Shown here one piece after another: positions 1-64,000 of a stretch of 64,000 nt of DNA. Source of the DNA: Nitrospirota bacterium (GTDB lineage: Bacteria; Nitrospirota; UBA9217); NCBI GenBank assembly GCA_963840455.1, contig CAWIYV010000014.1, forward strand, positions 32,001-96,000, written 5' to 3'. Position 1 is the stretch's first letter. The number at the start of each line of letters is the position of its first letter. The translations under genes were made by a program, and so were the position numbers. The notes beneath the pieces are model-generated. The model searched no databases. It worked only from the letters and a program-made list of their open reading frames with translations, and had not been told where the DNA came from.

Positions 1-2
1 AG

Positions 3-842
3 AAGCTTTATGCCGACTACACGGGTATGCACGTCAAAAAAGGCCAGCCCCTGGCCGAGATCTACAGCCCGGAATTGCTTGCCACGCAGCAGGAGTTCCT
101 GAACACCCTCCGCTGGGCCAAGTCCTCGGGCACGGCGAAGGAAGGGGAGGTGGCAGGCATGCTGAACCGCGATGCCGATGCGATTATCGATGCGGCGCGC
201 CAGCGGTTGCGGCTATGGGACATCACCGATGAGCAGATCAAGTCCATAGAGGAGACCGGCAGAACGGTCCGCACCGTGAAGCTCGTGAGCCCCGCGGACG
301 GCATAGTGGTCCAGAAGAACGCGGTCCAGGGTATGCGGGTGATGCCCGGCGAGAAGCTCTTTGACATTGCCGACCTGTCAACGGTCTGGATCACCGCGGA
401 CCTGTATGAGCAGGATCTGCCGCTGATCACGACGGGCGAGACCGCGCGGATCTCCTTAAGCTCCCTGCCGGGGAAGGAACTCTCGGCGAAGATCGAGTTC
501 GTCTATCCCACGCTGTCCGGCGAAGCCCGGACCGTGAAGGTGCGCCTGACGGTCCCGAATCCCGGCGGCAGGCTCAAACCGCAGATGTTCACGAACGTGG
601 AGATCAAGGCCGGCATGGGCAAGCGGCTCGCCGTGCCCGACGACGCGGTGCTCGACACGGGCACCCGCTCGATCGTATACGTGGACAAGGGCGACGGGAA
701 CTTCGAACCGCGGGAAGTGAAGCTCGGCCTTCGCGCCGACGGCTACCGCGAGGTCCTGTCGGGCCTCAAGAACGGCGAAAAGGTCGCCCGTGCAGCGACG
801 TTCCTCATCGATTCGGAAGCACAACTGAAAGGCGTCAGATAG
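3..842 (+). CDS. cusB: CusB-like RND efflux periplasmic adaptor (5' partial)
   Basis: Frame is open from the window start; YSPELLATQQE and LFDIADLSTVW membrane-fusion-protein motifs; directly upstream of a CusA-family gene. Confidence 0.9.
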   Translation, partial: KLYADYTGMHVKKGQPLAEIYSPELLATQQEFLNTLRWAKSSGTAKEGEVAGMLNRDADAIIDAARQRLRLWDITDEQIKSIEETGRTVRTVKLVSPADGIVVQKNAVQGMRVMPGEKLFDIADLSTVWITADLYEQDLPLITTGETARISLSSLPGKELSAKIEFVYPTLSGEARTVKVRLTVPNPGGRLKPQMFTNVEIKAGMGKRLAVPDDAVLDTGTRSIVYVDKGDGNFEPREVKLGLRADGYREVLSGLKNGEKVARAATFLIDSEAQLKGVR

Positions 843-853
843 AACAACGTCTG

Positions 854-1025
854 CCACAGAGGCACTGAGACACAGAGGAAACAAGCCGACAAGGCCTTGA
901 CACGGATAAGAACGGTTTTTGTAAATAAATACGGATTAATCTGCCGTTATCATAGCAGTTATCAGTGTAAATCAGTGTCAAAGGTTTTCTTTACGCTCTT
1001 CTCTGTGCCTCTGTGTCTCTGTGGC
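854..1025. repeat. Nested intergenic inverted repeats of 9-10-mer units
   Basis: gccacagaggcactgagacacagagg (854-878) pairs with ctctgtgcctctgtgtctctgtggc (~1001-1025); inner pair tgacacggat / atcagtgtca. Confidence 0.8.
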
Positions 1026-1038
1026 GAAAAGGTCATCT

Positions 1039-4000
1039 ATGATTTCCAAGATCATCGCATACAGCGGCAGGAACCGGTTCTTCGTGTTCCTCGTTATCGC
1101 CTTCCTGTCGCTCTGGGGCATCTGGTCGCTCCAGCACATCCCGCTGGACGCAATCCCGGACCTGTCGGACACTCAGGTGATCGTCTACACCGACTGGCCG
1201 GGCAGGAGCCCGAACCTGGTCGAGGATCAGGTGACCTATCCCATCTCCTCGACGCTGCTCGCCGCGCCCAAGGTGCAGGCGGTGCGGGGCTTCTCGTTCC
1301 TCGGCAGTTCCTTCATTTACGTCATCTTCGAAGAGGGCACGGACATCTACTGGGCGCGGAGCCGGGTGCTGGAGTATCTCCAGTCGGTCAGGAGCAAGAT
1401 CCCCCTTGACGTGAACCCGGTGCTCGGTCCCGACGCCACGAGCCTCGGGTGGGGGTTCTCCTACGCCCTGGTGGACGAGACCGGCCAGCGCGATCTCTCC
1501 CAACTCCGGTCGCTCCAGGACTGGAACATCAAGCTCGCGCTCGAGAGCGTGCCCGGCGTGTCGCAGGTGGCCAGCGTGGGCGGCTTTGTGCGGCAGTACC
1601 AGATCACGGTGGAGCCGAACCGGCTCGCGTCCTACGGCATCTCGCTCATGAAGGTGATGGACGCCGTCAGGAAGAGCAATATCGACGTGGAGGGCCGGGT
1701 CCTGGAGCTGGCCGGCACGGAGTACATGGTGCGCGGTAGGGGCTACATCACAGGCGTCAAGGACCTGCAGGAGATCGCCGTGGGCCTCGCACCGGGCGGA
1801 ACTCCCGTGTTCCTTCGCGATGTGGCCAACGTGGAGGTTGGCCCCGAGATCCGGCGCGGCCTCACGGACCTGGACGGCAGGGGTGAAGTGGCCTCGGGCA
1901 TCGTGGTGGTCCGCTTCGGCGAGAACGTGCTGGACGTGATCGACCGGGTGAAGGCAAAGATCGCCCGCGACGTCGCGCCGTCCCTGCCCGCAGGCGTTAA
2001 GATGGTGACGACCTACGACCGGAGCGACCTGATCCGACGGTCGATCCGTACGCTGACCGAGGAGATCGTCAAACTCGCCATTGCCGTGAGCGCGGTATGC
2101 ATCATCTTCCTCTTCCATCTGCCGAGCGCCCTGGTCGTCATTCTGACGCTCCCGATCGCCATCCTCATCTCCTTCATCTGCATGTACTACCTGGGGGTGA
2201 CGTCGAACATCATGAGCCTGGGCGGCATCGCCATCGCCATCGGCGCCATGGTCGACGCCTCGATCATCATGGTCGAGAACGCCCACAAGAAGCTCGAGGA
2301 GTGGGAGCACGCGGGCAGGCCCGGTTCACGGGTGGATGTGATCATCCACGCTGCGCAGGAGGTCGGGCCGTCGCTCTATTTCTCTCTCCTCGTCATCACC
2401 GTGGGTTTCCTGCCGGTCTTCACGCTCCAGGCCCAGGCAGGCAGGATGTTCAAGCCCCTTGCCTACACCAAGACCTTTGCCATGCTCTTCGCCTCATTCC
2501 TGGCGGTCACGCTCACGCCGGTCCTGATGACGCTGTTCCTGCACGGCAAAGTGAAGTCAGAGGACGAGAATCCTATCATCCGCGCGGTGAACAAGGTCTA
2601 CATACCCCGGGTGGCCTTCTCGCTCCGTTTCAGCCGGGGGGTCATCATCGCGGCGATCGTGATCGTCGTCATAACGGGGCTCATCTTTGTGCCGCCCCTG
2701 TTCGACGTGAACCTTGTTCCCGGCATCAAGCTGGGATCTGAGTTCATGCCGCCTTTGGACGAGGGCACGCTCTTTTACATGCCCGTGACCGTGCCGGCCC
2801 TGGCCATCTCCGAGGCATCGCGGCTGCTCCAGATCCAGGACAAACTGCTCAAGACCGTGCCCGAGGTTTCCCAGGTCTTCGGCAAGGCGGGCCGCGCCGA
2901 GACACCGACGGACCCGGCGCCGGTCGAGATGTTCGAGACCATCGTAAGCCTCAAGCCCGAGTCCCAGTGGCGGAAGGGCATGGACCTCGACAAGATCAAG
3001 AACGAGCTGAACGACGCGGTCCAGATCCCGGGCGTGTCAAACTCCTTCACCATGCCGATCAAGGCCAGGATCGACATGCTCGCCACGGGCATCCGCACCC
3101 CCGTGGGCGTCAAGGTGCTGGGACCGAAGCTGGAGGTGCTCGACACGGTCTCCCGTGAGGTGGAGGCCGTGGTCAAGACCGTGCGCGGCACGCGCAGCGC
3201 CTATGCCGAGCGGCTTCTGACCGGCTACTTCCTGGACATCCGGCCGAAGCGCGGCGAGATCGCCCGCTACGGCCTCTCGATGGATGACGTCCAGACCGTG
3301 GTGGCCAGCGCTCTGGGTGGTATGACGCTCACCACGACCGTCGAGGGACGGGAGCGCTACTCCGTAAACGTCCGGTATCCGCGCGAGTACCGCAGCGACA
3401 TCGACCGGATCAAACGCATCCTGGTGCCCGTGGAGCGTGCTGCATCTGTGTCATCAGGCGGCATGGGCGCGTCATCATCCGCCGGAGGCGGCATCTCGTA
3501 TGTTCCGTTGGGGTCGCTCGCGGACATCGACATCGTCCAGGGCCCGACGCAGATCAAGAGCGAGGAAGGCCTGCTCGCCAATTACGTGTACATCGACTTC
3601 ACCGGACGTGACGTGGGCGGTTACGTCGAGGAACTGCAGAAGAAGGTGGCCTCGTCGGTGAAGCTGCCTGCCGGGTACCGTCTCCAGTGGAGCGGCGAGT
3701 ACGAATATCTCGTGAAAACCCATGAACGGCTTAAGCTCGTTATTCCGCTGACGCTGCTCATCATCTTCGTGCTGCTCTATCTCAACACGCGGTCCACGGT
3801 CAAAACCATCATTGTACTGCTGGCAGTACCGTTCTCACTCGTTGGTTCCTTCTGGTTCCTCTGGATGCTGGGGTACAATATGAGCATCGCTGTCTGGGTG
3901 GGGCTCATCGCCCTTGCGGGTCTCGATGCCGAGACGGGCGTGGTGATGCTGCTCTATCTTGACCTGGCCCACGACAAGTGGAAGCAGGAAGGCCGGCTGA

Positions 4001-4266
4001 ACACGGTCCAGGACCTCAAGGATTCGATCATGGAAGGCGCGGTGAAGCGGGTCCGGCCCAAGCTCATGACCGTGGCCGTCATCCTCGCCGGCCTCGTGCC
4101 GATCTTGTTCAGCCACGGAGCAGGCGCAGATGTGATGAAGCGCATCGCGGCTCCCATGGTCGGCGGCGTCATCACTTCGGAGATCCTGGAGCTGACGATC
4201 TATCCGGCGATCTATCTGCTCTGGAAGAAGCGGGAGCTGGGAAGTGCGGACGCGGGGACGCGGTGA
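1039..4266 (+). CDS. cusA: CusA/CzcA heavy-metal RND efflux permease, probably Cu(I)/Ag(I)
   Basis: LDAIPDLSDTQV N-terminus, 12-TM RND pattern, Met-triad contexts FMPPL / VEMFET / TMPIKARIDM; ATG at 1039 chosen. Confidence 0.93.
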   Translation: MISKIIAYSGRNRFFVFLVIAFLSLWGIWSLQHIPLDAIPDLSDTQVIVYTDWPGRSPNLVEDQVTYPISSTLLAAPKVQAVRGFSFLGSSFIYVIFEEGTDIYWARSRVLEYLQSVRSKIPLDVNPVLGPDATSLGWGFSYALVDETGQRDLSQLRSLQDWNIKLALESVPGVSQVASVGGFVRQYQITVEPNRLASYGISLMKVMDAVRKSNIDVEGRVLELAGTEYMVRGRGYITGVKDLQEIAVGLAPGGTPVFLRDVANVEVGPEIRRGLTDLDGRGEVASGIVVVRFGENVLDVIDRVKAKIARDVAPSLPAGVKMVTTYDRSDLIRRSIRTLTEEIVKLAIAVSAVCIIFLFHLPSALVVILTLPIAILISFICMYYLGVTSNIMSLGGIAIAIGAMVDASIIMVENAHKKLEEWEHAGRPGSRVDVIIHAAQEVGPSLYFSLLVITVGFLPVFTLQAQAGRMFKPLAYTKTFAMLFASFLAVTLTPVLMTLFLHGKVKSEDENPIIRAVNKVYIPRVAFSLRFSRGVIIAAIVIVVITGLIFVPPLFDVNLVPGIKLGSEFMPPLDEGTLFYMPVTVPALAISEASRLLQIQDKLLKTVPEVSQVFGKAGRAETPTDPAPVEMFETIVSLKPESQWRKGMDLDKIKNELNDAVQIPGVSNSFTMPIKARIDMLATGIRTPVGVKVLGPKLEVLDTVSREVEAVVKTVRGTRSAYAERLLTGYFLDIRPKRGEIARYGLSMDDVQTVVASALGGMTLTTTVEGRERYSVNVRYPREYRSDIDRIKRILVPVERAASVSSGGMGASSSAGGGISYVPLGSLADIDIVQGPTQIKSEEGLLANYVYIDFTGRDVGGYVEELQKKVASSVKLPAGYRLQWSGEYEYLVKTHERLKLVIPLTLLIIFVLLYLNTRSTVKTIIVLLAVPFSLVGSFWFLWMLGYNMSIAVWVGLIALAGLDAETGVVMLLYLDLAHDKWKQEGRLNTVQDLKDSIMEGAVKRVRPKLMTVAVILAGLVPILFSHGAGADVMKRIAAPMVGGVITSEILELTIYPAIYLLWKKRELGSADAGTR

Positions 4267-4354
4267 GGGGGAGACGCGGGGAAAAGGCCGACAAGGGGAC
4301 AGGGAGACAGGGGGATAAAGTCAAAAACCGATAAGAACGCGACGTAAAACAAAG

Positions 4355-4388
4355 AAAGGCAGCCCCATGGCTGCCTTTTCGTTTTTCT
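4355..4388. terminator. Bidirectional intrinsic terminator
   Basis: aaaggcagcc-ccat-ggctgccttt hairpin with A and T tracts between convergent genes. Confidence 0.75.
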
Positions 4389-4428
4389 TCTGGCCCCTGT
4401 ATTCCGGTTTCTGGCTCCTGGAGCTTAG

Positions 4429-5145
4429 CTACTTCTTTGGCGGGTTCATCGCCGCGTCATACCGTTTCATATAGTCATTCACGATTCGGTGGGGCTCGTA
4501 GCCGAGGGCCCGAGCGTAGGAGAACAGGAATCCGCGAAGATAGGGGCGTGCGGGGAGCTTCTTATAGCTCTCATCCTCGATGGCCTCGATATACCGCGCA
4601 CTCAGCTTTGTTGCGTCCGCCACGTTCCGGGAGCTCAGGCCGCGCAGTTCGCGGAGCATCTTGAGGACGGCCCCGGTGAACTCGGTGACGTCCGTGGGGG
4701 CGGGCTGGGGGATTTCCGGCACCGCCGGTGGCGCCGGCGTCGGTGCCGGCTGGGGGGACGCTGCCGGGGGTTCTTGAGGGGCCGGCGGCCTTTCCTCCAC
4801 CCTCGGCACGATGGTCGGCGAGACCGGCGGCCGCGGTTGCGAGACCGGCGGCCGCGGCTGATAGCGCAGCTCGGGCTGCGGCGGTTCGGGTGTGAGCGGA
4901 ATGTCGTGCAGTGTCCGGTCGTAGACCCGCCGGTTCTCGTCGTAGCTCAGGGTGCGGTAGGCGTCCTCGACCCGCTGCCGGATCTTCTCGGTCTCCTCGG
5001 GCGAGAAAAGCGAGTAGAGGGCGATGGAGTTCGGGTCGTAGATCTTCCGGACGCGCTCATAGGCCTTGTGGATCTCCTGGGCCGTCGCCCGGTAGCTTAC
5101 TTCCAGGAGCTCGTAGTAGTTCATGTCCTCGATCTTCTTGAGCAT
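4429..5145 (-). CDS. J-like domain, Pro-rich linker and RodZ-type (HTH_25) helix-turn-helix protein
   Basis: N-terminal NYYELLEV...EIHKAY...AYRTLS J-like fold lacking HPD; C-terminal YIEAIE...LP..PYLRGFL.SYARALG. Confidence 0.75.
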   Translation of the reverse strand: MLKKIEDMNYYELLEVSYRATAQEIHKAYERVRKIYDPNSIALYSLFSPEETEKIRQRVEDAYRTLSYDENRRVYDRTLHDIPLTPEPPQPELRYQPRPPVSQPRPPVSPTIVPRVEERPPAPQEPPAASPQPAPTPAPPAVPEIPQPAPTDVTEFTGAVLKMLRELRGLSSRNVADATKLSARYIEAIEDESYKKLPARPYLRGFLFSYARALGYEPHRIVNDYMKRYDAAMNPPKK

Positions 5146-5259
5146 GCATACTCCTCACGGTCCAGCTGACAAGCGAACACGCTGACAAGCCAACAAGCCA
5201 TCAGGCCAATGAAACCAGCATGCCGGACAGCCTGCCGGCTGGCAAGCCTGTCAGCTGCA

Positions 5260-6216
5260 TCAATACAGCATGCTGAGCGTCAACTGCTCCTTCCGGAGCA
5301 GGTTATGCACGATCCGTTCGATGCACCGCGACGGCCGCGAGTAGGGGTATTCGATGACGAGAGGCCGCTTGCTGCGGATGGATTGCCAGACGCAGTCGTC
5401 ATACTCAACGTAGCCCAGATATTCCAGGTTGATCCCGAAATATTTCTGGCACGCGCTCTTCATGGAGAACCCGATCTGGACGTCGTTCTTGGTCCGCACC
5501 TGGTTCACGACCAGCTTGGGCCGGAACTTGAGGACCTCCATCTCCAGGATCTCGCCGACCTCCCGCTCCATCCCCTTGACGCGCTCGATGAGGTCGTAGG
5601 GTGTGCGGATGCCCATGGTGTTCTTCTGGTCCATGGCCGCGTCGATGAGATCCTTGATGTTCTGGTTGGCCACGACCTTCTTGAACCGGCGATAGAAAGC
5701 GCTCTTGATGAAGCGGTAGGCGTTCTCGATGGCCGTCGGTTCGGGCAGGACGACGAGAATGCCGTGGTCGGAGAAGAGGAAGAAGTCCAGGATGTTGAAC
5801 GAGGTGCCGGCGCCGAGGTCCAGCAGGATGTAGTCCGCGTCCAGGGTCTCGAGGTGCCGGAGGAACCGCGTCTTCTGTGCGAAGTTGGGATTGGCCGCGT
5901 CCAGGAAGTCCTGGGCGCCGCTGATGAGGTTCAGGTTGGGGATGGCGGTCTTGATGATGACGTCGCTGATGTTCTCCACGCGCCGGTTCAGGAAGTCCGA
6001 CAGTGTCATCTCCGGCACGCCGATGCCGAGGGTGGTATGGAGGTTGGCGCCGCCCAGATCCGCGTCCACGAGCAGGACCTTCTTCTTCATGCGGGCGAGG
6101 GTGATGCCGATGTTGCCGGTGATCAGGCTCTTGCCGATCCCGCCCTTGCCGCCGCCGATAGCCCAGATTTCCTTTTTCCACAGGGCTTCCTGGAGCTCTA
6201 TCATCCTTTCTATCAT
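5260..6216 (-). CDS. MinD/FlhG/ParA-family ATPase
   Basis: Deviant Walker A GGKGGIGKS, VDADLGGANL, DYILLDLGAG, PEPTAIENAY. Confidence 0.88.
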   Translation of the reverse strand: MIERMIELQEALWKKEIWAIGGGKGGIGKSLITGNIGITLARMKKKVLLVDADLGGANLHTTLGIGVPEMTLSDFLNRRVENISDVIIKTAIPNLNLISGAQDFLDAANPNFAQKTRFLRHLETLDADYILLDLGAGTSFNILDFFLFSDHGILVVLPEPTAIENAYRFIKSAFYRRFKKVVANQNIKDLIDAAMDQKNTMGIRTPYDLIERVKGMEREVGEILEMEVLKFRPKLVVNQVRTKNDVQIGFSMKSACQKYFGINLEYLGYVEYDDCVWQSIRSKRPLVIEYPYSRPSRCIERIVHNLLRKEQLTLSMLY

Positions 6217-6893
6217 CCTTGCCTCGATGCCTCTGATGTGACCGTTTGTTCCGGCGCGCCGCCTTCAGCGGGCGCTGCTGCTTCAAGCTCCTTCGCCGCC
6301 TCGTCCCGCAGCGGTTCGCCGCCGCTGTCCCGTTCGGGGAGGGCTTCCACCATGGCGTCCTCGCCCGCATCGAGCTCCTGGAACTCCCTGAGCGTGGGCA
6401 GGGAAGAGAGGTCCTTCAGCCCGAAGTATTGCAGGAACTCGACGGAGGTCCCGTAGAGGATGGGTTTTCCGGGGACGTCCTTTTTCCCGACGATCTTCAC
6501 GAGCCGGCGCTCCATGAGATTGCGCACGATGCCGCCGATGTTCACGCCGCGGATGGCCTCGATCTCCGGACGGGTGACGGGCTGCTTGTAGGCGATGATG
6601 GCCAGGGTCTCGAGGGCCGGCCGCGAGAGCCGCGTGGTGACCTTGACGGTCTTGAACTTCCTCACCCAGACCGCCTGTTCGGGGCGCGTGGCGAGCTGGT
6701 ATCCGTTCGCCACTTCGGCCACCATGACGCCGGCATCGCGCGCCTCGTAGTCCGCCTTCAGCGCCTGGAGCTGTTCCTCGATCTGCTCCTTCGTCGCTTC
6801 CTCGAAGATGCCCTTGAGACGTTCCACGGAAAGGGGGCCCCCGCCAATGAACAGGAGCGCCTCGATGGCTGTTTTCAGCTGATTATCATCCAA
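6213..6893 (-). CDS. scpB: SMC-Scp complex subunit ScpB
   Basis: IEALLF, LSRPALETLAIIAYKQPVTR.EIEAIRGV, FLQYFGLKDLSSLP; TTG start. Confidence 0.95.
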   Translation of the reverse strand: MDDNQLKTAIEALLFIGGGPLSVERLKGIFEEATKEQIEEQLQALKADYEARDAGVMVAEVANGYQLATRPEQAVWVRKFKTVKVTTRLSRPALETLAIIAYKQPVTRPEIEAIRGVNIGGIVRNLMERRLVKIVGKKDVPGKPILYGTSVEFLQYFGLKDLSSLPTLREFQELDAGEDAMVEALPERDSGGEPLRDEAAKELEAAAPAEGGAPEQTVTSEASRQG

Positions 6894-7074
6894 ATCAAGA
6901 CCTCACCATGCTAAAGAATAAATGACCACTGATGAAAACCGAGGAAGATCGTTATCACGAATATCACGAATGATACAAATGGCACGAATAAACTACGAAG
7001 TACAGGAAGTCATTCGTGATGGAGCTGTTGACGTTTCCCCGCGTCCCCGTGTCTCCCTGTCATCGTGTCGGCTT

Positions 7075-7914
7075 CTACATCCCCGCCGGGTCGCCGAGCC
7101 TGCCCAGCGCCACCTTGGCGTTCATTCTCACGTCCAGGTCCGAGCTTTCCAGGTGCTTCCGTATCTTCGGGATGGCGTCCCGCACCGCGTCCGGCGTCGA
7201 GCTCCCGATATTCCCCAGGGCGGCGATGGCGTTCTTCACGGCATTGGGGTGGCCGCTGTCCAGGTACGTGATGAGGCGCGGCACCAGGTCCGCCACCTCG
7301 TTCGGGTAATGGAGGCCGATGGCGCCCAGGGCAAAGAGCACGCCGCCGCAGGACGCTTCCTTCGAGAACTCCAGCACCTCCACGAGCTTGGGAAGGATGC
7401 CCCGGATCATCTGCGGCTCGATGATGCCGAGCTTCCCCAGGGCATGGGCCGCAGCCTCGCGCTCGTCGTCGTCGCCCGATTCGAGCATGGCGACCAGCCT
7501 GGGCGCGAGGTCCTTTACCAGGCCGATGAAGGAGAAACCGATGTTCCCCAGGGCGTAGGCGGCCTCCTGCCGCACGAGGCTCACCTCGTGGTCCAGCAGA
7601 AGCCTGAGCTTCGGCACGGCACGCGACGACGCATCCTCGTAGCGGTAGGCGAGGTTGCCGACGGCGTTCGCCGCGTCGATCTTCACGAATGGGTCGGCCT
7701 CATCCATGAGGGCGATGAGCTTGTCGATGAAGGGCCGCGTGTCCTGGGGATAGTCAAATCCCACGCGCGACAGGACGTTCAGCACGCCGGTGCGCACGTC
7801 GCCGTCCTTCTCGCCGAGGAGTTCAACGAGCTGTCCGACAAGGGACCGGTCAGCGTAGACCGCGGTCTCCATCTCGCCGAACTTCTTTTCACGGGCCAGG
7901 GCTTTAATATCCAT
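7075..7914 (-). CDS. HEAT-repeat protein
   Basis: About 7 repeats of the type LxxLL.D....VR..AA.ALG.IG. Confidence 0.85.
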   Translation of the reverse strand: MDIKALAREKKFGEMETAVYADRSLVGQLVELLGEKDGDVRTGVLNVLSRVGFDYPQDTRPFIDKLIALMDEADPFVKIDAANAVGNLAYRYEDASSRAVPKLRLLLDHEVSLVRQEAAYALGNIGFSFIGLVKDLAPRLVAMLESGDDDEREAAAHALGKLGIIEPQMIRGILPKLVEVLEFSKEASCGGVLFALGAIGLHYPNEVADLVPRLITYLDSGHPNAVKNAIAALGNIGSSTPDAVRDAIPKIRKHLESSDLDVRMNAKVALGRLGDPAGM

Positions 7915-8097
7915 AGCGTGACGTACGTGTTCGCTCGAAAATTATTCCGAAAATCTAACCAACTGCATTCTCTCACGAAGGCACGAAGACACGAGGTATG
8001 AGGATAGAATCTCTTCGTGATCTTTGCGGCTTCGTGTGATAAATAGATTTTAACGCTGTGATGCTTTGACCATCGACAAGGATAGAAGTTTCCTTAT

Positions 8098-8853
8098 CTA
8101 CGCGAACAGGTCTCCGGACGTGGGCGCGGGCACCTCGTCCGACACGGCCTTCATGAGCCGGATGGCCCCGAACTGCTCCACCTGGACCGCCCGCACGATC
8201 CGGTTCTTCATGAGCTCCAGGAGCGCCATGAAGGTGGCGATGATGTGCGCCTTCGAGGTGCTGCCGTCGAAGAGGTCCGCGAAGAGCATGCTGTCCACCG
8301 ATTCGAGCCGGGCGAGGATGGTGGCGATCTTGTCGGTGATGGAGACGGCCTCGGCGGTGATCTCGATGCCGGCGTCCGGGGCCCGGTTCAGGACGTCCTT
8401 GAGCGCGGCCAGCAGGTCGAAGAGGTGGAAGTCGAACAGCAGCGGCTGGTCGTCGGGCGGGAGCTCGGGCGTGACCTCGGTCTCGCGGGTGTAGACCTTG
8501 GACCATGCGTCCTCGCGCTGTTCGAGCGAGGCCGCCGCGTCCTTGAAGCGCTTGTATTCCAGCAGGCGCCGGATGAGCTCGGCGCGCGGGTCCGCGCCCA
8601 GGTCGTCATCCTCGGGGTTCTCGGGCGGCGGCAGGAGCATCTTGGACTTGATGTGCGTCAGCGTCGAGGCCATGACGAGGAAATCGCCGGCGATCTCCAT
8701 GTCGAGGCTCTGCATGAGCTCCAGGTATTCGAGGTACTGCTGGGTGATGGGGGCGATGGGAATGTCGTAGATGTCCAGTTCGTGCTTCTTGATGAGGTGG
8801 AGGAGAAGGTCCATGGGACCTTCGAAGATCTCGAGTTTGACGTGATAGGACAT
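8098..8853 (-). CDS. scpA: Segregation/condensation protein ScpA (kleisin)
   Basis: FEGPMDLLLHLI...DIYDIPI, FLVMASTL.HIKSKMLLP, FMALLEL; ATG at 8853. Confidence 0.95.
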   Translation of the reverse strand: MSYHVKLEIFEGPMDLLLHLIKKHELDIYDIPIAPITQQYLEYLELMQSLDMEIAGDFLVMASTLTHIKSKMLLPPPENPEDDDLGADPRAELIRRLLEYKRFKDAAASLEQREDAWSKVYTRETEVTPELPPDDQPLLFDFHLFDLLAALKDVLNRAPDAGIEITAEAVSITDKIATILARLESVDSMLFADLFDGSTSKAHIIATFMALLELMKNRIVRAVQVEQFGAIRLMKAVSDEVPAPTSGDLFA

Positions 8854-9126
8854 GGATTCCTTCCCCCGAGGCAGAACCGGGGTGCTGCAGGCAATAGGAT
8901 ATCGAAAATTAACGTCATTTCCCTGAAAAGTCAAGAGAAAACATGACAATTGCGGGTTGCGGAATGCGGATTTTTCATGGAAACGACCACCTGTGCACCG
9001 GAGACCGGGGGAGAGGGCAACAGGGACGGTTCTGTGCTTTTGATGCTCATTCCGCGATCCGCAATTCGCAATTCGCAATCCACAATGCTTCACTCTGGTA
9101 TAATGAGACTGGAAGGAGCGGCGTTC

Positions 9127-10110
9127 ATGGCCCGGGGGAACAACGGATACTCCGAAAAAGAGCTTTTGCGCATGGTCCGGAAATGGGTCCCCCGCGACCG
9201 GGTGCCCAAGCGGTTGTGCATCAAGGACACTGCGGATTTTTTCCGCGTCGACTATGACGACATCATCGTGCTGGGCGGCGTGCCGTATTTCGTCCGGAAC
9301 AACGAACGCGAGGGCCGGTTCGGCCTCGAGGATGAGCCCAAGTTCTGGGTCAAGAGGTCGGTCAATCTCCAGACCGGCGAACTGAAGGTCCTGAAATGGG
9401 TCTTCAGGGAGCACTTCGAAGCGAAGATCGGGGACCTGGTGTTTGAATGTGTGCGGAGCCCGCAGAAGGAAGCGCGCATCCTGGAACTGGTCCGCGGCAG
9501 GGACGATTTCATGCAGGGGACGACCGAACAGGACTCAGCCGGACATCCCCTCCGTATCCTCGACTACATCCACGGAAGGACGCTCTCCCAGATCGTGCCC
9601 GCGCTTGGACAGGACCACGAGGATTTCTTTTACGATCATTTCCCCATCCTCCTCGATGAGTATGTCCGTATCGTGGAGGCGATCCGCTTCCTGCACCAGA
9701 GCGGCGAGAAGCACGGAGACATCCGGCGCGACCATCTGATCAAGGACGAGACCACGGGCAAGTACCGGTGGATCGACTACGACTTCAACTATCGCCACGG
9801 CGAGAGCAGGTTCGCCTACGACCTCTTCGGCCTGGGGAACATCCTCGTCTTCATCACCGGCAGGGGCGATGTGACCACAAACCGTCTGCTCCGGGACGCG
9901 CCGGACATGCTTGACCGGCTGACCGACGATGACGTGAACATTGTGTTCCACAACCGCGTCGCCAATCTCAAGAAGATCTATCCCTACATCCCGGAGAGAT
10001 TGAACCGGGTGCTCATGCATTTCTCCGCCGGCGCACAAGTGTATTACGAGACGACGGAAGAGCTGCTCACGGACCTCGGCGAGGCGTGGGAGGCGTTAGA
10101 GCGGAGGTAG
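9127..10110 (+). CDS. Protein-kinase-like protein
   Basis: KVLK, HGDIRRDHL catalytic-loop variant, WIDYD, DLFGLGNIL; GGAG RBS upstream of ATG 9127. Confidence 0.7.
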   Translation: MARGNNGYSEKELLRMVRKWVPRDRVPKRLCIKDTADFFRVDYDDIIVLGGVPYFVRNNEREGRFGLEDEPKFWVKRSVNLQTGELKVLKWVFREHFEAKIGDLVFECVRSPQKEARILELVRGRDDFMQGTTEQDSAGHPLRILDYIHGRTLSQIVPALGQDHEDFFYDHFPILLDEYVRIVEAIRFLHQSGEKHGDIRRDHLIKDETTGKYRWIDYDFNYRHGESRFAYDLFGLGNILVFITGRGDVTTNRLLRDAPDMLDRLTDDDVNIVFHNRVANLKKIYPYIPERLNRVLMHFSAGAQVYYETTEELLTDLGEAWEALERR

Positions 10111-10244
10111 GACAAATTGTGGAATGCGGAATGCGGATTGCGGAATAAAAATGCGAACACGATCGAGATCGAGCACGGGGAAGGGTAACTTCAGACACGG
10201 AGACAAGGAGACGGGGGACAAGGGGACTAAAAAGGAGCGAAGCC

Positions 10245-10721
10245 ATGGATACGAAAAACAGCAGCCAGCCAAAGGACAAACATTTTCTTATCGCCGTGGA
10301 CGAATCGGAGAGCTCGAAGCGGGCCGTGCTGTACGTGGCGGACATCGTCGGCGGGTTCCCGGGTTTCGCCTTGACGCTGCTTTCGATCATCCCGGAGCCT
10401 GAGGAGGACTTCTTCGATTCCGAGGAGGAGCAGATCACCTGGACCAGGGAGAAGCTTGAGGCGGCGAACCGCATGCTCGAGAACTACCGCCAGGTCCTGA
10501 TCCACGCAGGATTCCCTCCGGAGAAGGTGCACATCCGGTCTTGTGTGGGCGAGGAAAAATCTTTCGCCGAAGCTATCCTCGATACGCGATGCGACCTGAC
10601 CTGCTGTACCGTGGTGGTCGGCCGCCACCATAAATCCAAAGCCGAAGAGTTCCTTTTCGGCAGCACCTCGACCAAGCTCATCCGTGAAGCCAAGAACTGC
10701 GCTGTGTGGGTGATTGAGTAG
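10245..10721 (+). CDS. Universal stress protein (UspA family)
   Basis: FLIAVDESESS.RAV, VVVGR...FLFGSTS.KLI...CAVWVI. Confidence 0.9.
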   Translation: MDTKNSSQPKDKHFLIAVDESESSKRAVLYVADIVGGFPGFALTLLSIIPEPEEDFFDSEEEQITWTREKLEAANRMLENYRQVLIHAGFPPEKVHIRSCVGEEKSFAEAILDTRCDLTCCTVVVGRHHKSKAEEFLFGSTSTKLIREAKNCAVWVIE

Positions 10722-10890
10722 AAAAGGTACATTCCCTGGTAAAATTACAGCTTTGCGTTCTCGCAAGTTCTACTCTCCGTTTGACACGGTAGCAGCCTCC
10801 GTTTATTATTTCCCGAACAAGGCCATGTATCGTCAGGGCGCCGGACAGCGCTGGGCCGCGGAGCTGTCTCCGACGGCTGCAAGGGGAGGC

Positions 10891-11409
10891 ATGATGAAAG
10901 ACTGCATGATGCTGACGGATAGGGCCTGCGACCGCGTTGTTGCCGCTTCGCTTGTCGTCCCGGCCATACTTCTGCCGGCACAGGCATGGGCGGCCCAGGT
11001 GGGCTGCTTCGTTACGGCCATGTTCCTGGGCATCATGTTCCTCGTGGGCCTGGGCATCACCGCATTCGCAAAGCACTTCCTCGCGAAATACGTATGGAAG
11101 GTCCCGAGAACGCCGTGGCTCAGGTTTTTCGGGATCACGTGGCTGGAGCTGTTGCTCGGCATCCTGGTCTTCGCTTTCGTCAGGACCAGTTTCTGGCTCA
11201 CGGTGCTGATCTACCTTCCCTTCGCCGCGCTCGTGAACCGGGCTCTCCTCGCCAGGCTCCGCGGCCCTGTTGACACACCGGCGACATTGCTTCAGCGGTA
11301 CGGGATCTTCCTGATCCTGCCCGCTGCGCTTCCGCTGTCCATCCAGGCATCCGGCGTTCTCTGGAGTGCTATCACGAACCTGATCACCTTCTCCGATCTG
11401 CATATGTAA
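10891..11409 (+). CDS. Hypothetical integral membrane protein
   Basis: GGAGG RBS; 4-5 hydrophobic segments. Confidence 0.6.
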   Translation: MMKDCMMLTDRACDRVVAASLVVPAILLPAQAWAAQVGCFVTAMFLGIMFLVGLGITAFAKHFLAKYVWKVPRTPWLRFFGITWLELLLGILVFAFVRTSFWLTVLIYLPFAALVNRALLARLRGPVDTPATLLQRYGIFLILPAALPLSIQASGVLWSAITNLITFSDLHM

Positions 11410-11651
11410 AAGGTATTGACGCAATCAACCGTCTTTTTCAGGGGCGAGCGCATTCCCTGCAGCTAAACTGCAGGGAGTTTCCATGAGGAAAAAGGACCGG
11501 ATCGCTCCAAATCCACCGCGACCGCGTCAGTCGCGGGGTTTATCAGCAGCATTTTTTTACGCATATTTTCGGCCTTGTTTCATGCCCTCCAAGTGCATCC
11601 AGCGCCATCAAACCCGCATGAAAACAGACTAAATGTGGTGTCAGATTGGCC

Positions 11652-11679
11652 TTGACTCCACAATATGTTGTGGTATACT
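11652..11679 (+). promoter_or_regulatory. Sigma70-type promoter with an NrdR box in the spacer
   Basis: TTGACT (11652)-16 bp-TATACT (11674); the spacer is the palindrome CCACAATATGTTGTGG, upstream of a ribonucleotide reductase gene. Confidence 0.8.
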
Positions 11680-11909
11680 TTCCTTCGTTATTTCCGAATA
11701 TTGCACGGTTCATCTGCAAGTTCCAGAAAGCCTTTCCTTCTTCTATTTCAAGCCAGGTGAGATGCAGCATATGACCGATGCCAGCAAGCCAGCGCTTCAT
11801 GCGAGAATCGTTCAGATCGTGTTCTATCCTGTCGTTTAGTAATCGAACCGGGGCGGTCACCATGACCGTCCCGCATTTATTTTGAATTTCATCCAAGGGG
11901 GCTTTATTT

Positions 11910-14267
11910 ATGAAAAGTGCGGTGTCCGCCGGGACGGCAACCGGTGCAGGTCTTCGGCTGTCCGAGAACAGCCTGAAGGTGCTGGAAAAGCGCTACCTCA
12001 AGCGGAACGAGGACGGCACCGTCGTCGAGACCGCCGTGGACATGTTCCAGCGCGTTGCCCGGACCATCGCGCAGGCCGATGCCAACTATGGCAAGACGCC
12101 TGACGTGATCGATAGGACGGCGCAGGAGTTCTACCGCATGATGACCTCGCTCGAGTTCCTGCCGAACAGTCCGACGCTCATGAACGCCGGCCGCGAGCTG
12201 GGCCAGCTGTCGGCGTGCTTTGTGCTGCCCGTGGGCGATTCCATGGACGAGATCTTCGAGTCCGTGAAGCACGCGGCCCTCATCCACAAGTCCGGCGGCG
12301 GCACCGGGTTCTCCTTTTCCCGCATCCGGCCGAGGAACGACGTGGTGAAGTCCACCAAGGGCGTCTCTTCGGGCCCCATCTCCTTCATGACCGTGTTCGA
12401 CGCGGCGACGGAGACGGTGAAGCAGGGCGGCACGCGCCGCGGCGCCAACATGGGCATCCTCTCGGTGGACCATCCCGACATCCTGGACTTCGTCACCTGC
12501 AAGCAGCAGAATGACCGCCTGAACAATTTCAACATCTCCGTGGCCTTCACCGACCCCTTCATGCAGGCCGTGGACAAGGACACGGAGTACGACCTGGTCT
12601 CACCGCGGAACAAGACCGTGGTCCGCAAGCTCAAGGCCCGGAAGGTCTTCGACACCATCGTGAACATGGCGTGGAGGAACGGCGACCCGGGCATCGTGTT
12701 CCTCGACCGCATCAACCAGTACAACCCGACGCCCCATATCGGCAGGATGGAGTCCACGAACCCCTGCGGCGAGCAGCCGCTCCTCCCCTACGAGTCCTGC
12801 AACCTGGGCTCCGTCAACCTGGCCACGATGGTGACGGTGAAGGACGGCAGGCCTGCCGTGGACTACGACAAGCTCCGCCACACGGTGCGCGAGGGCGTGC
12901 ATTTCCTCGACAACGTCATCGACGTGAACAAGTATCCCATCGAGAAGATCGCCGAGAACACCCGGGCCAACCGCAAGATCGGCCTGGGCGTCATGGGCTT
13001 CTCCGACATGCTCCTCCAACTCGGCATCCCCTACAACTCCGAGGAGGCGGTCCGGGTCGGCGGTTCCGTGATGCAGTTCCTCACCGAGGAAGGACGCAAG
13101 ATGAGCGAGGAGCTTGCTGCAGAGCGCAGCACCTTCCCGAACTTCAAGGGGAGCATCTACGACCGGCCCGGCCGGCGCCCGGTCCGGAACGCGACGGTCT
13201 CGACCATCGCCCCCACGGGGACCCTCTCCATCATCGCGGGCTGCTCCAGCGGCGTCGAGCCCCTCTTCGGCCTCACCTTCGTACGGCGGGTCCTGGACGG
13301 CGCTGAGCTGGTCGAGGTAAATCCAATCTTCGAAAAGGTCGCCCGGGAGCGCGGTTTCTTCTCCGACAGCCTCATGAAGGAGATCGCCGAGCACGGCGGG
13401 TGCACCGGTATCGCATCAGTGCCCGAGGACATCCAGCGCGTCTTCGTCACGGCCCACGACATCAGCCCCGAATGGCACGTCCGCATGCAGGCCGCGTTCC
13501 AGCAGTATACGGACAACGCCGTCTCCAAGACCGTGAACTTCCCGCACAGCGCCACAGCGAAGGACGTTGAGAAGGTGTACATGCTGGCCTACCAGCTCGG
13601 GTGCAAGGGGGTGACCATCTACCGCGACGGCTCTCGTGACGAACAGGTGCTCTCCACCGGCGCCACGGAGAAGGCGCGCAAGGCCGCCCAGCTGGCGGCC
13701 GCTGTCCTGGGTGTCCCGGCCGAGGAGAAGAAGCCGCGGAAGCGGCCGACCATGACCCACGGCGTCACCCAGAAGATCCCCACGGGATGCGGCAACCTCT
13801 ATATCACCATCAACGAGGACGAGGAGGGCATCTGCGAGGTCTTCTCGACCATGGGCAAGTCCGGCGGCTGCGCCTCCAGCCAGTCCGAGGCCGTCTCCCG
13901 CATGGTGTCGCTGGCGCTCCGGTCCGGCGTGTCCATCGACTCCATCATTCGTCAGGTGAAGGGCATCCGCTGCCCGTCGCCAGGATGGGGCGAGATGGGC
14001 AGGCAGATACTGTCCTGCCCCGACGCCATCGGCCTGGCCTTGGAGCGGTACAACAAGGACAATATGGGGCCCCGGAAGCAGAAGGATCTGCCTGTGGCAA
14101 CCGCGGAGGAGGTGCCGACGGTGCCCTACGTCTCCTCCGACTGCACGGCAGGAGAGAACACGAATCACCTGGGCCTTTGTCCCGAATGCCCGGACTGCGG
14201 CGGGCTTCTCGAGTTCGGCGAGGGCTGCGCGGTCTGCCGGGGGTGCGGATTCTCGAAGTGCGGGTAG
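11910..14267 (+). CDS. nrdJ: Adenosylcobalamin-dependent class II ribonucleotide reductase with TSCPD and Zn-ribbon C-terminus
   Basis: PNSPTLMNAG, LSACFV, TNPCGEQPL, TIAPTGT, KGVTIYRDGSR, SCPDAIG, CPDC...CRGCGFSKC. Confidence 0.95.
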   Translation: MKSAVSAGTATGAGLRLSENSLKVLEKRYLKRNEDGTVVETAVDMFQRVARTIAQADANYGKTPDVIDRTAQEFYRMMTSLEFLPNSPTLMNAGRELGQLSACFVLPVGDSMDEIFESVKHAALIHKSGGGTGFSFSRIRPRNDVVKSTKGVSSGPISFMTVFDAATETVKQGGTRRGANMGILSVDHPDILDFVTCKQQNDRLNNFNISVAFTDPFMQAVDKDTEYDLVSPRNKTVVRKLKARKVFDTIVNMAWRNGDPGIVFLDRINQYNPTPHIGRMESTNPCGEQPLLPYESCNLGSVNLATMVTVKDGRPAVDYDKLRHTVREGVHFLDNVIDVNKYPIEKIAENTRANRKIGLGVMGFSDMLLQLGIPYNSEEAVRVGGSVMQFLTEEGRKMSEELAAERSTFPNFKGSIYDRPGRRPVRNATVSTIAPTGTLSIIAGCSSGVEPLFGLTFVRRVLDGAELVEVNPIFEKVARERGFFSDSLMKEIAEHGGCTGIASVPEDIQRVFVTAHDISPEWHVRMQAAFQQYTDNAVSKTVNFPHSATAKDVEKVYMLAYQLGCKGVTIYRDGSRDEQVLSTGATEKARKAAQLAAAVLGVPAEEKKPRKRPTMTHGVTQKIPTGCGNLYITINEDEEGICEVFSTMGKSGGCASSQSEAVSRMVSLALRSGVSIDSIIRQVKGIRCPSPGWGEMGRQILSCPDAIGLALERYNKDNMGPRKQKDLPVATAEEVPTVPYVSSDCTAGENTNHLGLCPECPDCGGLLEFGEGCAVCRGCGFSKCG

Positions 14268-14390
14268 AATCCCGGTTCGGAGATGAAGCCAAGGGAACGC
14301 CAGCACCAGGAAGTCGTATGACCGGAGGCCCCGTGACCATGCAGAGTTCCCTTCAGCTTCGTGATAACGAGCGTATACCATGATCTGAAC

Positions 14391-14421
14391 GGCCGGGAGT
14401 TGTTTCTCCCGGCCTTTTTTT
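14391..14421 (+). terminator. Intrinsic terminator
   Basis: ggccgggag-ttgttt-ctcccggcc followed by a T tract. Confidence 0.8.
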
Positions 14422-14482
14422 GCGTAGGAGGACGGGACCTGTGTCCCGTCACCACGCTATCTTGACGGCATAAGGAGGTTCC

Positions 14483-14674
14483 ATGACGCTCGACGAGGTT
14501 ATCCTGGAGCTGTACCGCCTGGCGGAGACCAGGGAGTGGGATGGCAAGGCCTCCGACGAGGCGCTGGCAGCGGCGATCGAGGGCATGGAGCAGATCTGGA
14601 CGCTCCGGCAGGCCGATATGCGCAGGACCGCCCGGGTCCAGGCCCTGAAAAAGCAGCCGAGGATATGGTCGTAG
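14483..14674 (+). CDS. Small hypothetical protein (63 aa)
   Basis: Strong TAAGGAGGT RBS; host-like codon usage. Confidence 0.65.
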   Translation: MTLDEVILELYRLAETREWDGKASDEALAAAIEGMEQIWTLRQADMRRTARVQALKKQPRIWS

Positions 14675-14708
14675 CGGGCGTTGCCGCCCTGTTTTTCTGT
14701 GAAAATAC

Positions 14709-14737
14709 TTGACATTTTCCGGTTCTGATTCTAAATT
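14709..14737 (+). promoter_or_regulatory. Sigma70-type promoter
   Basis: TTGACA-17 bp-TAAATT. Confidence 0.55.
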
Positions 14738-14803
14738 ATTAATGAAAGTTCTTCTCCGCCAGGCGACGTTCCGGGCGGGCCACTTGATAAAGGAGGATAC
14801 GGG

Positions 14804-15130
14804 ATGGATACCGAACGGGTCAAGCAGTACGAGTGCAAGGTATGCGGCAGACGGATCGATGTGACCAGGGCCGGCGATGTCTACGAAGAGCCGATCTACT
14901 GCTGCGGTGTTCAGTCCGCCGAGGTAGGTGCCCCGGCAATGGTGCCGGCCGCCGCGTCCGCGAAGAAGAAACCGGCGAAGAAAAAAGCAGCGAAGAAGAA
15001 GGCCAAGAAGCCTGCTAAGAAGGCGGCGAAAAAGGCGAAGAAGAAACCGGCGAAGAAAAAGGCCGTGAAGAAGAAAACCGCCAGGAAGAAGACGGCGAAG
15101 AAGAAGGCTGTGAAGAAAAAGAAACGGTAA
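14804..15130 (+). CDS. Desulforedoxin-like metal-binding domain fused to a histone H1-like Lys/Ala tail
   Basis: YECKVCG...IYCCG followed by (KKPAKKKAA)n; AGGAGG RBS; own terminator. Confidence 0.75.
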   Translation: MDTERVKQYECKVCGRRIDVTRAGDVYEEPIYCCGVQSAEVGAPAMVPAAASAKKKPAKKKAAKKKAKKPAKKAAKKAKKKPAKKKAVKKKTARKKTAKKKAVKKKKR

Positions 15131-15150
15131 CGTACCGGATCGCCAAGCAG

Positions 15151-15183
15151 GCCCCCTGACCGAGAGGTCCGGGGGCTTTTTTC
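15151..15183 (+). terminator. Intrinsic terminator
   Basis: gccccc.gacc-gaga-ggtc.gggggc plus T tract. Confidence 0.75.
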
Positions 15184-15432
15184 GTCGGGGTCGCTGATCC
15201 AAAAACGGCATTTGACACTGATCAAATCGGATAGGTTCGGAAAACGGCGGATTCTTCATTGTCCGGCAGATGCGGACCCCCGCAGCAAGCTGCGGCGAAT
15301 GCGCTTTTTTCTCGATTTAACCTGCAGGACATGCTTTGCTAATCATGATGTTGATCCGCTTCTGACCGGTCTAAACGCTTTTTCGCTGTTCATGGGTATT
15401 TCACTTCGGGAGGGTCGGTCATCGAAAACGCC

Positions 15433-16200
15433 ATGCGGAACAGGGACGTCCGGGAACATCAGATCAGGCGGTTGACGGGGCAGGCGATCGGTGATTTTAG
15501 CCTGATCGGGGAGGGGGACCGCATCCTCGTGGCGCTGTCGGGCGGGAAGGACAGCTGGACCCTGCTGACCGTGCTGGAGTCCCTCCGGCGGAGGGCGCCG
15601 GTGGGCTTTACACTGGTCGCGGTCACGGTGCATCCCGGGTTCCCGGGCTTCTCAACGGAGGGGATAGAGTCCTATCTCCGAGATCAGGGGTTCGAACACC
15701 GGATCGTAGCCGCCCCGATCCACGACCTTATGCTGGACAAGCTCGGGCCTGATGATATTCCCTGCTCTCTGTGCTCCCGGATCAAACGCGGCGTGCTGTA
15801 CACCCAGGCGATGGAGCTGGGATGCACCAAGATCGCCCTCGGCCATCACCGCGACGATTTCATTGAGACACTGCTGCTGAACCAGTTCTACAACGGCAGG
15901 ATCAAGGCCATGGCCCCGCTGCTGCGCGCCGACGACGGCCGCAATGTGGTCATCCGGCCCCTCGTCTACGTGCCCGAGGAGGACATCATCGCCTACGCCG
16001 GGGAGGCGGGCTTTCCCGTCACCTGCTGCGCCTGCCCCGCCTGCGGCGATCCGGACCAGAAGCGGGTGAGGATCAAGAAGCTCCTTGCCGGCCTGGAAGA
16101 GGAGCACCCCGGGATCAAGGCGAGCCTGCTCGCGGCCCTGGGCGACGTGGACCACCGGCACCTCCTGGTGCGCGAGCGGGAACGGTCGCGCATCGAATGA
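15433..16200 (+). CDS. ttcA: tRNA 2-thiocytidine(32) synthetase
   Basis: PP-loop SGGKDS, CSLCSR, LGHHRDD, VIRPL. Confidence 0.88.
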   Translation: MRNRDVREHQIRRLTGQAIGDFSLIGEGDRILVALSGGKDSWTLLTVLESLRRRAPVGFTLVAVTVHPGFPGFSTEGIESYLRDQGFEHRIVAAPIHDLMLDKLGPDDIPCSLCSRIKRGVLYTQAMELGCTKIALGHHRDDFIETLLLNQFYNGRIKAMAPLLRADDGRNVVIRPLVYVPEEDIIAYAGEAGFPVTCCACPACGDPDQKRVRIKKLLAGLEEEHPGIKASLLAALGDVDHRHLLVRERERSRIE

Positions 16201-16279
16201 TGGCGCACGGTCCCGCGTGGGGGCCCCGGCGGAAAAGGACCGCGAAAATTTCCACAGTCGTCCGTATTGAAGCTCGCCT

Positions 16280-16545
16280 TTGAAGCTCCCTGCAGCAAGC
16301 TACAGGGGACCTTCGATCCTCAGGGGAGGATGGTTATCCTGATCGCTCGCTGACCCCCTGCACTCGCGGTTCCACTCGTAAACGCGAGGGGCAAGACCCC
16401 GCAGCAGGCTGCGGGGAATGCGCTCGCTCCTGGATTTAAGCTCCCAGAAGATTACTGCATGGAGCTTCGATCCTCAGGGTTAAACGATTATCCTAATCGC
16501 TTGCTAACCCCGCAGCAAGCTGCGGGGAATGCGCTCGCTCCTGGA
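16280..16545 (-). mobile_element. Two tandem copies of a ~110-bp non-autonomous palindromic element (IS200/IS605 PATE-like)
   Basis: Each copy has sub-terminal hairpins such as ccccgcagcaagctgcgggg; ends are TCCAGG...GCTT(C)AA on the minus strand; matches copies at 42115, 42502 and 49975. Confidence 0.7.
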
Positions 16546-16578
16546 TTTACCGCTTGATGCTCCTAATCCTCTATGTGT

Positions 16579-16608
16579 TTGACAATGTCCTGATGAGTGG
16601 AATATAAT
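16579..16608 (+). promoter_or_regulatory. Sigma70 promoter
   Basis: TTGACA-18 bp-TATAAT. Confidence 0.65.
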
Positions 16609-16667
16609 CAACTCATCCTGGACAGGCAGGACAGCTGTTGTTATACAGGATCTTATGGAGGGACCTT

Positions 16668-17351
16668 ATGGCAGAACGAAAAAAACTGGGAATCCTCCTC
16701 AAGGAGGCCGGCCTGATCGACGAAAACCAGCTCGCGGCTGCGTTGTCGCACCAGCATCACTGGGGCGGAAAGCTCGGCTCCATCATCGCTGAGCTGGGGT
16801 TCACCCGGGAAGAGGACATCGCACGGATCATCTCCGAGACCATGGGGGTCCCCCATGTGAACCTTTTCGAGCCGGAGATATCCCCCGATGTCATCAAGCT
16901 TATCAAGGCGGACATGGCCAAGAAATTCGGCGTCGTCCCGGTCAAGAAGGAGGCCAATGCGCTGACCCTTGCCATGTCGGACCCTTTGGACATCGAGACC
17001 ATGGACAATGTCCGGTTCATCACCGGCCTGACCATCAAGCCGGTCCTGGCCATGGCAGTGGAGATCAAGGACGCCATCCGGAAATACTATGACGGCGAGG
17101 AGGTCACGCGGAAGTCCTCGGACCAATTCCGCGAAACAGCGATGAATGTGGAGATCGTGCGCGAGGTCCCGAACATTGCCACGACGGAATGGAACCAGCA
17201 GACCCAGCAGCAGGACTCCCAATCGCTCCAGCAGGCCATGGCCACCCAGAAGACAGTTCTCGATGCCCTCGTTTCCATCCTCATCGAGAAGGAGATCATA
17301 ACCCGCGGCGAAATCGCGAAGTTCATCGAGCAGAAGAAGTTGGGGCTGTAG
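16668..17351 (+). CDS. Stand-alone MshEN/GSPII_E N-terminal domain protein (putative c-di-GMP receptor)
   Basis: KLGILLKEAGLIDENQLAAALSHQ...KLGSII, LAMSDPLD; no ATPase domain. Confidence 0.8.
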   Translation: MAERKKLGILLKEAGLIDENQLAAALSHQHHWGGKLGSIIAELGFTREEDIARIISETMGVPHVNLFEPEISPDVIKLIKADMAKKFGVVPVKKEANALTLAMSDPLDIETMDNVRFITGLTIKPVLAMAVEIKDAIRKYYDGEEVTRKSSDQFRETAMNVEIVREVPNIATTEWNQQTQQQDSQSLQQAMATQKTVLDALVSILIEKEIITRGEIAKFIEQKKLGL

Positions 17352-17430
17352 GAAGTTCGGAGCGGGACCTGGAGGGGAGCTGTCGGCGTCAGCGTCAGAG
17401 CTGTCCGGGGAGAACAGGGAGAGGAAGCGT

Positions 17431-17847
17431 ATGCACATGAACAAGGTCGGTATTTCGGTGCTCGTCCTGGCAGCGGTAGTGCTCGCCGGGAGCGTCTCCG
17501 CTGGCGAACGCCAGGGACCGAGGATCTCGGTGAAGGACGCCAGGTTCGATTTCGGCATGGTGAGCCAGGGAACTCAAGCCGAGCATATTTTCGAGATCAA
17601 GAACACCGGCGATGAGCTCCTGGAGATCACGCAGATACAACCTACCTGAGGGTGCACGGCGGGGCTGGTCAGTTCGGACCGGCTGGAACCAGGGGCAACG
17701 GCACAGTTGAAGGTCTCCGTGGACACGGCAGGCAGGTCGGGGCACATGACGAAGCATGTGACGATCCGTTCCAACGACCGGGTGACGCCTGCGATACCGG
17801 TGACCGTGATGCTCACGGTGACGGCGGATACAGCGGGCCAGAAGTAG
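17431..17847 (+). CDS. Secreted DUF1573-like Ig-fold protein, probable selenoprotein (TGA at 17647-17649)
   Basis: Signal peptide; FDFG...HIFEIKNTG..LLEI.QIQPT-TGA-GCT..LEPG....V.IRSND; the TGA sits at the first Cys of the xCGCT motif; downstream hairpin. Confidence 0.8.
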
Positions 17848-17981
17848 AAGGCCCGCATGCCCGGGGACGTCCCGGCGGACAACAGGCGGGGAAACGAGGA
17901 GGCCGGCAGAGAAAACTCTGCCGGCCTTTGATGTTTGGCGGCTATGTTCACGCCCGGCCCGAGGATCGGCTGGGGCACGGA

Positions 17982-19028
17982 TCAGGGCTTGTTCGAATCG
18001 GACTGCTGGTCCACTTCAGCGTACACGAGACCGGTGATGTCCCGGATGACCCGGGCGAGGCTCCGGAAGTCGCTCCCCAGCGCGGTGATGCCGAGAAGGA
18101 ACGGCCTCTCGGGGTGATAGATGATGCCGAATTCGTGGAGCTGCAGCACCTCGGAGGGCGCGCCGTCAGCATCCGGTGCTGGGATGATCCGCTCTCCTGC
18201 CTTGCTCGCGAGGCTGACCTCGGGCGGGATGCCCGCGGCCATGCCGTCGCGGAACACCGACCGGGCGAGATAGCGGAGCGCTTTTTCGGACATTTCCTCG
18301 TTCAGGTACGATGCATTGAAGAGGACGCGGAAATAGGAGGCGTAGGCACTGAGCGTCAGCGAATCCTCTTTCTTTTCGGGATCGTAGTTCATATAGAGGT
18401 CCCGGGAGGTCCGGAGCAGATTAGCAGGCGGCATGTTCGCCAGAAGCAGGGCGTAGGCGCTGTTGTCGCCGTAGGCGGTCATCCGGAAGAGAAGCTCGTT
18501 CACCGTATATTCTTTTCCCGGCTCAAGCGGCTTCGGCGATCTCAGGTAGCGCGGCTCGAAGGGCCCGCCGACGCCGCGATAGAAGATCTTCTTTCTGAGG
18601 ACGAGGGGATTGGTCTCGGACCACTTGAAATAGGCGATCAGGAGCGGGATCTTGAGCTGGCTTTCGGGCGAGAACTTCTCGTTCTCCCTGATGCCGAACC
18701 AGTTGCCGTTGTCCAGGTCGCGGAAGTAGACCGAGACCGCCGTTGCCTCGTCGCTGTCGAGCTTTTCCTGGATCAGCGCGTCCACCTTGTAGCGGAACGG
18801 CTTCAGTTCGCGGATCTTGCGCAGGTCGGGGTTCGTCTTGGTGATGATAGGTCGGATAAAGGCGAAGTCCTCACCGGGAGACGAACGCTGGACAATACGT
18901 TCGTTCTGTCCTGCATAGAACAGCCAGGTGCCCCTGCCCAAAAAGATCCCCAGGGCAAAGGCCCCGGCGATCACGACCCAGAGGATCGATCGGTTGATCG
19001 TTATGTTCTTTTTCGGGGTCTTTTCCAT
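17982..19028 (-). CDS. Membrane-anchored class A beta-lactamase-like serine hydrolase
   Basis: N-terminal TM; SVYFRDL; SQLK (SxxK); GDN in place of SDN; SKAG; HEFGIIY. Confidence 0.75.
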   Translation of the reverse strand: MEKTPKKNITINRSILWVVIAGAFALGIFLGRGTWLFYAGQNERIVQRSSPGEDFAFIRPIITKTNPDLRKIRELKPFRYKVDALIQEKLDSDEATAVSVYFRDLDNGNWFGIRENEKFSPESQLKIPLLIAYFKWSETNPLVLRKKIFYRGVGGPFEPRYLRSPKPLEPGKEYTVNELLFRMTAYGDNSAYALLLANMPPANLLRTSRDLYMNYDPEKKEDSLTLSAYASYFRVLFNASYLNEEMSEKALRYLARSVFRDGMAAGIPPEVSLASKAGERIIPAPDADGAPSEVLQLHEFGIIYHPERPFLLGITALGSDFRSLARVIRDITGLVYAEVDQQSDSNKP

Positions 19029-19378
19029 TACGGTTGCCTGCTTTGCACATTGTAAGGCAAAGACCGGCGTAACACAAGTGCCATGCCCCGCAGGTAACAT
19101 GCGGCAATTCCTGTGAAATTCCCATATTATTTGCTTGACAATTTTCCGCCCCCTGTGTTAGAGTCCTATGCCCTGAACGACCGGAACGGACAAAGAGAGG
19201 CCCTATCAACCGTGCAACAGCTCAGACATCCTACATATCCCAGCGACATGCCTTCCCCGGGCATAGGTCCCGACAAGGGACTATAATCTTCTTCGTTATC
19301 AATAATAACCCTTACGTTTCAACCACTTTTTAATTCAGCCGGTTCGACAAGACCAACTCTTCAATGGAGGATACACCC

Positions 19379-20515
19379 ATGCAGAAAAAATATCTTTTGG
19401 CCCCTGGTCCCACGCCAGTTCCGCCCGAAGCGCTCCTGGCTATGGCCATGCCGATGATCCATCACCGCGCCCCGGATTTCCTTCCGGTGCTCGAATCGGC
19501 CAAGAAGGGCCTGCAGTGGCTTTACCAGACCAAGAACGACGTGCTCATCCTGTGCTCCACCGGCACCGGCGGCATGGTCGGCTCGGTGAACAATTTCTTG
19601 AATCCCGGCGACGAAGTGATCACCGTGAACGGCGGAAAGTTCGGCGAGCGCTGGACCAAGATCTGCCAGGCCTACGGCATGAAGGTGACCGAGATCGTGG
19701 TGGAGTGGGGCCACGCAGTGAAGCCGGAGCAGGTGGAGGAGGCCCTCAAAAAGAACCCCAAGACCAAGGCGGTCTTCATCCAGTTCACCGAGACCTCGAC
19801 CGGCGTGAACCATGACATCAAGACACTTGCCGGCATCGTCAAGAAGATCGATGCGCTCTTCGTCGTCGACGCCATCAGCGCCCTCGTGGCCCATGACATC
19901 CGGACCGACGAGTGGGGCATCGACGTGATGATTGGCGGCTCCCAGAAGGGTATCATGCTTCCGCCGGGCCTGGCCTTCGTGTCCGTCTCCGATAAGGCAT
20001 GGAAGATGGCCGATGCCGCGAAGACGCCGAAGTTCTACTTCAACTTCAAGAAAGAGCGCGAGAACCTGTCCAAGAACCAGACGACCTGGACATCTCCCGT
20101 GTCGCTTATCATCGGCCTGAACGCCGCGGTCAAGATGCTCCAGGACGAGGGCCTCGAGAACGTGTTCAAGCGCCACGACCGGCTCGCCCGGGCGACCCGC
20201 GCGGGTGCGGTCGCCCTGAACCTTCCGCTCTATCCCAAGGAGAACCCGAGCCTCTCGCTCACGGCCATCGAGGCGCCAGCGGGCGTGGACGGCCAGGCCA
20301 TCTACAAGGACCTGCGCGTGAAGTACGGCATCACCGGCGCAGGCGGCCAGGACAAGCTCAAGGGCAAGATCTTCCGCATAGCCCATCTCGGCTACGCGGA
20401 CACCTTCGACGTCATCACGGCAATTGCCGGCATCGAGATGGTGCTCAAAGGCCTGGGCCACCCGGTGAAGCTCGGCACGGGCGTCGCCGCTGCGCAAGAG
20501 ATCCTGATGAAATAA
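19379..20515 (+). CDS. Class V PLP aminotransferase (alanine-glyoxylate/serine-pyruvate type, likely filling the phosphoserine aminotransferase role)
   Basis: LAPGPTPVP, ETSTGV, VDAIS, GSQKG...PPGL; directly upstream of serA. Confidence 0.9.
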   Translation: MQKKYLLAPGPTPVPPEALLAMAMPMIHHRAPDFLPVLESAKKGLQWLYQTKNDVLILCSTGTGGMVGSVNNFLNPGDEVITVNGGKFGERWTKICQAYGMKVTEIVVEWGHAVKPEQVEEALKKNPKTKAVFIQFTETSTGVNHDIKTLAGIVKKIDALFVVDAISALVAHDIRTDEWGIDVMIGGSQKGIMLPPGLAFVSVSDKAWKMADAAKTPKFYFNFKKERENLSKNQTTWTSPVSLIIGLNAAVKMLQDEGLENVFKRHDRLARATRAGAVALNLPLYPKENPSLSLTAIEAPAGVDGQAIYKDLRVKYGITGAGGQDKLKGKIFRIAHLGYADTFDVITAIAGIEMVLKGLGHPVKLGTGVAAAQEILMK

Positions 20516-20641
20516 CAGCATACTTCCGCCACGGAGGCACGAAGACACGGAGAAGAAGGAAAGCCTCGGTCTTTCAAGAAAAGATCAAGGATGTTCTCTG
20601 TGCCTCTGTGTCTCTGTGGCAAAGCTTTTCACGGAGGATTC

Positions 20642-22219
20642 ATGAAAGTTCTGATCAGCGACAACCTCTCCGCCCGCGGGGTGGAGATCCTGAAGAAGGC
20701 CGGGCTCGAGGTCGAGTTCCGGAGCAAGACGACGCCTGAGGAGATCGAGAAGATGATCGGCGACTATGACGCGCTCATCATCCGCTCAGCCACCAAGGTC
20801 ACTGCCGGCCTGCTCGAGAAGGCCACGAAGCTCAAGGTCATCGGCCGGGCCGGCAGCGGCCTGGACAACGTGGATACGCCGGCGGCGACCAAGAAGGGCG
20901 TGGTGGTCATGAACACGCCCGGCGGCAACACCGTCACCACGGCGGAGCACACCATCGGAATGATCTTCGCCTGCGCCCGCATGATCCCGCAGGCCTACGC
21001 CTCGATGAAGGCGGGCAAGTGGGAAAAGAAGAAGTTCGAGGGCGTGGAGCTCTTCGACAAGACGCTCGGCATCGTCGGCCTCGGCGCCATCGGCGGCGTG
21101 GTCGCGAACCGCTGCGCGGCACTGGGCATGAAGGTACTGGCCTACGACCCCTTCATCTCGACCGAGAAGGCGAAGCAGCTCGGCATCGAGCTGGCGGACC
21201 TGGAGACCATCTACAAGATGTCGGATTTCATCACGCTCCACACGCCCAAGACCAAGGAGACGGCGAACCTCATCAACAAGGACACCATCGCGAAGATGAA
21301 GGACGGCGTGCGTATCATCAACTGTGCCCGCGGCGGCATCGTGAACGAGCAGGACCTCTACGAGGCCCTGAAGAGCGGCAAGGTGGGGGCAGCTGCCTTC
21401 GACGTGTTCGAGAAGGAACCGCCGGAGAACCACCCGCTCCTGACGCTCGACAACTTTATCGCCACGCCGCACCTTGGCGCCTCGACGAAGGAGGCGCAGG
21501 AGAACGTGGCCACGGCCGTGGCCGAGCAGATCGTGGATTACCTCGTCGCAGGGACGGTGCGGAACGCCGTGAACGTGCCGTCGGTGCCCGCGGACCAGCT
21601 TCCGACGCTCTCGCCCTATATCCATCTCGCCGAGCGCATGGGCCTCTTCACGGGCCAGATCATCGATGGCGGGCTCACCCAGGTTACGGTGGAGTACAGC
21701 GGCGAGGTCTCGAACCTCAAGCTCGAGCCCATCACGCTGGCCGCGATCAAGGGCCTGCTCACGCCCACGCTGCAGGAGAACGTGAACTACGTGAACGCGC
21801 CGCTCATCGCCAAGGACCGGGGCATCGAGGTGAAGGTCTCGAGATCCGCTGACACACACGAGTACACCAGCCTCCTGACCATCCGGGTCAAAGCCGGCGC
21901 CAGGGACCTGTCCGTGTCCGGTACGCTGAACAGCAAGAAGGAACCGCGCATCATCCAGGTGGACAACTTCCCCATGGAGACGGTGCCCGAGGGCGACATG
22001 CTGGTGCTCATGAACAACGACAAGCCCGGCGTCATCGGCGGCATCGGCACGCTCATGGGCCAGAACGGCATCAACATCTCGCGCATGCAGTTCGGCCGCG
22101 AGACCCAGGGCGGTCGGGCCATGTCCGTGGTGAGCGTGGACAGCTCAATCCCCGACAAGGTGCTGGATGCGGTCCGGAAGCTCCCGAACGTACTGTCGGT
22201 AAAGCAGGTCCGGATATAG
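20642..22219 (+). CDS. serA: D-3-phosphoglycerate dehydrogenase with ASB and ACT domains
   Basis: IRSATKVT, GRAGSGLDNVD, GLGAIG, INCARGG, TPHLGAST, DKPGVIG. Confidence 0.96.
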   Translation: MKVLISDNLSARGVEILKKAGLEVEFRSKTTPEEIEKMIGDYDALIIRSATKVTAGLLEKATKLKVIGRAGSGLDNVDTPAATKKGVVVMNTPGGNTVTTAEHTIGMIFACARMIPQAYASMKAGKWEKKKFEGVELFDKTLGIVGLGAIGGVVANRCAALGMKVLAYDPFISTEKAKQLGIELADLETIYKMSDFITLHTPKTKETANLINKDTIAKMKDGVRIINCARGGIVNEQDLYEALKSGKVGAAAFDVFEKEPPENHPLLTLDNFIATPHLGASTKEAQENVATAVAEQIVDYLVAGTVRNAVNVPSVPADQLPTLSPYIHLAERMGLFTGQIIDGGLTQVTVEYSGEVSNLKLEPITLAAIKGLLTPTLQENVNYVNAPLIAKDRGIEVKVSRSADTHEYTSLLTIRVKAGARDLSVSGTLNSKKEPRIIQVDNFPMETVPEGDMLVLMNNDKPGVIGGIGTLMGQNGINISRMQFGRETQGGRAMSVVSVDSSIPDKVLDAVRKLPNVLSVKQVRI

Positions 22220-22323
22220 TGACCGTAAGTCGTGAGGCGTAAGGCGCCAGGAACAAGGCAACAGTCAAAAGAAAAGAATAAGCAAGCAGAGGGGCGGCCC
22301 TGATCCGCCCCTTAACGCTGTAA

Positions 22324-23637
<1,314 letters not shown>

Positions 23638-23808
23638 CTCCATGCAAGGTTCAACGTTCAAGGTCTAAGGTCAAAACAGCATATCGTCGAGGCGAGTGGC
23701 AGTTGTTCTGCCGGTTCGAACATGGAACCAGGAACATTGATTCGCTGTCATATTTATTGACAACGTCACCGCTTCTTTGCTAATATACGCCTCTCGCAGC
23801 GGTGCAGC

Positions 23809-23884
23809 GGGCCGGTAGCTCAGTTGGTAGAGCACCGCCCTTTTAAGGCGGGTGTCCTGGGTTCGAATCCCAGCCGGCTCACCA
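23809..23884 (+). tRNA. tRNA-Lys(TTT)
   Basis: 76-nt cloverleaf, anticodon arm ccgcc-ctTTTaa-ggcgg, GGTTCGAATCC, encoded CCA. Confidence 0.97.
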
Positions 23885-24008
23885 GTTACCTTCGGTATTG
23901 GAAATTGTAAAGTGCAAATTGGAAATTGAAAATAAGGTTCCGGCAGTCCATCTGAGCAATTTGCATGTTGAAATTTTCAATCTGCAATTTTCAATAATCT
24001 GTAAGCAC

Positions 24009-24086
24009 GTCCCCATCGTCTAGCCCGGCCCAGGACACCGCCCTTTCACGGCGATAACGGGGGTTCGAATCCCCCTGGGGACGCCA
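24009..24086 (+). tRNA. tRNA-Glu(TTC), integration target
   Basis: gtcccc...ctTTCac...GGTTCGAATCC...ggggacgCCA. Confidence 0.96.
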
Positions 24087-24095
24087 ATCAAACCA

Positions 24096-24122
24096 AAGGA
24101 GCTGCTATTGCAGCTCCTTTTC
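24096..24122 (+). terminator. tRNA operon terminator
   Basis: aaaggagctgc-tatt-gcagctccttt plus T tract. Confidence 0.8.
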
Positions 24123-24130
24123 TTTATTGC

Positions 24131-24285
24131 GTCCCTGTCCCGTCGCGGGCCATCGCCGGTTCACGGCGCAAACGAAGGTGTAAGCGCTCAGATGAAGAGG
24201 CTTCGCGCTTCGTCGTTCAAGGTGAAAAGAGTGTTAGGTATGCCGGTTGCTCCGGCATATACGATCTAATCCCCCTGGGGACGCC
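24131..24285 (+). pseudogene. Degenerate tRNA-Glu copy interrupted by an 85-nt insert
   Basis: ttcacggcg..aacg..ggt [24180-24264] tctaatccccctggggacgcc. Confidence 0.65.
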
Positions 24286-24515
24286 CATCCAATCCAAAGA
24301 GCCACGGCATTTGCCGCGGCTCTTTTTTTGTCCCTCTTAGTGATCCATCACGTCCATACCCCGAAAATGCCCCGGCAGTATCCTTGTCAAATGGATGATT
24401 TTATAGTACGCTAATCCAAAGAACAGAGATGAAGTCCGACCAAATCATAATGCCCGAACTTCTTCGGGATAGACTTGCATAACTCAATCTTTAAGTCTGA
24501 CCCCATAGGGCACCC
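24268..24515 (+). repeat. ~240-bp islet leader, copy 1
   Basis: Near-identical to 27784-28021; contains a terminator hairpin and TTGTCA-17-TACGCT. Confidence 0.9.
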
Positions 24516-24651
24516 TTGGAGTAATCAAGACCTAAAGCAGAGCATGATTGCGAAATTTTATGAGCAGCGAAAAACTCTGTTAGCATCACGACAAATTATT
24601 ACGTGCATAGCCCAGTTGGACGAGAATCTACAGCTCATAGATCGACTGATT

Positions 24652-24855
24652 ATGAAATATAGAGAGCTCAAAAAGTTTATTGAAAAGAACATGCGGATGG
24701 CGCATGTATATCAGCCTGTAATGCTCATGACGCTGCTAGAGAATGGTGGTAAGTGCCTTGAGCGGCTGGCAAGGCATAACCCAATGGGTAATATAAATAC
24801 TAGTATCTATAGATATTCAAAATACGTTTTTATTGCTAACGAGGGGAGAATATGA
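24652..24855 (+). pseudogene. Truncated N-terminus resembling HNH/HIT-domain proteins
   Basis: FIEKNMRMAHVYQPVMLMTLL..GG motif recalled from that family; the ORF ends shortly afterwards. Confidence 0.45.
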
Positions 24856-25916
24856 CAGATAAATCAAATGATCCTAATAATAAAGCAGAGAATAAAAAAG
24901 AAGAGAATCAACCAAGCGGAAATATTCATTCTAATATTTCGAAATGGATTTATTATAATACGTCAAGCAGTAGTTATTCTCCGTCTTTAAGCTCGCTTTA
25001 CAATTATATCAATAGTAGCAATAAAAGTTGGTCAGCAATACAATGGCCAGACGAAGAAATTACTGTAAAGACGAAAAAGCTATATGAGACTATCGAGACA
25101 CTTCGTAAAGATGTAGAGGAAACTGCGAAAAAATTTCAGCAAGCCAAAAGTGAGCATGCTCAAAAAGACAGTGATATTTTGCAACTTAACGGGAAAATTG
25201 CCGAACTGTCTAAGAAGGAAAAACTCGGATTCTTGCTCTCACGAGTCAATGAAGCAGCTCAAAAATTATTGCTAGAGAACGAGGACTTTCAGAAAAAGTT
25301 CTTAGAGGAAAGCGAATGTGACACATTCGTTATGTCAGTTGATATTCGTAGGTCTACAGAGCTGATGTCGAAAGCTAGAAGTCCTGAACAATTTGCTCGC
25401 TTTATGACAACATTATGTAATGATCTTGAAGATGTTGTAAAAGATTGCTTTGGTGTCTTCGATAAATTTACAGGCGATGGCATTCTAGCCTTTTTCCCAG
25501 ATTTTTTTTCAGGCGCCGATTCGGGTTATTATGCGATAAAAGCGGCCAATCTCTGCCACAAACAATTTCAATTAAGGTACAAAGAATTTCGAAGTTCATT
25601 TAAGTCAGTTTTAACAGACGTTGGCCTAGGTATTGGGATTGATTATGGCCAAGCTCATCTTGTCCAAATAGCCGGCGGTTTAACTGTTGTTGGTTCGCCA
25701 GTGGTATACGCGTGCCGTATGAGCGGTGCTCCGGCTGATTCAACATATCTTAACCAGCCGGGCTATGAAAAAATAAGTGAGAAGTACAGTGAGTATTGCT
25801 TCTTGAAAGAGACAAAGATTGACATTAAGAATGAAGGGACAACGTTGGCCTACGATATACGTCTTAATGGGAAAGATTATAGACCCGAGGCGCCTACGTG
25901 GCTTAGCAGTAAATAG
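24852..25916 (+). CDS. Class III nucleotidyl (adenylate/guanylate) cyclase with N-terminal coiled coil
   Basis: VMSVDIRRST, DKFTGDGILAFF, GIGIDYG, TVVGSPVVYACRM. Confidence 0.85.
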   Translation: MTDKSNDPNNKAENKKEENQPSGNIHSNISKWIYYNTSSSSYSPSLSSLYNYINSSNKSWSAIQWPDEEITVKTKKLYETIETLRKDVEETAKKFQQAKSEHAQKDSDILQLNGKIAELSKKEKLGFLLSRVNEAAQKLLLENEDFQKKFLEESECDTFVMSVDIRRSTELMSKARSPEQFARFMTTLCNDLEDVVKDCFGVFDKFTGDGILAFFPDFFSGADSGYYAIKAANLCHKQFQLRYKEFRSSFKSVLTDVGLGIGIDYGQAHLVQIAGGLTVVGSPVVYACRMSGAPADSTYLNQPGYEKISEKYSEYCFLKETKIDIKNEGTTLAYDIRLNGKDYRPEAPTWLSSK

Positions 25917-25993
25917 GCTAATTGCAAAGGTGAGGAGTATGGTCCTGATAATAGCGTTAATGCCAGTGAGTATAAAATTGCGGGGGCTTCTAA

Positions 25994-26785
25994 ATGATAA
26001 AAGAATATTATGAATCATTTAAGGATAATATATTGAGCAAATCTACTAATCCATTCTTTGGCTCCTTAATTATTGTTTGGTCATTCCATAATTGGAGATT
26101 TCTATATACTATATTTAATTTCCTTAAGGAAACACCTAATGAGGATCGAATTGCATTTATCGCGAGCTATTTATATTCAGGCAAGTTTTTGCCGAATTTA
26201 GGCTGGTGTATTGTTTTCGCGTTTATAGTGCTTATCATTTCCTATTTCCTGCTTAATTTGTCTAGGCTAATTATAAACTTATATGAAAAAGTATTAACGC
26301 CATTTGTATACAAAATTACAGATCAAAGTTCCATAGTCTTAAAAGAGGATTATTTAAAACTTAATGAGGAAAAGAATAAATTGGTAGAAAAACTTGAAGC
26401 TGAACGAGGGGCTAGGCTAAATGTACAAGCCGAAAGAGATAGTCTCGAGATAAAATTAAGCCAGATGCAAAATGCTAAAAATGTGAATGATATTGCTACT
26501 ACTACTGTTACTCCGCCACCGAGTAAAAGTGATATTAATAAATATGACAAAGAAAGCGCGATTATTTCCAAGATAGAAGAAGAAAAGCTCTTAAATGCAT
26601 TCGATAATATAATCGAAAAAATATCAAATATAGATGCAATATACGATAATGAGCCTGGAGTTAGATATTTTTCAAAACTCGGTCTTATCACAAAAGGTAC
26701 CTATATTGATCAAAATCAGTATAATTATTCTTTCACGAAATTAGGAGATAGTGTAAAAACATATTATCTTGATAACTATCTTTGA
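25994..26785 (+). CDS. 2-TM plus coiled-coil hypothetical protein
   Basis: Two hydrophobic helices, a heptad-like region and a small C-terminal domain; very AT-rich. Confidence 0.75.
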   Translation: MIKEYYESFKDNILSKSTNPFFGSLIIVWSFHNWRFLYTIFNFLKETPNEDRIAFIASYLYSGKFLPNLGWCIVFAFIVLIISYFLLNLSRLIINLYEKVLTPFVYKITDQSSIVLKEDYLKLNEEKNKLVEKLEAERGARLNVQAERDSLEIKLSQMQNAKNVNDIATTTVTPPPSKSDINKYDKESAIISKIEEEKLLNAFDNIIEKISNIDAIYDNEPGVRYFSKLGLITKGTYIDQNQYNYSFTKLGDSVKTYYLDNYL

Positions 26786-26881
26786 ATAAGAAATAATATA
26801 CGTACGATGGTTCTTCACTTTAATTAGCTATCTTGTGCACGAACAGCTTTTGAATAGAATAAATCAACTTAATGCTGCATC

Positions 26882-27079
26882 TGAAACGTCACCAAAACGT
26901 AACCGAAATTAACTTACAGCAGATGAATGGCAGAATAATACTGGACAGAATAGAAGTGTGTAACGCATTGATTAGCACTATTAAAGCGAAAAAAAGCAGG
27001 TAAGAGACCCGGTTAGTAAAATCGTTAAGTTCTAACTTTCACGGCGATAGCAGGGTTTCGAATCCCCTCGAAGACGCCA
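26882..27079 (+). repeat. att-like arm plus tRNA-Glu 3' copy (degenerate)
   Basis: acgtcaccaaaacgtaacc...caggtaagag...ttagtaaaatcgtt...ctttcacggcgat; homologous to 27606-27802 and 41851-42245. Confidence 0.85.
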
Positions 27080-27178
27080 GCCAATCCAGGGACATGCTGG
27101 TATTCGGTAGCGCATCAACACAACCGATACCGATTTATGGTAGAATTAATCATTCGGTAAGTGCAAAGGGGGTAGGCC

Positions 27179-27532
27179 ATGAAGAAAATCGTATTTGCAG
27201 TAATTGCAGTCCTTTTATCAATTGGTGCGGCTCAAGCTCAGGATTATTTGCACGGCAAGTCCGGAACCACATATCAAAATATTGGAAACACAACCTACGG
27301 CTCGGATGGTTCAACTTATCAAAAAATTGGCAATACGACATACGGGAATGATGGGAACACTTCCCAACGGATTGGGAACACAACTTATCATGGAGATGGA
27401 TCGACATCTCAGCAAATTGGGAACACACTTTACAATTCCAATGGTAGCACCGTTCAAAAAATTGGCAATACAACGTACGGTTCTGATGGAACCAACTGCC
27501 AGAAAATAGGCAATACAACGTACTGTAACTAA
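27179..27532 (+). CDS. Small secreted protein with six 15-aa QKIGNTTYGSDGxxx repeats
   Basis: Signal peptide ending AQA; clear tandem repeats. Confidence 0.85.
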   Translation: MKKIVFAVIAVLLSIGAAQAQDYLHGKSGTTYQNIGNTTYGSDGSTYQKIGNTTYGNDGNTSQRIGNTTYHGDGSTSQQIGNTLYNSNGSTVQKIGNTTYGSDGTNCQKIGNTTYCN

Positions 27533-27605
27533 ATTGTCTGATATTTGCCTCTCTACACTGACATCTGATGAGAAAATGTGTGTGCAAACGGGTATAGCTA
27601 GTAAT

Positions 27606-27802
27606 TGAAAACGTAACCAAAACGTAACCGAAACTAACATACGGGGTAGAATAACAAGAAAATACTTGAATGGGCAGAAGCCAATAACTCTTTGATTATT
27701 GCTAATAAACAGAAAAACGCAGGTAAGAGGCCCATTTAGTAAAATTGTTAAGGCCCAACTTTCACGGCGATAACGGGGGTTCGAATCCCCCTGGGGACGC
27801 CA
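27606..27802 (+). repeat. att-like arm plus perfect 44-bp tRNA-Glu 3' copy
   Basis: acgtaaccaaaacgtaacc arm; 27759-27802 is identical to the tRNA-Glu 3' end. Confidence 0.9.
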
Positions 27803-28021
27803 ATCCAAAGAGCCACGGCAACTGCCGCGGCTCTTTTTTTTCTCCCTCTTAGTGATCCATCACGTGCATCCCCCGAAAATGCCCCGGCAGTATCCTTGTC
27901 AAATGGATGATTTTATAGTACGCTAATCCAAAGAACAGAGATGAAGTCCAACCAAATGCCCGAACTTCTTCGGGATAGACCTGCATAAGTCAATCTTTAA
28001 GTCTGACCCCATAGAGCACCC
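27784..28021 (+). repeat. ~240-bp islet leader, copy 2
   Basis: Near-identical to 24268-24515. Confidence 0.9.
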
Positions 28022-28075
28022 ATCCTCGCAAAGAAAGATGCGAAGAAAGCTGGGAAAGCAGTTCCCTCTAGGGAT

Positions 28076-28348
28076 GTGGATGATAAATTTCTGATCGCGG
28101 ACAAAAGCAATAATAAAGACAAAATGACATTGAGTGATTTCATTTATCATCATGTCTCATGGTCATACGACCTGTGGCATATGAGACGCTTTGGCTTAGT
28201 CTTGCCAAATCCAGAGGTGATTAATCAACAGGATAGTGTATTAGTTGGCGGCTTTTCATATATCTACGAAGACAAAATACTTGATGCGATGCGGTCGTCT
28301 GAATTCCTTCTTAAACGAGAAGGCGGTGGACGCAGAGGCAAGCGATAA
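28076..28348 (+). CDS. Hypothetical ORF or gene remnant
   Basis: 90-aa ORF behind the leader; no recognisable motif. Confidence 0.3.
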   Translation: MDDKFLIADKSNNKDKMTLSDFIYHHVSWSYDLWHMRRFGLVLPNPEVINQQDSVLVGGFSYIYEDKILDAMRSSEFLLKREGGGRRGKR

Positions 28349-29312
28349 ACATGCAGACTCTAATTCCTATGATAGCGCATGCTAGGACCCTGCGCATTCC
28401 CTCGGTTACTTACGGGGCGCTATATCCTAAAATACGCACTCCTCAGTACCGCGTTCACGTTTAATTTTCAACCAGTAGACTGCACCTCTTTTGATAAACC
28501 GTCCTATGCAATCATGTAGGTGTTCATCACAGTGCCTAGGATCTGAAAGCGTCGAAGAATATCGTTTGAAATATGCAGTGTCTGATTCTTCCTGTACTCG
28601 TTGAAGCTTCCATTCATCGCAATATTCAATATTTCATTCAGTAATTCGTAATCTCCCTAACAACCAGACGGTATTGTTTTAATTGCTGTGGTGTTTCGTG
28701 ATAACTGGTTGTCATCGTTAGGATGACAGGTAAGGGAAGGGCCTTATTTAGTCACTGATGATGCCTGTTTATGGCTGTCTACTTGACAATTACTTGACAG
28801 CGAATCTAAAGAGCAATCTAAGCGGGTCCATCGTGCTGTTAAAAGCGGAAAAGCAATTAAATATTGTTAAGAAATTGTTTTTAATTATTTGTATTGACCT
28901 TGACAGAATATCAGCAGCCTGTTAGCCTTGTAATACTTACTTCCTACTGCTTGCCTCTTATTTAACTTGCCACATTCTTTATTCTGTTTTTTCTCTGATA
29001 TTTTCTTTTTCTGAGAAAACCGAACGGGTGTTTTTGCGTTTCAAGTATCAACACTTTTAATCTATTTATTATTTTAATAGGACTCATTCTATCAGCCATT
29101 ATCTATAGCTCTGCGGTATGGCCAATTCATTTTAATAACCAGTATTTCAAATCAGAGCGTTCATGATCATGTGTTGTACCAAGTGGTTCGTTTCTTTCAT
29201 TGATTCTTACCAACAAGTACTTTCAATGCTGATATTGCGTGATATTAGAAGTTTAGGTGTTGCGCGTGGTATATACGAGCAATAAGGAAATATAATTTTG
29301 GGAGGTGTTGCA

Positions 29313-32300
29313 GTGAAAAAATTAATATCGATAGCAGGAATGCTCGTAATAGTTTTATGCGCAATATCCGCGTGGGCGGGTCCATTCTCGGCCACGAATC
29401 CAATGACTTCAGCAAGGTTTCTTCACACCGCAACCTTACTCCCGAATGGCAAGGTGCTGATCGTGGGGGGATACAATAACTCTATAACCTTTAATACCGC
29501 CGAAGTATACGATCCCGCAACCGGAACCTTCACAGCCACTGCAGGGAATATGATGTCAGCGAGGCATTATCACACCGCAACCTTACTCCCGAATGGCAAG
29601 GTGCTGATCGTGGGGGGGCGAAACGGGGACATTTGGTTGAATACCGCCGAAGTGTACGACCCACAAACAGGAATCTTCACAACTACAACAGGGATTATGA
29701 CTTCAGTAAGGAATAATCACACAGCAACGCTGCTCCCGAATGGCAAAGTGCTAATCACGGGGGGGTGGGGTGGCAACAGCTTCTTGAATACTGCGGAAGT
29801 ATACGACCCCGCAACAGGAATTTTCACTGCCACGATGGGAATCATGACCTCAGCGAGGGGGAATCACACTGCAACCCTTCTCCCGAATGACAAGGTATTG
29901 ATTGCAGGGGGATACAGCAACACCGATTTAAAGACTGCCGAAGTGTACGACCCTGAAACTGGAACCTTCACAGCCACTGCGGGGAATATGACTTCAGCGC
30001 GGTCTTATCACACAGCGACCCTCCTCCCGAATGGCAAGGTATTGATCGCGGGAGGATGGGGCAACTATTCAGTAAGCACCGCCGAAGTGTACGACCCCAC
30101 AAACGGAATCTTCACAGCCACGGCGGGGAATATGACTTCAGTACGGAATCAGCATTCATCAACCCTGCTTCCCAATGGCAAGGTACTGATAACAGGGGGG
30201 CACAATGGCAGCATCTGGTTGAATACCGCCGAAGTATACGATTCCGTAACTGGAACCTTCACAGTCACTGCGGGGAATATGATATCAGCAAGAGGTTGTC
30301 AAAGCGCAACTCTGCTCCCGAATGGCAAGGTACTGGTCGCTGGTGGGCACGGCAACAGCGTTTACTTGGATACTGCCGAAGTATACGACTATGCCTTCGG
30401 AACTTTCACATCCACGGCAGGGAATATGACTTCAGTAATAGAACCTCGCACCGCAACGCTGCTCCCAAATGGCAAGGTATTAGTAGTAGATGGGGCTGGG
30501 AGGCTTACCGCCGAATTGAACGACCCTTTAACCGGAACCTTCACAGTTACGGGGAATATGGCTTCATATAGGAGGGGAACGTTCACCGCAACGCTCCTCC
30601 CAAATGGCAAGGTGCTGGTCGCGGGGGGAGGCCAAGATTTAGTAGGCGGCGTGAATAGAGCCGATGTGTATGATCCCGTAACAGGAACCTTCACAGCCAC
30701 TGCAGGGAACATGACTGGAGGAAGGGGTACTCACACTGCAACACTTCTCCCGAATGGCAATGTGTTATTAGCGGGGGGGATGGCCAGCGATTGGTTGGCT
30801 ACCGCGGAAGTGTATGACCCCACAACCGGAATCTTCACAGCCACGGGGAAGATGCATTCAGCAAGGGGTGCTCACACCGCAACTCTGCTCCCGAACGGCA
30901 AGGTATTGATTGCCGGCGGGATGTATGGTTCCTATGGCCAAATTAACTTAAATACCGCTGAAGTGTACGACCCTGAAACTGGAACCTTCACTGACACGGG
31001 GAATATGACATCTGAGAGATCTTATTCATCCGCAACGCTGCTCCCGAATGGCAATGTATTGGTTGCAGGTGGGGCAAGAGGCGGAACTGCGGAACTGTAT
31101 GACCCTACCACCGGAATCTTCGCAAGCACAGGGAACATGACTTCAGCAAGATTTCAACATAGTGCAACATTACTTTCGAATGGTAAGGTGTTGATCGCGG
31201 GGGGCGACTATCCCGTTAATACCGCCGAAGTGTACGACCCAGCAACAGGAGTCTTCACAGCCACGACAGAGAATATGACTTCAGCAAGGGGTGCTCACAC
31301 CGCAACCTTACTCCTGAATGGTAAAGTGCTGATCATGGGGGGGAATTTCTCGAATACCGCTGAAGTGTACGACGCTACCCTTGGTTTTTCCGATGCATGG
31401 CGCCCCGTTGTTGATCCTATCTCTTCAGCCATAATAATAGGCAAGTCACTCTCGATCACCGGCAGCGGTTTTACTGGCTATGGAAACTCCGAAGGCTCCA
31501 GCGGAGCGACGAATAATTCTGCCACCAATTTCCCCCTGGCTCAGCTCAGAAGCATTGACAGTGGACAGACGCTCTGGCTCCAGACCGCGCCGGTTGCAAA
31601 TGGTTCTACTGTAACATCAATTACGACAATGCCTGTTGAAAATTTTCCGGCGGGTCCTTCCTTGCTTACAGTGTTTGTCAATGGTATTCCTAGCGTCTCC
31701 AGCTACGTCACAGTTGAAAATATTTCTGAGACCACAGGTGTTTATTCCATCACGGCCAGCTCCAGTACAGGTGGCAGCATCTCGCCGTCGGGGAACTTGA
31801 ATGTCAATGCAGGTGGCACTGCGTCATTCACCATCACCCCAAATCCGGGGTACCAAGTGCTGAGTGTAATCGTTGATGGTGCGAACAAAGGGGCGGTAAA
31901 CAGTTATAGTTTTACGAACGTAGCGGGGAACCACACAATCAGCACCTTTTTCAAGCCGATTACCTATACGATCACGGCAACGGCAGGAGCGAACGGCGCC
32001 ATCAGCTCTCCGGGCGTGAACACAGTGAATCCTGGCAGCAGCAAAAAATTCACGATCACGCCTACTGCCGGGTATCATGTTGCCGATCTGCTAGTTGATG
32101 GAATGTCACAGGGAGCGTTGAGTTCATACACCTTTACGAATGTGACCGCGAATCGTACTATCTCGGCCATATTTGCGGAGAATGCCTGGTTCCTGATCAA
32201 TGCCAGCGCAGGGCTGAACGGTACTATCTCGCCGTCGGGCATGGGATCTGTGCTGGCCGGCACCAACCAGAAATTCACCATTACGCCGGCAACAGGGTAC

Positions 32301-34517
32301 CGTGTGGCTGATGTGAAGGTTGACGGGATATCTGTGGGTGCGCTAACCTCATACACATTCAACAGTGTCCAGACAGCCCATACGATTGGTGCGTCCTTCA
32401 CGCTGAATGTCTATACCATCACAGCCGCAGCAGATGTGAACGGCAGCATCACGCCGTCGGGTACGGTAACGTTGAACCCTGGAGGCAACGGAGCCTTCAC
32501 AATTGCGCCGAATCCAGGGTATCAGATTTCTGGCGTGATCGTGGATGGCGTTCAGAAGGGTGCCATAACCAGTTATTCCTTTACAAACGTCTCAGCGAAC
32601 CACACCATCAACGCCTACTTCAAGGTGATGACCTTTACCATAATGGCAAGCGCTACGACCGGTGGCGGCATCAGCCCGGCGGGCATTCGTATCGTGAACT
32701 ATGGGATCAACCAGACCTATATGATCACCCCGACCGTGGGATACACTACAGTCGACGTCCAGGTCGATGGGGTTTCACAAGGCGCAGTGGCTACGTACAC
32801 TTTCACGAACGTAACGGCGAACCACACGATAGCGGCAACTTTTACAACAAACTCCTCGAACACCATCACAGCCAGCGCGGGGCCGAATGGCACTATATCG
32901 CCAACCGGCTCGGTGTCAGTACTGAGCGGAGCGTACAAGAAGTTCACCTTCACACCGAATGCAGGCTACCGCGTGGCTGATGTGCTCGTAGACGGAGTAT
33001 CGGTGGGCGCCAGGACCTCGTACACGTTCAACAGCGTCACGTCGGATCACACGATCAGCGCGTCCTTCACGCTCGATGTCTATACCATCACTGCGACAGC
33101 GGATGTCAATGGGAGCATCACGCCGTCCGGTACAGTAACAGTGAATAAAGGTGTCAGTCAGACCTTCATGATTACCCCGAGTGCGGGATTCCAGGTGCGT
33201 AGCGTGATTGTCGATGGTGCAAACAACGGCTCCGTGACCACCTACACCTTCACGAACGTCACGGGGAACCATAAAATCGATGTGTTCTTCATGGTGACAC
33301 CATTTAACCCTCATGGCACACTTGATACCACATTCGGCACCGCTGGCAAGGTGACTACGGCAATCGGGACCAACTATGAACTTGCTGCTGCTGTGGCGAT
33401 TCAGACCGACCGCAAGATCGTGACAGTAGGAACTTACAACGGCAGCGGCAACTATGAGTTCGCTCTTGTCAGGTACAATAGCGATGGAAGCCTCGACACT
33501 TCCTTTGGTTCTTCCGGCAAGGTGACCACGTCGATCGGGGACGGTGATGACTTCGCTAATGCAGTGGCGATTCAGACTGACGGCAAGATAGTGGCTGCAG
33601 GGGTCGCTAAGAGCGGTAACCAAAATTCTTTTGCCCTTACCCGATATAACACCGACGGAAGCCTCGATACTTCCTTTGGTTCTTCCGGTAAGGTGACTAC
33701 GGCATTTGGGATCTTTGATGACCACGCTTATTCAGTGGCAATCCAGACTGACGGCAAGATCGTGGCAGCGGGGTATGCAGATATAATTGGCAGCCAAAAT
33801 TCTTTTGCTCTTGCCCGATATAACACAGACGGAAGCCTCGATACCTCCTTTGGTTCGACCGGCAAGGTGACCACGTCGATCGGGGGTGGTTTAGGTTCTG
33901 GTGCGTATGCAATGGCAATCCAGACTGATGGCAAGATCGTGACAGCGGGTTTTGCTAATGACGGCGTCAAAAATTCTTATGCTCTTATCAGATATAACAC
34001 CGACGGAAGCCTTGATACTTCCTTTGGTTCTTCCGGAAATGTGATTACAGCAATCGGGACAAGTTATGATTATGCTAATGCAGTGGCAATCCAGGCTGAC
34101 GGTAAGATCGTAGCAGCAGGGAGTGCAAATAACGGTGCAAGAAATAATTTTGCTCTTGTCCGGTACAATAGCAACGGGAGCCTCGACACTTCCTTTGGTT
34201 CTTCTGGCAAGGTGACTACGACAATCGGGAGTAGTGATGACTTAGCTTTTGCAGTAGCGATTCAGAAAGACAGTAAGATCGTGGCAGCAGGCTATGCTAT
34301 GAACGGCAGCCAAAATTCTATTGCCCTTATACGATATAATACCGACGGAAGCCTCGATACTTCCTTTGGTTCTTCTGGCAAGGTGACTACAGCAATTGGT
34401 ATCAGTAATGATGTGGTTTATGGAGTGGCAATCCAGAGTGATGGTAAGATCGTGGCAGTAGGACAGTCCGACAACGGCAGCAACTTTGATTTTGCCCTTG
34501 CGCGCTACATGCCGTGA
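29313..34517 (+). CDS. Giant secreted protein: 14 Kelch/galactose-oxidase-type repeats, 7 InlB-B-like stalk repeats, 7 delta-60 repeats
   Basis: Signal peptide; HTATLLPNGKVLIAGG x14; YTITA...G.ISP.G...V.VDG...YTF.NV x7; GSLDTSFG...AIQTDGKIV x7; GGAGG before GTG 29313. Confidence 0.9.
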   Translation: MKKLISIAGMLVIVLCAISAWAGPFSATNPMTSARFLHTATLLPNGKVLIVGGYNNSITFNTAEVYDPATGTFTATAGNMMSARHYHTATLLPNGKVLIVGGRNGDIWLNTAEVYDPQTGIFTTTTGIMTSVRNNHTATLLPNGKVLITGGWGGNSFLNTAEVYDPATGIFTATMGIMTSARGNHTATLLPNDKVLIAGGYSNTDLKTAEVYDPETGTFTATAGNMTSARSYHTATLLPNGKVLIAGGWGNYSVSTAEVYDPTNGIFTATAGNMTSVRNQHSSTLLPNGKVLITGGHNGSIWLNTAEVYDSVTGTFTVTAGNMISARGCQSATLLPNGKVLVAGGHGNSVYLDTAEVYDYAFGTFTSTAGNMTSVIEPRTATLLPNGKVLVVDGAGRLTAELNDPLTGTFTVTGNMASYRRGTFTATLLPNGKVLVAGGGQDLVGGVNRADVYDPVTGTFTATAGNMTGGRGTHTATLLPNGNVLLAGGMASDWLATAEVYDPTTGIFTATGKMHSARGAHTATLLPNGKVLIAGGMYGSYGQINLNTAEVYDPETGTFTDTGNMTSERSYSSATLLPNGNVLVAGGARGGTAELYDPTTGIFASTGNMTSARFQHSATLLSNGKVLIAGGDYPVNTAEVYDPATGVFTATTENMTSARGAHTATLLLNGKVLIMGGNFSNTAEVYDATLGFSDAWRPVVDPISSAIIIGKSLSITGSGFTGYGNSEGSSGATNNSATNFPLAQLRSIDSGQTLWLQTAPVANGSTVTSITTMPVENFPAGPSLLTVFVNGIPSVSSYVTVENISETTGVYSITASSSTGGSISPSGNLNVNAGGTASFTITPNPGYQVLSVIVDGANKGAVNSYSFTNVAGNHTISTFFKPITYTITATAGANGAISSPGVNTVNPGSSKKFTITPTAGYHVADLLVDGMSQGALSSYTFTNVTANRTISAIFAENAWFLINASAGLNGTISPSGMGSVLAGTNQKFTITPATGYRVADVKVDGISVGALTSYTFNSVQTAHTIGASFTLNVYTITAAADVNGSITPSGTVTLNPGGNGAFTIAPNPGYQISGVIVDGVQKGAITSYSFTNVSANHTINAYFKVMTFTIMASATTGGGISPAGIRIVNYGINQTYMITPTVGYTTVDVQVDGVSQGAVATYTFTNVTANHTIAATFTTNSSNTITASAGPNGTISPTGSVSVLSGAYKKFTFTPNAGYRVADVLVDGVSVGARTSYTFNSVTSDHTISASFTLDVYTITATADVNGSITPSGTVTVNKGVSQTFMITPSAGFQVRSVIVDGANNGSVTTYTFTNVTGNHKIDVFFMVTPFNPHGTLDTTFGTAGKVTTAIGTNYELAAAVAIQTDRKIVTVGTYNGSGNYEFALVRYNSDGSLDTSFGSSGKVTTSIGDGDDFANAVAIQTDGKIVAAGVAKSGNQNSFALTRYNTDGSLDTSFGSSGKVTTAFGIFDDHAYSVAIQTDGKIVAAGYADIIGSQNSFALARYNTDGSLDTSFGSTGKVTTSIGGGLGSGAYAMAIQTDGKIVTAGFANDGVKNSYALIRYNTDGSLDTSFGSSGNVITAIGTSYDYANAVAIQADGKIVAAGSANNGARNNFALVRYNSNGSLDTSFGSSGKVTTTIGSSDDLAFAVAIQKDSKIVAAGYAMNGSQNSIALIRYNTDGSLDTSFGSSGKVTTAIGISNDVVYGVAIQSDGKIVAVGQSDNGSNFDFALARYMP

Positions 34518-34666
34518 TGGATGGCAGCCATTATGATGGGCAACATGCGTGTAACCAATTGTTCATGTCGTGACGATAGGAAGTTCCAAATAGTGCGATT
34601 CTTTCACAGCTTTGACCTTATCACAAGAGACTTGACGGAAGGTCTTATTTCAGGAGGTAAAGGACA

Positions 34667-37600
34667 ATGGTAAAAAGAACATTATTAATCTCCTTCTTAT
34701 GTTTTTTTGCGTATTCAAACTATGCTTATGCTGCCCCTACCTTGACTGATTCGACGAATTACCGAATCGAACTTCTTGCCACAGATATTGGGGCTGTCGA
34801 TGGCCTTACATTTAATAGTTCAGGTGATTTGTACTTTACAGATTATCAGAATTGGAGGGTTTTAAAAATAACAGCACCTTCGCAACCTGGTACTCATTCT
34901 TATGAGGTAGTGGTTGCTACAGGGATTTCCTATCCCGTAGATCTTACATTTAACCAAGAGGGGAGACTATTTGTCACTTCCGATACCAACAATGTTGTTG
35001 AGGTCCTGCCAAATGGAAGTACTCCTATTTATTCGACAGGATATTCTTACCCTAGCGGCATAACATCGTACGGTAACACCCTCTTTGTTTCAAACAGTGG
35101 TAATGGCACTATATCAAAGATAGACTCCCTAGGTAATAGCTCCCTTTTTATTTCAGGATTAAGCTCACCTTATGGCCCCTATCACGCATCAATCGACGTT
35201 TTGGGGAATCTATATTTTGTCGACCATGGTACAGGAAGGCTCTATTCTTCAGACCAGTCTGGGAATATAACATATCTTAATAATTCGGTATCTCCTTTTG
35301 GTGGGACATTCACAGCGGTTGGCCCTAATGGGGATATTTTCATAAGCGACTGCAACGCAGGAGCTGTGTATAAAATCGACAAATCAGGCAATAAGACGCT
35401 TTTTGCTTCGGGATTTATTGGTAAATCAACTCCGCCTGTTATCGGGCCAACAGGCATTGCATTTGATAGCAATGGGAACATGTATATTGCCGATGGCAGT
35501 AATATTTGGAAAATAACAGCGTCAAATTATGTGCTTCATATCGTTTCAAAAGGATCAGGATCCGGCACAATTAATTATTCGACTGACATCTCTGGAAACG
35601 AGTGTATTGGAGATTGCAGTCAGTCGTTCCCGGATGGCACAGTAATTACACTCAATGCAAATCCCACTCAGGATTCATTATTTGCTGGTTGGCTCGGCTG
35701 TGAATCTTTAACTGCCAAGCAATGCACTCTAACAATGTCTAGTGACACGCAGGTTGTGGCATATTTTTCAAAGCGTCTTAATCCAGGCGAAATTGGATTT
35801 GAGCCAACCCAAAATTTCATGACGACAGAAAGAGATCAGCATGCAACAGTCTTACTTCCTGATGGGAAAGTATTGATTACAGGAGGCCGGCACTGGTTAG
35901 GTGTTGCCGATGGAACACCAGTAAATGCTGCTGAAATTTATGATCCTGTATCTCAGACGTTTTCCCCTGCGTTAGGAAGTATGAATATTGCAAGAAGCGG
36001 TCATAGGGCGATATTATTGTCAAACGGGAAGATATTAATCGTTGGCGGAAGCACTACGTCTGAACTATATGATCCAAATACGGGTTTGTTCTCAGTCTCA
36101 GGTAGTGTTATGGCCACAATACCTTATCGTGAAGCTATAGTTCAACTGAAAAATGGGAAGGTGTTGTTAGTGGGGGGCAGTGACTATTTTGTTCCATCGA
36201 CATCAGTAGATATCTATGATCCTGTCACAGACACGATTAGTTCAGCTCCCAATTCAATGAATATAGCGAGAACTTATCCTGATGCGACATTGCTTTCAGA
36301 TGGAAGAGTTTTAATAACGGGTGGAACAGCTTTAGCAACAACTGGTAGTCGCAATAGTAATATTCTCAAAAGCGCAGAGATATATGATCCAGAGCAAGGA
36401 ACTATCACCTTGTTAAGTTCAACAATGACAGTCCCTAGATATTTTCACAGAGCGACATTGCTCAATGATGGTACTGTATTAATTACTGGAGGTTGGTCTA
36501 AAGATCAAAATGGAATCGACAACATTAATACAGATATCGCGGAGATATTTAATCCGAGCAATAATAACTTTGAGCCTATTTCGAATAAATTAACATCAGC
36601 GAGAGGAACTCATACGAGTACGAGATTGCCCGATGGTAAAGTATTGCTCGCTGGTGGAGCAGGGACGGATTATATGGTAAACAATATTGCTGGTGAAACA
36701 GCTGACATATACGATCCAAGTTCGAAAAGTTTTACTTCAGCTCAAATGAGTTTTACACGCAGTATACATACCGCTACCTTGCTGCCAAACCATACAGTTT
36801 TTATATGCGGAGGATTTTTTTACGTAGCCAACGGATACAATACCAATAGTGCTGAAATTTATTATCCTGCTTACTCGGGCTACCTCATCACGGCCACAGC
36901 AGGTAGCCATGGCAGCATCAATCCGTCAGGGATTCTGAATGCCAATGCAGGCAGCAACGCGTCATTCACGATCACCCCGAATGCAGGATACATGGTGTAC
37001 AGCGTGCTCGTCGATGGTGTCCAGAAGGGCGGCATTACCAGCTACACCTTCCAGAACGTGAAAACGGACCATACAATCGATGCTTATTTTAAGCCGATCA
37101 CCTATACCATCACGGCAACAGCAGACGCGAATGGCGCCATCAGCACCCCGGGAGTGAATACGGTGAATCCCGGGAGCAGTATGACTTTTACGATCACGCC
37201 CACTGCCGGGTATCATGTTGCCGATCTGCTAGTTGATGGAGTGTCGCAGGGAGCGTTGAGTTCATACACCTTTACGAATGTAACGGCGAATCGCACTATC
37301 TCGGCCATATTTGCGGAGAATGCATGGATTATCATCAATGCCAGCACCGGGCCGAACGGCACTATCTCGCCATCGGGCAACGGATCTGTGCTGGGCGGCA
37401 CCAACCAGAAGTTCACCATCACCCCGGCTGCTGGATACCGGGTGGCTAATGTGGTTGTTGACGGCGTATCCAAGGGAGCACTGACCTCGTACACCTTCTA
37501 TAGCGTCCAAGCCACCCATATAATCAGCGCATCCTTTGTGCTTGATGTTTACTCCATCACTGCAACTGCCGATGCTCACGGCAGCATAACGCCGTCGGGG

Positions 37601-39463
37601 ACACTGATGGTGAACAGCAGAGATAGTGCCAACTTTACGATCACTCCGGATACTGGATACCAGGTGCAGAGCGTTATCGTTGACGGTGCGAACAGGGGTA
37701 CCATGACGAGCTATACCTTCAACAACGTGATGGCAGACCACACTATCAATACCTATTTTAAGCCTATCACATACACCGTTGCGGCCACAGCAGGAAGCGG
37801 AGGCAAGATCAGCCCGCCGGGCACCAGCACGTTTAATGTTGCCGCCAGCCAGATCTACAGCATCACACCCACTGCCGGGTACCACGTAGCCGACGTGACA
37901 GTTGACGGCGCATCCCAAGGTGCGGTGACGAGCTATACGTTCACGGACATACGGGCAAACCATACTATCTCGGCCACCTTCGCGGCGAATAACGGATACA
38001 CCATCACTGCAAGTGCCAGCGGGAACGGCGCAATCTCACCGTCGGGCAGCGTACCAGTCCTCGCTGGAGCCAACCAGAAGTTCACCTTCACACCGGCAGC
38101 AGGGTGTCGGATCTCTGATGTGACTGTTGACGGAGCATCGGTGGGTGTGCGGACCTCATACACCTTCTATAGCGTCCAGGCGGTACATACGATAACGGTC
38201 ACCTTCGTGCTTGACGTATATACCATCACTGCTGCAGCGGACGTCAATGGGAGAATATCACCGGCGGGCACGATCAAGGTAAATAAGAACGGGAGCCAGA
38301 CCTTCACGATTACTCCGAATGCGGGCTATCAGGTGTCGAATGTAATCGTAAACGGATCAGCAAAGGGTGTGATAACGAGCTATACGTTCATGAACGTTAC
38401 GGCGAACTACACCATCAACGCTTACTTCAAGCCGCTTCCAATAAAGCTCATGGGTGGCTCGGTACAAGGAGTTCAACTTAGTCTTTCAAATGTTGTCACC
38501 ACATTTGCTGGGTCGGCTGGTCTAGGAGGCTCAGCAGACGGCACAGGATCTGCCGCAAGGTTCAACTATCCCTACGGATTAACCGCAGATGGAATAAACC
38601 TCTACGTTGCGGATACGGGCAGCAGTACCATCCGCAAGATTGTTATCTCCACCGGTGAGGTTACAACCCTGGCAGGTTTAGCCGGAATAGAAGGCTCAAC
38701 AGACGGTATCGGATCTTCCGCAAGGTTCGGTGAACCTTGGGGTCTTACCACGGATGGAACGAATCTCTATGTAGCGGATACGCTCAATCAGTCAATCCGC
38801 AAGGTAGTGATTTCCACAGGCGAGGTTACTACGTTGGCAGGTTCAGCAATAGGACCGGGCTGCTCCAATGGCATAGGATCCGCAGCAAGGTTCTATAATC
38901 CTGGATCACTAACCACGGATGGAACAAGCGTCTATGTAATGGATATGTGTGCCAATCTTCGCAAGATCGCAATCTCTACAGGTGAGGTTACTACTCTGGC
39001 AGGTTCATCAAGTCATGGCTATGCTGATGGCATAGGGACCGCCGCAAGTTTTAGTGGTGGTAGTGTAACCACAGATGGAACGAACATCTACGTGTCGGAA
39101 AATGAGAACAATACCATCCGCAAGGTAGTGATTTCCACAGCCGAGGTTACCACCCTGGCAGGTTCCGCTGGCGTAGCAGGCTCAACTGATGGCATAGGAT
39201 CCGCTGCAAGGTTTAATGGTCCTTGGAATATTACTACGGACGGCACGAACCTATATGTCTCGGACATGTTAAATCAGACAGTTCGCAAGATCGTGATTTC
39301 CACCGGAGCGGTTACCACCCTGGCTGGTTCTGTAGGGATCGTGGGATCAAGCGATGGCACGGGACCTACAGCACTGTTTAATTATCCTTGGTCTATTACG
39401 ACGGATGGGCACAGTCTGTATTTGACAGATGGCCACAATCATACTGTACGAAAAATTCAGTAG
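34667..39463 (+). CDS. Giant secreted protein: NHL-like propeller, 7 Kelch repeats, 7 stalk repeats, C-terminal NHL-like propeller
   Basis: Signal peptide; repeat motifs visible in the translation (TTLAGS...ARFN.P...TTDGTNLYVAD). Confidence 0.9.
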   Translation: MVKRTLLISFLCFFAYSNYAYAAPTLTDSTNYRIELLATDIGAVDGLTFNSSGDLYFTDYQNWRVLKITAPSQPGTHSYEVVVATGISYPVDLTFNQEGRLFVTSDTNNVVEVLPNGSTPIYSTGYSYPSGITSYGNTLFVSNSGNGTISKIDSLGNSSLFISGLSSPYGPYHASIDVLGNLYFVDHGTGRLYSSDQSGNITYLNNSVSPFGGTFTAVGPNGDIFISDCNAGAVYKIDKSGNKTLFASGFIGKSTPPVIGPTGIAFDSNGNMYIADGSNIWKITASNYVLHIVSKGSGSGTINYSTDISGNECIGDCSQSFPDGTVITLNANPTQDSLFAGWLGCESLTAKQCTLTMSSDTQVVAYFSKRLNPGEIGFEPTQNFMTTERDQHATVLLPDGKVLITGGRHWLGVADGTPVNAAEIYDPVSQTFSPALGSMNIARSGHRAILLSNGKILIVGGSTTSELYDPNTGLFSVSGSVMATIPYREAIVQLKNGKVLLVGGSDYFVPSTSVDIYDPVTDTISSAPNSMNIARTYPDATLLSDGRVLITGGTALATTGSRNSNILKSAEIYDPEQGTITLLSSTMTVPRYFHRATLLNDGTVLITGGWSKDQNGIDNINTDIAEIFNPSNNNFEPISNKLTSARGTHTSTRLPDGKVLLAGGAGTDYMVNNIAGETADIYDPSSKSFTSAQMSFTRSIHTATLLPNHTVFICGGFFYVANGYNTNSAEIYYPAYSGYLITATAGSHGSINPSGILNANAGSNASFTITPNAGYMVYSVLVDGVQKGGITSYTFQNVKTDHTIDAYFKPITYTITATADANGAISTPGVNTVNPGSSMTFTITPTAGYHVADLLVDGVSQGALSSYTFTNVTANRTISAIFAENAWIIINASTGPNGTISPSGNGSVLGGTNQKFTITPAAGYRVANVVVDGVSKGALTSYTFYSVQATHIISASFVLDVYSITATADAHGSITPSGTLMVNSRDSANFTITPDTGYQVQSVIVDGANRGTMTSYTFNNVMADHTINTYFKPITYTVAATAGSGGKISPPGTSTFNVAASQIYSITPTAGYHVADVTVDGASQGAVTSYTFTDIRANHTISATFAANNGYTITASASGNGAISPSGSVPVLAGANQKFTFTPAAGCRISDVTVDGASVGVRTSYTFYSVQAVHTITVTFVLDVYTITAAADVNGRISPAGTIKVNKNGSQTFTITPNAGYQVSNVIVNGSAKGVITSYTFMNVTANYTINAYFKPLPIKLMGGSVQGVQLSLSNVVTTFAGSAGLGGSADGTGSAARFNYPYGLTADGINLYVADTGSSTIRKIVISTGEVTTLAGLAGIEGSTDGIGSSARFGEPWGLTTDGTNLYVADTLNQSIRKVVISTGEVTTLAGSAIGPGCSNGIGSAARFYNPGSLTTDGTSVYVMDMCANLRKIAISTGEVTTLAGSSSHGYADGIGTAASFSGGSVTTDGTNIYVSENENNTIRKVVISTAEVTTLAGSAGVAGSTDGIGSAARFNGPWNITTDGTNLYVSDMLNQTVRKIVISTGAVTTLAGSVGIVGSSDGTGPTALFNYPWSITTDGHSLYLTDGHNHTVRKIQ

Positions 39464-39842
39464 TTGGATGATCCGAGTTTAGACAGCGACTTTATGATCT
39501 ACCCCTAGCATTGTGCCAATTGGAGAGTTGTCATTCGATTAGATTTTAAAGTAACCATGAACGGGCAGAAATGACCTTATCTCATCCGAGGTAAGGTCTT
39601 ACTGTTATTTGCGGGAGAGCATGAGAATCGAACAATATAGATAATATTTTGTTATAACGATGTATTAATTCGTTCGGTTTTGCTAGGTACCCCATAAAAT
39701 ACCCCCATCCTTTTGCGCCCACAGCATCACCGGCGGTGCGATCATATAGCATCTTATTAATTCGAAACACTTACAACTTATGTCATGCTTATCGCCAAAA
39801 AAACTGCCAGGGGTGCTAATCTTACAGTGAAAGGAGAAGTTT

Positions 39843-40256
39843 ATGTTAAAGAGAAGTTGGTTAAGTATTTTGGGTTTATTGCTGTTTGTGATGGCCATCG
39901 TAGCAGGTTGCGGAGGCGGCGGAGGAGGTTCCTCGTCACCACCGGCGAATATAGGTGGTACATGGAGCGGCTCATGGTCAAGTAGCATAGTTGCTCAATC
40001 TGGCAGCGTTGCTGCGACTGTTTCACAGTCTGGCACCACTTTCTCTGGCAACATATCAATAGGCAACTCTCCTTGTTTTTCAAATGGTACTATCACCGGC
40101 GGCACCGTTTCAGGTAATAGGGTCAGTTGGAGTGCCACAGGCATAGGCAATTTTAGTGGAACTGTATCTGGGACTTCACTAACCGGGACCTACTCTGTGA
40201 CCCTAGCCGGCATTTGCTTCGGTGATAATGGAAACTTTTCAGTTACTATCCATTAA
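39843..40256 (+). CDS. Gly/Ser-rich lipoprotein
   Basis: Lipobox VAGC followed by GGGGGG; AAGGAG RBS. Confidence 0.8.
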   Translation: MLKRSWLSILGLLLFVMAIVAGCGGGGGGSSSPPANIGGTWSGSWSSSIVAQSGSVAATVSQSGTTFSGNISIGNSPCFSNGTITGGTVSGNRVSWSATGIGNFSGTVSGTSLTGTYSVTLAGICFGDNGNFSVTIH

Positions 40257-40611
40257 TTTGGCTTTTTAATACAACCAGAATCCTTTGTCATCGTCAAATC
40301 TTTGGCATTGCAAAATAGTAGGTGTACTCAGCGGAGGCATTGGGCTTATCCGTACCGAAATTGTGCAGTTCGTGTGTCAGTTACATTGAAAGCGATAATT
40401 AAAGAAAGGGCCTTATCTCATCCGAGGTCAGGCCTTTTCATTTACTTTCTGTGCAAAGTTAATTTCCAATAGTTTCATTGTGTCCATTTTGTGTCCAAAC
40501 TGATGTAATCAGTAGAATCAATGTAATAGATGTAAGATCGTATCTGCCTGAAAATGCAAGAGAGTGGGGGAGCAGGCCTAATGTCAAACCCTTACAAAAG
40601 TGATTTATTCA

Positions 40612-40657
40612 CCCTTTCACGGCGATAACGGGGGTTCGAATCCCCCTGGGGACGCCA
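40612..40657 (+). repeat. Perfect 46-bp tRNA-Glu 3' copy (att core)
   Basis: Identical to the tRNA 3' end; upstream arm-type direct repeat tgtgtcca-ttt-tgtgtcca near 40480-40498. Confidence 0.92.
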
Positions 40658-40699
40658 TTCAAATTCAGGAGTTAGCCAACGGCTAGCTCCTTTCTTCTT

Positions 40700-40792
40700 T
40701 AAAAACGTAGCAGAACGTAGTTCCCTGGCGTCCAGAACGTTTACCGCATCCCTCAAGTTCTCCGGTGACAGATGACTATACCGCAGGGTCAT
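40700..40792 (-). pseudogene. C-terminal remnant of a tyrosine integrase
   Basis: MTLRYSHLSPENLRDAVNVLD resembles the catalytic-Tyr segment; it points towards the att core. Confidence 0.7.
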
Positions 40793-40948
40793 ACGGAAAT
40801 GCCAGTTAAAACTACCTCTTTGCTTACCTGCCCAGATTGCTACTGCATGTATTTTAATACTTCAACAATATAAGGCAGGAGAGATAGGACGTGATAGAAG
40901 CCTCATTTCAAGGTTCGGAATACACCTAGAAAACAAACAAATAAAGTA

Positions 40949-40977
40949 TTGACAAAATATATAGTTCAGTATACAAT
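40949..40977 (+). promoter_or_regulatory. Sigma70 promoter
   Basis: TTGACA-17 bp-TACAAT. Confidence 0.65.
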
Positions 40978-41147
40978 TATCCACAATGGAATCACTTTCT
41001 GCATACCTGCTGCCTGGAAGGGACTAATATCAACGCATGAAATATATTGCGGAGATCAAGTCAGGTCCATTCAGTGAAGGCCTTAGTTAACTCTGACAAA
41101 CTACTAGCATTATAACTTCGTATCATGAAGAAAGGAGCAATGAAACG

Positions 41148-41603
41148 ATGAAAATCATCTCGATAATCATAATCTGTGCCATTTTTGTGTCTGGGTGTGC
41201 ATCAATGTTTCATGGTACTAAAGATACCGTCTATGTTAGAAGTAATGAGCCAGAAACTACTTTTTACGCTAACAATCGTGAAATTGGTAAAGGGACCAAT
41301 GCAGTTGTAACTATTTCGAAAAATAAACTTGATTCTACAATATTGCGAGCAGAAAAAGCAGGTTGCAATGAAAAAACAACAGCGATAGAAACCGAATTTG
41401 ATGCAACGACTCTTCTTGGTATATTGATTGATTGGGGCATTATTTCGATACTTGTTATCGATTTTGGTGTAAATGGAGCTACAAGCAGAGTCGCACAAAA
41501 CGACTATGTCCTGACCCCAGAATGTGTGAAGCCATCCCAGAAGCTAATTCAACCAGCATTGCAACCTCAGCCCCAGGTATCGCAGCAGCCTGCGCAGATG
41601 TAA
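41148..41603 (+). CDS. Lipoprotein (PEGA-like)
   Basis: Lipobox VSGC-ASMFHG; AAGGAG RBS; terminator at ~41655-41680. Confidence 0.75.
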   Translation: MKIISIIIICAIFVSGCASMFHGTKDTVYVRSNEPETTFYANNREIGKGTNAVVTISKNKLDSTILRAEKAGCNEKTTAIETEFDATTLLGILIDWGIISILVIDFGVNGATSRVAQNDYVLTPECVKPSQKLIQPALQPQPQVSQQPAQM

Positions 41604-41850
41604 TTTAACAAAATCAGGGAATAAGATATATCACATAAATATAAAGAATTATTCGGGTCTGGGAAACCAGACCCTTTTTTATTCCTCATCATCCTGTTTC
41701 TTTGTGGTATCAGAGGCTGATGATGCTGATTAAGCGTTGGTTTTGCTCCTTCATGAGTTATCTATTTTTTAGACCAACCATTCAGGCTGATTCATACAAG
41801 GAGAATCACCTCTTCATGTAATCGCACAGTACGATGTACTAAACAATGTT

Positions 41851-42245
41851 ATAACGTAACAAAAACGTGACTGAAGCTAGCTTACCGTCTAGAATAACTG
41901 GAAAATACTGGACTGGATAGAAGTAGATAAATCGTTGATTATCGCTAATAAATAGAAAAACTCAGGTAAGAGGCACATTTAGTAAAATCGTTCAGTTTCA
42001 ACTTTCACGGCGATAACGCGGGTGTAAACGCTCAGATGAAGAGGCTTCGCGCTTCGTCGTTCAAGGTAGAAAAAAATATTAGGTATGCCGGTTGCTCCGG
42101 CATGTACGATCGAATCCAGGAGCGAGCGCATTCCCCGTTAGCTTGCTAGGGGGGTTAGCGAGCGATTAGGATAAACAATCTTCCCTGAGGATCGAAGATT
42201 CCCTGCAGCTCTCAGCAGGGAGCTTCAATCCCCCTGGGGACGCCA
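41851..42245 (+). repeat. Terminal att-like arm plus tRNA-Glu 3' copy carrying two inserts
   Basis: Arm homologous to 26882 and 27606; 86-nt insert at 42024-42109 and palindromic element at 42115-42228 inside the T arm. Confidence 0.85.
42115..42228 (+). mobile_element. PATE-like miniature element inserted in the tRNA fragment
   Basis: Removing it restores tcgaatccccctggggacgcca exactly. Confidence 0.8.
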
Positions 42246-42501
42246 ATCAATTTCAAAGAGCTGCCGATCTTCGGCAGCTCTTTTTCGTTTTCCTTTCCGC
42301 ATTCCCGTATTTGTCGGTTCAGGCCTGACCCACGACGGCCCGAGCTTGCAGTCATCCCGCCATGCGTCTGTATCCTGCATCGATCAAGCGAGAGTTGTTT
42401 CAACCACCGCTTCGCATCGGCGCTTCATCCAACCAAAACAACCCGGTCGTTTTCGCCGACAGTCTTGATTAACATCCAGATTAATGCTATTCTCATCTGA
42501 A

Positions 42502-42613
42502 TCCAGGAACGAGCGCATTCCCCGCAGATTGCTGCGGGGTTAGCGAGCGATTAGAATAAACATATTACCCTGAGGATCGAAGATTCCCTGCAGCTTGCTG
42601 CAGGGAGCTTCAA
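42502..42613 (+). mobile_element. PATE-like miniature element, best-preserved copy
   Basis: TCCAGG...ccccgcagattgctgcgggg...ccctgcagcttgctgcaggg...GCTTCAA. Confidence 0.75.
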
Positions 42614-42662
42614 TTCATGGCCTTCATTCTCCGCCTGCGATCAAGAAAGGATTTCCAGCAAC

Positions 42663-43385
42663 GTGGCTCGAGATGTCAGGAACCTCCTCATCGTCGACAA
42701 CAGAGCGGCCTCGCTGTTCTACTGGGGTATGCTGCTGAAGCGGCTCGACTACAAGGTTGTGAGCAAGCGGAGCGCCGAAGAGGCCTTGAAGGCGCTCGAG
42801 GACTCGCGGCCGACGGTCGTGCTGACCGATGTCGCCCTTCCCGGCATGGACGGTGTTGCCCTGTTGAAAGCGATCAAGGAGGATCCGCGGTACCGGGACA
42901 TCCCGGTGGTCATGCTCGCCTCAACGGACGACGCGGCAACGAAGGATGCCTGCACGCGCCTGGGGTGCGCTGCCTGGTTCCCGAAGGACGTGGAGCCCGA
43001 TGACCTGTACCAGAAGCTCCAGTCACTCATCGAGACGACGCCGCGGTCGCACATCCGGCTGAACACCTCGGTGAAGGTGGTCGTAGGGGACGGTACGACG
43101 ATGGGCGGATCAGCGCGGACCGAGTTCGCGTCTGCCATCTCCGAGGGAGGCCTTTACGTGCGGACGCGGTACCCGCAGCCGCAGAACGCGCTCACACCGG
43201 TCCGGATCCTTCTTAACGGCATCGAGGTCCGGGCAAAGACCGTGGTCGTCTACAGCTATGCAAAGAACGAAGGCCCCTATAAGGAGCCGGGCATGGGCGT
43301 CAAGTTCGTCGAGATCTCCGACCAGGACCGGCGTCTCATCCGGACGTTCATCAATGAGCAGCTGACGAAAGATATCACGCACTGA
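42663..43385 (+). CDS. Response regulator with receiver and PilZ domains
   Basis: LTDVALPGMDG, IPVVML; RSHIR, ISEGGLYV, PGMGVKF. Confidence 0.85.
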   Translation: MARDVRNLLIVDNRAASLFYWGMLLKRLDYKVVSKRSAEEALKALEDSRPTVVLTDVALPGMDGVALLKAIKEDPRYRDIPVVMLASTDDAATKDACTRLGCAAWFPKDVEPDDLYQKLQSLIETTPRSHIRLNTSVKVVVGDGTTMGGSARTEFASAISEGGLYVRTRYPQPQNALTPVRILLNGIEVRAKTVVVYSYAKNEGPYKEPGMGVKFVEISDQDRRLIRTFINEQLTKDITH

Positions 43386-43532
43386 TCCCGGCGTTGTCCG
43401 CGGCCCCCGGTCACCTGCTGCAACCGCTGCTTGCTCGTTTCCTGCGTGATATCGATAATCCTGAACACGACCTGAACCGCTGATGGGAACGCAGAAGAGG
43501 CGGATAACTGCGGATCTTTCCTCTGCAGGAAG

Positions 43533-43578
43533 TTGAAGCTCCCTGACGCAAGCTACAGGGAGTGCGCTCGCTCCTGGA
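43533..43578 (-). repeat. Internally deleted copy of the PATE-like element
   Basis: Both ends retained around a single hybrid hairpin; similar short copies at 11437-11483 and 15277-15305. Confidence 0.65.
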
Positions 43579-43712
43579 TGCATCCGGCGGGCGAATGTTT
43601 TGCTGTGGATCGTATCCGCTCTTATCACGATGGGAATCCCCTTCTGACCTGTCCGCATGCTTTTTCTCGCATAAGGACGATCGGTTGCACCATCAGCGTC
43701 AGAGGCGAAAGC

Positions 43713-44909
43713 ATGTTCCTTGCCGACATTGCAAAGAAGACCTGGATGATGGTCGTCGAGATCCTTTTCTCCTTCCGGAGGAACAACGACTTCGCGGCGG
43801 CCTCGTCGCTTGCCTTCTCGGCCATGCTCGCGATCATCCCTGCGCTCTTCCTTCTCACCGCGCTGCTTAGCCTTGCCATCGGGTCGTCGCAGGAAGCGTT
43901 CCGCAGGGTCCAGGAAATGGCCACACAGGTCATTCCGAGCTACAGCCAGGAGATCGTGAAGGAGGTCCAGTACATCACCCAGCACATCCGGACCTTCGGC
44001 GCGCTGAACATCCTGGTCTTTCTCTTCGCCGTGACTCCCCTGGTGTCCGACATGCGGAGCGCACTCGCTGCGATCTTCCGAAGCCATGCCGGCAGGCCGT
44101 ACCTGCTCGAAAAGCTCATCGACCTGGCCCTCACCGTCGTCTTCCTGCTGGGGATCACGGCCATCGCGGCGGCCGGCGTTGTATTTACGTTCGCAGAAAA
44201 ATGGCTCTACATCCCGAACCTGCCGGCCTACCTCAGCGGCGTCATGCAGTATGTGTTCATTGCGCTCGCCTTCTTCCTGCTGTACCTGGCATTCTCGCGG
44301 AAATTCCGACCGACGAACCTTGCGGTTGGGGCGCTCGCAAGCGGGGCGCTCTGGTATCTCATGGGGCCGCTGTTCTACATGTTCCTGGCCTATAACCCCG
44401 GCTACGGTCTTGCCTTCGGGTCCTTCAAGTCGCTTTTCGTGGTCATCATCTGGATCTATTATTCCTTCGTCGTTTTCCTGCTCGGGGCGGAGATCGCCAC
44501 CGTCCTGGAGCGGCGCGAGACGGTCTTCCTCAAGCACTTGATGGCGGGGAAGAAGGACCTCCCGGCAGCGGTCGCAGACCGTTTCATCACGCGGTATGCT
44601 CCAGGGGAAACGATCTTCACCGAGGGCGACGCGGGCGATGAGATGTTCTCCGTGCTGAAAGGGGCCGTCGCCATACGCAAGGGAGAGCGTGAGCTTTTCA
44701 GGATCGGCGCAGGCCAATACTTCGGCGTGGTCTCCTTCCTGCTTGCGACACCAAGGATCGCCGCAGCCGTTGCCGTGGAGGACGCGGAGCTGGTCGTGAT
44801 CACTCGGCAGAACATCACCAACCTGATGAACGAGTCGCCGGAGTTCATCCTCTCCATGCTGCGGGAGACCGCGCTGCGCCTGCGGGAGACGAACAAGCTG
44901 TTCGAGTGA
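43713..44909 (+). CDS. YihY/BrkB-family membrane protein fused to a cNMP-binding domain
   Basis: AASSLAF...IPAL, FGSF..L.V..IWIYYS...LLGAE; IFTEGD.GDEMF.V..G.V, G.YFG, PR.A.A.A. Confidence 0.82.
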   Translation: MFLADIAKKTWMMVVEILFSFRRNNDFAAASSLAFSAMLAIIPALFLLTALLSLAIGSSQEAFRRVQEMATQVIPSYSQEIVKEVQYITQHIRTFGALNILVFLFAVTPLVSDMRSALAAIFRSHAGRPYLLEKLIDLALTVVFLLGITAIAAAGVVFTFAEKWLYIPNLPAYLSGVMQYVFIALAFFLLYLAFSRKFRPTNLAVGALASGALWYLMGPLFYMFLAYNPGYGLAFGSFKSLFVVIIWIYYSFVVFLLGAEIATVLERRETVFLKHLMAGKKDLPAAVADRFITRYAPGETIFTEGDAGDEMFSVLKGAVAIRKGERELFRIGAGQYFGVVSFLLATPRIAAAVAVEDAELVVITRQNITNLMNESPEFILSMLRETALRLRETNKLFE

Positions 44910-45044
44910 GTCGCGTGAGTCGAGTGCGGAGAGAGAACAGAAGATAAAAGAAAGACACCTTCAAGGGGACGCGGATGTCCGCGGATAGAACAAGACCGGA
45001 CCCGGGGACCGGGAGCCACATCTCACATCATGACAGGAGAGTCT

Positions 45045-46724
45045 ATGGCCTTTGACTTCAGTGCGAAAAACTATGAGGAAGCACTGCGGAAATTCTCGAT
45101 CACGGTGCCGGAGCATTTCAACTTCGGGTTCGATGTGATCGACCGGCATGCGGAGGAGGAGAACAAGCGCGCACTGGTCTGGACCGATGCGGGCGGCGTG
45201 CAATCGAAGGAGTATACCTTCCGGGACATCAAGCTGCTTTCCAACCAGGCGGCGAACGCGCTGCGCGGCGCAGGGGTGAAGAAAGGCGACCGGGTGTTCA
45301 TCATGCTCGGCCGCGTCCCCGAGTGGTTCTTCATCCTCGTGGCCTGCCACAAGCTGGGAGTCGTGATCATGCCGGCGCCCGTCATCCTCACCGTGGGCGA
45401 CATTGAGTACCGCATCACGAAGGGCCGGGCGAACGCGGTCATCACGAACAACGCGAACCATGCCAAGGTGGACGAAGCGGTGAAAAAGATCGATGCTCCC
45501 TTCCTGCGGAACAAGTTCCTTTCTGATGGCGCTGCCCCGGGCTGGGCCGACTTCGCGAGGTTGATGGAAAAGGCCTCTCCTGATCTGCCCCCTACCGCTG
45601 TGGAGCGGACCAGGTCAAGCGATCCCTTCCTCATCTACTTCACGTCCGGCACCACCAAATACCCCAAGATGGTGCTGCATGTCTGCTCCTACCCCCTGGG
45701 CCATCTGCGCACCGCAGGACTGTGGCACGACCTGAAGGAGAAGGACCTCATCTGGGTCGTCTCGGACACGGGCTGGGCCAAGTCCGCCTGGGGCCTCTAT
45801 GGGCAGTGGACCATCGGGGCCGGGCTGTTCATCCACAACGCCGAGGGCAGGTTCAACGCTAAGCTGACGCTTGACCTCCTGACGAAGCGGGGCGTGACCG
45901 TATTCTGCGGACCGCCGACGGTCTACCGCATGCTGATCCTGGAAGACCTCACCAAGTACGATTATTCGCAGGTCAGGCACTTCACCTCGGCGGGAGAACC
46001 GCTGAACCCCGAAGTGATCAAAGTATGGCAGGAAGCAGCGGGGAAGATCATCCATGAGGGGTACGGCCAGACCGAGACCACGGTCATTGTGGGGAACTAT
46101 CCGTTCATGGCGGTGAAACCCGGCTCCATGGGAAGACCGGTGCCGGGCCTGGACATCGACATTCTGGACGAGGACCACCAGTCGGTCCATACCGGCGAGG
46201 TGGGCTTCATCTGCGTCAAAGCGGACCAGGAGAGGCCGGTCGGGATCTTCGAGGAGTACCTGGAGAATCCCGAGGAGAACGCCGCCGTGTTCCAGCACGG
46301 CTGGTACAACACCGGCGACAAGGCATACCGTGATGAAGACGGCTATTATACCTTCATCGGCCGCGGCGATGATATCATTAAGGCCTCGGGGTACCGCATC
46401 GGTCCGTTCGAGGTGGAGAGCGTGATTCAGGAACACCCGGCGGTAGCCGAGAATGCCGTGGTCGCGAGCCCGGACATCGTCCGCGGCGAGATCGTCAAGG
46501 CCTTCATCGTGCTGGCGCCGGGCTTCGTCGCGTCGGACAGGCTCATCAGCGAGATCCAGGATTTCGTGAAGGAGCGGACCGCGCCGTATAAGTACCCCCG
46601 CGAGATCGAGTTCATGGACGAACTGCCCAAGACCATCAGCGGCAAGATCAAACGCGCCGTGCTCCGGACGCGGGAACTGGAGAAGAAGATGGGGAAGGGA
46701 GGGCTGAGTGCAGGGAAAATATAA
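45045..46724 (+). CDS. Acyl-CoA synthetase (AMP-forming, medium-chain/ACSM type)
   Basis: YFTSGTTKYPK, SAGEPLNP, EGYGQTET, GRGDD...SGYRIGPFEVES, PKTISGK. Confidence 0.93.
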   Translation: MAFDFSAKNYEEALRKFSITVPEHFNFGFDVIDRHAEEENKRALVWTDAGGVQSKEYTFRDIKLLSNQAANALRGAGVKKGDRVFIMLGRVPEWFFILVACHKLGVVIMPAPVILTVGDIEYRITKGRANAVITNNANHAKVDEAVKKIDAPFLRNKFLSDGAAPGWADFARLMEKASPDLPPTAVERTRSSDPFLIYFTSGTTKYPKMVLHVCSYPLGHLRTAGLWHDLKEKDLIWVVSDTGWAKSAWGLYGQWTIGAGLFIHNAEGRFNAKLTLDLLTKRGVTVFCGPPTVYRMLILEDLTKYDYSQVRHFTSAGEPLNPEVIKVWQEAAGKIIHEGYGQTETTVIVGNYPFMAVKPGSMGRPVPGLDIDILDEDHQSVHTGEVGFICVKADQERPVGIFEEYLENPEENAAVFQHGWYNTGDKAYRDEDGYYTFIGRGDDIIKASGYRIGPFEVESVIQEHPAVAENAVVASPDIVRGEIVKAFIVLAPGFVASDRLISEIQDFVKERTAPYKYPREIEFMDELPKTISGKIKRAVLRTRELEKKMGKGGLSAGKI

Positions 46725-46775
46725 CCGGGGCGGGACCGCGTTCCTCTCCATCGCGAACAGAGTGAAGAAAATCCC

Positions 46776-47459
46776 ATGAATACGATCCCCCTCAGTTTCG
46801 CTCCGAACAGGAACAAGCTCTATGCCCGGGCGGCTGCTCTGGCGCTGATCACCATCTTCTACAACATTGGCGAAGGGCTGGTGTCGGTCTTCTTCGGCCT
46901 GGAGGATGAGAGCTTCGCGCTTTTCGGGTTTGGGCTGGATTCCTTCGTCGAAGTCGCGTCAGGCATCGGCATCTGGCACATGATCGGTCGGATCAGGCGG
47001 AATGAGGGGGAGAACGCCGACCGTTTCGAGAAGACGGCGCTCAGGATAACCGGCGGCGGATTCACTGTCCTGACTGTCGGGCTCTCGATCACCGCTGCCA
47101 TCAACCTCTATCAGGGCCACAAACCCGAGACGACCTTCTGGGGCATCGTGATATCGCTCGTCTCCATCTGCACCATGTGGCTGCTGATCCATTACAAGGT
47201 GAAGGTTGGGAGGGAGCTTAATTCGCAGGCCATCCTGTCCGATGCTGCATGCACGAGGGCATGTCTCCAGCTGTCCATCGTCCTGCTCGTTGCGAGCGTG
47301 GGGTATACGTTTACCGGAATCGGAGGCTTTGATTCATTGGGGACGTTCGTGATCGCGGCGCTGTGTTATCGCGAGGGAAAAGAGGCCTTCGAGAAGGCAA
47401 GGGCGGGGAGCTTCGCGTGCACCTGCGGGGGCGCGTGTCACAGCGAGCAGAACCATTGA
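46776..47459 (+). CDS. Cation-efflux-like transporter lacking the C-terminal domain
   Basis: YNIGEG.VS, GFGLDSFVE, ~6 TM; Cys/His tail CTCGGACH. Confidence 0.75.
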   Translation: MNTIPLSFAPNRNKLYARAAALALITIFYNIGEGLVSVFFGLEDESFALFGFGLDSFVEVASGIGIWHMIGRIRRNEGENADRFEKTALRITGGGFTVLTVGLSITAAINLYQGHKPETTFWGIVISLVSICTMWLLIHYKVKVGRELNSQAILSDAACTRACLQLSIVLLVASVGYTFTGIGGFDSLGTFVIAALCYREGKEAFEKARAGSFACTCGGACHSEQNH

Positions 47460-47597
47460 ACCGCTAAGGCGCGAAGGACGCGAAGGGAAACAAGTCAACG
47501 TCTTGATTCTGGTTTTAATAACAAAAAACGTCTTTGCCTTTGCCGTCCTCGCGCTCTTCGCGCCTTCGCGGTAAAAAAGTCTTGATTTAGACATTCC

Positions 47598-47999
47598 TCA
47601 AGATCGATGTGTCAAGGGAAAGTCTTTTCTGCTAATCACATGCACGTGGACCTTCTCGTCGTTGCCTCGTAATTCCTCGAACTGCCTTCCCGCAGCCTGC
47701 CGTACTTCGTCTGGCTCATCTGCCACCAGCACCAGCCTGAACCGGTTCAAGCCTTTTTCGTCCCGCTCTTTTTTCCCTGCATTCACCAAGATAGGCAAAT
47801 GCTCCGCGATACATCCCGCTGTGCCCGCTTCAGCGATATGTACGAGCAGACGATTCCCGATGATGATCGCACTGTCCAGGACGATGAAGCTGTTCAACCG
47901 CACATTCCTTTGGATGTCGATGGACTGGAAGACCACTTCCGGACAGCTGCAGCCGAGGGTATTCTGGACGAAGCGCTTGATCTGTTCAGGGGAGGGCAT
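47598..47999 (-). CDS. Hypothetical protein
   Basis: 133-aa ORF closely following pit; LGCSCP motif. Confidence 0.7.
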   Translation of the reverse strand: MPSPEQIKRFVQNTLGCSCPEVVFQSIDIQRNVRLNSFIVLDSAIIIGNRLLVHIAEAGTAGCIAEHLPILVNAGKKERDEKGLNRFRLVLVADEPDEVRQAAGRQFEELRGNDEKVHVHVISRKDFPLTHRS

Positions 48000-48011
48000 G
48001 TTACCGATGGG

Positions 48012-48989
48012 TCACTTCTCGATCATCCTGAGGATGCCCCAGGCGGCTGCGATACAGAAGGGAAGCGTCAGGACCCAGGCCATGACGATCTTGCCGGCGA
48101 TGCCCCAGCGGACTGCTGAGAGGCGCTTAGTGGCGCCCACGCCGAGGATGGCGGTCGAGACCACATGGGTCGTGCTTACGGGAAGGCCCCAGTGGCTGGA
48201 GACGAGGATGATCGCAGCAGAGGACGTTTCCGCGGCGAAGCCGTGAATGGGTTCGAGCTTCAGCATCTTGTGCCCCAGGGTCTTGATGATCTTCCATCCG
48301 CCGAAGATGGTTCCGAAGCCCATCGCGAGCGCGCAGGTCAGAACGACCCAGGTCGGCACATCGAGCGTCTTGATCTTGCCTGCGGCGAAGAGCGCCATGG
48401 TGATGATGCCCATGGCCTTCTGCGCATCGTTGGACCCGTGGCCGAAGGCCATGAAGGACGACGACACGATCTGGAGGCGGCCGAAGTACTTGCTGATGGT
48501 TCCCGGCGCCAGGTGGCCGAAGAAGTAGAGGATGGCCTTCATGAAGCCGTAGCCGATGACGAAGCCGAGGAGGGGGGAGATGAGGAGCGACAGGAATATC
48601 TTCGTGATGCCGTTGCCGTTCAGAATGCTGATGCCGCCATGGGCCATTGCAGCACCGATGAGGCCACCGACGAGTGCGTGGGAAGAGCTGACCGGCAGAC
48701 CCATCAGGATGGTAATCAAGTTCCAGATAATGGCGGAGAGGAGGGCAGCGATGATGACCTGGTCGGTGATGCCCGCCGGGTCCACGATCCCCGTGCCGAT
48801 GGTCTTGGCCACGGCGGTGGTCAGGAAGGCCCCGAGGATGTTCATGAAGGCCGCGATGGCGACGGCCGCGCCCGGGGACAGGACCTTGGTCGAGACGACC
48901 GTGGCGATGGCGTTGGCGCAGTCGTGCCAGCCGTTGGCGATGTCGAAGAGCACCGCAAGGAAGATGATGATGATCAGGATATCAGGCAT
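48012..48989 (-). CDS. pit: Inorganic phosphate transporter (PiT family)
   Basis: NGWHDCANAIAT, GLPVSSSHAL, HGSNDAQK, PVSTTH. Confidence 0.95.
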   Translation of the reverse strand: MPDILIIIIFLAVLFDIANGWHDCANAIATVVSTKVLSPGAAVAIAAFMNILGAFLTTAVAKTIGTGIVDPAGITDQVIIAALLSAIIWNLITILMGLPVSSSHALVGGLIGAAMAHGGISILNGNGITKIFLSLLISPLLGFVIGYGFMKAILYFFGHLAPGTISKYFGRLQIVSSSFMAFGHGSNDAQKAMGIITMALFAAGKIKTLDVPTWVVLTCALAMGFGTIFGGWKIIKTLGHKMLKLEPIHGFAAETSSAAIILVSSHWGLPVSTTHVVSTAILGVGATKRLSAVRWGIAGKIVMAWVLTLPFCIAAAWGILRMIEK

Positions 48990-49599
48990 TTTTCAGGACG
49001 ATCCCTTCGAGCACGTTGGCGATGTCCTCGGCGCGGTCCGAGGCATCCTCGAAGAGCTGGTAGATGTCCTTCCACTTGATGATGGTGATGGGGTCGCTGT
49101 TGCCGTTCAGGAGGCTGCCGAGGGCGTCGCGGTACTTCCGGTCGATGCGGTTCTCGAGCCGGTTGATCTCGATGCAGTGCTCCTGCACGAGGTCGTATTG
49201 CTTCGCCCGAAGCTCGCGCAGGGCCTTCTTCAGGATGTCCGCCGTCATCTGCAGGTCCTCGGCGATGGAGATGACCTCCCGCGTCGGCTTCTCGATCTTG
49301 TACACGACCATCCTGTCCACGGCGGCCCAGATCAGGTCGAGAACGTCGTCGATCCGCGCGGCGAGTGCATGGATGTCCTCGCGGTCGATGGGGGTGAGGA
49401 AGGTCAGGTTCAGCTCCTTCATGATGTCATGGGTGAGCATGTCTCCGTCCTGCTCGAACTCATAGATGGCCTTTGCCTTCTTCTCGAAGGTCTCAAAGTT
49501 ATTGAGCATGTCAACGAGGACGTTGGTGGTCTTGGAGAGGTTGTCGAGGGCTCGGTCGAAGATCTCAAAGAAATCGATCTTTTTAGGGAAGAGGGCCAT
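48982..49599 (-). CDS. DUF47/PhoU-like phosphate transport regulator
   Basis: EQDGD, TFLTPIDREDI, LENRID, KWKDIY; overlaps the pit start. Confidence 0.9.
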   Translation of the reverse strand: MALFPKKIDFFEIFDRALDNLSKTTNVLVDMLNNFETFEKKAKAIYEFEQDGDMLTHDIMKELNLTFLTPIDREDIHALAARIDDVLDLIWAAVDRMVVYKIEKPTREVISIAEDLQMTADILKKALRELRAKQYDLVQEHCIEINRLENRIDRKYRDALGSLLNGNSDPITIIKWKDIYQLFEDASDRAEDIANVLEGIVLKNA

Positions 49600-49974
49600 G
49601 GTGACGTACCAAATCTCCTTCGGCGTGAATTTGCGGAATGTCTCGGGGACCGGACATAAAAGTAGCATACCCAGGGGGGAAATTGCAAATGAAAATTCCT
49701 CATGAGAAGATAGGAAACGGAGCAGGGGACCAACATCCGTTTCATTGGGTGGCCCGGGGTATGGGTAAGGCAAGAGCAGAGGCGAATGACGTTGGTTCAC
49801 GCAGTTCCAAAAGCCCCTGCGGTCCGTGAGCACTACGGTGCACAGGCATGCGTCACGGAAGCATGGCAGATCACCGTGTCGTTTCCAGCACGTGCGCCAG
49901 CGGAAGTGCTGAGGATAGGACAGAGCGGACGAAGGATACCACGGACAAACTGCATGCCTGCAGCGCAGTGCGAA

Positions 49975-50084
49975 TCCAGGAGCGAGCGCATTCCCGGCTG
50001 TTCCTTGTGGGAATAGCGAGCGATTAGAATAGCTTAATGCCTTGAGGATCGAAGCTCCAAAGCAGTTTCAATTGGGAGCTTCAA
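49975..50084 (+). mobile_element. Degenerate PATE-like element
   Basis: tccaggagcgagcgcattccc...tagcgagcgattagaata...tgaggatcgaag...gggagcttcaa. Confidence 0.7.
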
Positions 50085-50222
50085 CCGGACCGCAGAAAAA
50101 AAACGATTCTCCTTTTGGGCAGCTCGAGGGCTGGGAAAGGCTTGCACAGGAAAATAAATAATACAAAAAAAGGCGATGAACAGTTAAGTTCATCGCCTCG
50201 GTCGTGATGCGGATAGGGCCTG

Positions 50223-50396
50223 TTACACGATCTTCGATTCTTTCCAGCACTTGTCGCAGAGCCACATCATACCGCGTACCTTGCCGGTGGTGGTCATCAT
50301 CTTGGCGGCCTGCATCGGCTTGCCGCAGCACTGGGGGTTGTTGCTCACGACGGCCTTCTTGGTGGCCGCTTTCGCTGTTTTGCTTAATTCTGCCAT
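50223..50396 (-). CDS. 57-aa Cys-rich small protein (not in the ORF track)
   Basis: MAELSKTAK...PQCCGKPM...WLCDKCWKESKIV; GGAGG RBS; terminator at ~50165-50198. Confidence 0.75.
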   Translation of the reverse strand: MAELSKTAKAATKKAVVSNNPQCCGKPMQAAKMMTTTGKVRGMMWLCDKCWKESKIV

Positions 50397-50767
50397 GTTC
50401 CTTTCCCTCCAACCAGTATCATGAATAAGTTCGGTTTCCCGAAGACCTGCATTTTAACCATATGGGGAGAAAAGTCAAGAGGATTTTAGTAACCTGAGTT
50501 GAATGATAAACAATATTGTTATAGAGACACAAAGGCCACAGAGGGAACCACGCTATCCCGGGAGTGAACTCTCTGACCAGAAATTTCTGATATATCGCAA
50601 TGGGTTCGACCGCATGTCCTGTGCCGTTCTCTGTGTCTCTGTGCCTCTGTGGTGCCTATTTTTTCTCTAACATATTGAAAAACGGGCAGATTACCCTTGA
50701 CTTTCCAAGGGACAGGGTGATATTATCTCCTTCCTGTTTTGACTACGCACATACGGGGAGCCTCTCA

Positions 50768-52540
<1,773 letters not shown>

Positions 52541-52691
52541 TATTTTCACCGCAGAGGACGCAGAGGGCGCAGAGAAAAACAACGAGCAACTGCAGTTCGC
52601 TTTCAGGAACTTGAAACGGCTGGTGTCCCCTGACCCCTCAGCGGTCTCCGCGATCTCTGCGGTAAACTTCTTAAGTTGATTGAAGGTATTC

Positions 52692-52859
52692 ATGAAGTGC
52701 AAGGCATGCGGCAAGGACGTGGTGCTCAAGATCGGCTGAAAGGTCGTGACCATGCGCTGCACGTGGTGCGGCAAGGAGTTCCCGATCAAGGAGTACCTGG
52801 ACGAGCTGGACGAGGAAACATGGGAAAAGATCGCCCGGCGGCCCTCCAACAGGGCGTAA
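52692..52859 (+). CDS. Small dual-CXXC (seleno)protein, TGA at 52737-52739
   Basis: MKCKACGKDVVLKIG-U-KVVTMRCTWCGKEFPIKEYLDELDEETWEKIARRPSNRA; SECIS-like hairpin at 52756-52772. Confidence 0.82.
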
Positions 52860-53178
52860 GCGCGAACATCCCGTTCCGGGCATATGCGGCCGGAACGTTC
52901 CGGCGGGAAGCAGGCGTCCCTGCATGGTGGAACGAGCAGCATTGATCAGGTTCGGAACGCCATCCTCCATACACAGGCGTCAGTCTCCGGGACGCGTTCA
53001 CGCTGCTTATCCCGCAACTTGCCGCAGAGAGCTTCAAACAGGTTGAAAAAACTCCTCTTCATTACCCGCCTTCTTATTCCCCGTTCTTATGAGGCCCATT
53101 CCTTGACACCTGTGCGTCCGTCTGCTACCTTTTAAGGGACACGAGCAGTTGTCGTGAACAATCAAGGAGGGATCGAAC

Positions 53179-53586
53179 ATGAAGAGCTTCAGGAAATTTG
53201 CAGTTTTGGCAGTGGTCGTCGCGTCGTTCCTGGCTGGAGGCATCGCCTTGGCTGACCATCACGCGGTCAAGGTAGCGAAGAAGGACGGGGTTGGGAGCTA
53301 TCTCACCGACATCAAGGGCATGACGCTCTATAATTTCAAGAAGGACACGCCGGGCAAGAGCGCCTGTGATGGGGGTTGTTTGGCGAACTGGCCCCTTTAC
53401 TTCGTAGAGTCGGTGGCGGCCAAGGACGGGCTGGATGCAAAGAACTTCGGCACCATCACCCGCGCGGACGGCAAGAAGCAGACGACCTACAAGGGGATGC
53501 CGCTGTACTTCTTCATCGGCGACAAGGCGCCCGGCGATACGAACGGACAGGGAGTGAAGGACATGTGGTCCGTCGTGAACCCGTAA
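53179..53586 (+). CDS. Secreted YxFxxD-repeat protein (COG4315-like)
   Basis: GMTLYNFKKD, C.GGC..NWP, R.DG.KQ.TYKGMPLY.F..D. Confidence 0.85.
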   Translation: MKSFRKFAVLAVVVASFLAGGIALADHHAVKVAKKDGVGSYLTDIKGMTLYNFKKDTPGKSACDGGCLANWPLYFVESVAAKDGLDAKNFGTITRADGKKQTTYKGMPLYFFIGDKAPGDTNGQGVKDMWSVVNP

Positions 53587-53673
53587 GGGACAAGGATCAG
53601 CGGAACTGTTCGGGGCCCCGTTCTCTGACGGGGCCTCTTTTTTGCGCAGTCGGGGACCATCCGCTGGATAACG

Positions 53674-54135
53674 ATGCCGGACTCATCGATGACACGAACA
53701 ATGGAAGACCGCGATCGTAACCAGGAAATACTGAACGACCTGAATCTCGGCATCAGCGAGCTTGATGATCAGCACCAGGCGTTCTTCCTGCACATGGTCG
53801 GCCTCCGCAGGGCCCTGGTCGACGGTGCCGGCGGAAGGGAAAAGCTCATGAAGACGCTCCGGTTCCTCGACTCCTTCATGGAAGACCATTTCGGCGCCGA
53901 AGAGAAATACATGCGGCGCCATAACTATCCCGGCATCCTGGTCCATAAGGCGGAGCATGACGCGTTTGCGAAGATCATCGCCGAATTCAAAAAAAAGACC
54001 TCGGACCTCGATGCCCAGGGAGAGGCCACGTCCTTCCTGGCAGTCGAGGTCACGCGCCGTCTAGAGAAGTGGCTCGAGGAACACATTCGGACGATCGACC
54101 GGAAAATGGCCGACTACCTGCACGAGCGGATGTGA
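53674..54135 (+). CDS. Bacteriohemerythrin
   Basis: DDQH, HF..EE.YM, H..EH, WL.EHI...D; start may be 53701. Confidence 0.88.
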   Translation: MPDSSMTRTMEDRDRNQEILNDLNLGISELDDQHQAFFLHMVGLRRALVDGAGGREKLMKTLRFLDSFMEDHFGAEEKYMRRHNYPGILVHKAEHDAFAKIIAEFKKKTSDLDAQGEATSFLAVEVTRRLEKWLEEHIRTIDRKMADYLHERM

Positions 54136-54433
54136 TCGATCGGCGGTCCGGCGATAGAACGGATAGAGAATTCATATAGTAAATGCAGAGAGCCGGAAGG
54201 ATGTTTCTTCCGGCTCTTGCTGTTTTCATTGTCTCAAAGATAGGGGATGGGGAAAAAGCTTCACCTTAAGTCGGTTGTAAATTGCACAACGATGAGCCAT
54301 AGCAGGAACAATCACATTCCAAAATGTCCAGCTCTCCTACGGCTACATTAATCATGGCATGCCGCTTATGAAAGAGAGAGGGCCGATTACCAAGCCGGCC
54401 CTCTCTGAATAAAACTGCATTTGACTCTTTCAC

Positions 54434-57400
54434 CTATTTAAACTTAAAGGCAGCTTCATGGATGTTTCCGTCTCCCAAGGTGAGAACCATCGTTCTACAC
54501 TGACCAGCATAGGTCTTGGATGTCTTCCAGTTGAACTGCCAGTAACCATCACCTAAGTACTGCAACCCGGAAGAGCCCGCTGCATACTCTTCAATGGCGG
54601 TTGCTGCGTCTCCTGAAAGGCTGTTACAGTTGATCAGGTACGATGCTAAGTCCCTGAAACTGGCCGGATCAGAGATCGGCGCTCCGTTTGCGTCAGTGAT
54701 CCGCCATTTGACGGGGATGGCCTGGCCGGCCTTTGCACTATTCACGACCTGGGGATTGTCGACCGGACTGAAGAACCCATAAAAGATATTATTGGGTTCT
54801 GCGACCACAAAGGGAGAAAGGCTTGAAGTCACACCGCAAATGGCATGCGAGATCGTATTGACCGATGTGGTGATGTCTTGCCATGCGGAACCGTTGTAAT
54901 GGAAGAGCTTCAGGTTCTGCTCGTTGGCCGGATTGGACATCGTAGCCGGATCGTAGACGATGCAGACGGTGACCGGGCCCGAGAAGGACGCCGTCGTGGT
55001 GATATCATAGGACGCGCCGTTCAGCATCCTGAAATTCGAAGGCAAAGGTGACGCAAGCGTCGTTATTGCCGTTGCCGTCACCGTGCCTTCCGCGGACGTG
55101 ACGCTCGTGAAACTGAGGTTTACATCGGCCGTTGGCGCCGCCGTGACGTTGTCCCCGTACGGGACCGCGGTCGTTCCTGAATTGCCCGATTCCGCACCGC
55201 CGCTGCCCGCGAGGCTAATCGTGAGCATGGGGACGTCAGGATCATTGGACGGAATCGCGACACTCCCTGTTTTCGTGCCCTCGGATACGGGCATGAAGGC
55301 AACCTGGAATGTGCAGATTTTCGTCGGGGCGAGCGTAACGCCGGAGCAGCGATCATTGAGAATTGAGAAATCATCGCCGGTTTTGGAAAGCGCGCCGAGA
55401 GTGAGATCGGCAGTGCCGCTGTTGGACAGCATGAACGATCTGATCGATGACATGTCCACGACCACAACCCCGAAGTCTTTCATGAACGCGACAAGATTGA
55501 TGACGGCCCGATCTGAGGGAACAATGGCCGGCCCGGTCGCTTCGAGGATACCGTCGATGTTCGACACATCGGCATCGGCCGGTACTGTGACGACGGATGC
55601 GTTGTCCAGGTCTGCGCTCCCGCCGTAGAAACGCCTTGCATAGAGCTGCGTCACGTCAATCGTGCCGCCCGTGATGACGGGGGGAGAAGGCCTAAATAGC
55701 ACTTTGTAGCTCCCTGGTGGGATACCCATTGCTGTATAGGCTCCCGTCGTGTTTGTTGGGGCCGATGCAATGCTGATTCCGTTCGGGCCAAGCACAATCG
55801 CGTAAGCAACGACAGGAAGCCCGTCCCTGTTGCTGATTCTTCCGGAAATGATCCTTCCGGGGATCATGGTGGCGTTTATTCCTGCTGTGGTGTCAGGAGC
55901 GGTCACCGTCGCGTAGGCAACCTGGGTCACCAGATTCTGAGCAGGCAGTGACCCTATCACGCTGCTTGCTATGAAACGGAGCTTGTACGTGCCACTCGGG
56001 ACATGCTGGACCGTATAGTTGCCCGCGGCATCGGTCCACCCGGCATCTACTCCTTGCTCATCAAGATCAGCAACTCTTACAGCTACATTCGCCATCCCCG
56101 TACCGTTCGTGTCAATAACCCCGCCGGACACCTGTCCAAACGGCGGATATACTGCGTCAAGCCCAATCGTTGAACCTTCATTTACGGCTATCAGATCGGC
56201 GCTTGCCATGCTGTGTTTTTGGTTATACCACTGATTCGATGTAATAACAGAGCCACCACTTGTACCGAGTGGCACCGGCTGATTGTAGAACTGCTCGATA
56301 TACGTTCCGGGGACGATATTGCTGAACAGATAATTGCCAGAGCTGCTTGTAACTCCATATATGCACGAAGGCCAGGAACATGACGGGCTCTCGTATTCGC
56401 GCATCACGCGTACAAACGCATTGGCAACGCCTGCACCGAATGAATCGGTGATTGTTCCGTAGATTGTTCCGGTCCCCAGGGTTAGTCTGGAAAAATTCAC
56501 CGTGACCGCGCGGGCGCTGGTTATGGACACAGTACAGGCGGCACCGATCGCGGAATCGCACCCTGTCCATCCGCTGAACGTGCTGTCGGAAGCAGCTACC
56601 GCATTGAGCGTGACCATCATACCAATGCTAAATTCCTGCCTGCACGTGCCGGAACAGTTGTAGCCGGGAGTGAACGTTACCGTTCCTGATCCTCCAGATC
56701 CGCTGCCGCTCATGGTCAAGCTCAGATCGTAAGAATTGCTTGGCTCAAGATAAGCAAATGCCTGTCCCACGGCGTCGGCTGGCAGCGGGTTAAGCTGGAC
56801 CTGCTTAGAGATGTAGCCGGGGGCTGAAACAGTGAGAAGCACCGCATCATTGGGCGCAACATTGATGACCGTGTACAAGCATGTTCCGGTACCGCTGCTG
56901 CAAGGCGGGGTGTACGTGACAGGGTAAGAGCTGCCCGGATTCAGCGTGCTCGCCGCGTACACTATCGGGTTTTTGATATTTTGAGTAGTTCCGGCATCGA
57001 GCGCTTGTCCACGAAGGGCGACATATCCCGGATTGACGCCCCATCCCGATACATCCGCATCAGTATAGATAATACGGTTGCCAAGTACGATTGAGGACGG
57101 CGGGTTAATGTCCTGCGAGTACCAGGTCCGGAATCCGGTCTTACTGATCGAGTACGCGAAGGTGACGCTCTGGGGGACTGAGAGGACAAAGGTCCCGGTC
57201 GCATCGGTAACAGCCTGGTACGACGGACTTCCCACGACTATCACCTGTGCGCCGACAACGGGGTTCCTCGCTGTATCAATGACGGTCTGGGTAAGGGTGA
57301 CTGTAATGCTCGCCGGCCCGAAGGAGGCGCTGATCGTATGGTCCATCCGCACATCGGTGAAGAGATAGCTCGTTTGCGCTCCCTTTGATACGCCGTCAAC

Positions 57401-57640
57401 AAGAACATCCGTTACGGTGTAGCCCGGGTCCATGGTGATGGTGTAACCCTGGACTCCACCGGGGGCTACCGTGACTGTGCCAGTGGGAGAGATGCTGCCG
57501 CCCGAGTTGGTTACGGATGCCGATATAGTAAAGGCGCTCGCCGAAGAGGCAGAGAAGACTGCCGCGGATAAAAACAACACGGTAACAGCAAGTAATCCAA
57601 TTTTTGAGAATCTCATATGTCGTACTGTTTTGCCTCTCAT
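54434..57640 (-). CDS. Secreted multidomain surface protein (stalk repeat, carboxypeptidase-regulatory-like domains, Ig/ASH-like domain, C-terminal PxKF-type domain)
   Basis: Signal peptide; G.I.GTITD..G..VA repeats; GFFSPVDN...AKAGQAIPVKW...WQFNWKT. Confidence 0.85.
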   Translation of the reverse strand: MRGKTVRHMRFSKIGLLAVTVLFLSAAVFSASSASAFTISASVTNSGGSISPTGTVTVAPGGVQGYTITMDPGYTVTDVLVDGVSKGAQTSYLFTDVRMDHTISASFGPASITVTLTQTVIDTARNPVVGAQVIVVGSPSYQAVTDATGTFVLSVPQSVTFAYSISKTGFRTWYSQDINPPSSIVLGNRIIYTDADVSGWGVNPGYVALRGQALDAGTTQNIKNPIVYAASTLNPGSSYPVTYTPPCSSGTGTCLYTVINVAPNDAVLLTVSAPGYISKQVQLNPLPADAVGQAFAYLEPSNSYDLSLTMSGSGSGGSGTVTFTPGYNCSGTCRQEFSIGMMVTLNAVAASDSTFSGWTGCDSAIGAACTVSITSARAVTVNFSRLTLGTGTIYGTITDSFGAGVANAFVRVMREYESPSCSWPSCIYGVTSSSGNYLFSNIVPGTYIEQFYNQPVPLGTSGGSVITSNQWYNQKHSMASADLIAVNEGSTIGLDAVYPPFGQVSGGVIDTNGTGMANVAVRVADLDEQGVDAGWTDAAGNYTVQHVPSGTYKLRFIASSVIGSLPAQNLVTQVAYATVTAPDTTAGINATMIPGRIISGRISNRDGLPVVAYAIVLGPNGISIASAPTNTTGAYTAMGIPPGSYKVLFRPSPPVITGGTIDVTQLYARRFYGGSADLDNASVVTVPADADVSNIDGILEATGPAIVPSDRAVINLVAFMKDFGVVVVDMSSIRSFMLSNSGTADLTLGALSKTGDDFSILNDRCSGVTLAPTKICTFQVAFMPVSEGTKTGSVAIPSNDPDVPMLTISLAGSGGAESGNSGTTAVPYGDNVTAAPTADVNLSFTSVTSAEGTVTATAITTLASPLPSNFRMLNGASYDITTTASFSGPVTVCIVYDPATMSNPANEQNLKLFHYNGSAWQDITTSVNTISHAICGVTSSLSPFVVAEPNNIFYGFFSPVDNPQVVNSAKAGQAIPVKWRITDANGAPISDPASFRDLASYLINCNSLSGDAATAIEEYAAGSSGLQYLGDGYWQFNWKTSKTYAGQCRTMVLTLGDGNIHEAAFKFK

Positions 57641-57835
57641 AGTGATCCTCCTTGATTCCTGGACTTTCAGCTGCTGAAAAGATTAAAGAGAATTTCTCTC
57701 GAACGTGCTGTCCGGCTTCATGAGCAGGGGGAGCCTTCCGGCTCTCCCTTGCCTGGACAGTATGTGGGCACCTTACTTCACATCACCTCCTTGTAAGTTA
57801 AAATATGCCTCCCTGTCTAGTCTCCTTTAAACTTA

Positions 57836-57953
57836 ACAAAATAAATAGGCCGAGCACACCAAAGGCGTCAACCTTCGGCAGCTCGGCCGTCTTGGTCTTT
57901 TAAGACCCGTCGCTTTCCGTCCCCCTCTCGCGAAGGGTTAGGCTTTATCGAGA
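57836..57953 (-). ncRNA. c-di-GMP-I (GEMM) riboswitch with overlapping terminator
   Basis: Minus strand: cgataaaGcc-taa-cccttc-GCGA-gagggg-gac-gg-aaa-gc...gccgagctgccga, followed by hairpin ggccgagc...gctcggcc and a T-rich tail. Confidence 0.88.
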
Positions 57954-58131
57954 ATCAGGTATATTCAATCACAGGCTATAGACGTTGTCAATTTCCAAAA
58001 TTTGCAATTGTTCACTTTATTGCATTTATGTAAAGTGAAAATGAGAATGGAAAATTTACCTCGAATGCGAAAAACCTATACCAGACTTTGTGGAGCGAAA
58101 GTCTTTACGCTCGGAGCTGGTGTCTAGATCG

Positions 58132-58509
58132 TTACCGACCGTAGATATGGACGACCTCCATGGACCACAGCCCAAATAGAGCGCTCCATTGCTCCAGGTC
58201 GGCATAATAAATGTTTGTCATTCCGTGCTCTTTGGCCACCTGGCCCAGCCCATTATTGCCCACGCGGACACTCAGGACGCTCGTGAGAGGATAGTTGACC
58301 TGGGTGATCCGGCCCTTTCCTTCCATCACGCTGTTCTTTATGTCAGTAATTTCCCGGTTCACGGTAAGCGGTTGCACGGTATGGGAATAAAGGCCTCCCC
58401 GAAGAGTAAAGGTTGGCGAGTTAGCCGGTGTGCCGGGAGCCCGGAGCAGTGAGCAGCCGGTCAGGAACAGTATCATCACTGATAGCAGTACGATAAGCCT
58501 GATAAGCAT
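58132..58509 (-). CDS. TRL-like lipoprotein
   Basis: Lipobox LTGC; GLYSHTVQPL; IYYAD...LFGLW....HIYG. Confidence 0.7.
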   Translation of the reverse strand: MLIRLIVLLSVMILFLTGCSLLRAPGTPANSPTFTLRGGLYSHTVQPLTVNREITDIKNSVMEGKGRITQVNYPLTSVLSVRVGNNGLGQVAKEHGMTNIYYADLEQWSALFGLWSMEVVHIYGR

Positions 58510-58520
58510 GTCTTCCTCCG

Positions 58521-58817
58521 TCAGTCACCGTATACGATCGTCGTGACCCGGCTATAGAGACCGAACAGGATCACCTGCATTTCCCTGTCCATGTGCGTGA
58601 TTACCGTCACATCGCCGCTCCGGGCAGCGCGCGCTTGTCCCGCGTCTCCCCACGCAAAGAGCCACAGGATCGAGTACATGGATGACTCTCCCTGCTTATG
58701 TCCCAAATCGTTCTTGTTCAATTCCGTGCTCAAGGGCATCGTAACGTTAGTATAGATGCACCCGTTCGCAGCGAGCATAGTTGTCACGAGGACAATGATC
58801 GAGAAGAAGTGTTTCAT
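58521..58817 (-). CDS. TRL-like family lipoprotein
   Basis: NGCIYTNVTMPL, SILWLFAWGDAG, TTIVYGD; ATG at 58817. Confidence 0.75.
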   Translation of the reverse strand: MKHFFSIIVLVTTMLAANGCIYTNVTMPLSTELNKNDLGHKQGESSMYSILWLFAWGDAGQARAARSGDVTVITHMDREMQVILFGLYSRVTTIVYGD

Positions 58818-58988
58818 GTCTGCTCCTTTCCCACTACGCATCCGCTAATGCGCGCTGCATTTTCTGACAATCTCATGCGGCACATAAAATCACGAGTGAA
58901 TGCGATAATCAGGTTGATAACCACAGATCGCTTCGACCAGGGTAGTTGCATGCTTCAGGAAAAAGTCTATACAGCCGCTTATCGTGTG

Positions 58989-61900
58989 TCAATGCAGTTT
59001 TTCGATCAACTCTTTCACCGTCACGAACAGGTCTCCCACTATGGGGTGAACTCTCGGCGCAGGGCGTGTCTGGTTCAGCTTCATGAGCGGCGCCTCGGGG
59101 TCCTTATTGAAGCAGAGAACCTCGGCGCGCGTCCCGAGATAGTCTATGTGCTGCGGTGCGCCGGAGATCCCGAGGCAGATGATGAGCTTCGGGTTGACGC
59201 GCACGCCGGTCTGGCCGATCTGCGCATCCAGCGGGAGCAGCTTCAGGTCCTGCGTCACTTTCCGCGTTGCTCCGAACATCGGGGCAAGCCCCATCCCTTC
59301 CAGCATCTTTTTCAAATCATTCGCCAGCGCGATCCCTGACCCATCCTTGACGCCGTAGCCCAGGTCGATGATCACCTCTGCGCTCGACAGGGTCGGCGGG
59401 GCAGGCGGCGGGAGCGGTGTGGTCCAGTCCGGCCCTGCCTCGCTGTCGATCTCCACGACCGTGAACTTGTCCCGGGGTGCCTGTGCGGGTAGGTCTGCAT
59501 CGCTGCTCATGGTCAGTAACGCGCTCCCGTCCCGTACCCGTTCCTGCCTCACCAGCCTGCCGGCGTAAACGGGCACGTCGATGTTGAGTGATCCGTCGGC
59601 GTTCCGATCAACATGGCTGATGTTGGTCACGATGCGGATCCTGCTGCCTGCCTCCTGCCCGCCTGCTGTAGTCGCGATTGCATCGTTCCAGCTTGCCCCC
59701 GCGATGATCATAGGTTCGCCTGATCGGGTCATGATGAGCTTGAGGACCTGTTGCATGCCGAAGCGGGAGAGAGCCCCATCCCTGGTGTCAATACAGAAAG
59801 CTCTCTCAGCGCCGTTCGCTTGGGCGAGGCCGAGCAGGGAAGGCCAGCTCTCACGGGGCGCGGACACCAGGCAACAGGAGGTCTTGCCGAGGAGGTCGGC
59901 TGCGATGCGGCCGGCCCTGAGCGCGGCCAGGCCTCCTTTCCTATCAAGGGGATCAAGGATCGACCATACAACAGGTCCAGGTGCCAACTGCCCTTTTCCG
60001 ATGGTTCCTGCGTAGGTTTCTGTCCTTGCAGCACTCGCTAGGGCAGCATACTCTTTGAGAAATGTCGCAGCGTCCTTGACCGAAGTGATGGTCCTGGTCC
60101 CGGCTGTTTTGCGCGCAGGCCGGGCGAAACGAGGCAGGGGGGAAGGCACGCCCGAAGAGCTCATCACCGAGATGTTCCGGGAAAGTCCGGCCACGAGGTC
60201 GCTGATGCTTTGCCCCAGCGGCATTGATCCGGTGGAGATGCCAATGATCGACGGGGTAGAAACGCCGTCAATGCCCGATGGGTCGGACTTCGCCCTCATG
60301 CGGGGGACAGGCAGGTAGTGCCGCTTCAGGCCTCCCGCGAGGAACGGTGCAAGGCCATGGTCGCCGTTAAGAGATTCTGCGCCAAGGACAATGAGGTCAT
60401 AGTTCCCGTCGAGCTCCAGATCCTTCACGGCACCAACAAAGGCAGTGAACTCCGCGGGGTCCCGGTCAAGCCGGACAAGCCGGTCCGCTGTCGGGGCCGC
60501 GGACCTGAGCAGCTGCTCCCGTTCAGCTCCAGCCGGCATGAGCACATGGACGGTCACGTTCGTGCCGCTTGCGGCCTTGAGCGCCAGCGCCTGGTCCAGC
60601 CCCGACCGATCAAGAGGGTCGATCTCCCAGACAAGCTCGCTGATTGCCCCGTTGTCGAGCCGCGGAAGGGGCGAGAGAACGGGGACCGGCCGGATGATGG
60701 AGAGGATGCGGAGCGGTGCACTGACCGCGCCGACCGTTTCCTGTTCGGCCCGGTCTTTCTTCGCAGCACGGTCCAGGACAGCGTCTGCTGCCCGCACTTC
60801 AGGAGCATCGAGGTCCCGGGAGAGCTGCTGCCATGCAGGAGCGAAAGCCTGGTCGAGATGTCCCAATTTCGCCAGCGCGCGTTCAGCAGCGCGCTGACCG
60901 GCCTGCAGCAGGGGATCGACATAGGCCGGCCCGAGGAGGTCCCTGCGTTCCGCAAGCCATTCACAGCGGTAGAAGACGCATTCGAGCCGCAGGACCTCTC
61001 CGGCCATCTCGGCAAGGGGGAAGAGCGCGGGCTGCAGCATGGCATCGGACCACGCGGCATCGCCAAGCTGTTCCCGGGCGGCCAGAACGTGCTTTCGCAG
61101 CAGGTTCTTCCATGCGCTGAGCGTCATGGCAGCGGTGTCCTGCGGCCGTTCAAGGATGCGGTCCGGCAGCTCGGGCCAGTCCGCTGCCTGGCTGATCAGG
61201 TCCTTCAGGATGAGGAAGCGCTGGACCTCGTTGGTCCCTTCGTAGATGTTCAGGATGCGGGCGTCGCGCCGGGCCTTTTCGAGCAGATACTGCTCGGTCT
61301 GCCCCACGGGTCCGTAGGCCCGTTCGATGAGCGAGATGATCTCGTGAACGTCCTCAGAACAGACGTACTTGGCGATGGCCGACTCCATGCGGACCGATTC
61401 ATGGGGGCGGTCGAAGAGCCCGATCAAGTAATAGGCCAGGGACTCGCTTCCGAACTGGATGGCAGCGGCCTCGCCAAGAAGCCTGTCCCGGACCTCCGAT
61501 TGCGGCAGGGCCTGCGATGCCTCTGCCATGAGCTTCCGCGCCAGGGCGCCGGCAACGACCGCGAGGCCGCAGCGGCCCACGTTCAGGGTCTCGAGGGCGT
61601 TCACCTGTCCGTGGCCTTCGTAGCCGATGATCGCCTCGCGCGGCACGCGCACATTGTCCAGCGAGATCTCGTTGGTCGGAGAGCCGCGCTGGCCCATCTT
61701 GCGCTCGTCGGCGCCCACCTTCAGGCCTTCAGCATGGCGGTCCACCATGAAGCCTGTGACGCCTTCGGGCGTCTGAGCAAAGAGGCAGAACTGCGTTGCC
61801 AGGCTGCCGTTGGTGATCCACATCTTGGAGCCCGTGAGGCTGTAGTACGCGTAGTGGGGTCCGGTGCCCGTGGTCCGGACCTGGCCGATGTCATGGAACT

Positions 61901-63998
61901 CGCAGACCGTCCCCTGGTATTCGTAGGCGCGAACGCCTTCGTCCGTGCCGTAGTCGTAGCGGTCGTATCGGACCGGGACAAGTTTGTCGTCGGGCGTGCG
62001 ATAGGCCATGCCGTTGTCGGTGAAGGCGATGCGGTCTGCGTCGATGAGATAGCGTTTGCACTTGTCGAGCTCTCCAGTCGGCGAGAACGCGTACCGTCCA
62101 TCGGGCAGGGGCGAGAGCATGGCGATCCTGAGCACGGCCATGGTCTTGACGCCGCCGGAGTCAGAGCCTGCGGTCGGCTCGGTCAGGGCAAAGGCGCTGA
62201 CGCCGCCGTGGCCGAGGTTCCGCAGAAAGAGCTTGTGTGCCCGCTCCCGCCGAGGAAGTTCGTCGAGGCCGTCGCGGACATCAGGCATGATGCGCTCGAA
62301 GAGCTCTGCGGCATGGACAAGGTTCGTCATGAACCCGCCGAAGTCGCCGCGTTGACCTGCGATGCCAGCTCCGTAGAAGGAGCGCAGGAAACCGGCCGAG
62401 AGATACTTGACGACGCGCGTGCGGCGGATGCGGTCGTCGACAAGCCTCATGATCGCGCTGTACTCCTTCCGCACCCATCGGGGGTTCGGGTTCCTGAACG
62501 ACGACACTAGGCGCCTGATGCGCGAACCGATCTCGCCAAGCCGCTTCGGGTCATGGACGAGCGGGGTGAGCTCTTCCCGCACACGGGGGAGCTCATCCTC
62601 CAGCCCCAGCAGCACCGGCGTGGTGCCGATGCTCGTGCTGGCCATGATCAGCAGGCAGACAGCGGCGTCGCCGAAGCTGCCCGAGGCTGAGTTCAGGACA
62701 TAGTACCCGGCCTTGCGCCAGCCCAGGCCGTCCTCGGCCTTGGGAACGTAGGTGGCGAGCCACCTGTTCTGCTTCACTGCAGCGATGACCTCGTCCGGCA
62801 GGTTATGGATCTGCTCCACGTACCGTTCGAAGTGCATTCCTTCGAAGCTCCTGCCGCCTGCATTCGCCTTGAACCAGTCCACGAGGCCGCGCCATTGCTG
62901 CCGGAGCTTCGGGTCATGGAGCTGCATCTCCGGCACATAGCGCGGCGAGCGGTCGAAGATCGAAACGAGAAAGGTCCCTGAACGGTGAGGCCTGCCCGGC
63001 CGGTTGCAGAAGTGTTCGTAGTCCTGGCCCAGATCGACGGCAGCGATGTCCGGGGCAGGGGGGGAGACCGCGGCAGGCGATACGCGTCCGCTGCCTGCTG
63101 ACAGCGCGGCTTTCCTGACAGCCTTTTCGGCAAGTCCGAGCAGGACCTCGACTGAAGCAGCCTCCTGCTCCATGCTCCTGCCAGCGTTAAGACCCGCTTC
63201 GACAACGACAAGCAGACCGCGTATGTCGAGCAGCAGCGCGGCTGCATCACCGGACGCGTGAGCATCAGCCCCCGCCGGCATGCTGTCATAGCCGGACTGC
63301 ACCGCGTTCCACTGTTTCACGAGAGACGCAAGAGGCGCTCCGCTGATCTTGGAAAAGCTGCCGAGCTCGGCCGAAAGAGTCTTCGTGAGATCAGCTCCTG
63401 CCAGGCCGGCATGAAGGGCGGACGACGCACCATATCCTGGTGCAAGGAACCGGAAAAGTGCGCTGTCGCGGTAGAAGCGCGCGAGGAGGTCGTCCTCGGA
63501 GAAGGCGAAGCCTCCGAAGACCTGGCCTGCGTCGTAGGCCATGCATCCGGGCTCAGGACCGAAGGCCATGGCAGCCGTTGCCGCGCATAAAGCATCGAAC
63601 TCGGGAGATGTTGCACCGTGCGAACGCCGGGCAACGCGGTACAGTGTTTCGAGCAGCAGCGTCCACGCCTCAATGCGGCTGACGAGCGCCTTGACCGCGC
63701 CGAGCTTGGCGATGCCGTCGCGGCCCTGGGTGTCGAGCATCTGGCCGGGGAACTGGACCCTGCCTGCGGCATGCTCCCTGGCGCGGCGCGAGAGGTAGTC
63801 GCCTGCGCCGAGAGCAATGGCGAGATAGGAGGCGGCGTCAAGCTCCTCGGTGTCCCGGATCGGGAAGCGGTCCTGCTTGCTCAGCGTGCAATTGAGCTCG
63901 ATCCGTGAGAGGCCTGCTGCCCGGAATCCAATGGCCGGCGCTGGCGTGATCTTGACCCCGGCTGCTGTGAAGGGCAGGATATACGCCGTGCCCCCGGC
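58989..63998 (-). CDS. Giant acyl-CoA dehydrogenase(s)-EtfB-EtfA fusion (5' end beyond the window)
   Basis: FALTEPTAGSD, GSKMWITNG, KMGQRGSPT, IYEGTNEVQR; EtfB-like IDPLD...LDQAL; EtfA QIGQTG...PKL.I.LGISGAPQH, NKDPEAP; frame stays open to the window end with RVQFPG. Confidence 0.9.
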   Translation of the reverse strand, partial: AGGTAYILPFTAAGVKITPAPAIGFRAAGLSRIELNCTLSKQDRFPIRDTEELDAASYLAIALGAGDYLSRRAREHAAGRVQFPGQMLDTQGRDGIAKLGAVKALVSRIEAWTLLLETLYRVARRSHGATSPEFDALCAATAAMAFGPEPGCMAYDAGQVFGGFAFSEDDLLARFYRDSALFRFLAPGYGASSALHAGLAGADLTKTLSAELGSFSKISGAPLASLVKQWNAVQSGYDSMPAGADAHASGDAAALLLDIRGLLVVVEAGLNAGRSMEQEAASVEVLLGLAEKAVRKAALSAGSGRVSPAAVSPPAPDIAAVDLGQDYEHFCNRPGRPHRSGTFLVSIFDRSPRYVPEMQLHDPKLRQQWRGLVDWFKANAGGRSFEGMHFERYVEQIHNLPDEVIAAVKQNRWLATYVPKAEDGLGWRKAGYYVLNSASGSFGDAAVCLLIMASTSIGTTPVLLGLEDELPRVREELTPLVHDPKRLGEIGSRIRRLVSSFRNPNPRWVRKEYSAIMRLVDDRIRRTRVVKYLSAGFLRSFYGAGIAGQRGDFGGFMTNLVHAAELFERIMPDVRDGLDELPRRERAHKLFLRNLGHGGVSAFALTEPTAGSDSGGVKTMAVLRIAMLSPLPDGRYAFSPTGELDKCKRYLIDADRIAFTDNGMAYRTPDDKLVPVRYDRYDYGTDEGVRAYEYQGTVCEFHDIGQVRTTGTGPHYAYYSLTGSKMWITNGSLATQFCLFAQTPEGVTGFMVDRHAEGLKVGADERKMGQRGSPTNEISLDNVRVPREAIIGYEGHGQVNALETLNVGRCGLAVVAGALARKLMAEASQALPQSEVRDRLLGEAAAIQFGSESLAYYLIGLFDRPHESVRMESAIAKYVCSEDVHEIISLIERAYGPVGQTEQYLLEKARRDARILNIYEGTNEVQRFLILKDLISQAADWPELPDRILERPQDTAAMTLSAWKNLLRKHVLAAREQLGDAAWSDAMLQPALFPLAEMAGEVLRLECVFYRCEWLAERRDLLGPAYVDPLLQAGQRAAERALAKLGHLDQAFAPAWQQLSRDLDAPEVRAADAVLDRAAKKDRAEQETVGAVSAPLRILSIIRPVPVLSPLPRLDNGAISELVWEIDPLDRSGLDQALALKAASGTNVTVHVLMPAGAEREQLLRSAAPTADRLVRLDRDPAEFTAFVGAVKDLELDGNYDLIVLGAESLNGDHGLAPFLAGGLKRHYLPVPRMRAKSDPSGIDGVSTPSIIGISTGSMPLGQSISDLVAGLSRNISVMSSSGVPSPLPRFARPARKTAGTRTITSVKDAATFLKEYAALASAARTETYAGTIGKGQLAPGPVVWSILDPLDRKGGLAALRAGRIAADLLGKTSCCLVSAPRESWPSLLGLAQANGAERAFCIDTRDGALSRFGMQQVLKLIMTRSGEPMIIAGASWNDAIATTAGGQEAGSRIRIVTNISHVDRNADGSLNIDVPVYAGRLVRQERVRDGSALLTMSSDADLPAQAPRDKFTVVEIDSEAGPDWTTPLPPPAPPTLSSAEVIIDLGYGVKDGSGIALANDLKKMLEGMGLAPMFGATRKVTQDLKLLPLDAQIGQTGVRVNPKLIICLGISGAPQHIDYLGTRAEVLCFNKDPEAPLMKLNQTRPAPRVHPIVGDLFVTVKELIEKLH

Positions 63999-64000
63999 GA

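What the first reader, a model, noticed from the sequence alone, without database searches (positions are those of the whole stretch)
17431..17847. Hidden exported selenoprotein: DUF1573-like domain with U-G-C motif
Seen: the 72-aa ORF stops at TGA 17647, but the frame continues for 66 codons that complete the domain (GCTAGLVSSDRLEPG...KHVTIRSND). The TGA aligns with the first Cys of the family xCGCT motif. Hairpin gctggtc-AGTTCG-gaccggc (17664-17683) has its loop ~21 nt after the TGA with G at loop position 2, matching the bacterial SECIS model. Inference: a Sec-containing, signal-peptide-bearing Ig-like redox protein that standard annotation would split. I cannot verify whether this family is already catalogued.
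Basis: partly seen in the sequence, partly recalled or inferred. Interest (0 to 1): 0.75.

Follow-up and report, generated by a model that had tools for sequence, protein, structure and literature searches.

The report
Exported DUF1573 selenoprotein, known family
The apparent stop codon in this short gene is very likely read as selenocysteine, giving a 138-residue, probably exported protein of a selenoprotein family listed since 2007; gene fusions in relatives suggest it likely relays electrons for disulfide handling outside the cell membrane.

Summary
Read through TGA 17647, the frame gives a 138-aa protein: signal-peptide-like N-terminus, DUF1573 domain (81 bits, cut-off 26.1), U-G-C motif. 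The genome has selA, selB, selD and tRNA-Sec. The TGA sits at the same aligned codon in 30 of 30 same-family loci. The hairpin meets all four published bSECIS constraints and has three compensated pairs. All 9 selA-less relatives outside the family that have a homologue carry Cys.

It is not a new family. DUF1573/OS_HP2 'UGC' selenoproteins have been catalogued since 2007, and this scan found them before on other DNA. This Nitrospirota branch scores below the NCBIfam OS_HP2 cut-off (75 vs 100), and public collections hold the truncated 72-aa product.

Function is inferred. In sister families the domain (Cys or Sec form) is fused to a diheme cytochrome c, and the Cys form usually lies beside dsbA, mostly in genomes without DsbB/VKOR hits. 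This suggests a periplasmic dithiol relay (about 45%); metal binding is the main rival. This genome lacks the heme module but has an exported Sec-DsbA and a VKOR-like protein.

The parts
17431..17847 (+). Selenoprotein gene, 138 aa with Sec at codon 73 (alternative start ATG 17437), ending at TAG 17845-17847
17417..17424 (+). Purine-rich ribosome-binding-site-like stretch before the ATG
   Evidence: sequence; function inferred
17431..17502 (+). Predicted general-secretion signal peptide (basic N-region, hydrophobic core, cleavage likely after V-S-A, residue 24); no Tat or lipobox pattern
   Evidence: heuristic (28 of 29 members pass); helix 9-17 at low pLDDT
17524..17787 (+). DUF1573 (PF07610) domain, ASH/PapD-like Ig fold
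   Evidence: 81 bits; 2QSV Z 14.3, rmsd 2.0, 102 aligned
17647..17655 (+). U-G-C motif: TGA (Sec73), Gly74, Cys75; Cys75 is the only Cys in the mature protein
17663..17684 (+). Bacterial SECIS-like hairpin: 7 bp plus an outer G-U pair, loop AGUUCG at 17671-17676, 21 nt after the TGA
17900..17927 (+). 12-bp inverted repeat with a 4-nt loop after the gene, terminator-like
   Evidence: seen in the sequence; not listed by the scan, so only a candidate
16668..17351 (+). Upstream same-strand gene for an MshEN c-di-GMP-binding-motif protein; conserved neighbour, possibly co-transcribed
   Evidence: NF053729 66 bits, cut-off 38; 23 of 24 loci
16579..16608 (+). Perfect sigma-70-type consensus (TTGACA-18-TATAAT) upstream of the MshEN gene
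   Evidence: 12 of 12 matches; 1 site found, 0.6 expected at the looser threshold

Best explanation
The gene very likely encodes a 138-residue DUF1573/OS_HP2-type selenoprotein, predicted to be exported, whose U73-G-C75 motif likely works as a reversible selenenyl-sulfide redox shuttle in periplasmic thiol-disulfide handling. SHOWN: in-frame TGA at the conserved Cys position, SECIS-model hairpin with covariation, Sec machinery in the genome, Ig-like fold (model), no other Cys in the mature chain. INFERRED (about 97%): SelB reads UGA73 as Sec using the hairpin. INFERRED (about 85%): export through the general secretion route. INFERRED (about 45%): the U-G-C pair cycles between reduced and Se-S bonded states and passes electron pairs between a DsbA-type thioredoxin and an electron sink. 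In sister families that sink would be the fused diheme cytochrome c. In this family the heme module is absent, so the free domain would hand electrons to a separate acceptor; the VKOR-thioredoxin protein or a separate cytochrome are candidates, and the exported Sec-DsbA is a candidate donor.
For: Recoding: selA (607 bits), selB (383 bits), selD with its own TGA, tRNA-Sec 66.5 bits. TGA in 30 of 30 loci. Of 35 genomes with the TGA form among 61 searched, 31 have selA; of 11 genomes with only Cys forms, 9 have no selA hit. Compensated pairs. bSECIS model passed by 44 of 52 distinct Nitrospirota TGA sequences against 1 of 18 Nitrospirota Cys and 3 of 74 other-phylum Cys sequences. The genome's selD hairpin has the same 21-nt spacing. 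Redox relay: DUF1573 is fused to a two-CxxCH cytochrome c in Cys forms and in 9 Sec forms, and those Sec fusions lie in one starred clade with this protein (35 rows, 99/94). A DsbA-like gene abuts or is fused in 8 of 11 Cys-heme loci scanned (6 of the 8 built the profile, L207 and L042 did not). Of 28 genomes with the diheme module among 251, 0 have a DsbB hit and 2 a VKOR hit, against 89 of the other 223 with either. This family has the diheme module in 1 of 53 genomes, VKOR-like hits in 40 of 53, and homologues of the genome's exported U-P-H-C DsbA in 28 of 36.
Against: No experiment shows Se in this protein or any redox activity. The window's own gene sits among housekeeping genes (nrdJ-like, ttcA, MshEN, aminotransferase, serA, purA) with no Dsb or cytochrome neighbour. 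The genome has no close homologue of the diheme module (best E 1.2e-5, single-heme cytochromes; no hit). None of the 9 Sec-heme loci or the 23 same-family orthologue loci scanned has the dsbA neighbour. Lack of DsbB/VKOR is common in the phylum (160 of 251 have neither), including families without the fusion such as f25 (stand-alone Sec form, 0 of 6 VKOR, 0 of 6 DsbB), and kin are not independent. The family's VKOR hits are weak (E 4e-9 to 6e-4; this genome 28.5 bits against cut-off 27.5). Four TGA-form genomes (63-96% complete) gave no selA or selB hit; two of them have selD and one has tRNA-Sec. The matched domain of the closest solved structure, 2QSV, lacks the CGC motif.
Confidence: 0.45

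Rival explanations
1. It is a real exported selenoprotein, but U-G-C binds a soft metal or metalloid (Cu, Hg, As) as a periplasmic chaperone or scavenger rather than shuttling disulfides.
For: CxC-type pairs bind soft metals (general knowledge). A Cys homologue lies directly upstream of an SO_0444-like Cu/Zn-efflux permease gene (120.7 bits, below the cut-off of 300). A Sec form (L211) lies within 3 kb of ORFs that look like arsenate reductase and Acr3 by their N-termini (names recalled, not scanned). Earlier scan notes tie other DUF1573 selenoproteins to arsenic and copper clusters (unchecked).
Against: No metal-resistance gene among the conserved neighbours of 24 same-family loci. The recurring fusion partner in the nearest clades is a diheme cytochrome c, with DsbA beside the Cys forms. 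No further conserved His, Met or Cys ligand among the invariant columns.
Confidence: 0.27
2. It is a real selenoprotein, but the Se-S bond is a structural or regulatory switch on an Ig-like binding module (adhesion or PapD-like chaperone), perhaps linked to c-di-GMP-controlled surface structures through the upstream MshEN gene.
For: The fold is ASH/PapD-like, shared with non-redox binding domains. Many homologues are tandem Ig repeats with no redox partner domain. MshEN is upstream in 23 of 24 loci, behind one perfect promoter consensus.
Against: Sec is kept in 47 of 47 top same-family hits (1 TGA each), which argues for chemistry rather than structure (general knowledge of selenoproteins). 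Sec forms in other families have unrelated neighbours, so the MshEN link may be plain synteny.
Confidence: 0.2
3. TGA is a true stop or a lineage-wide nonsense mutation, and only a 72-aa fragment is made.
For: The hairpin alone is not significant. Four TGA-form genomes lack selA and selB hits. Translation was not observed.
Against: The downstream half is conserved in frame at 40-93% identity in 29 aligned proteins. The codon is TGA in 30 of 30 loci and never TAA or TAG. The hairpin co-varies and is lost in Cys forms. The family is a listed selenoprotein family.
Confidence: 0.03

Closest known systems
DUF1573 domain-containing selenoprotein = OS_HP2 (Zhang and Gladyshev 2007, PMC1976440; listed as pfam07610 with motif UxC in PMC2398784, UGC in PMC9312934 and PMC13188914; NCBIfam NF041425)
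   Same: Same Pfam domain, Sec at the first position of U-G-C, Cys homologues at that position, hairpin downstream of the UGA.
   Different: This protein is a single stand-alone domain. The Desulfobacterota TGA forms fetched carry C-terminal extensions of 154-288 aa. It scores 75.3 bits against the NF041425 cut-off of 100. It lies in a Nitrospirota Sec clade drawn apart from the Desulfobacterota clade, though their union is not rejected (p-AU 0.176). Its hairpin differs in sequence from theirs.
PDB 2QSV (Porphyromonas gingivalis protein of unknown function) and ASH/PapD-like Ig domains (HYDIN, CEP192, VesB)
   Same: Same beta-sandwich fold: Z 14.3, rmsd 2.0, 102 residues for 2QSV; best Foldseek hit.
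   Different: 19% identity; the aligned 2QSV domain has no CGC motif; no Sec.
Erv2p C-terminal CGC shuttle disulfide; DsbA-DsbB and DsbA-VKOR relays (works-like comparison)
   Same: A short CxC dithiol proposed to ferry electrons between a thioredoxin-fold protein and a cofactor-bearing sink. The Erv2p CGC detail is recalled; only the title of Gross et al. 2002 was seen, in a reference list.
   Different: No ERV/FAD domain, no membrane helices, no quinone site; the sink in relatives would be c-type heme; no homology claimed.
Heme-bearing selenoproteins ExtKL/MccSep (NF040886) and GSU2204 family (listed in PMC13188914; MccSep papers seen as search listings only)
   Same: Exported selenoproteins in which Sec is coupled to c-type heme, as in the fused relatives of this protein.
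   Different: The window protein has no CxxCH motif and did not match these models; the fused relatives did not match them either.

Membership tests
DUF1573 'UGC' selenoprotein family as listed in the reviews (PF07610) | PF07610 domain above the gathering score | tested here: met
   81 bits against 26.1
DUF1573 'UGC' selenoprotein family as listed in the reviews (PF07610) | In-frame TGA at the first position of U-G-C, conserved in more than one sequence | tested here: met
   30 of 30 loci; 5 further genomes
DUF1573 'UGC' selenoprotein family as listed in the reviews (PF07610) | Cys-containing homologues at the aligned position | tested here: met
   54 of 80 loci carry TGC/TGT there, 26 of 80 TGA;
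Bacterial selenoprotein gene | bSECIS model: loop 3-9 nt, stem 4-16 bp, G in the first two loop positions, spacing 16-37 nt, MFE <= -7.5 (constraints read in PMC13188914) | tested here: met
   loop 6, stem 8, G at position 2, spacing 21, -13.2 kcal/mol (own implementation; bSECISearch itself not run); covariation
Bacterial selenoprotein gene | selA, selB, selC, selD in the genome | tested here: met
   all above cut-off
Bacterial selenoprotein gene | Selenium present in the protein | not testable with these tools
   needs 75Se labelling or mass spectrometry
NCBIfam NF041425 OS_HP2_seleno (curated model) | Score at or above 100 bits | tested here: not met
   75.3 bits with C for U. All 29 aligned members match, best E 6.9e-25; a 90.5-bit hit has E 6.6e-26, so none is likely to reach 100. 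A Desulfobacterota control scores 137.4. Not filed under this model.
Desulfobacterota OS_HP2 clade | Shared Sec origin (one clade with those Sec forms) | tested here: inconclusive
   two separate starred clades on a 100-column tree with a weak backbone; union not rejected, p-AU 0.176
ASH/PapD-like Ig fold | Beta-sandwich matching solved ASH/PapD-like domains | tested here: met
   model pLDDT 85.8; Z 10-14 to 2QSV, VesB, HYDIN, CEP192
Multiheme cytochrome c selenoproteins (ExtKL/MccSep, GSU2204) | CxxCH heme motifs in the chain | tested here: not met
   none in the 138-aa protein; present only in fused relatives of other families
Periplasmic disulfide relay component (works-like claim) | Thiol-disulfide exchange with a DsbA-type partner | not testable with these tools
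   only fusion, neighbourhood and co-occurrence evidence

The most novel reading that the evidence does not exclude
The DUF1573 (U/C)-G-C domain is the shuttle arm of an undescribed DsbB-independent disulfide-generating route in Nitrospirota: DsbA to (U/C)GC to diheme cytochrome c in the fused forms. In this family the heme module is gone, and the free Sec domain links an exported Sec-DsbA (U-P-H-C) to a VKOR-thioredoxin protein, making a two-selenoprotein periplasmic relay. The Nitrospirota Sec clade may also have gained Sec independently of the Desulfobacterota OS_HP2 proteins.
Probability: 0.2. Interest if true: 0.65.

Novelty: new member of a known kind. Interest (0 to 1): 0.3.

Why it matters
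As a gene call it corrects an annotation error that affects a whole Nitrospirota family: the databases hold a 72-aa stub, and the curated OS_HP2 model does not reach these proteins. The family itself is known but, in the papers I could search, has no assigned function. The fusion to a diheme cytochrome c, the dsbA neighbour and the scarcity of DsbB/VKOR in those genomes give a concrete, testable hypothesis. This small stand-alone Sec domain is a convenient minimal unit for testing it.

Tried and rejected
Sequence search of the PDB with the single protein: nothing significant; the profile found only 2QSV, E 4e-4. The search for homologous proteins returned 2 hits among 205 candidates, both unnamed; this is expected if relatives are stored truncated, and is no evidence of rarity. 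Hairpin stability against shuffles: not significant; I relied on covariation instead. A stand-alone partner for the diheme module in this genome: not found by tblastn, HMM or alignment search. A close homologue of the operonic DsbA of the Cys-heme loci: only distant DsbA-like proteins. DsbB in this genome: no hit. Independent origin of Sec in Nitrospirota: suggested by the tree but not shown. My SECIS filter passes only 3 of 25 Desulfobacterota TGA sequences, so it is strict and misses presumably real elements; its failures are no evidence against recoding. The hairpin after the TGA of the exported DsbA was not significant against shuffles, and the cytoplasmic-type DsbA TGA failed the filter. 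RNA-run contigs (X17, X19) cover the TGA region in relatives, but contigs cannot show strand or level and no silent control was laid, so I make no claim of expression. A literature search for the Erv2 CGC detail gave only a reference title. No complex prediction was run. The earlier-findings look-up by sequence returned nothing.

Full report
OBSERVATION. The frame from ATG 17431 stops at TGA 17647-17649 after 72 codons and continues for 65 sense codons to TAG 17845-17847. With TGA=U the product is 138 aa with Sec at 73, in Q-P-T-U-G-C-T-A. It matches Pfam DUF1573 at 81 bits, cut-off 26.1, and NCBIfam OS_HP2_seleno at 75.3 bits, below its cut-off of 100. It is the only DUF1573 match in the genome. 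It meets the four bSECIS constraints given in PMC13188914 (passage read) in my own implementation. That filter passes 27 of 400 TGA ends sampled from 1295 long ORFs of this genome. The fold alone is not beyond dinucleotide shuffles.

IS THE TGA READ AS SEC? The genome (4.03 Mb, 100% complete) has selA and selB side by side on contig C7, selD with its own TGA, and a tRNA-Sec, all above cut-off. Among 61 genomes searched, 47 matched the protein. The 30 best loci, from 30 genomes of this family, all have TGA at the aligned codon followed by G-C. Twenty further regions showed 5 more genomes with the TGA form and 11 genomes with Cys forms only. Against the selA search of the same 61 genomes, 31 of 35 TGA genomes have selA and 9 of 11 Cys-only genomes have no selA hit. 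The four exceptions (63-96% complete) also gave no selB hit; two have selD and one has tRNA-Sec. Since selA and selB are adjacent here, one assembly gap could remove both, but this was not shown. In the 57-nt alignment of 30 loci, three stem pairs change on both sides (G-C/C-G, A-U/G-C, U-A/C-G), two of them with amino-acid changes; the covariation score is 0.373 against 0.196 for shuffles and at most 0.129 for slid partners. Related sequences inflate such scores, as the tool warns. A scan of the GTDB collection kept 80 of 396 confirmed loci: 26 with TGA, all titled Nitrospirota-type and partly the same sequences as, and 54 with Cys. The hairpin window folds at -8.5 to -13.0 kcal/mol in the TGA loci and 0 to -8.0 in the Cys loci; many Cys loci are AT-richer, which lowers that contrast. 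The filter passes 44 of 52 Nitrospirota TGA, 1 of 18 Nitrospirota Cys, 3 of 74 other Cys, and only 3 of 25 Desulfobacterota TGA sequences. Contigs from 4 of 4 public runs laid on 17600-17730 show no other letter in the codon (one may be the source sample). I put recoding at about 97%.

WHAT THE PROTEIN IS. An N-terminal basic-then-hydrophobic segment passes a simple signal-peptide heuristic in 28 of 29 aligned members, and none has a Cys outside the motif in the mature part (one of the 30 loci, without a clear ATG, was left out of the alignment). The model (mean pLDDT 85.8) is a beta-sandwich with U73 in the turn between strands 64-71 and 75-79. Its best structural match is 2QSV, then VesB, HYDIN and CEP192 ASH/PapD-like domains; the matched 2QSV domain lacks CGC. 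The 72-aa stub is in public collections, in a cluster of 18 members, which confirms the annotation problem. The gene sits in a conserved housekeeping block: aminotransferase and serA in 24 of 24 loci, MshEN in 23, ttcA and purA-like in 21, nrdJ-like in 20 (purA and nrdJ names recalled from sequence).

HOW IT MAY WORK. The neighbourhood says little; the relatives say more. In families f2, f5, f8 and f20 of the phylum, the Cys form is fused to a domain with two CxxCH motifs. A DsbA-like gene abuts or is fused to it in 8 of 11 such loci among 68 loci scanned (6 of the 8 built the profile). Of 20 further regions that I chose partly for longer open frames, 9 hold Sec forms with the same diheme fusion and the same hairpin loop; none of the 9 has the dsbA neighbour. 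On a tree of 108 domains (100 columns, Sec/Cys column masked; 24 of 76 other-phylum rows and 17 of 36 same-family rows kept, 3 duplicates dropped), this protein, its family and those Sec fusions fall in one starred clade of 35 rows, apart from a starred Desulfobacterota clade of 29. Forcing the two together is not rejected (p-AU 0.176). In a sample of 251 phylum genomes the diheme module occurs in 28, but in 1 of 53 of this family. Of the 28, none has a DsbB hit and 2 have a VKOR hit, against 89 of the remaining 223 with either. This is suggestive only: 160 of 251 have neither, and kin are not independent. This genome has no diheme module and no DsbB hit, but has a weak VKOR-thioredoxin protein and an exported DsbA-like selenoprotein with U-P-H-C, the latter matched in 28 of 36 same-family genomes. 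I therefore commit, at about 45%, to a periplasmic U-G-C redox shuttle in thiol-disulfide handling. Rivals are metal binding (27%), a structural or switch role on an Ig binding module (20%), and a true stop (3%). No partner is shown for this protein.

COMPARISON WITH WHAT IS KNOWN. OS_HP2 was reported as a new selenoprotein family in Zhang and Gladyshev 2007 (PMC1976440, passages read), tied to pfam07610 with motif UxC in PMC2398784 (passages), and is listed as 'DUF1573 domain-containing protein, UGC' in PMC9312934 and PMC13188914 (table passages). The protein meets that family definition. It does not reach the NCBIfam cut-off, so I do not file it under NF041425. In 251 genomes of the Desulfobacterota-type phylum, 95 matched that model and 16 passed its cut-off. 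The term DUF1573 occurs in the main text of 4 papers of the library. Searches for DUF1573 with cytochrome c, and for selenoprotein with CxxCH/UGC/fusion, showed no paper on the heme fusion or a function. The library misses most subscription papers. BSepDB (PMC13326102, passages) has no DUF1573 in its main text, but its supplementary family table and database were not seen and may hold these genes; Haft and Tolstoy 2025 was not read. PMC8124441 and PMC3401233 were read as passages for side questions; the MccSep papers were seen as listings only. Earlier notes of this scan report the same family, and the diheme fusion, on other DNA; I had found both before that call.

VERDICT. Interest 0.3; the bold reading (a DsbB-independent, heme- or VKOR-coupled selenium relay) has probability about 0.2 and would deserve about 0.65.

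Noticed in passing
G000 C9:389438-389532 (L063): A second tRNA-Sec-like sequence with a UCA anticodon (Rfam RF01852 52.9 bits, above the cut-off of 47) but a mismatched cloverleaf and no CCA end. It lies just downstream of a LysR-like ORF and upstream of a DsrE-like ORF (Pfam 21.9 bits, below cut-off) and a YedF-like ORF (name recalled). It may be a degenerate selC or a tRNA-like leader element. The canonical selC is C1:311722-311820.
   Followed up: partly
G000 C8:26521-27108 + (L217:1231-1818): DsbA-like gene with a signal-peptide-like N-terminus and an in-frame TGA giving U-P-H-C, between an NrfD-like gene and a cytochrome c peroxidase-like gene (names recalled). Homologues in 28 of 36 same-family genomes, nearly all with one TGA.
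   Followed up: partly
G000 C9:185737-186306 - (L216): DsbA/FrnE-like gene with in-frame TGA (D-Y-I-U-P-Y-C) and no signal peptide; resembles the listed DxxUP DsbA-like selenoprotein form. No hairpin passed my filter.
   Followed up: partly
G000 C10:380905-381828 - (L219): VKOR-like membrane domain (28.5 bits, just over cut-off) followed by a C-K-H-C thioredoxin-like part; weak VKOR hits in 40 of 53 same-family genomes.
   Followed up: partly
L196-L204: Nine Nitrospirota genes in which the U-G-C domain is fused to a two-CxxCH cytochrome c, with the same SECIS loop. An earlier scan note reports this form on other DNA.
   Followed up: yes
L042:3546-4415: Cys-form DUF1573 plus diheme cytochrome c running on in frame into the start of a DsbA-like domain (C-G-H-C); cut by the contig end.
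   Followed up: partly
L209, L210: DUF1573-like domains with a C-x-x-C variant (CKAC, CRRC) in place of CGC, in clusters of ABC-transporter and NosL-like genes (names recalled).
   Followed up: no
L051-L053: A second, divergent Sec paralogue in some same-family genomes; two of the three lie head-to-head with a rhodanese-like ORF (name recalled). Not found in G000.
   Followed up: partly
window 17982-19025 -: Beta-lactamase2 (PF13354) family gene, far below class A cut-offs; a variable insert present in 6 of 24 same-family loci.
   Followed up: partly
window 14804-15130 +: Small ORF with an N-terminal CxxC...CC motif and a long Lys/Ala-rich histone-like tail, between the nrdJ-like gene and ttcA.
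   Followed up: no
G000 C14:252688: selD itself carries an in-frame TGA with a hairpin at the same 21-nt spacing as the finding.
   Followed up: yes

Follow-up and report, generated by a model that had tools for sequence, protein, structure and literature searches.

How did a row of gene-carrying segments come to stand behind a tRNA gene at a site that holds no intact recombinase? This question is raised by positions 24009–42245 of a stretch of 64,000 nucleotides from a Nitrospirota bacterium (GCA_963840455.1, CAWIYV010000014.1:32001-96000), referred to here as the window. A preliminary description had interpreted the row as minimal cassettes, captured integron-fashion by an integrase acting in trans. 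The tRNA genes, boundaries and chromosomal anchors of the array are as follows.

23809–23884 (+): tRNA-Lys(UUU), upstream chromosomal anchor (ARAGORN; Rfam tRNA, 73.3 bits)
24009–24086 (+): tRNA-Glu(UUC), intact, source of the repeated core (ARAGORN; Rfam)
24095–24120 (+): terminator hairpin of tRNA-Glu
24131–24286 (+): tRNA-Glu-like unit, termed PsiGlu (alignments and predicted structure)
42004–42245 (+): right boundary, a composite core with a 3'-half start (42004–42023), a T-loop insert (42024–42111), a dispersed repeat and the terminal 18-mer (42227–42244)
42112–42229 (+): copy of a dispersed 118-bp repeat in the T-loop region of the right-boundary copy (BLAST)
42255–42283 (+): chromosomal terminator
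42663–43385 (+): response-regulator/PilZ (RR-PilZ) gene, downstream chromosomal anchor (Pfam; synteny in relatives)

The assembly has a single intact tRNA-Glu(UUC) gene, at 24009–24086. The 43-nt 3' part of this gene occurred exactly three times in the window (24044, 27760 and 40615), compared with none in 100 shuffles, the exact cores beyond the tRNA itself being 27760–27802 and 40615–40657. The terminal 18-mer was found five times (24068, 24268, 27784, 40639 and 42227; expected, 0), and a diverged core copy (84% identity) lies at the A/B junction, at 27036–27079. Five 3'-half copies had previously been held to delimit the segments; these repeats do exist beyond chance, but the two short ones (24265–24286 and 42224–42245) each represent the 3' end of a long copy that a T-loop insert has split, the corresponding 5' parts being found at 24160–24174 and 42004–42018. 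The T-insert copies at the two ends of the array matched at 90% (24160–24272 vs. 42004–42117). The second split copy (42004–42245) is also broken by the dispersed repeat, a sequence with 287 BLAST matches across the genome, of which 183 reach 100 nt or more.

The placement of the array directly behind the intact tRNA-Glu needs correction, as 24087–24286 consists of a terminator and the tRNA-Glu-like unit, with no cassette. The array appears to sit behind this unit, which would form its left boundary. PsiGlu displays acceptor-like ends, a GC hairpin replacing the D arm, an anticodon-arm-like stem and a T-loop that holds a two-hairpin insert of ~90 nt (about 24181–24267). Rfam searches of 23600–43000 (E ≤ 1) and 24087–24335 (E ≤ 10) returned two tRNAs and noise only, with no family for PsiGlu, and a double change was present in 1 of its 44 predicted pairs, the nine copies compared being 88% identical and too alike to inform. 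The same unit also follows tRNA-Glu in one genome of the same genus and in metagenome contigs; it is contiguous with tRNA-Glu in L069, L074 and L075, and with a displaced tRNA-Glu 3' half in genome G005. In L071 and L074, the unit is followed directly by a terminator equivalent to 42246–42313 of the window (90% identity), and synteny of RR-PilZ was seen in G004, G005, G023, L068, L070, L072 and L075.

Between these boundaries, four segments, A to D, were delineated.

24287–27079 (+): segment A, with leader L1, three ORFs, right arm and diverged core
24287–24515 (+): leader L1 of A
24475–24855 (+): ORF of A
24852–25916 (+): class III cyclase of A, PycC-like (PADLOC; PDB)
25994–26785 (+): ORF of A with two hydrophobic stretches (by eye)
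26884–27035 (+): right arm of A, with AACGT(C/A)AC repeats at 26885–26903
27036–27079 (+): diverged core of A
27080–27802 (+): segment B, with one gene, right arm and exact core
27179–27532 (+): gene of B for a secreted repeat protein of 117 aa, with a signal-peptide-like start and six or seven repeats
27609–27758 (+): right arm of B, with AACGTAAC at 27610 and 27621
27759–27802 (+): exact core of B
27803–40657 (+): segment C, with leader L1, ORFs, a different right arm and exact core
27803–28021 (+): leader L1 of C
28076–28348 (+): ORF of C
29298–34517 and 34667–39463 (+): two giant Kelch/InlB-B-repeat/NHL proteins of C
39843–40256 (+): lipoprotein-like ORF of C
About 40460–40611 (+): right arm of C, unlike the A/B/D arm
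40612–40657 (+): exact core of C
40658–42245 (+): segment D, a miniature remnant of an alpha-type island
40667–40691 (+): terminator of D
40704–40721 (+): leader repeats AACGTAG of D
40721–40798 (−): tyrosine integrase C-terminal stump of D, 26 codons (tblastn; nucleotide alignment)
41148–41603 (+): lipoprotein-like gene of D
41853–42003 (+): right arm of D

The GC content of the segments ranged from 0.31 to 0.56, vs. 0.58–0.64 in the flanks and 0.579 genome-wide, and because of these low values the segments are regarded as foreign. Together with the repeats, this supports a view of A–D as foreign DNA bounded by tRNA-derived att-type repeats with arms. A, B and C each begin exactly at a core, a position at which random deletion would not be expected to place a left edge; integration of units that were already small predicts such edges, which count against a decay reading.

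The ends of the segments were largely as first described. A, B and D close with one right arm (26884–27079, 27609–27802 and 41853–42023; 76–82% identity), here called alpha, A and C open with one leader (24265–24515 vs. 27781–28021; 91% over 252 nt, with sharp ends), and the arm of C at ~40460–40611 is unrelated to that of the other three. Over its initial ~40 nt, the A/C leader corresponds to the terminator hairpin found after tRNA-Glu or the tRNA-like unit in relatives, and a 23-nt motif at the end of L1 may resemble transposon terminal repeats. The alpha arm and the D-type leader each contain two arm-type repeats (AACGTARC); as judged by eye, in G060, G046 and G076 the repeat variants at one arm of an element agree with those at its other arm. 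While segment D keeps both a leader and an arm of the alpha type, A and B are devoid of the leader-side arm repeats present in intact elements. An exact 29-mer of the L1 leader gave no matches in metagenome contigs, and a pattern search of genome contigs with the alpha arm returned only G076 and G060.

Regarding cargo, the 24852–25916 product of segment A matched PycC in PADLOC (E 1.3e-11) and adenylate cyclases in the PDB (2w01 and 3r5g; E 4e-5 to 4e-4), with no match to the Pfam cyclase model at E ≤ 0.01. In line with a Pycsar arrangement, this candidate class III nucleotidyl cyclase, with its PycC profile match, is followed by a small membrane-type protein; the latter (25994–26785) differs from it in having no detected cyclic-nucleotide-binding domain, and showed no family match beyond noise in Pfam, PADLOC or NCBIfam. 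One credible gene was found in B, confirming the single 117-aa gene previously noted. A conserved stretch at ~28508–28666, in C, had no reading frame in common when compared among relatives in six frames. Taken as a whole, the cargo is typical of islands, segment A contributing a cyclase pair of Pycsar-like type, B and D small proteins that are secreted or lipoprotein-like, and C giant surface proteins of the Kelch type.

Neither an intact recombinase nor a PF00589 match was found within 24009–42245, in agreement with the preliminary description; its label of integrase-less cassettes does not fully apply to D, which carries the integrase stump. This stump (40721–40798) is 73% identical to residues 317–342 of the 362-aa integrase of G060 (tblastn, E 6e-8 in a 19-kb database) and aligns at the nucleotide level with the integrase 3' ends of relatives. 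Its R-Y-x-H is what we take to be the tyrosine motif of a tyrosine integrase. When eight integrase-region ORFs of relatives were compared by tblastn with 24000–42700 (E ≤ 1), no recombinase remnant was detected in A, B or C.

At the genome level, PF00589 gave six matches, namely two intact Xer-like proteins (40% identical to each other) and four fragments, none of them at the locus, and the serine recombinase models PF00239 and PF07508 gave none, in a census that covers the assembled 14-contig draft and in whose gaps an integrase is possible. No intI or attC-like sites were found. A query with the alpha integrase had no matches at E ≤ 1e-20 in all six genomes of the genus, this genome included, and matched 17 of the 64 genomes of the family. 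Xer-dependent (IMEX-type) integration, considered because only Xer-like recombinases are present, was rejected in view of the tRNA-derived junctions and the dedicated integrases of relatives.

Occupancy of the site differed in every relative examined, and segments A–D were absent from it in related genomes. In G023, alignment with the RR-PilZ homologue began 429 nt beyond tRNA-Glu; G004 and G005 have islets of ~1.9 kb and 3.7 kb, respectively, and unrelated DNA extends for at least 7.5 kb in G003 and for more than 20 kb in G001. The site is empty or differently filled in G023, G004, G005, L071 and L074. The contigs of one metagenome run (0.06 share of words) yielded only a 268-nt piece on 26313–26580 and fragments of tRNA and dispersed repeat.

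As had been proposed, the arm was sought next to intact integrases elsewhere, and the A/B/D arm was found to close an intact alpha-type island of ~9.8 kb in G060, which consists of tRNA-Glu, a D-type leader, the 362-aa tyrosine integrase facing the tRNA, cargo, the alpha arm and a 3' half. Further, in G077, a core copy and a D-type leader adjoin an integrase of the alpha type (71% identical). Seven integrase stumps beside tRNA-Glu fragments were identified in five genomes (G003, two in G012, two in G076, G046 and G016:C14); that of G016:C14 contains stops, and G017 has a truncated open frame of 160 aa by a core. Arrays mixing integrase-bearing and integrase-less segments occur in G076, G071 and G010.

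These observations, i.e., the repeats, the foreign composition, the variable occupancy, the intact homologous islands, the stumps and an assembly with no integrase, are probably best explained by repeated integration at the tRNA site followed by decay, which would make the segments worn-down ordinary islands, the outcome of a known process of accessory- and defense-gene accumulation in bacterial genomes and not a new integron-like system. The hot spot would comprise the single tRNA-Glu(UUC) gene and the tRNA-Glu-like unit just downstream, where at least four genomic islets of the tyrosine-integrase type would have integrated in succession, each leaving a junction of element arm and tRNA 3'-part copy, and older elements being pushed outward. 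Decay by deletion would then have removed all integrase genes, with D keeping both alpha-type arms and the stump, A and B the alpha-type right arm only, and C another right arm. The mix-and-match ends may most simply reflect internal deletions fusing neighbors, or recombination between related elements. In this genome, the array would be a fossil and, like a CIME, would depend on an incoming cognate integrase for any movement. What we infer here is the sequence in which events took place, the fusion of elements through deletion and the immobility of the array today.

The preliminary description had itself named decayed pieces of large islands among the findings that would undo it. The stump identifies D as such a piece, and similar stumps stand beside tRNA-Glu fragments in relatives; for A, B and C, which hold no recombinase remnant, the case for decay is one of analogy with D and the relatives. 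Capture of minimal cassettes integron-fashion by a trans-acting integrase is not supported, in view of the stump in D, the one-armed A and B, the diverged or interrupted cores, and the lack of any candidate integrase in the assembled genome and of attC or intI. Mobilization in trans is no more than a possibility.

It is unlikely, albeit with a number of observations in its favor, that the segments are live equivalents of CIMEs, i.e., integrase-less units that an integrase-bearing island of related type, when present in the same cell or population, would still excise, shuffle and insert again at tRNA-Glu-type cores. Segment C is bounded by two cores that still match the tRNA over 43 nt and is therefore formally excisable, D retains both arm types, and the mixed arrays of G076, G071 and G010 would fit such traffic. 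In addition, a metagenome contig, L072, 94–97% identical to this genome (97% in the flank), joins a different arm, delta, to the same T-insert/RR-PilZ flank. In this genome, the delta arm is found on contig C10, where it adjoins a plain 3' half, so that the breakpoint of L072 falls in the core; the 3.6-kb insertion at this C10 site is missing from G003. The L072 junction suggests that a core recombined recently, as would not be expected of a site long dead, and turnover at cores within the species is accordingly plausible. However, L072 is a single short contig, the alpha query found no cognate integrase in any of the six genomes of the genus, this one included, leader-side arm repeats are missing from A and B, the A/B core is diverged, and the core at the end of D is broken by the insert and the dispersed repeat.

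We regard as improbable a reading centered on PsiGlu, the array's unexplained extra with its conserved T-loop insert and the one item that may lead to something new. In that case, the unit would be a maintained element, either a dedicated landing pad, acting as an additional attB so that the essential, single-copy tRNA-Glu(UUC) gene is left alone, and coevolving with a subfamily of islands that have the same insert in their att sites, or an undescribed structured RNA. Integrase-less units behind it would be swapped among strains, core by core, by the integrases of visiting islands, constituting a tRNA-anchored, integron-like exchange site in Nitrospirota.

Repeats generated with no site-specific integration, by segmental duplication, gene conversion or homologous recombination among tRNA-Glu-like sequences, are very unlikely. 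The L1 leader doubled at 91% with sharp ends and the 90% likeness of the T-insert copies at both ends would agree with such events, but the segment contents are mutually unrelated and compositionally foreign, the junction anatomy (arm, 3' half and terminator) is that of relatives' integrase-bearing islands, and a stump lies inside D. Finally, contigs misjoined at the repeated cores are scarcely credible, given that, although repeats of this type can confuse short-read assemblers and the draft has 14 contigs, exact repetition is limited to 43 nt, longer repeats are distinguishable through differences of 9–24%, the array lies inside a 597-kb contig, and the architecture recurs in independent genomes, including the one-contig chromosome of G076.

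With repeated integration and decay as the preferred reading, the locus would be a tRNA hot spot at which an uncultured Nitrospirota lineage gathers defense and surface-protein genes and then loses the importing machinery, a history revealed here because of one stump and the intact relatives. This may help in annotating "orphan" islets, and cautions against calling every integrase-less array a new capture system.

Compared with integrons, the array similarly aligns accessory gene units, some of them single-gene, in one row. It differs in having no intI and no attC hairpins, in junctions made of tRNA 3'-half direct repeats and arms of ~150 bp, and in units of 0.7–12.9 kb, several of which are multigene. 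Of the hallmarks of a tRNA-integrated island of the tyrosine-integrase type, the array shows the intact tRNA, the direct repeat of the tRNA 3' part at the opposite end, the foreign composition and a site from which these segments are missing in relatives; in place of an integrase gene next to an att site, it has only the 26-codon stump.

CIMEs, as reviewed in PMC5704250, have lost their integration genes while keeping att sites; they stand one after another at a target gene's 3' end, and tandem accretion proceeds by integration, decay and integration of the next element, with ICESt1/ICESt3 as the paradigm. The integrase-less segments in tandem behind tRNA-Glu, with att-type cores kept, resemble CIMEs, as do C between exact cores, D with matching leader and arm, and the lack of recombinase genes; an origin by deletion is seen for D only, by its stump. 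Differences are that the parent elements here are not known to carry conjugation or mobilization genes, that this genome has no functional partner element, and that A and B keep one arm type. The tycheposon islands of Prochlorococcus (bioRxiv 10.1101/2020.12.28.424599) are built of stacked tRNA-targeting elements and their degenerate remnants, with pieces of integrases and of tRNAs strewn among them. Successive integrations at one tRNA that push older elements outward, and adaptive or defensive cargo, would be common to both, whereas the present array belongs to another phylum, Nitrospirota, and has a tRNA-like unit beside the tRNA as an additional boundary.

The interval from 24.3 to 42.2 kb, in which the GC content ranged from 0.31 to 0.56 (0.58-0.64 in the flanks and 0.579 in the genome), is flanked on one side by serA, purA, tRNA-Lys and tRNA-Glu, and on the other by a response-regulator/PilZ gene (RR-PilZ) and a BrkB/cNMP-binding gene. 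Its main features are as follows (G000, source genome; other G numbers, related genomes; C numbers, contigs; L numbers, contig stretches, L066-L075 being from metagenomes):

23809-23884, tRNA-Lys (ARAGORN)
24009-24086, tRNA-Glu(UUC) (ARAGORN)
24095-24120, terminator of tRNA-Glu
24131-24286, complete tRNA-Glu-like unit (tRNA-like unit)
40721-40798, minus strand, integrase stump in segment D (26 residues, sharing 73% identity with G060 integrase residues 317-342, E 6e-8)
42112-42229, dispersed 118-bp repeat (287 BLAST hits in the genome, 183 of at least 100 nt)
42004-42245; G000:C9:279272-279420; G005 L023 15724-15885; G004 L022 2417-2605; L066-L075, further sites of the tRNA-like unit or its insert
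G000:C10:67793-71423 (L078 7793-11423), 3.6-kb insertion, missing at the equivalent G003 site

The 3' 43 nt of tRNA-Glu recurred as exact copies at 27760-27802 and 40615-40657, and its terminal 18 nt at 24268, 27784, 40639 and 42227 (each 0 in 100 shuffles); a diverged copy of this 3' part, or core, with 84% identity was located at 27036-27079. By self-comparison, segments A, B and D share one right arm (alpha arm; 26884-27079, 27609-27802 and 41853-42023; 76-82% identity), A and C share one leader (L1; 24265-24515 and 27781-28021; 91% identity), and C ends differently. This is in agreement with the preliminary description, whose observations were largely right. The stretch 24087-24286, however, is no cassette, and consists of the terminator and the tRNA-like unit. 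Compared with the resident tRNA, the core between A and B has changes in the T stem and in the 3' strand of the acceptor that, by eye, look like another host's tRNA-Glu and not like random decay. A 23-nt motif (24483-24505 and 27989-28011) forms the sharp limit of the L1 homology; it was also present in G068, G047 and at three more source-genome sites (C11:835063, C4:120234 and C10:127322), lying ~25 nt past a GC-rich hairpin at those on C4 and C10.

The tRNA-like unit has acceptor-like ends, a GC hairpin in the place of the D arm, an anticodon-arm-like stem and, in its T loop, an insert of ~90 nt with two hairpins. The order tRNA-Glu or its 3' half, terminator, tRNA-like unit and second terminator is conserved in G005, from the same genus, and on contigs L067, L068, L069, L071, L073, L074 and L075. 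In L071 and L074, the unit directly precedes the terminator found after the array in the window (42227-42313, 90% identity) and, judging from this arrangement, the array appears to begin at the 3' end of the unit and to stop at that terminator. Several pieces are joined at the right boundary (42004-42245), namely the alpha arm, the first part of a tRNA 3' half, an insert copy 90% identical to the first one, the dispersed repeat and the terminal 18-mer; thus, the insert is confined to the two outer repeats, the three inner ones being tRNA 3' halves alone. The dispersed repeat, which is hairpin-rich and has further copies at 42499-42614, 16280-16547 and 49972-50084, interrupts the right-boundary copy in its T-loop region, and its first half lies at the same position in L072.

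Full tRNA-like units were always found directly past tRNA-Glu (or a displaced 3' half) and a terminator, and partial ones (the 3' two-thirds) behind unrelated arms; L067 contained three units consecutively. No Rfam family matched the unit, and blastn matches covering the insert were restricted to this genus among 64 family genomes. The unit was 83% identical between the source genome and G005, while the remaining spacer before RR-PilZ did not align; by this comparison, its conservation exceeds that of the non-coding DNA around it. By eye, the hairpins of the G004 and L070 variants differ in a compensatory manner and, in an RNAalifold model, the invariant middle of the insert was complementary to the anticodon-arm region. 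The unit could be an RNA or a component of the att site.

The comparison of the locus across relatives, proposed in the preliminary description, showed that purA-tRNA-Lys-tRNA-Glu synteny is kept family-wide and that the DNA behind tRNA-Glu differs in every genome looked at. In G023, the alignment of the RR-PilZ homologue starts 429 nt past the tRNA, and therefore the site is empty. G004 has an islet of ~1.9 kb that bears a RelE/HigB-like gene (by eye), and G005 a 3.7-kb islet within the true tRNA-Glu, the tRNA-like unit adjoining RR-PilZ there; in G001, an island is joined straight to the 5' half of the unit, and in G003 the unrelated DNA extends over 7.5 kb or more. PF00589 had no match on any of those four same-genus contigs. 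Extra tRNA-Glu 3' halves were present on the contig of the tRNA in many family members (e.g., G046, G054, G060, G066, G071, G076 and G077).

The search for the arm beside an intact integrase, likewise suggested earlier, was successful. The alpha arm occurs in G060, G076 and G046 and, in G060, it ends a ~9.8-kb island that is opened, directly past tRNA-Glu, by a D-type leader and the gene of a 362-aa tyrosine recombinase, which points at the tRNA. Since the leader of D aligns to the 3' ends of relatives' integrase genes and contains the 26-residue stump, D represents a ~1.6-kb remnant of a G060-type island. The alpha arm has two AACGTARC repeats at its far end, and the D-type leader has two directly past its terminator; within each element (G060, G046 and G076), the repeat variants agree by eye. 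The repeats are plausible candidate arm-type integrase sites. In A and B, they occur on the right side only. Integrase stumps commonly adjoin cores in relatives, as in G003, G012 (two), G076 (two) and G046; a stump with stop codons was found in G016:C14, and G017 retains a truncated open frame of 160 aa. Intact integrases were located beside tRNA-Glu or a core in G060, G076, G071, G016:C2, G015, G077 (two) and G010, and some relatives' arrays combine integrase-bearing and integrase-less segments. In G010:C15 (L025 59-1525), the integrase frame beside tRNA-Glu overlaps the tRNA gene on the opposite strand, and the 3' end of the tRNA supplies the codons for its final 13 residues.

The source genome, rated 100% complete in 14 contigs, yielded six PF00589 matches, namely four fragments and two intact proteins, which are 40% identical to each other and look like the Xer pair; PF00239 and PF07508 had no matches in it. 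With the alpha integrase as query (E<=1e-20), matches were obtained in 17 of 64 family genomes and in none of six genus genomes. At G000:C14:532749-533158, a degraded integrase fragment with stop codons lies ~100 bp downstream of tRNA-Ala(CGC), and this site is another decayed tRNA island.

With regard to cargo, segment A encodes, in this order, an unassigned ORF, a 354-aa class III nucleotidyl cyclase (PADLOC PycC, E 1.3e-11; PDB adenylate cyclases, E 4e-5) whose N-terminus is a coiled coil, and a 263-aa protein in which two hydrophobic stretches were seen; 24852-26785 is a putative Pycsar-like pair. A 268-nt contig from a freshwater-sediment metagenome run was 99.6% identical to 26313-26580. 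Segment B encodes a single 117-aa secreted repeat protein, C a lipoprotein-like ORF and two proteins (1739 and 1598 aa) that contain Kelch, InlB-B-repeat, DUF5122 and NHL repeats, and D one lipoprotein-like ORF (phrog_6823, E 4e-6). Towards the left of C, a stretch of non-coding DNA (~28450-28800) was 72-88% identical to many loci across many family genomes and also matched G000 C13:74558 and C9:212578; it had no reading frame common to relatives and no Rfam match.

The array is most simply explained by successive site-specific integrations at a single hot spot and their subsequent decay. Several observations argue against it being purely fossil: A, B and C each begin exactly at a core, and two cores remain perfect copies of the tRNA 3' part. 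In L072, the first 510 nt were 94.5% identical to a 'delta' arm that stands beside a plain 3' half on C10 of the source genome, the last 2.46 kb were 96.9% identical to 42341-44796, and the middle, between the delta arm and the RR-PilZ-side flank, consists of the insert followed by one half of the dispersed repeat. Together with the G003 site, which lacks the 3.6-kb C10 insertion, these joints indicate that there has been some recombination within or near this species, with its breakpoint inside the core. The C10 insertion itself comprises a repeat with 99-100% identical copies in the genome and the delta islet, which ends in an arm, a plain tRNA-Glu 3' half (where ARAGORN predicted a 72-nt tRNA-Glu) and a terminator; the delta arm is joined to a T-loop insert copy in L072 and L066, and in L072 onward to the RR-PilZ flank.

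The ends are mixed, A combining the L1 leader with the alpha arm, and C the same leader with another arm. This could have arisen through junction-removing deletions or, equally, through recombination between related elements. As described in PMC5704250, the CIME scheme runs from integration, through loss of the integration genes with retention of the att sites, to accretion of the next element, and the explanation by integration and decay follows these three steps. It also fits the tycheposon islands (bioRxiv 10.1101/2020.12.28.424599), in which elements are reported to be stacked, integrases fragmented and partial tRNAs scattered. The interpretation in the preliminary description was partly right. 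Its integron analogy extends only to the piling up of accessory genes in one place: unlike integrons, the array has neither intI nor attC, its junctions consist of direct repeats accompanied by long arms, and its units are mostly multi-gene. The array is of a known kind, and is a new family of it in Nitrospirota.
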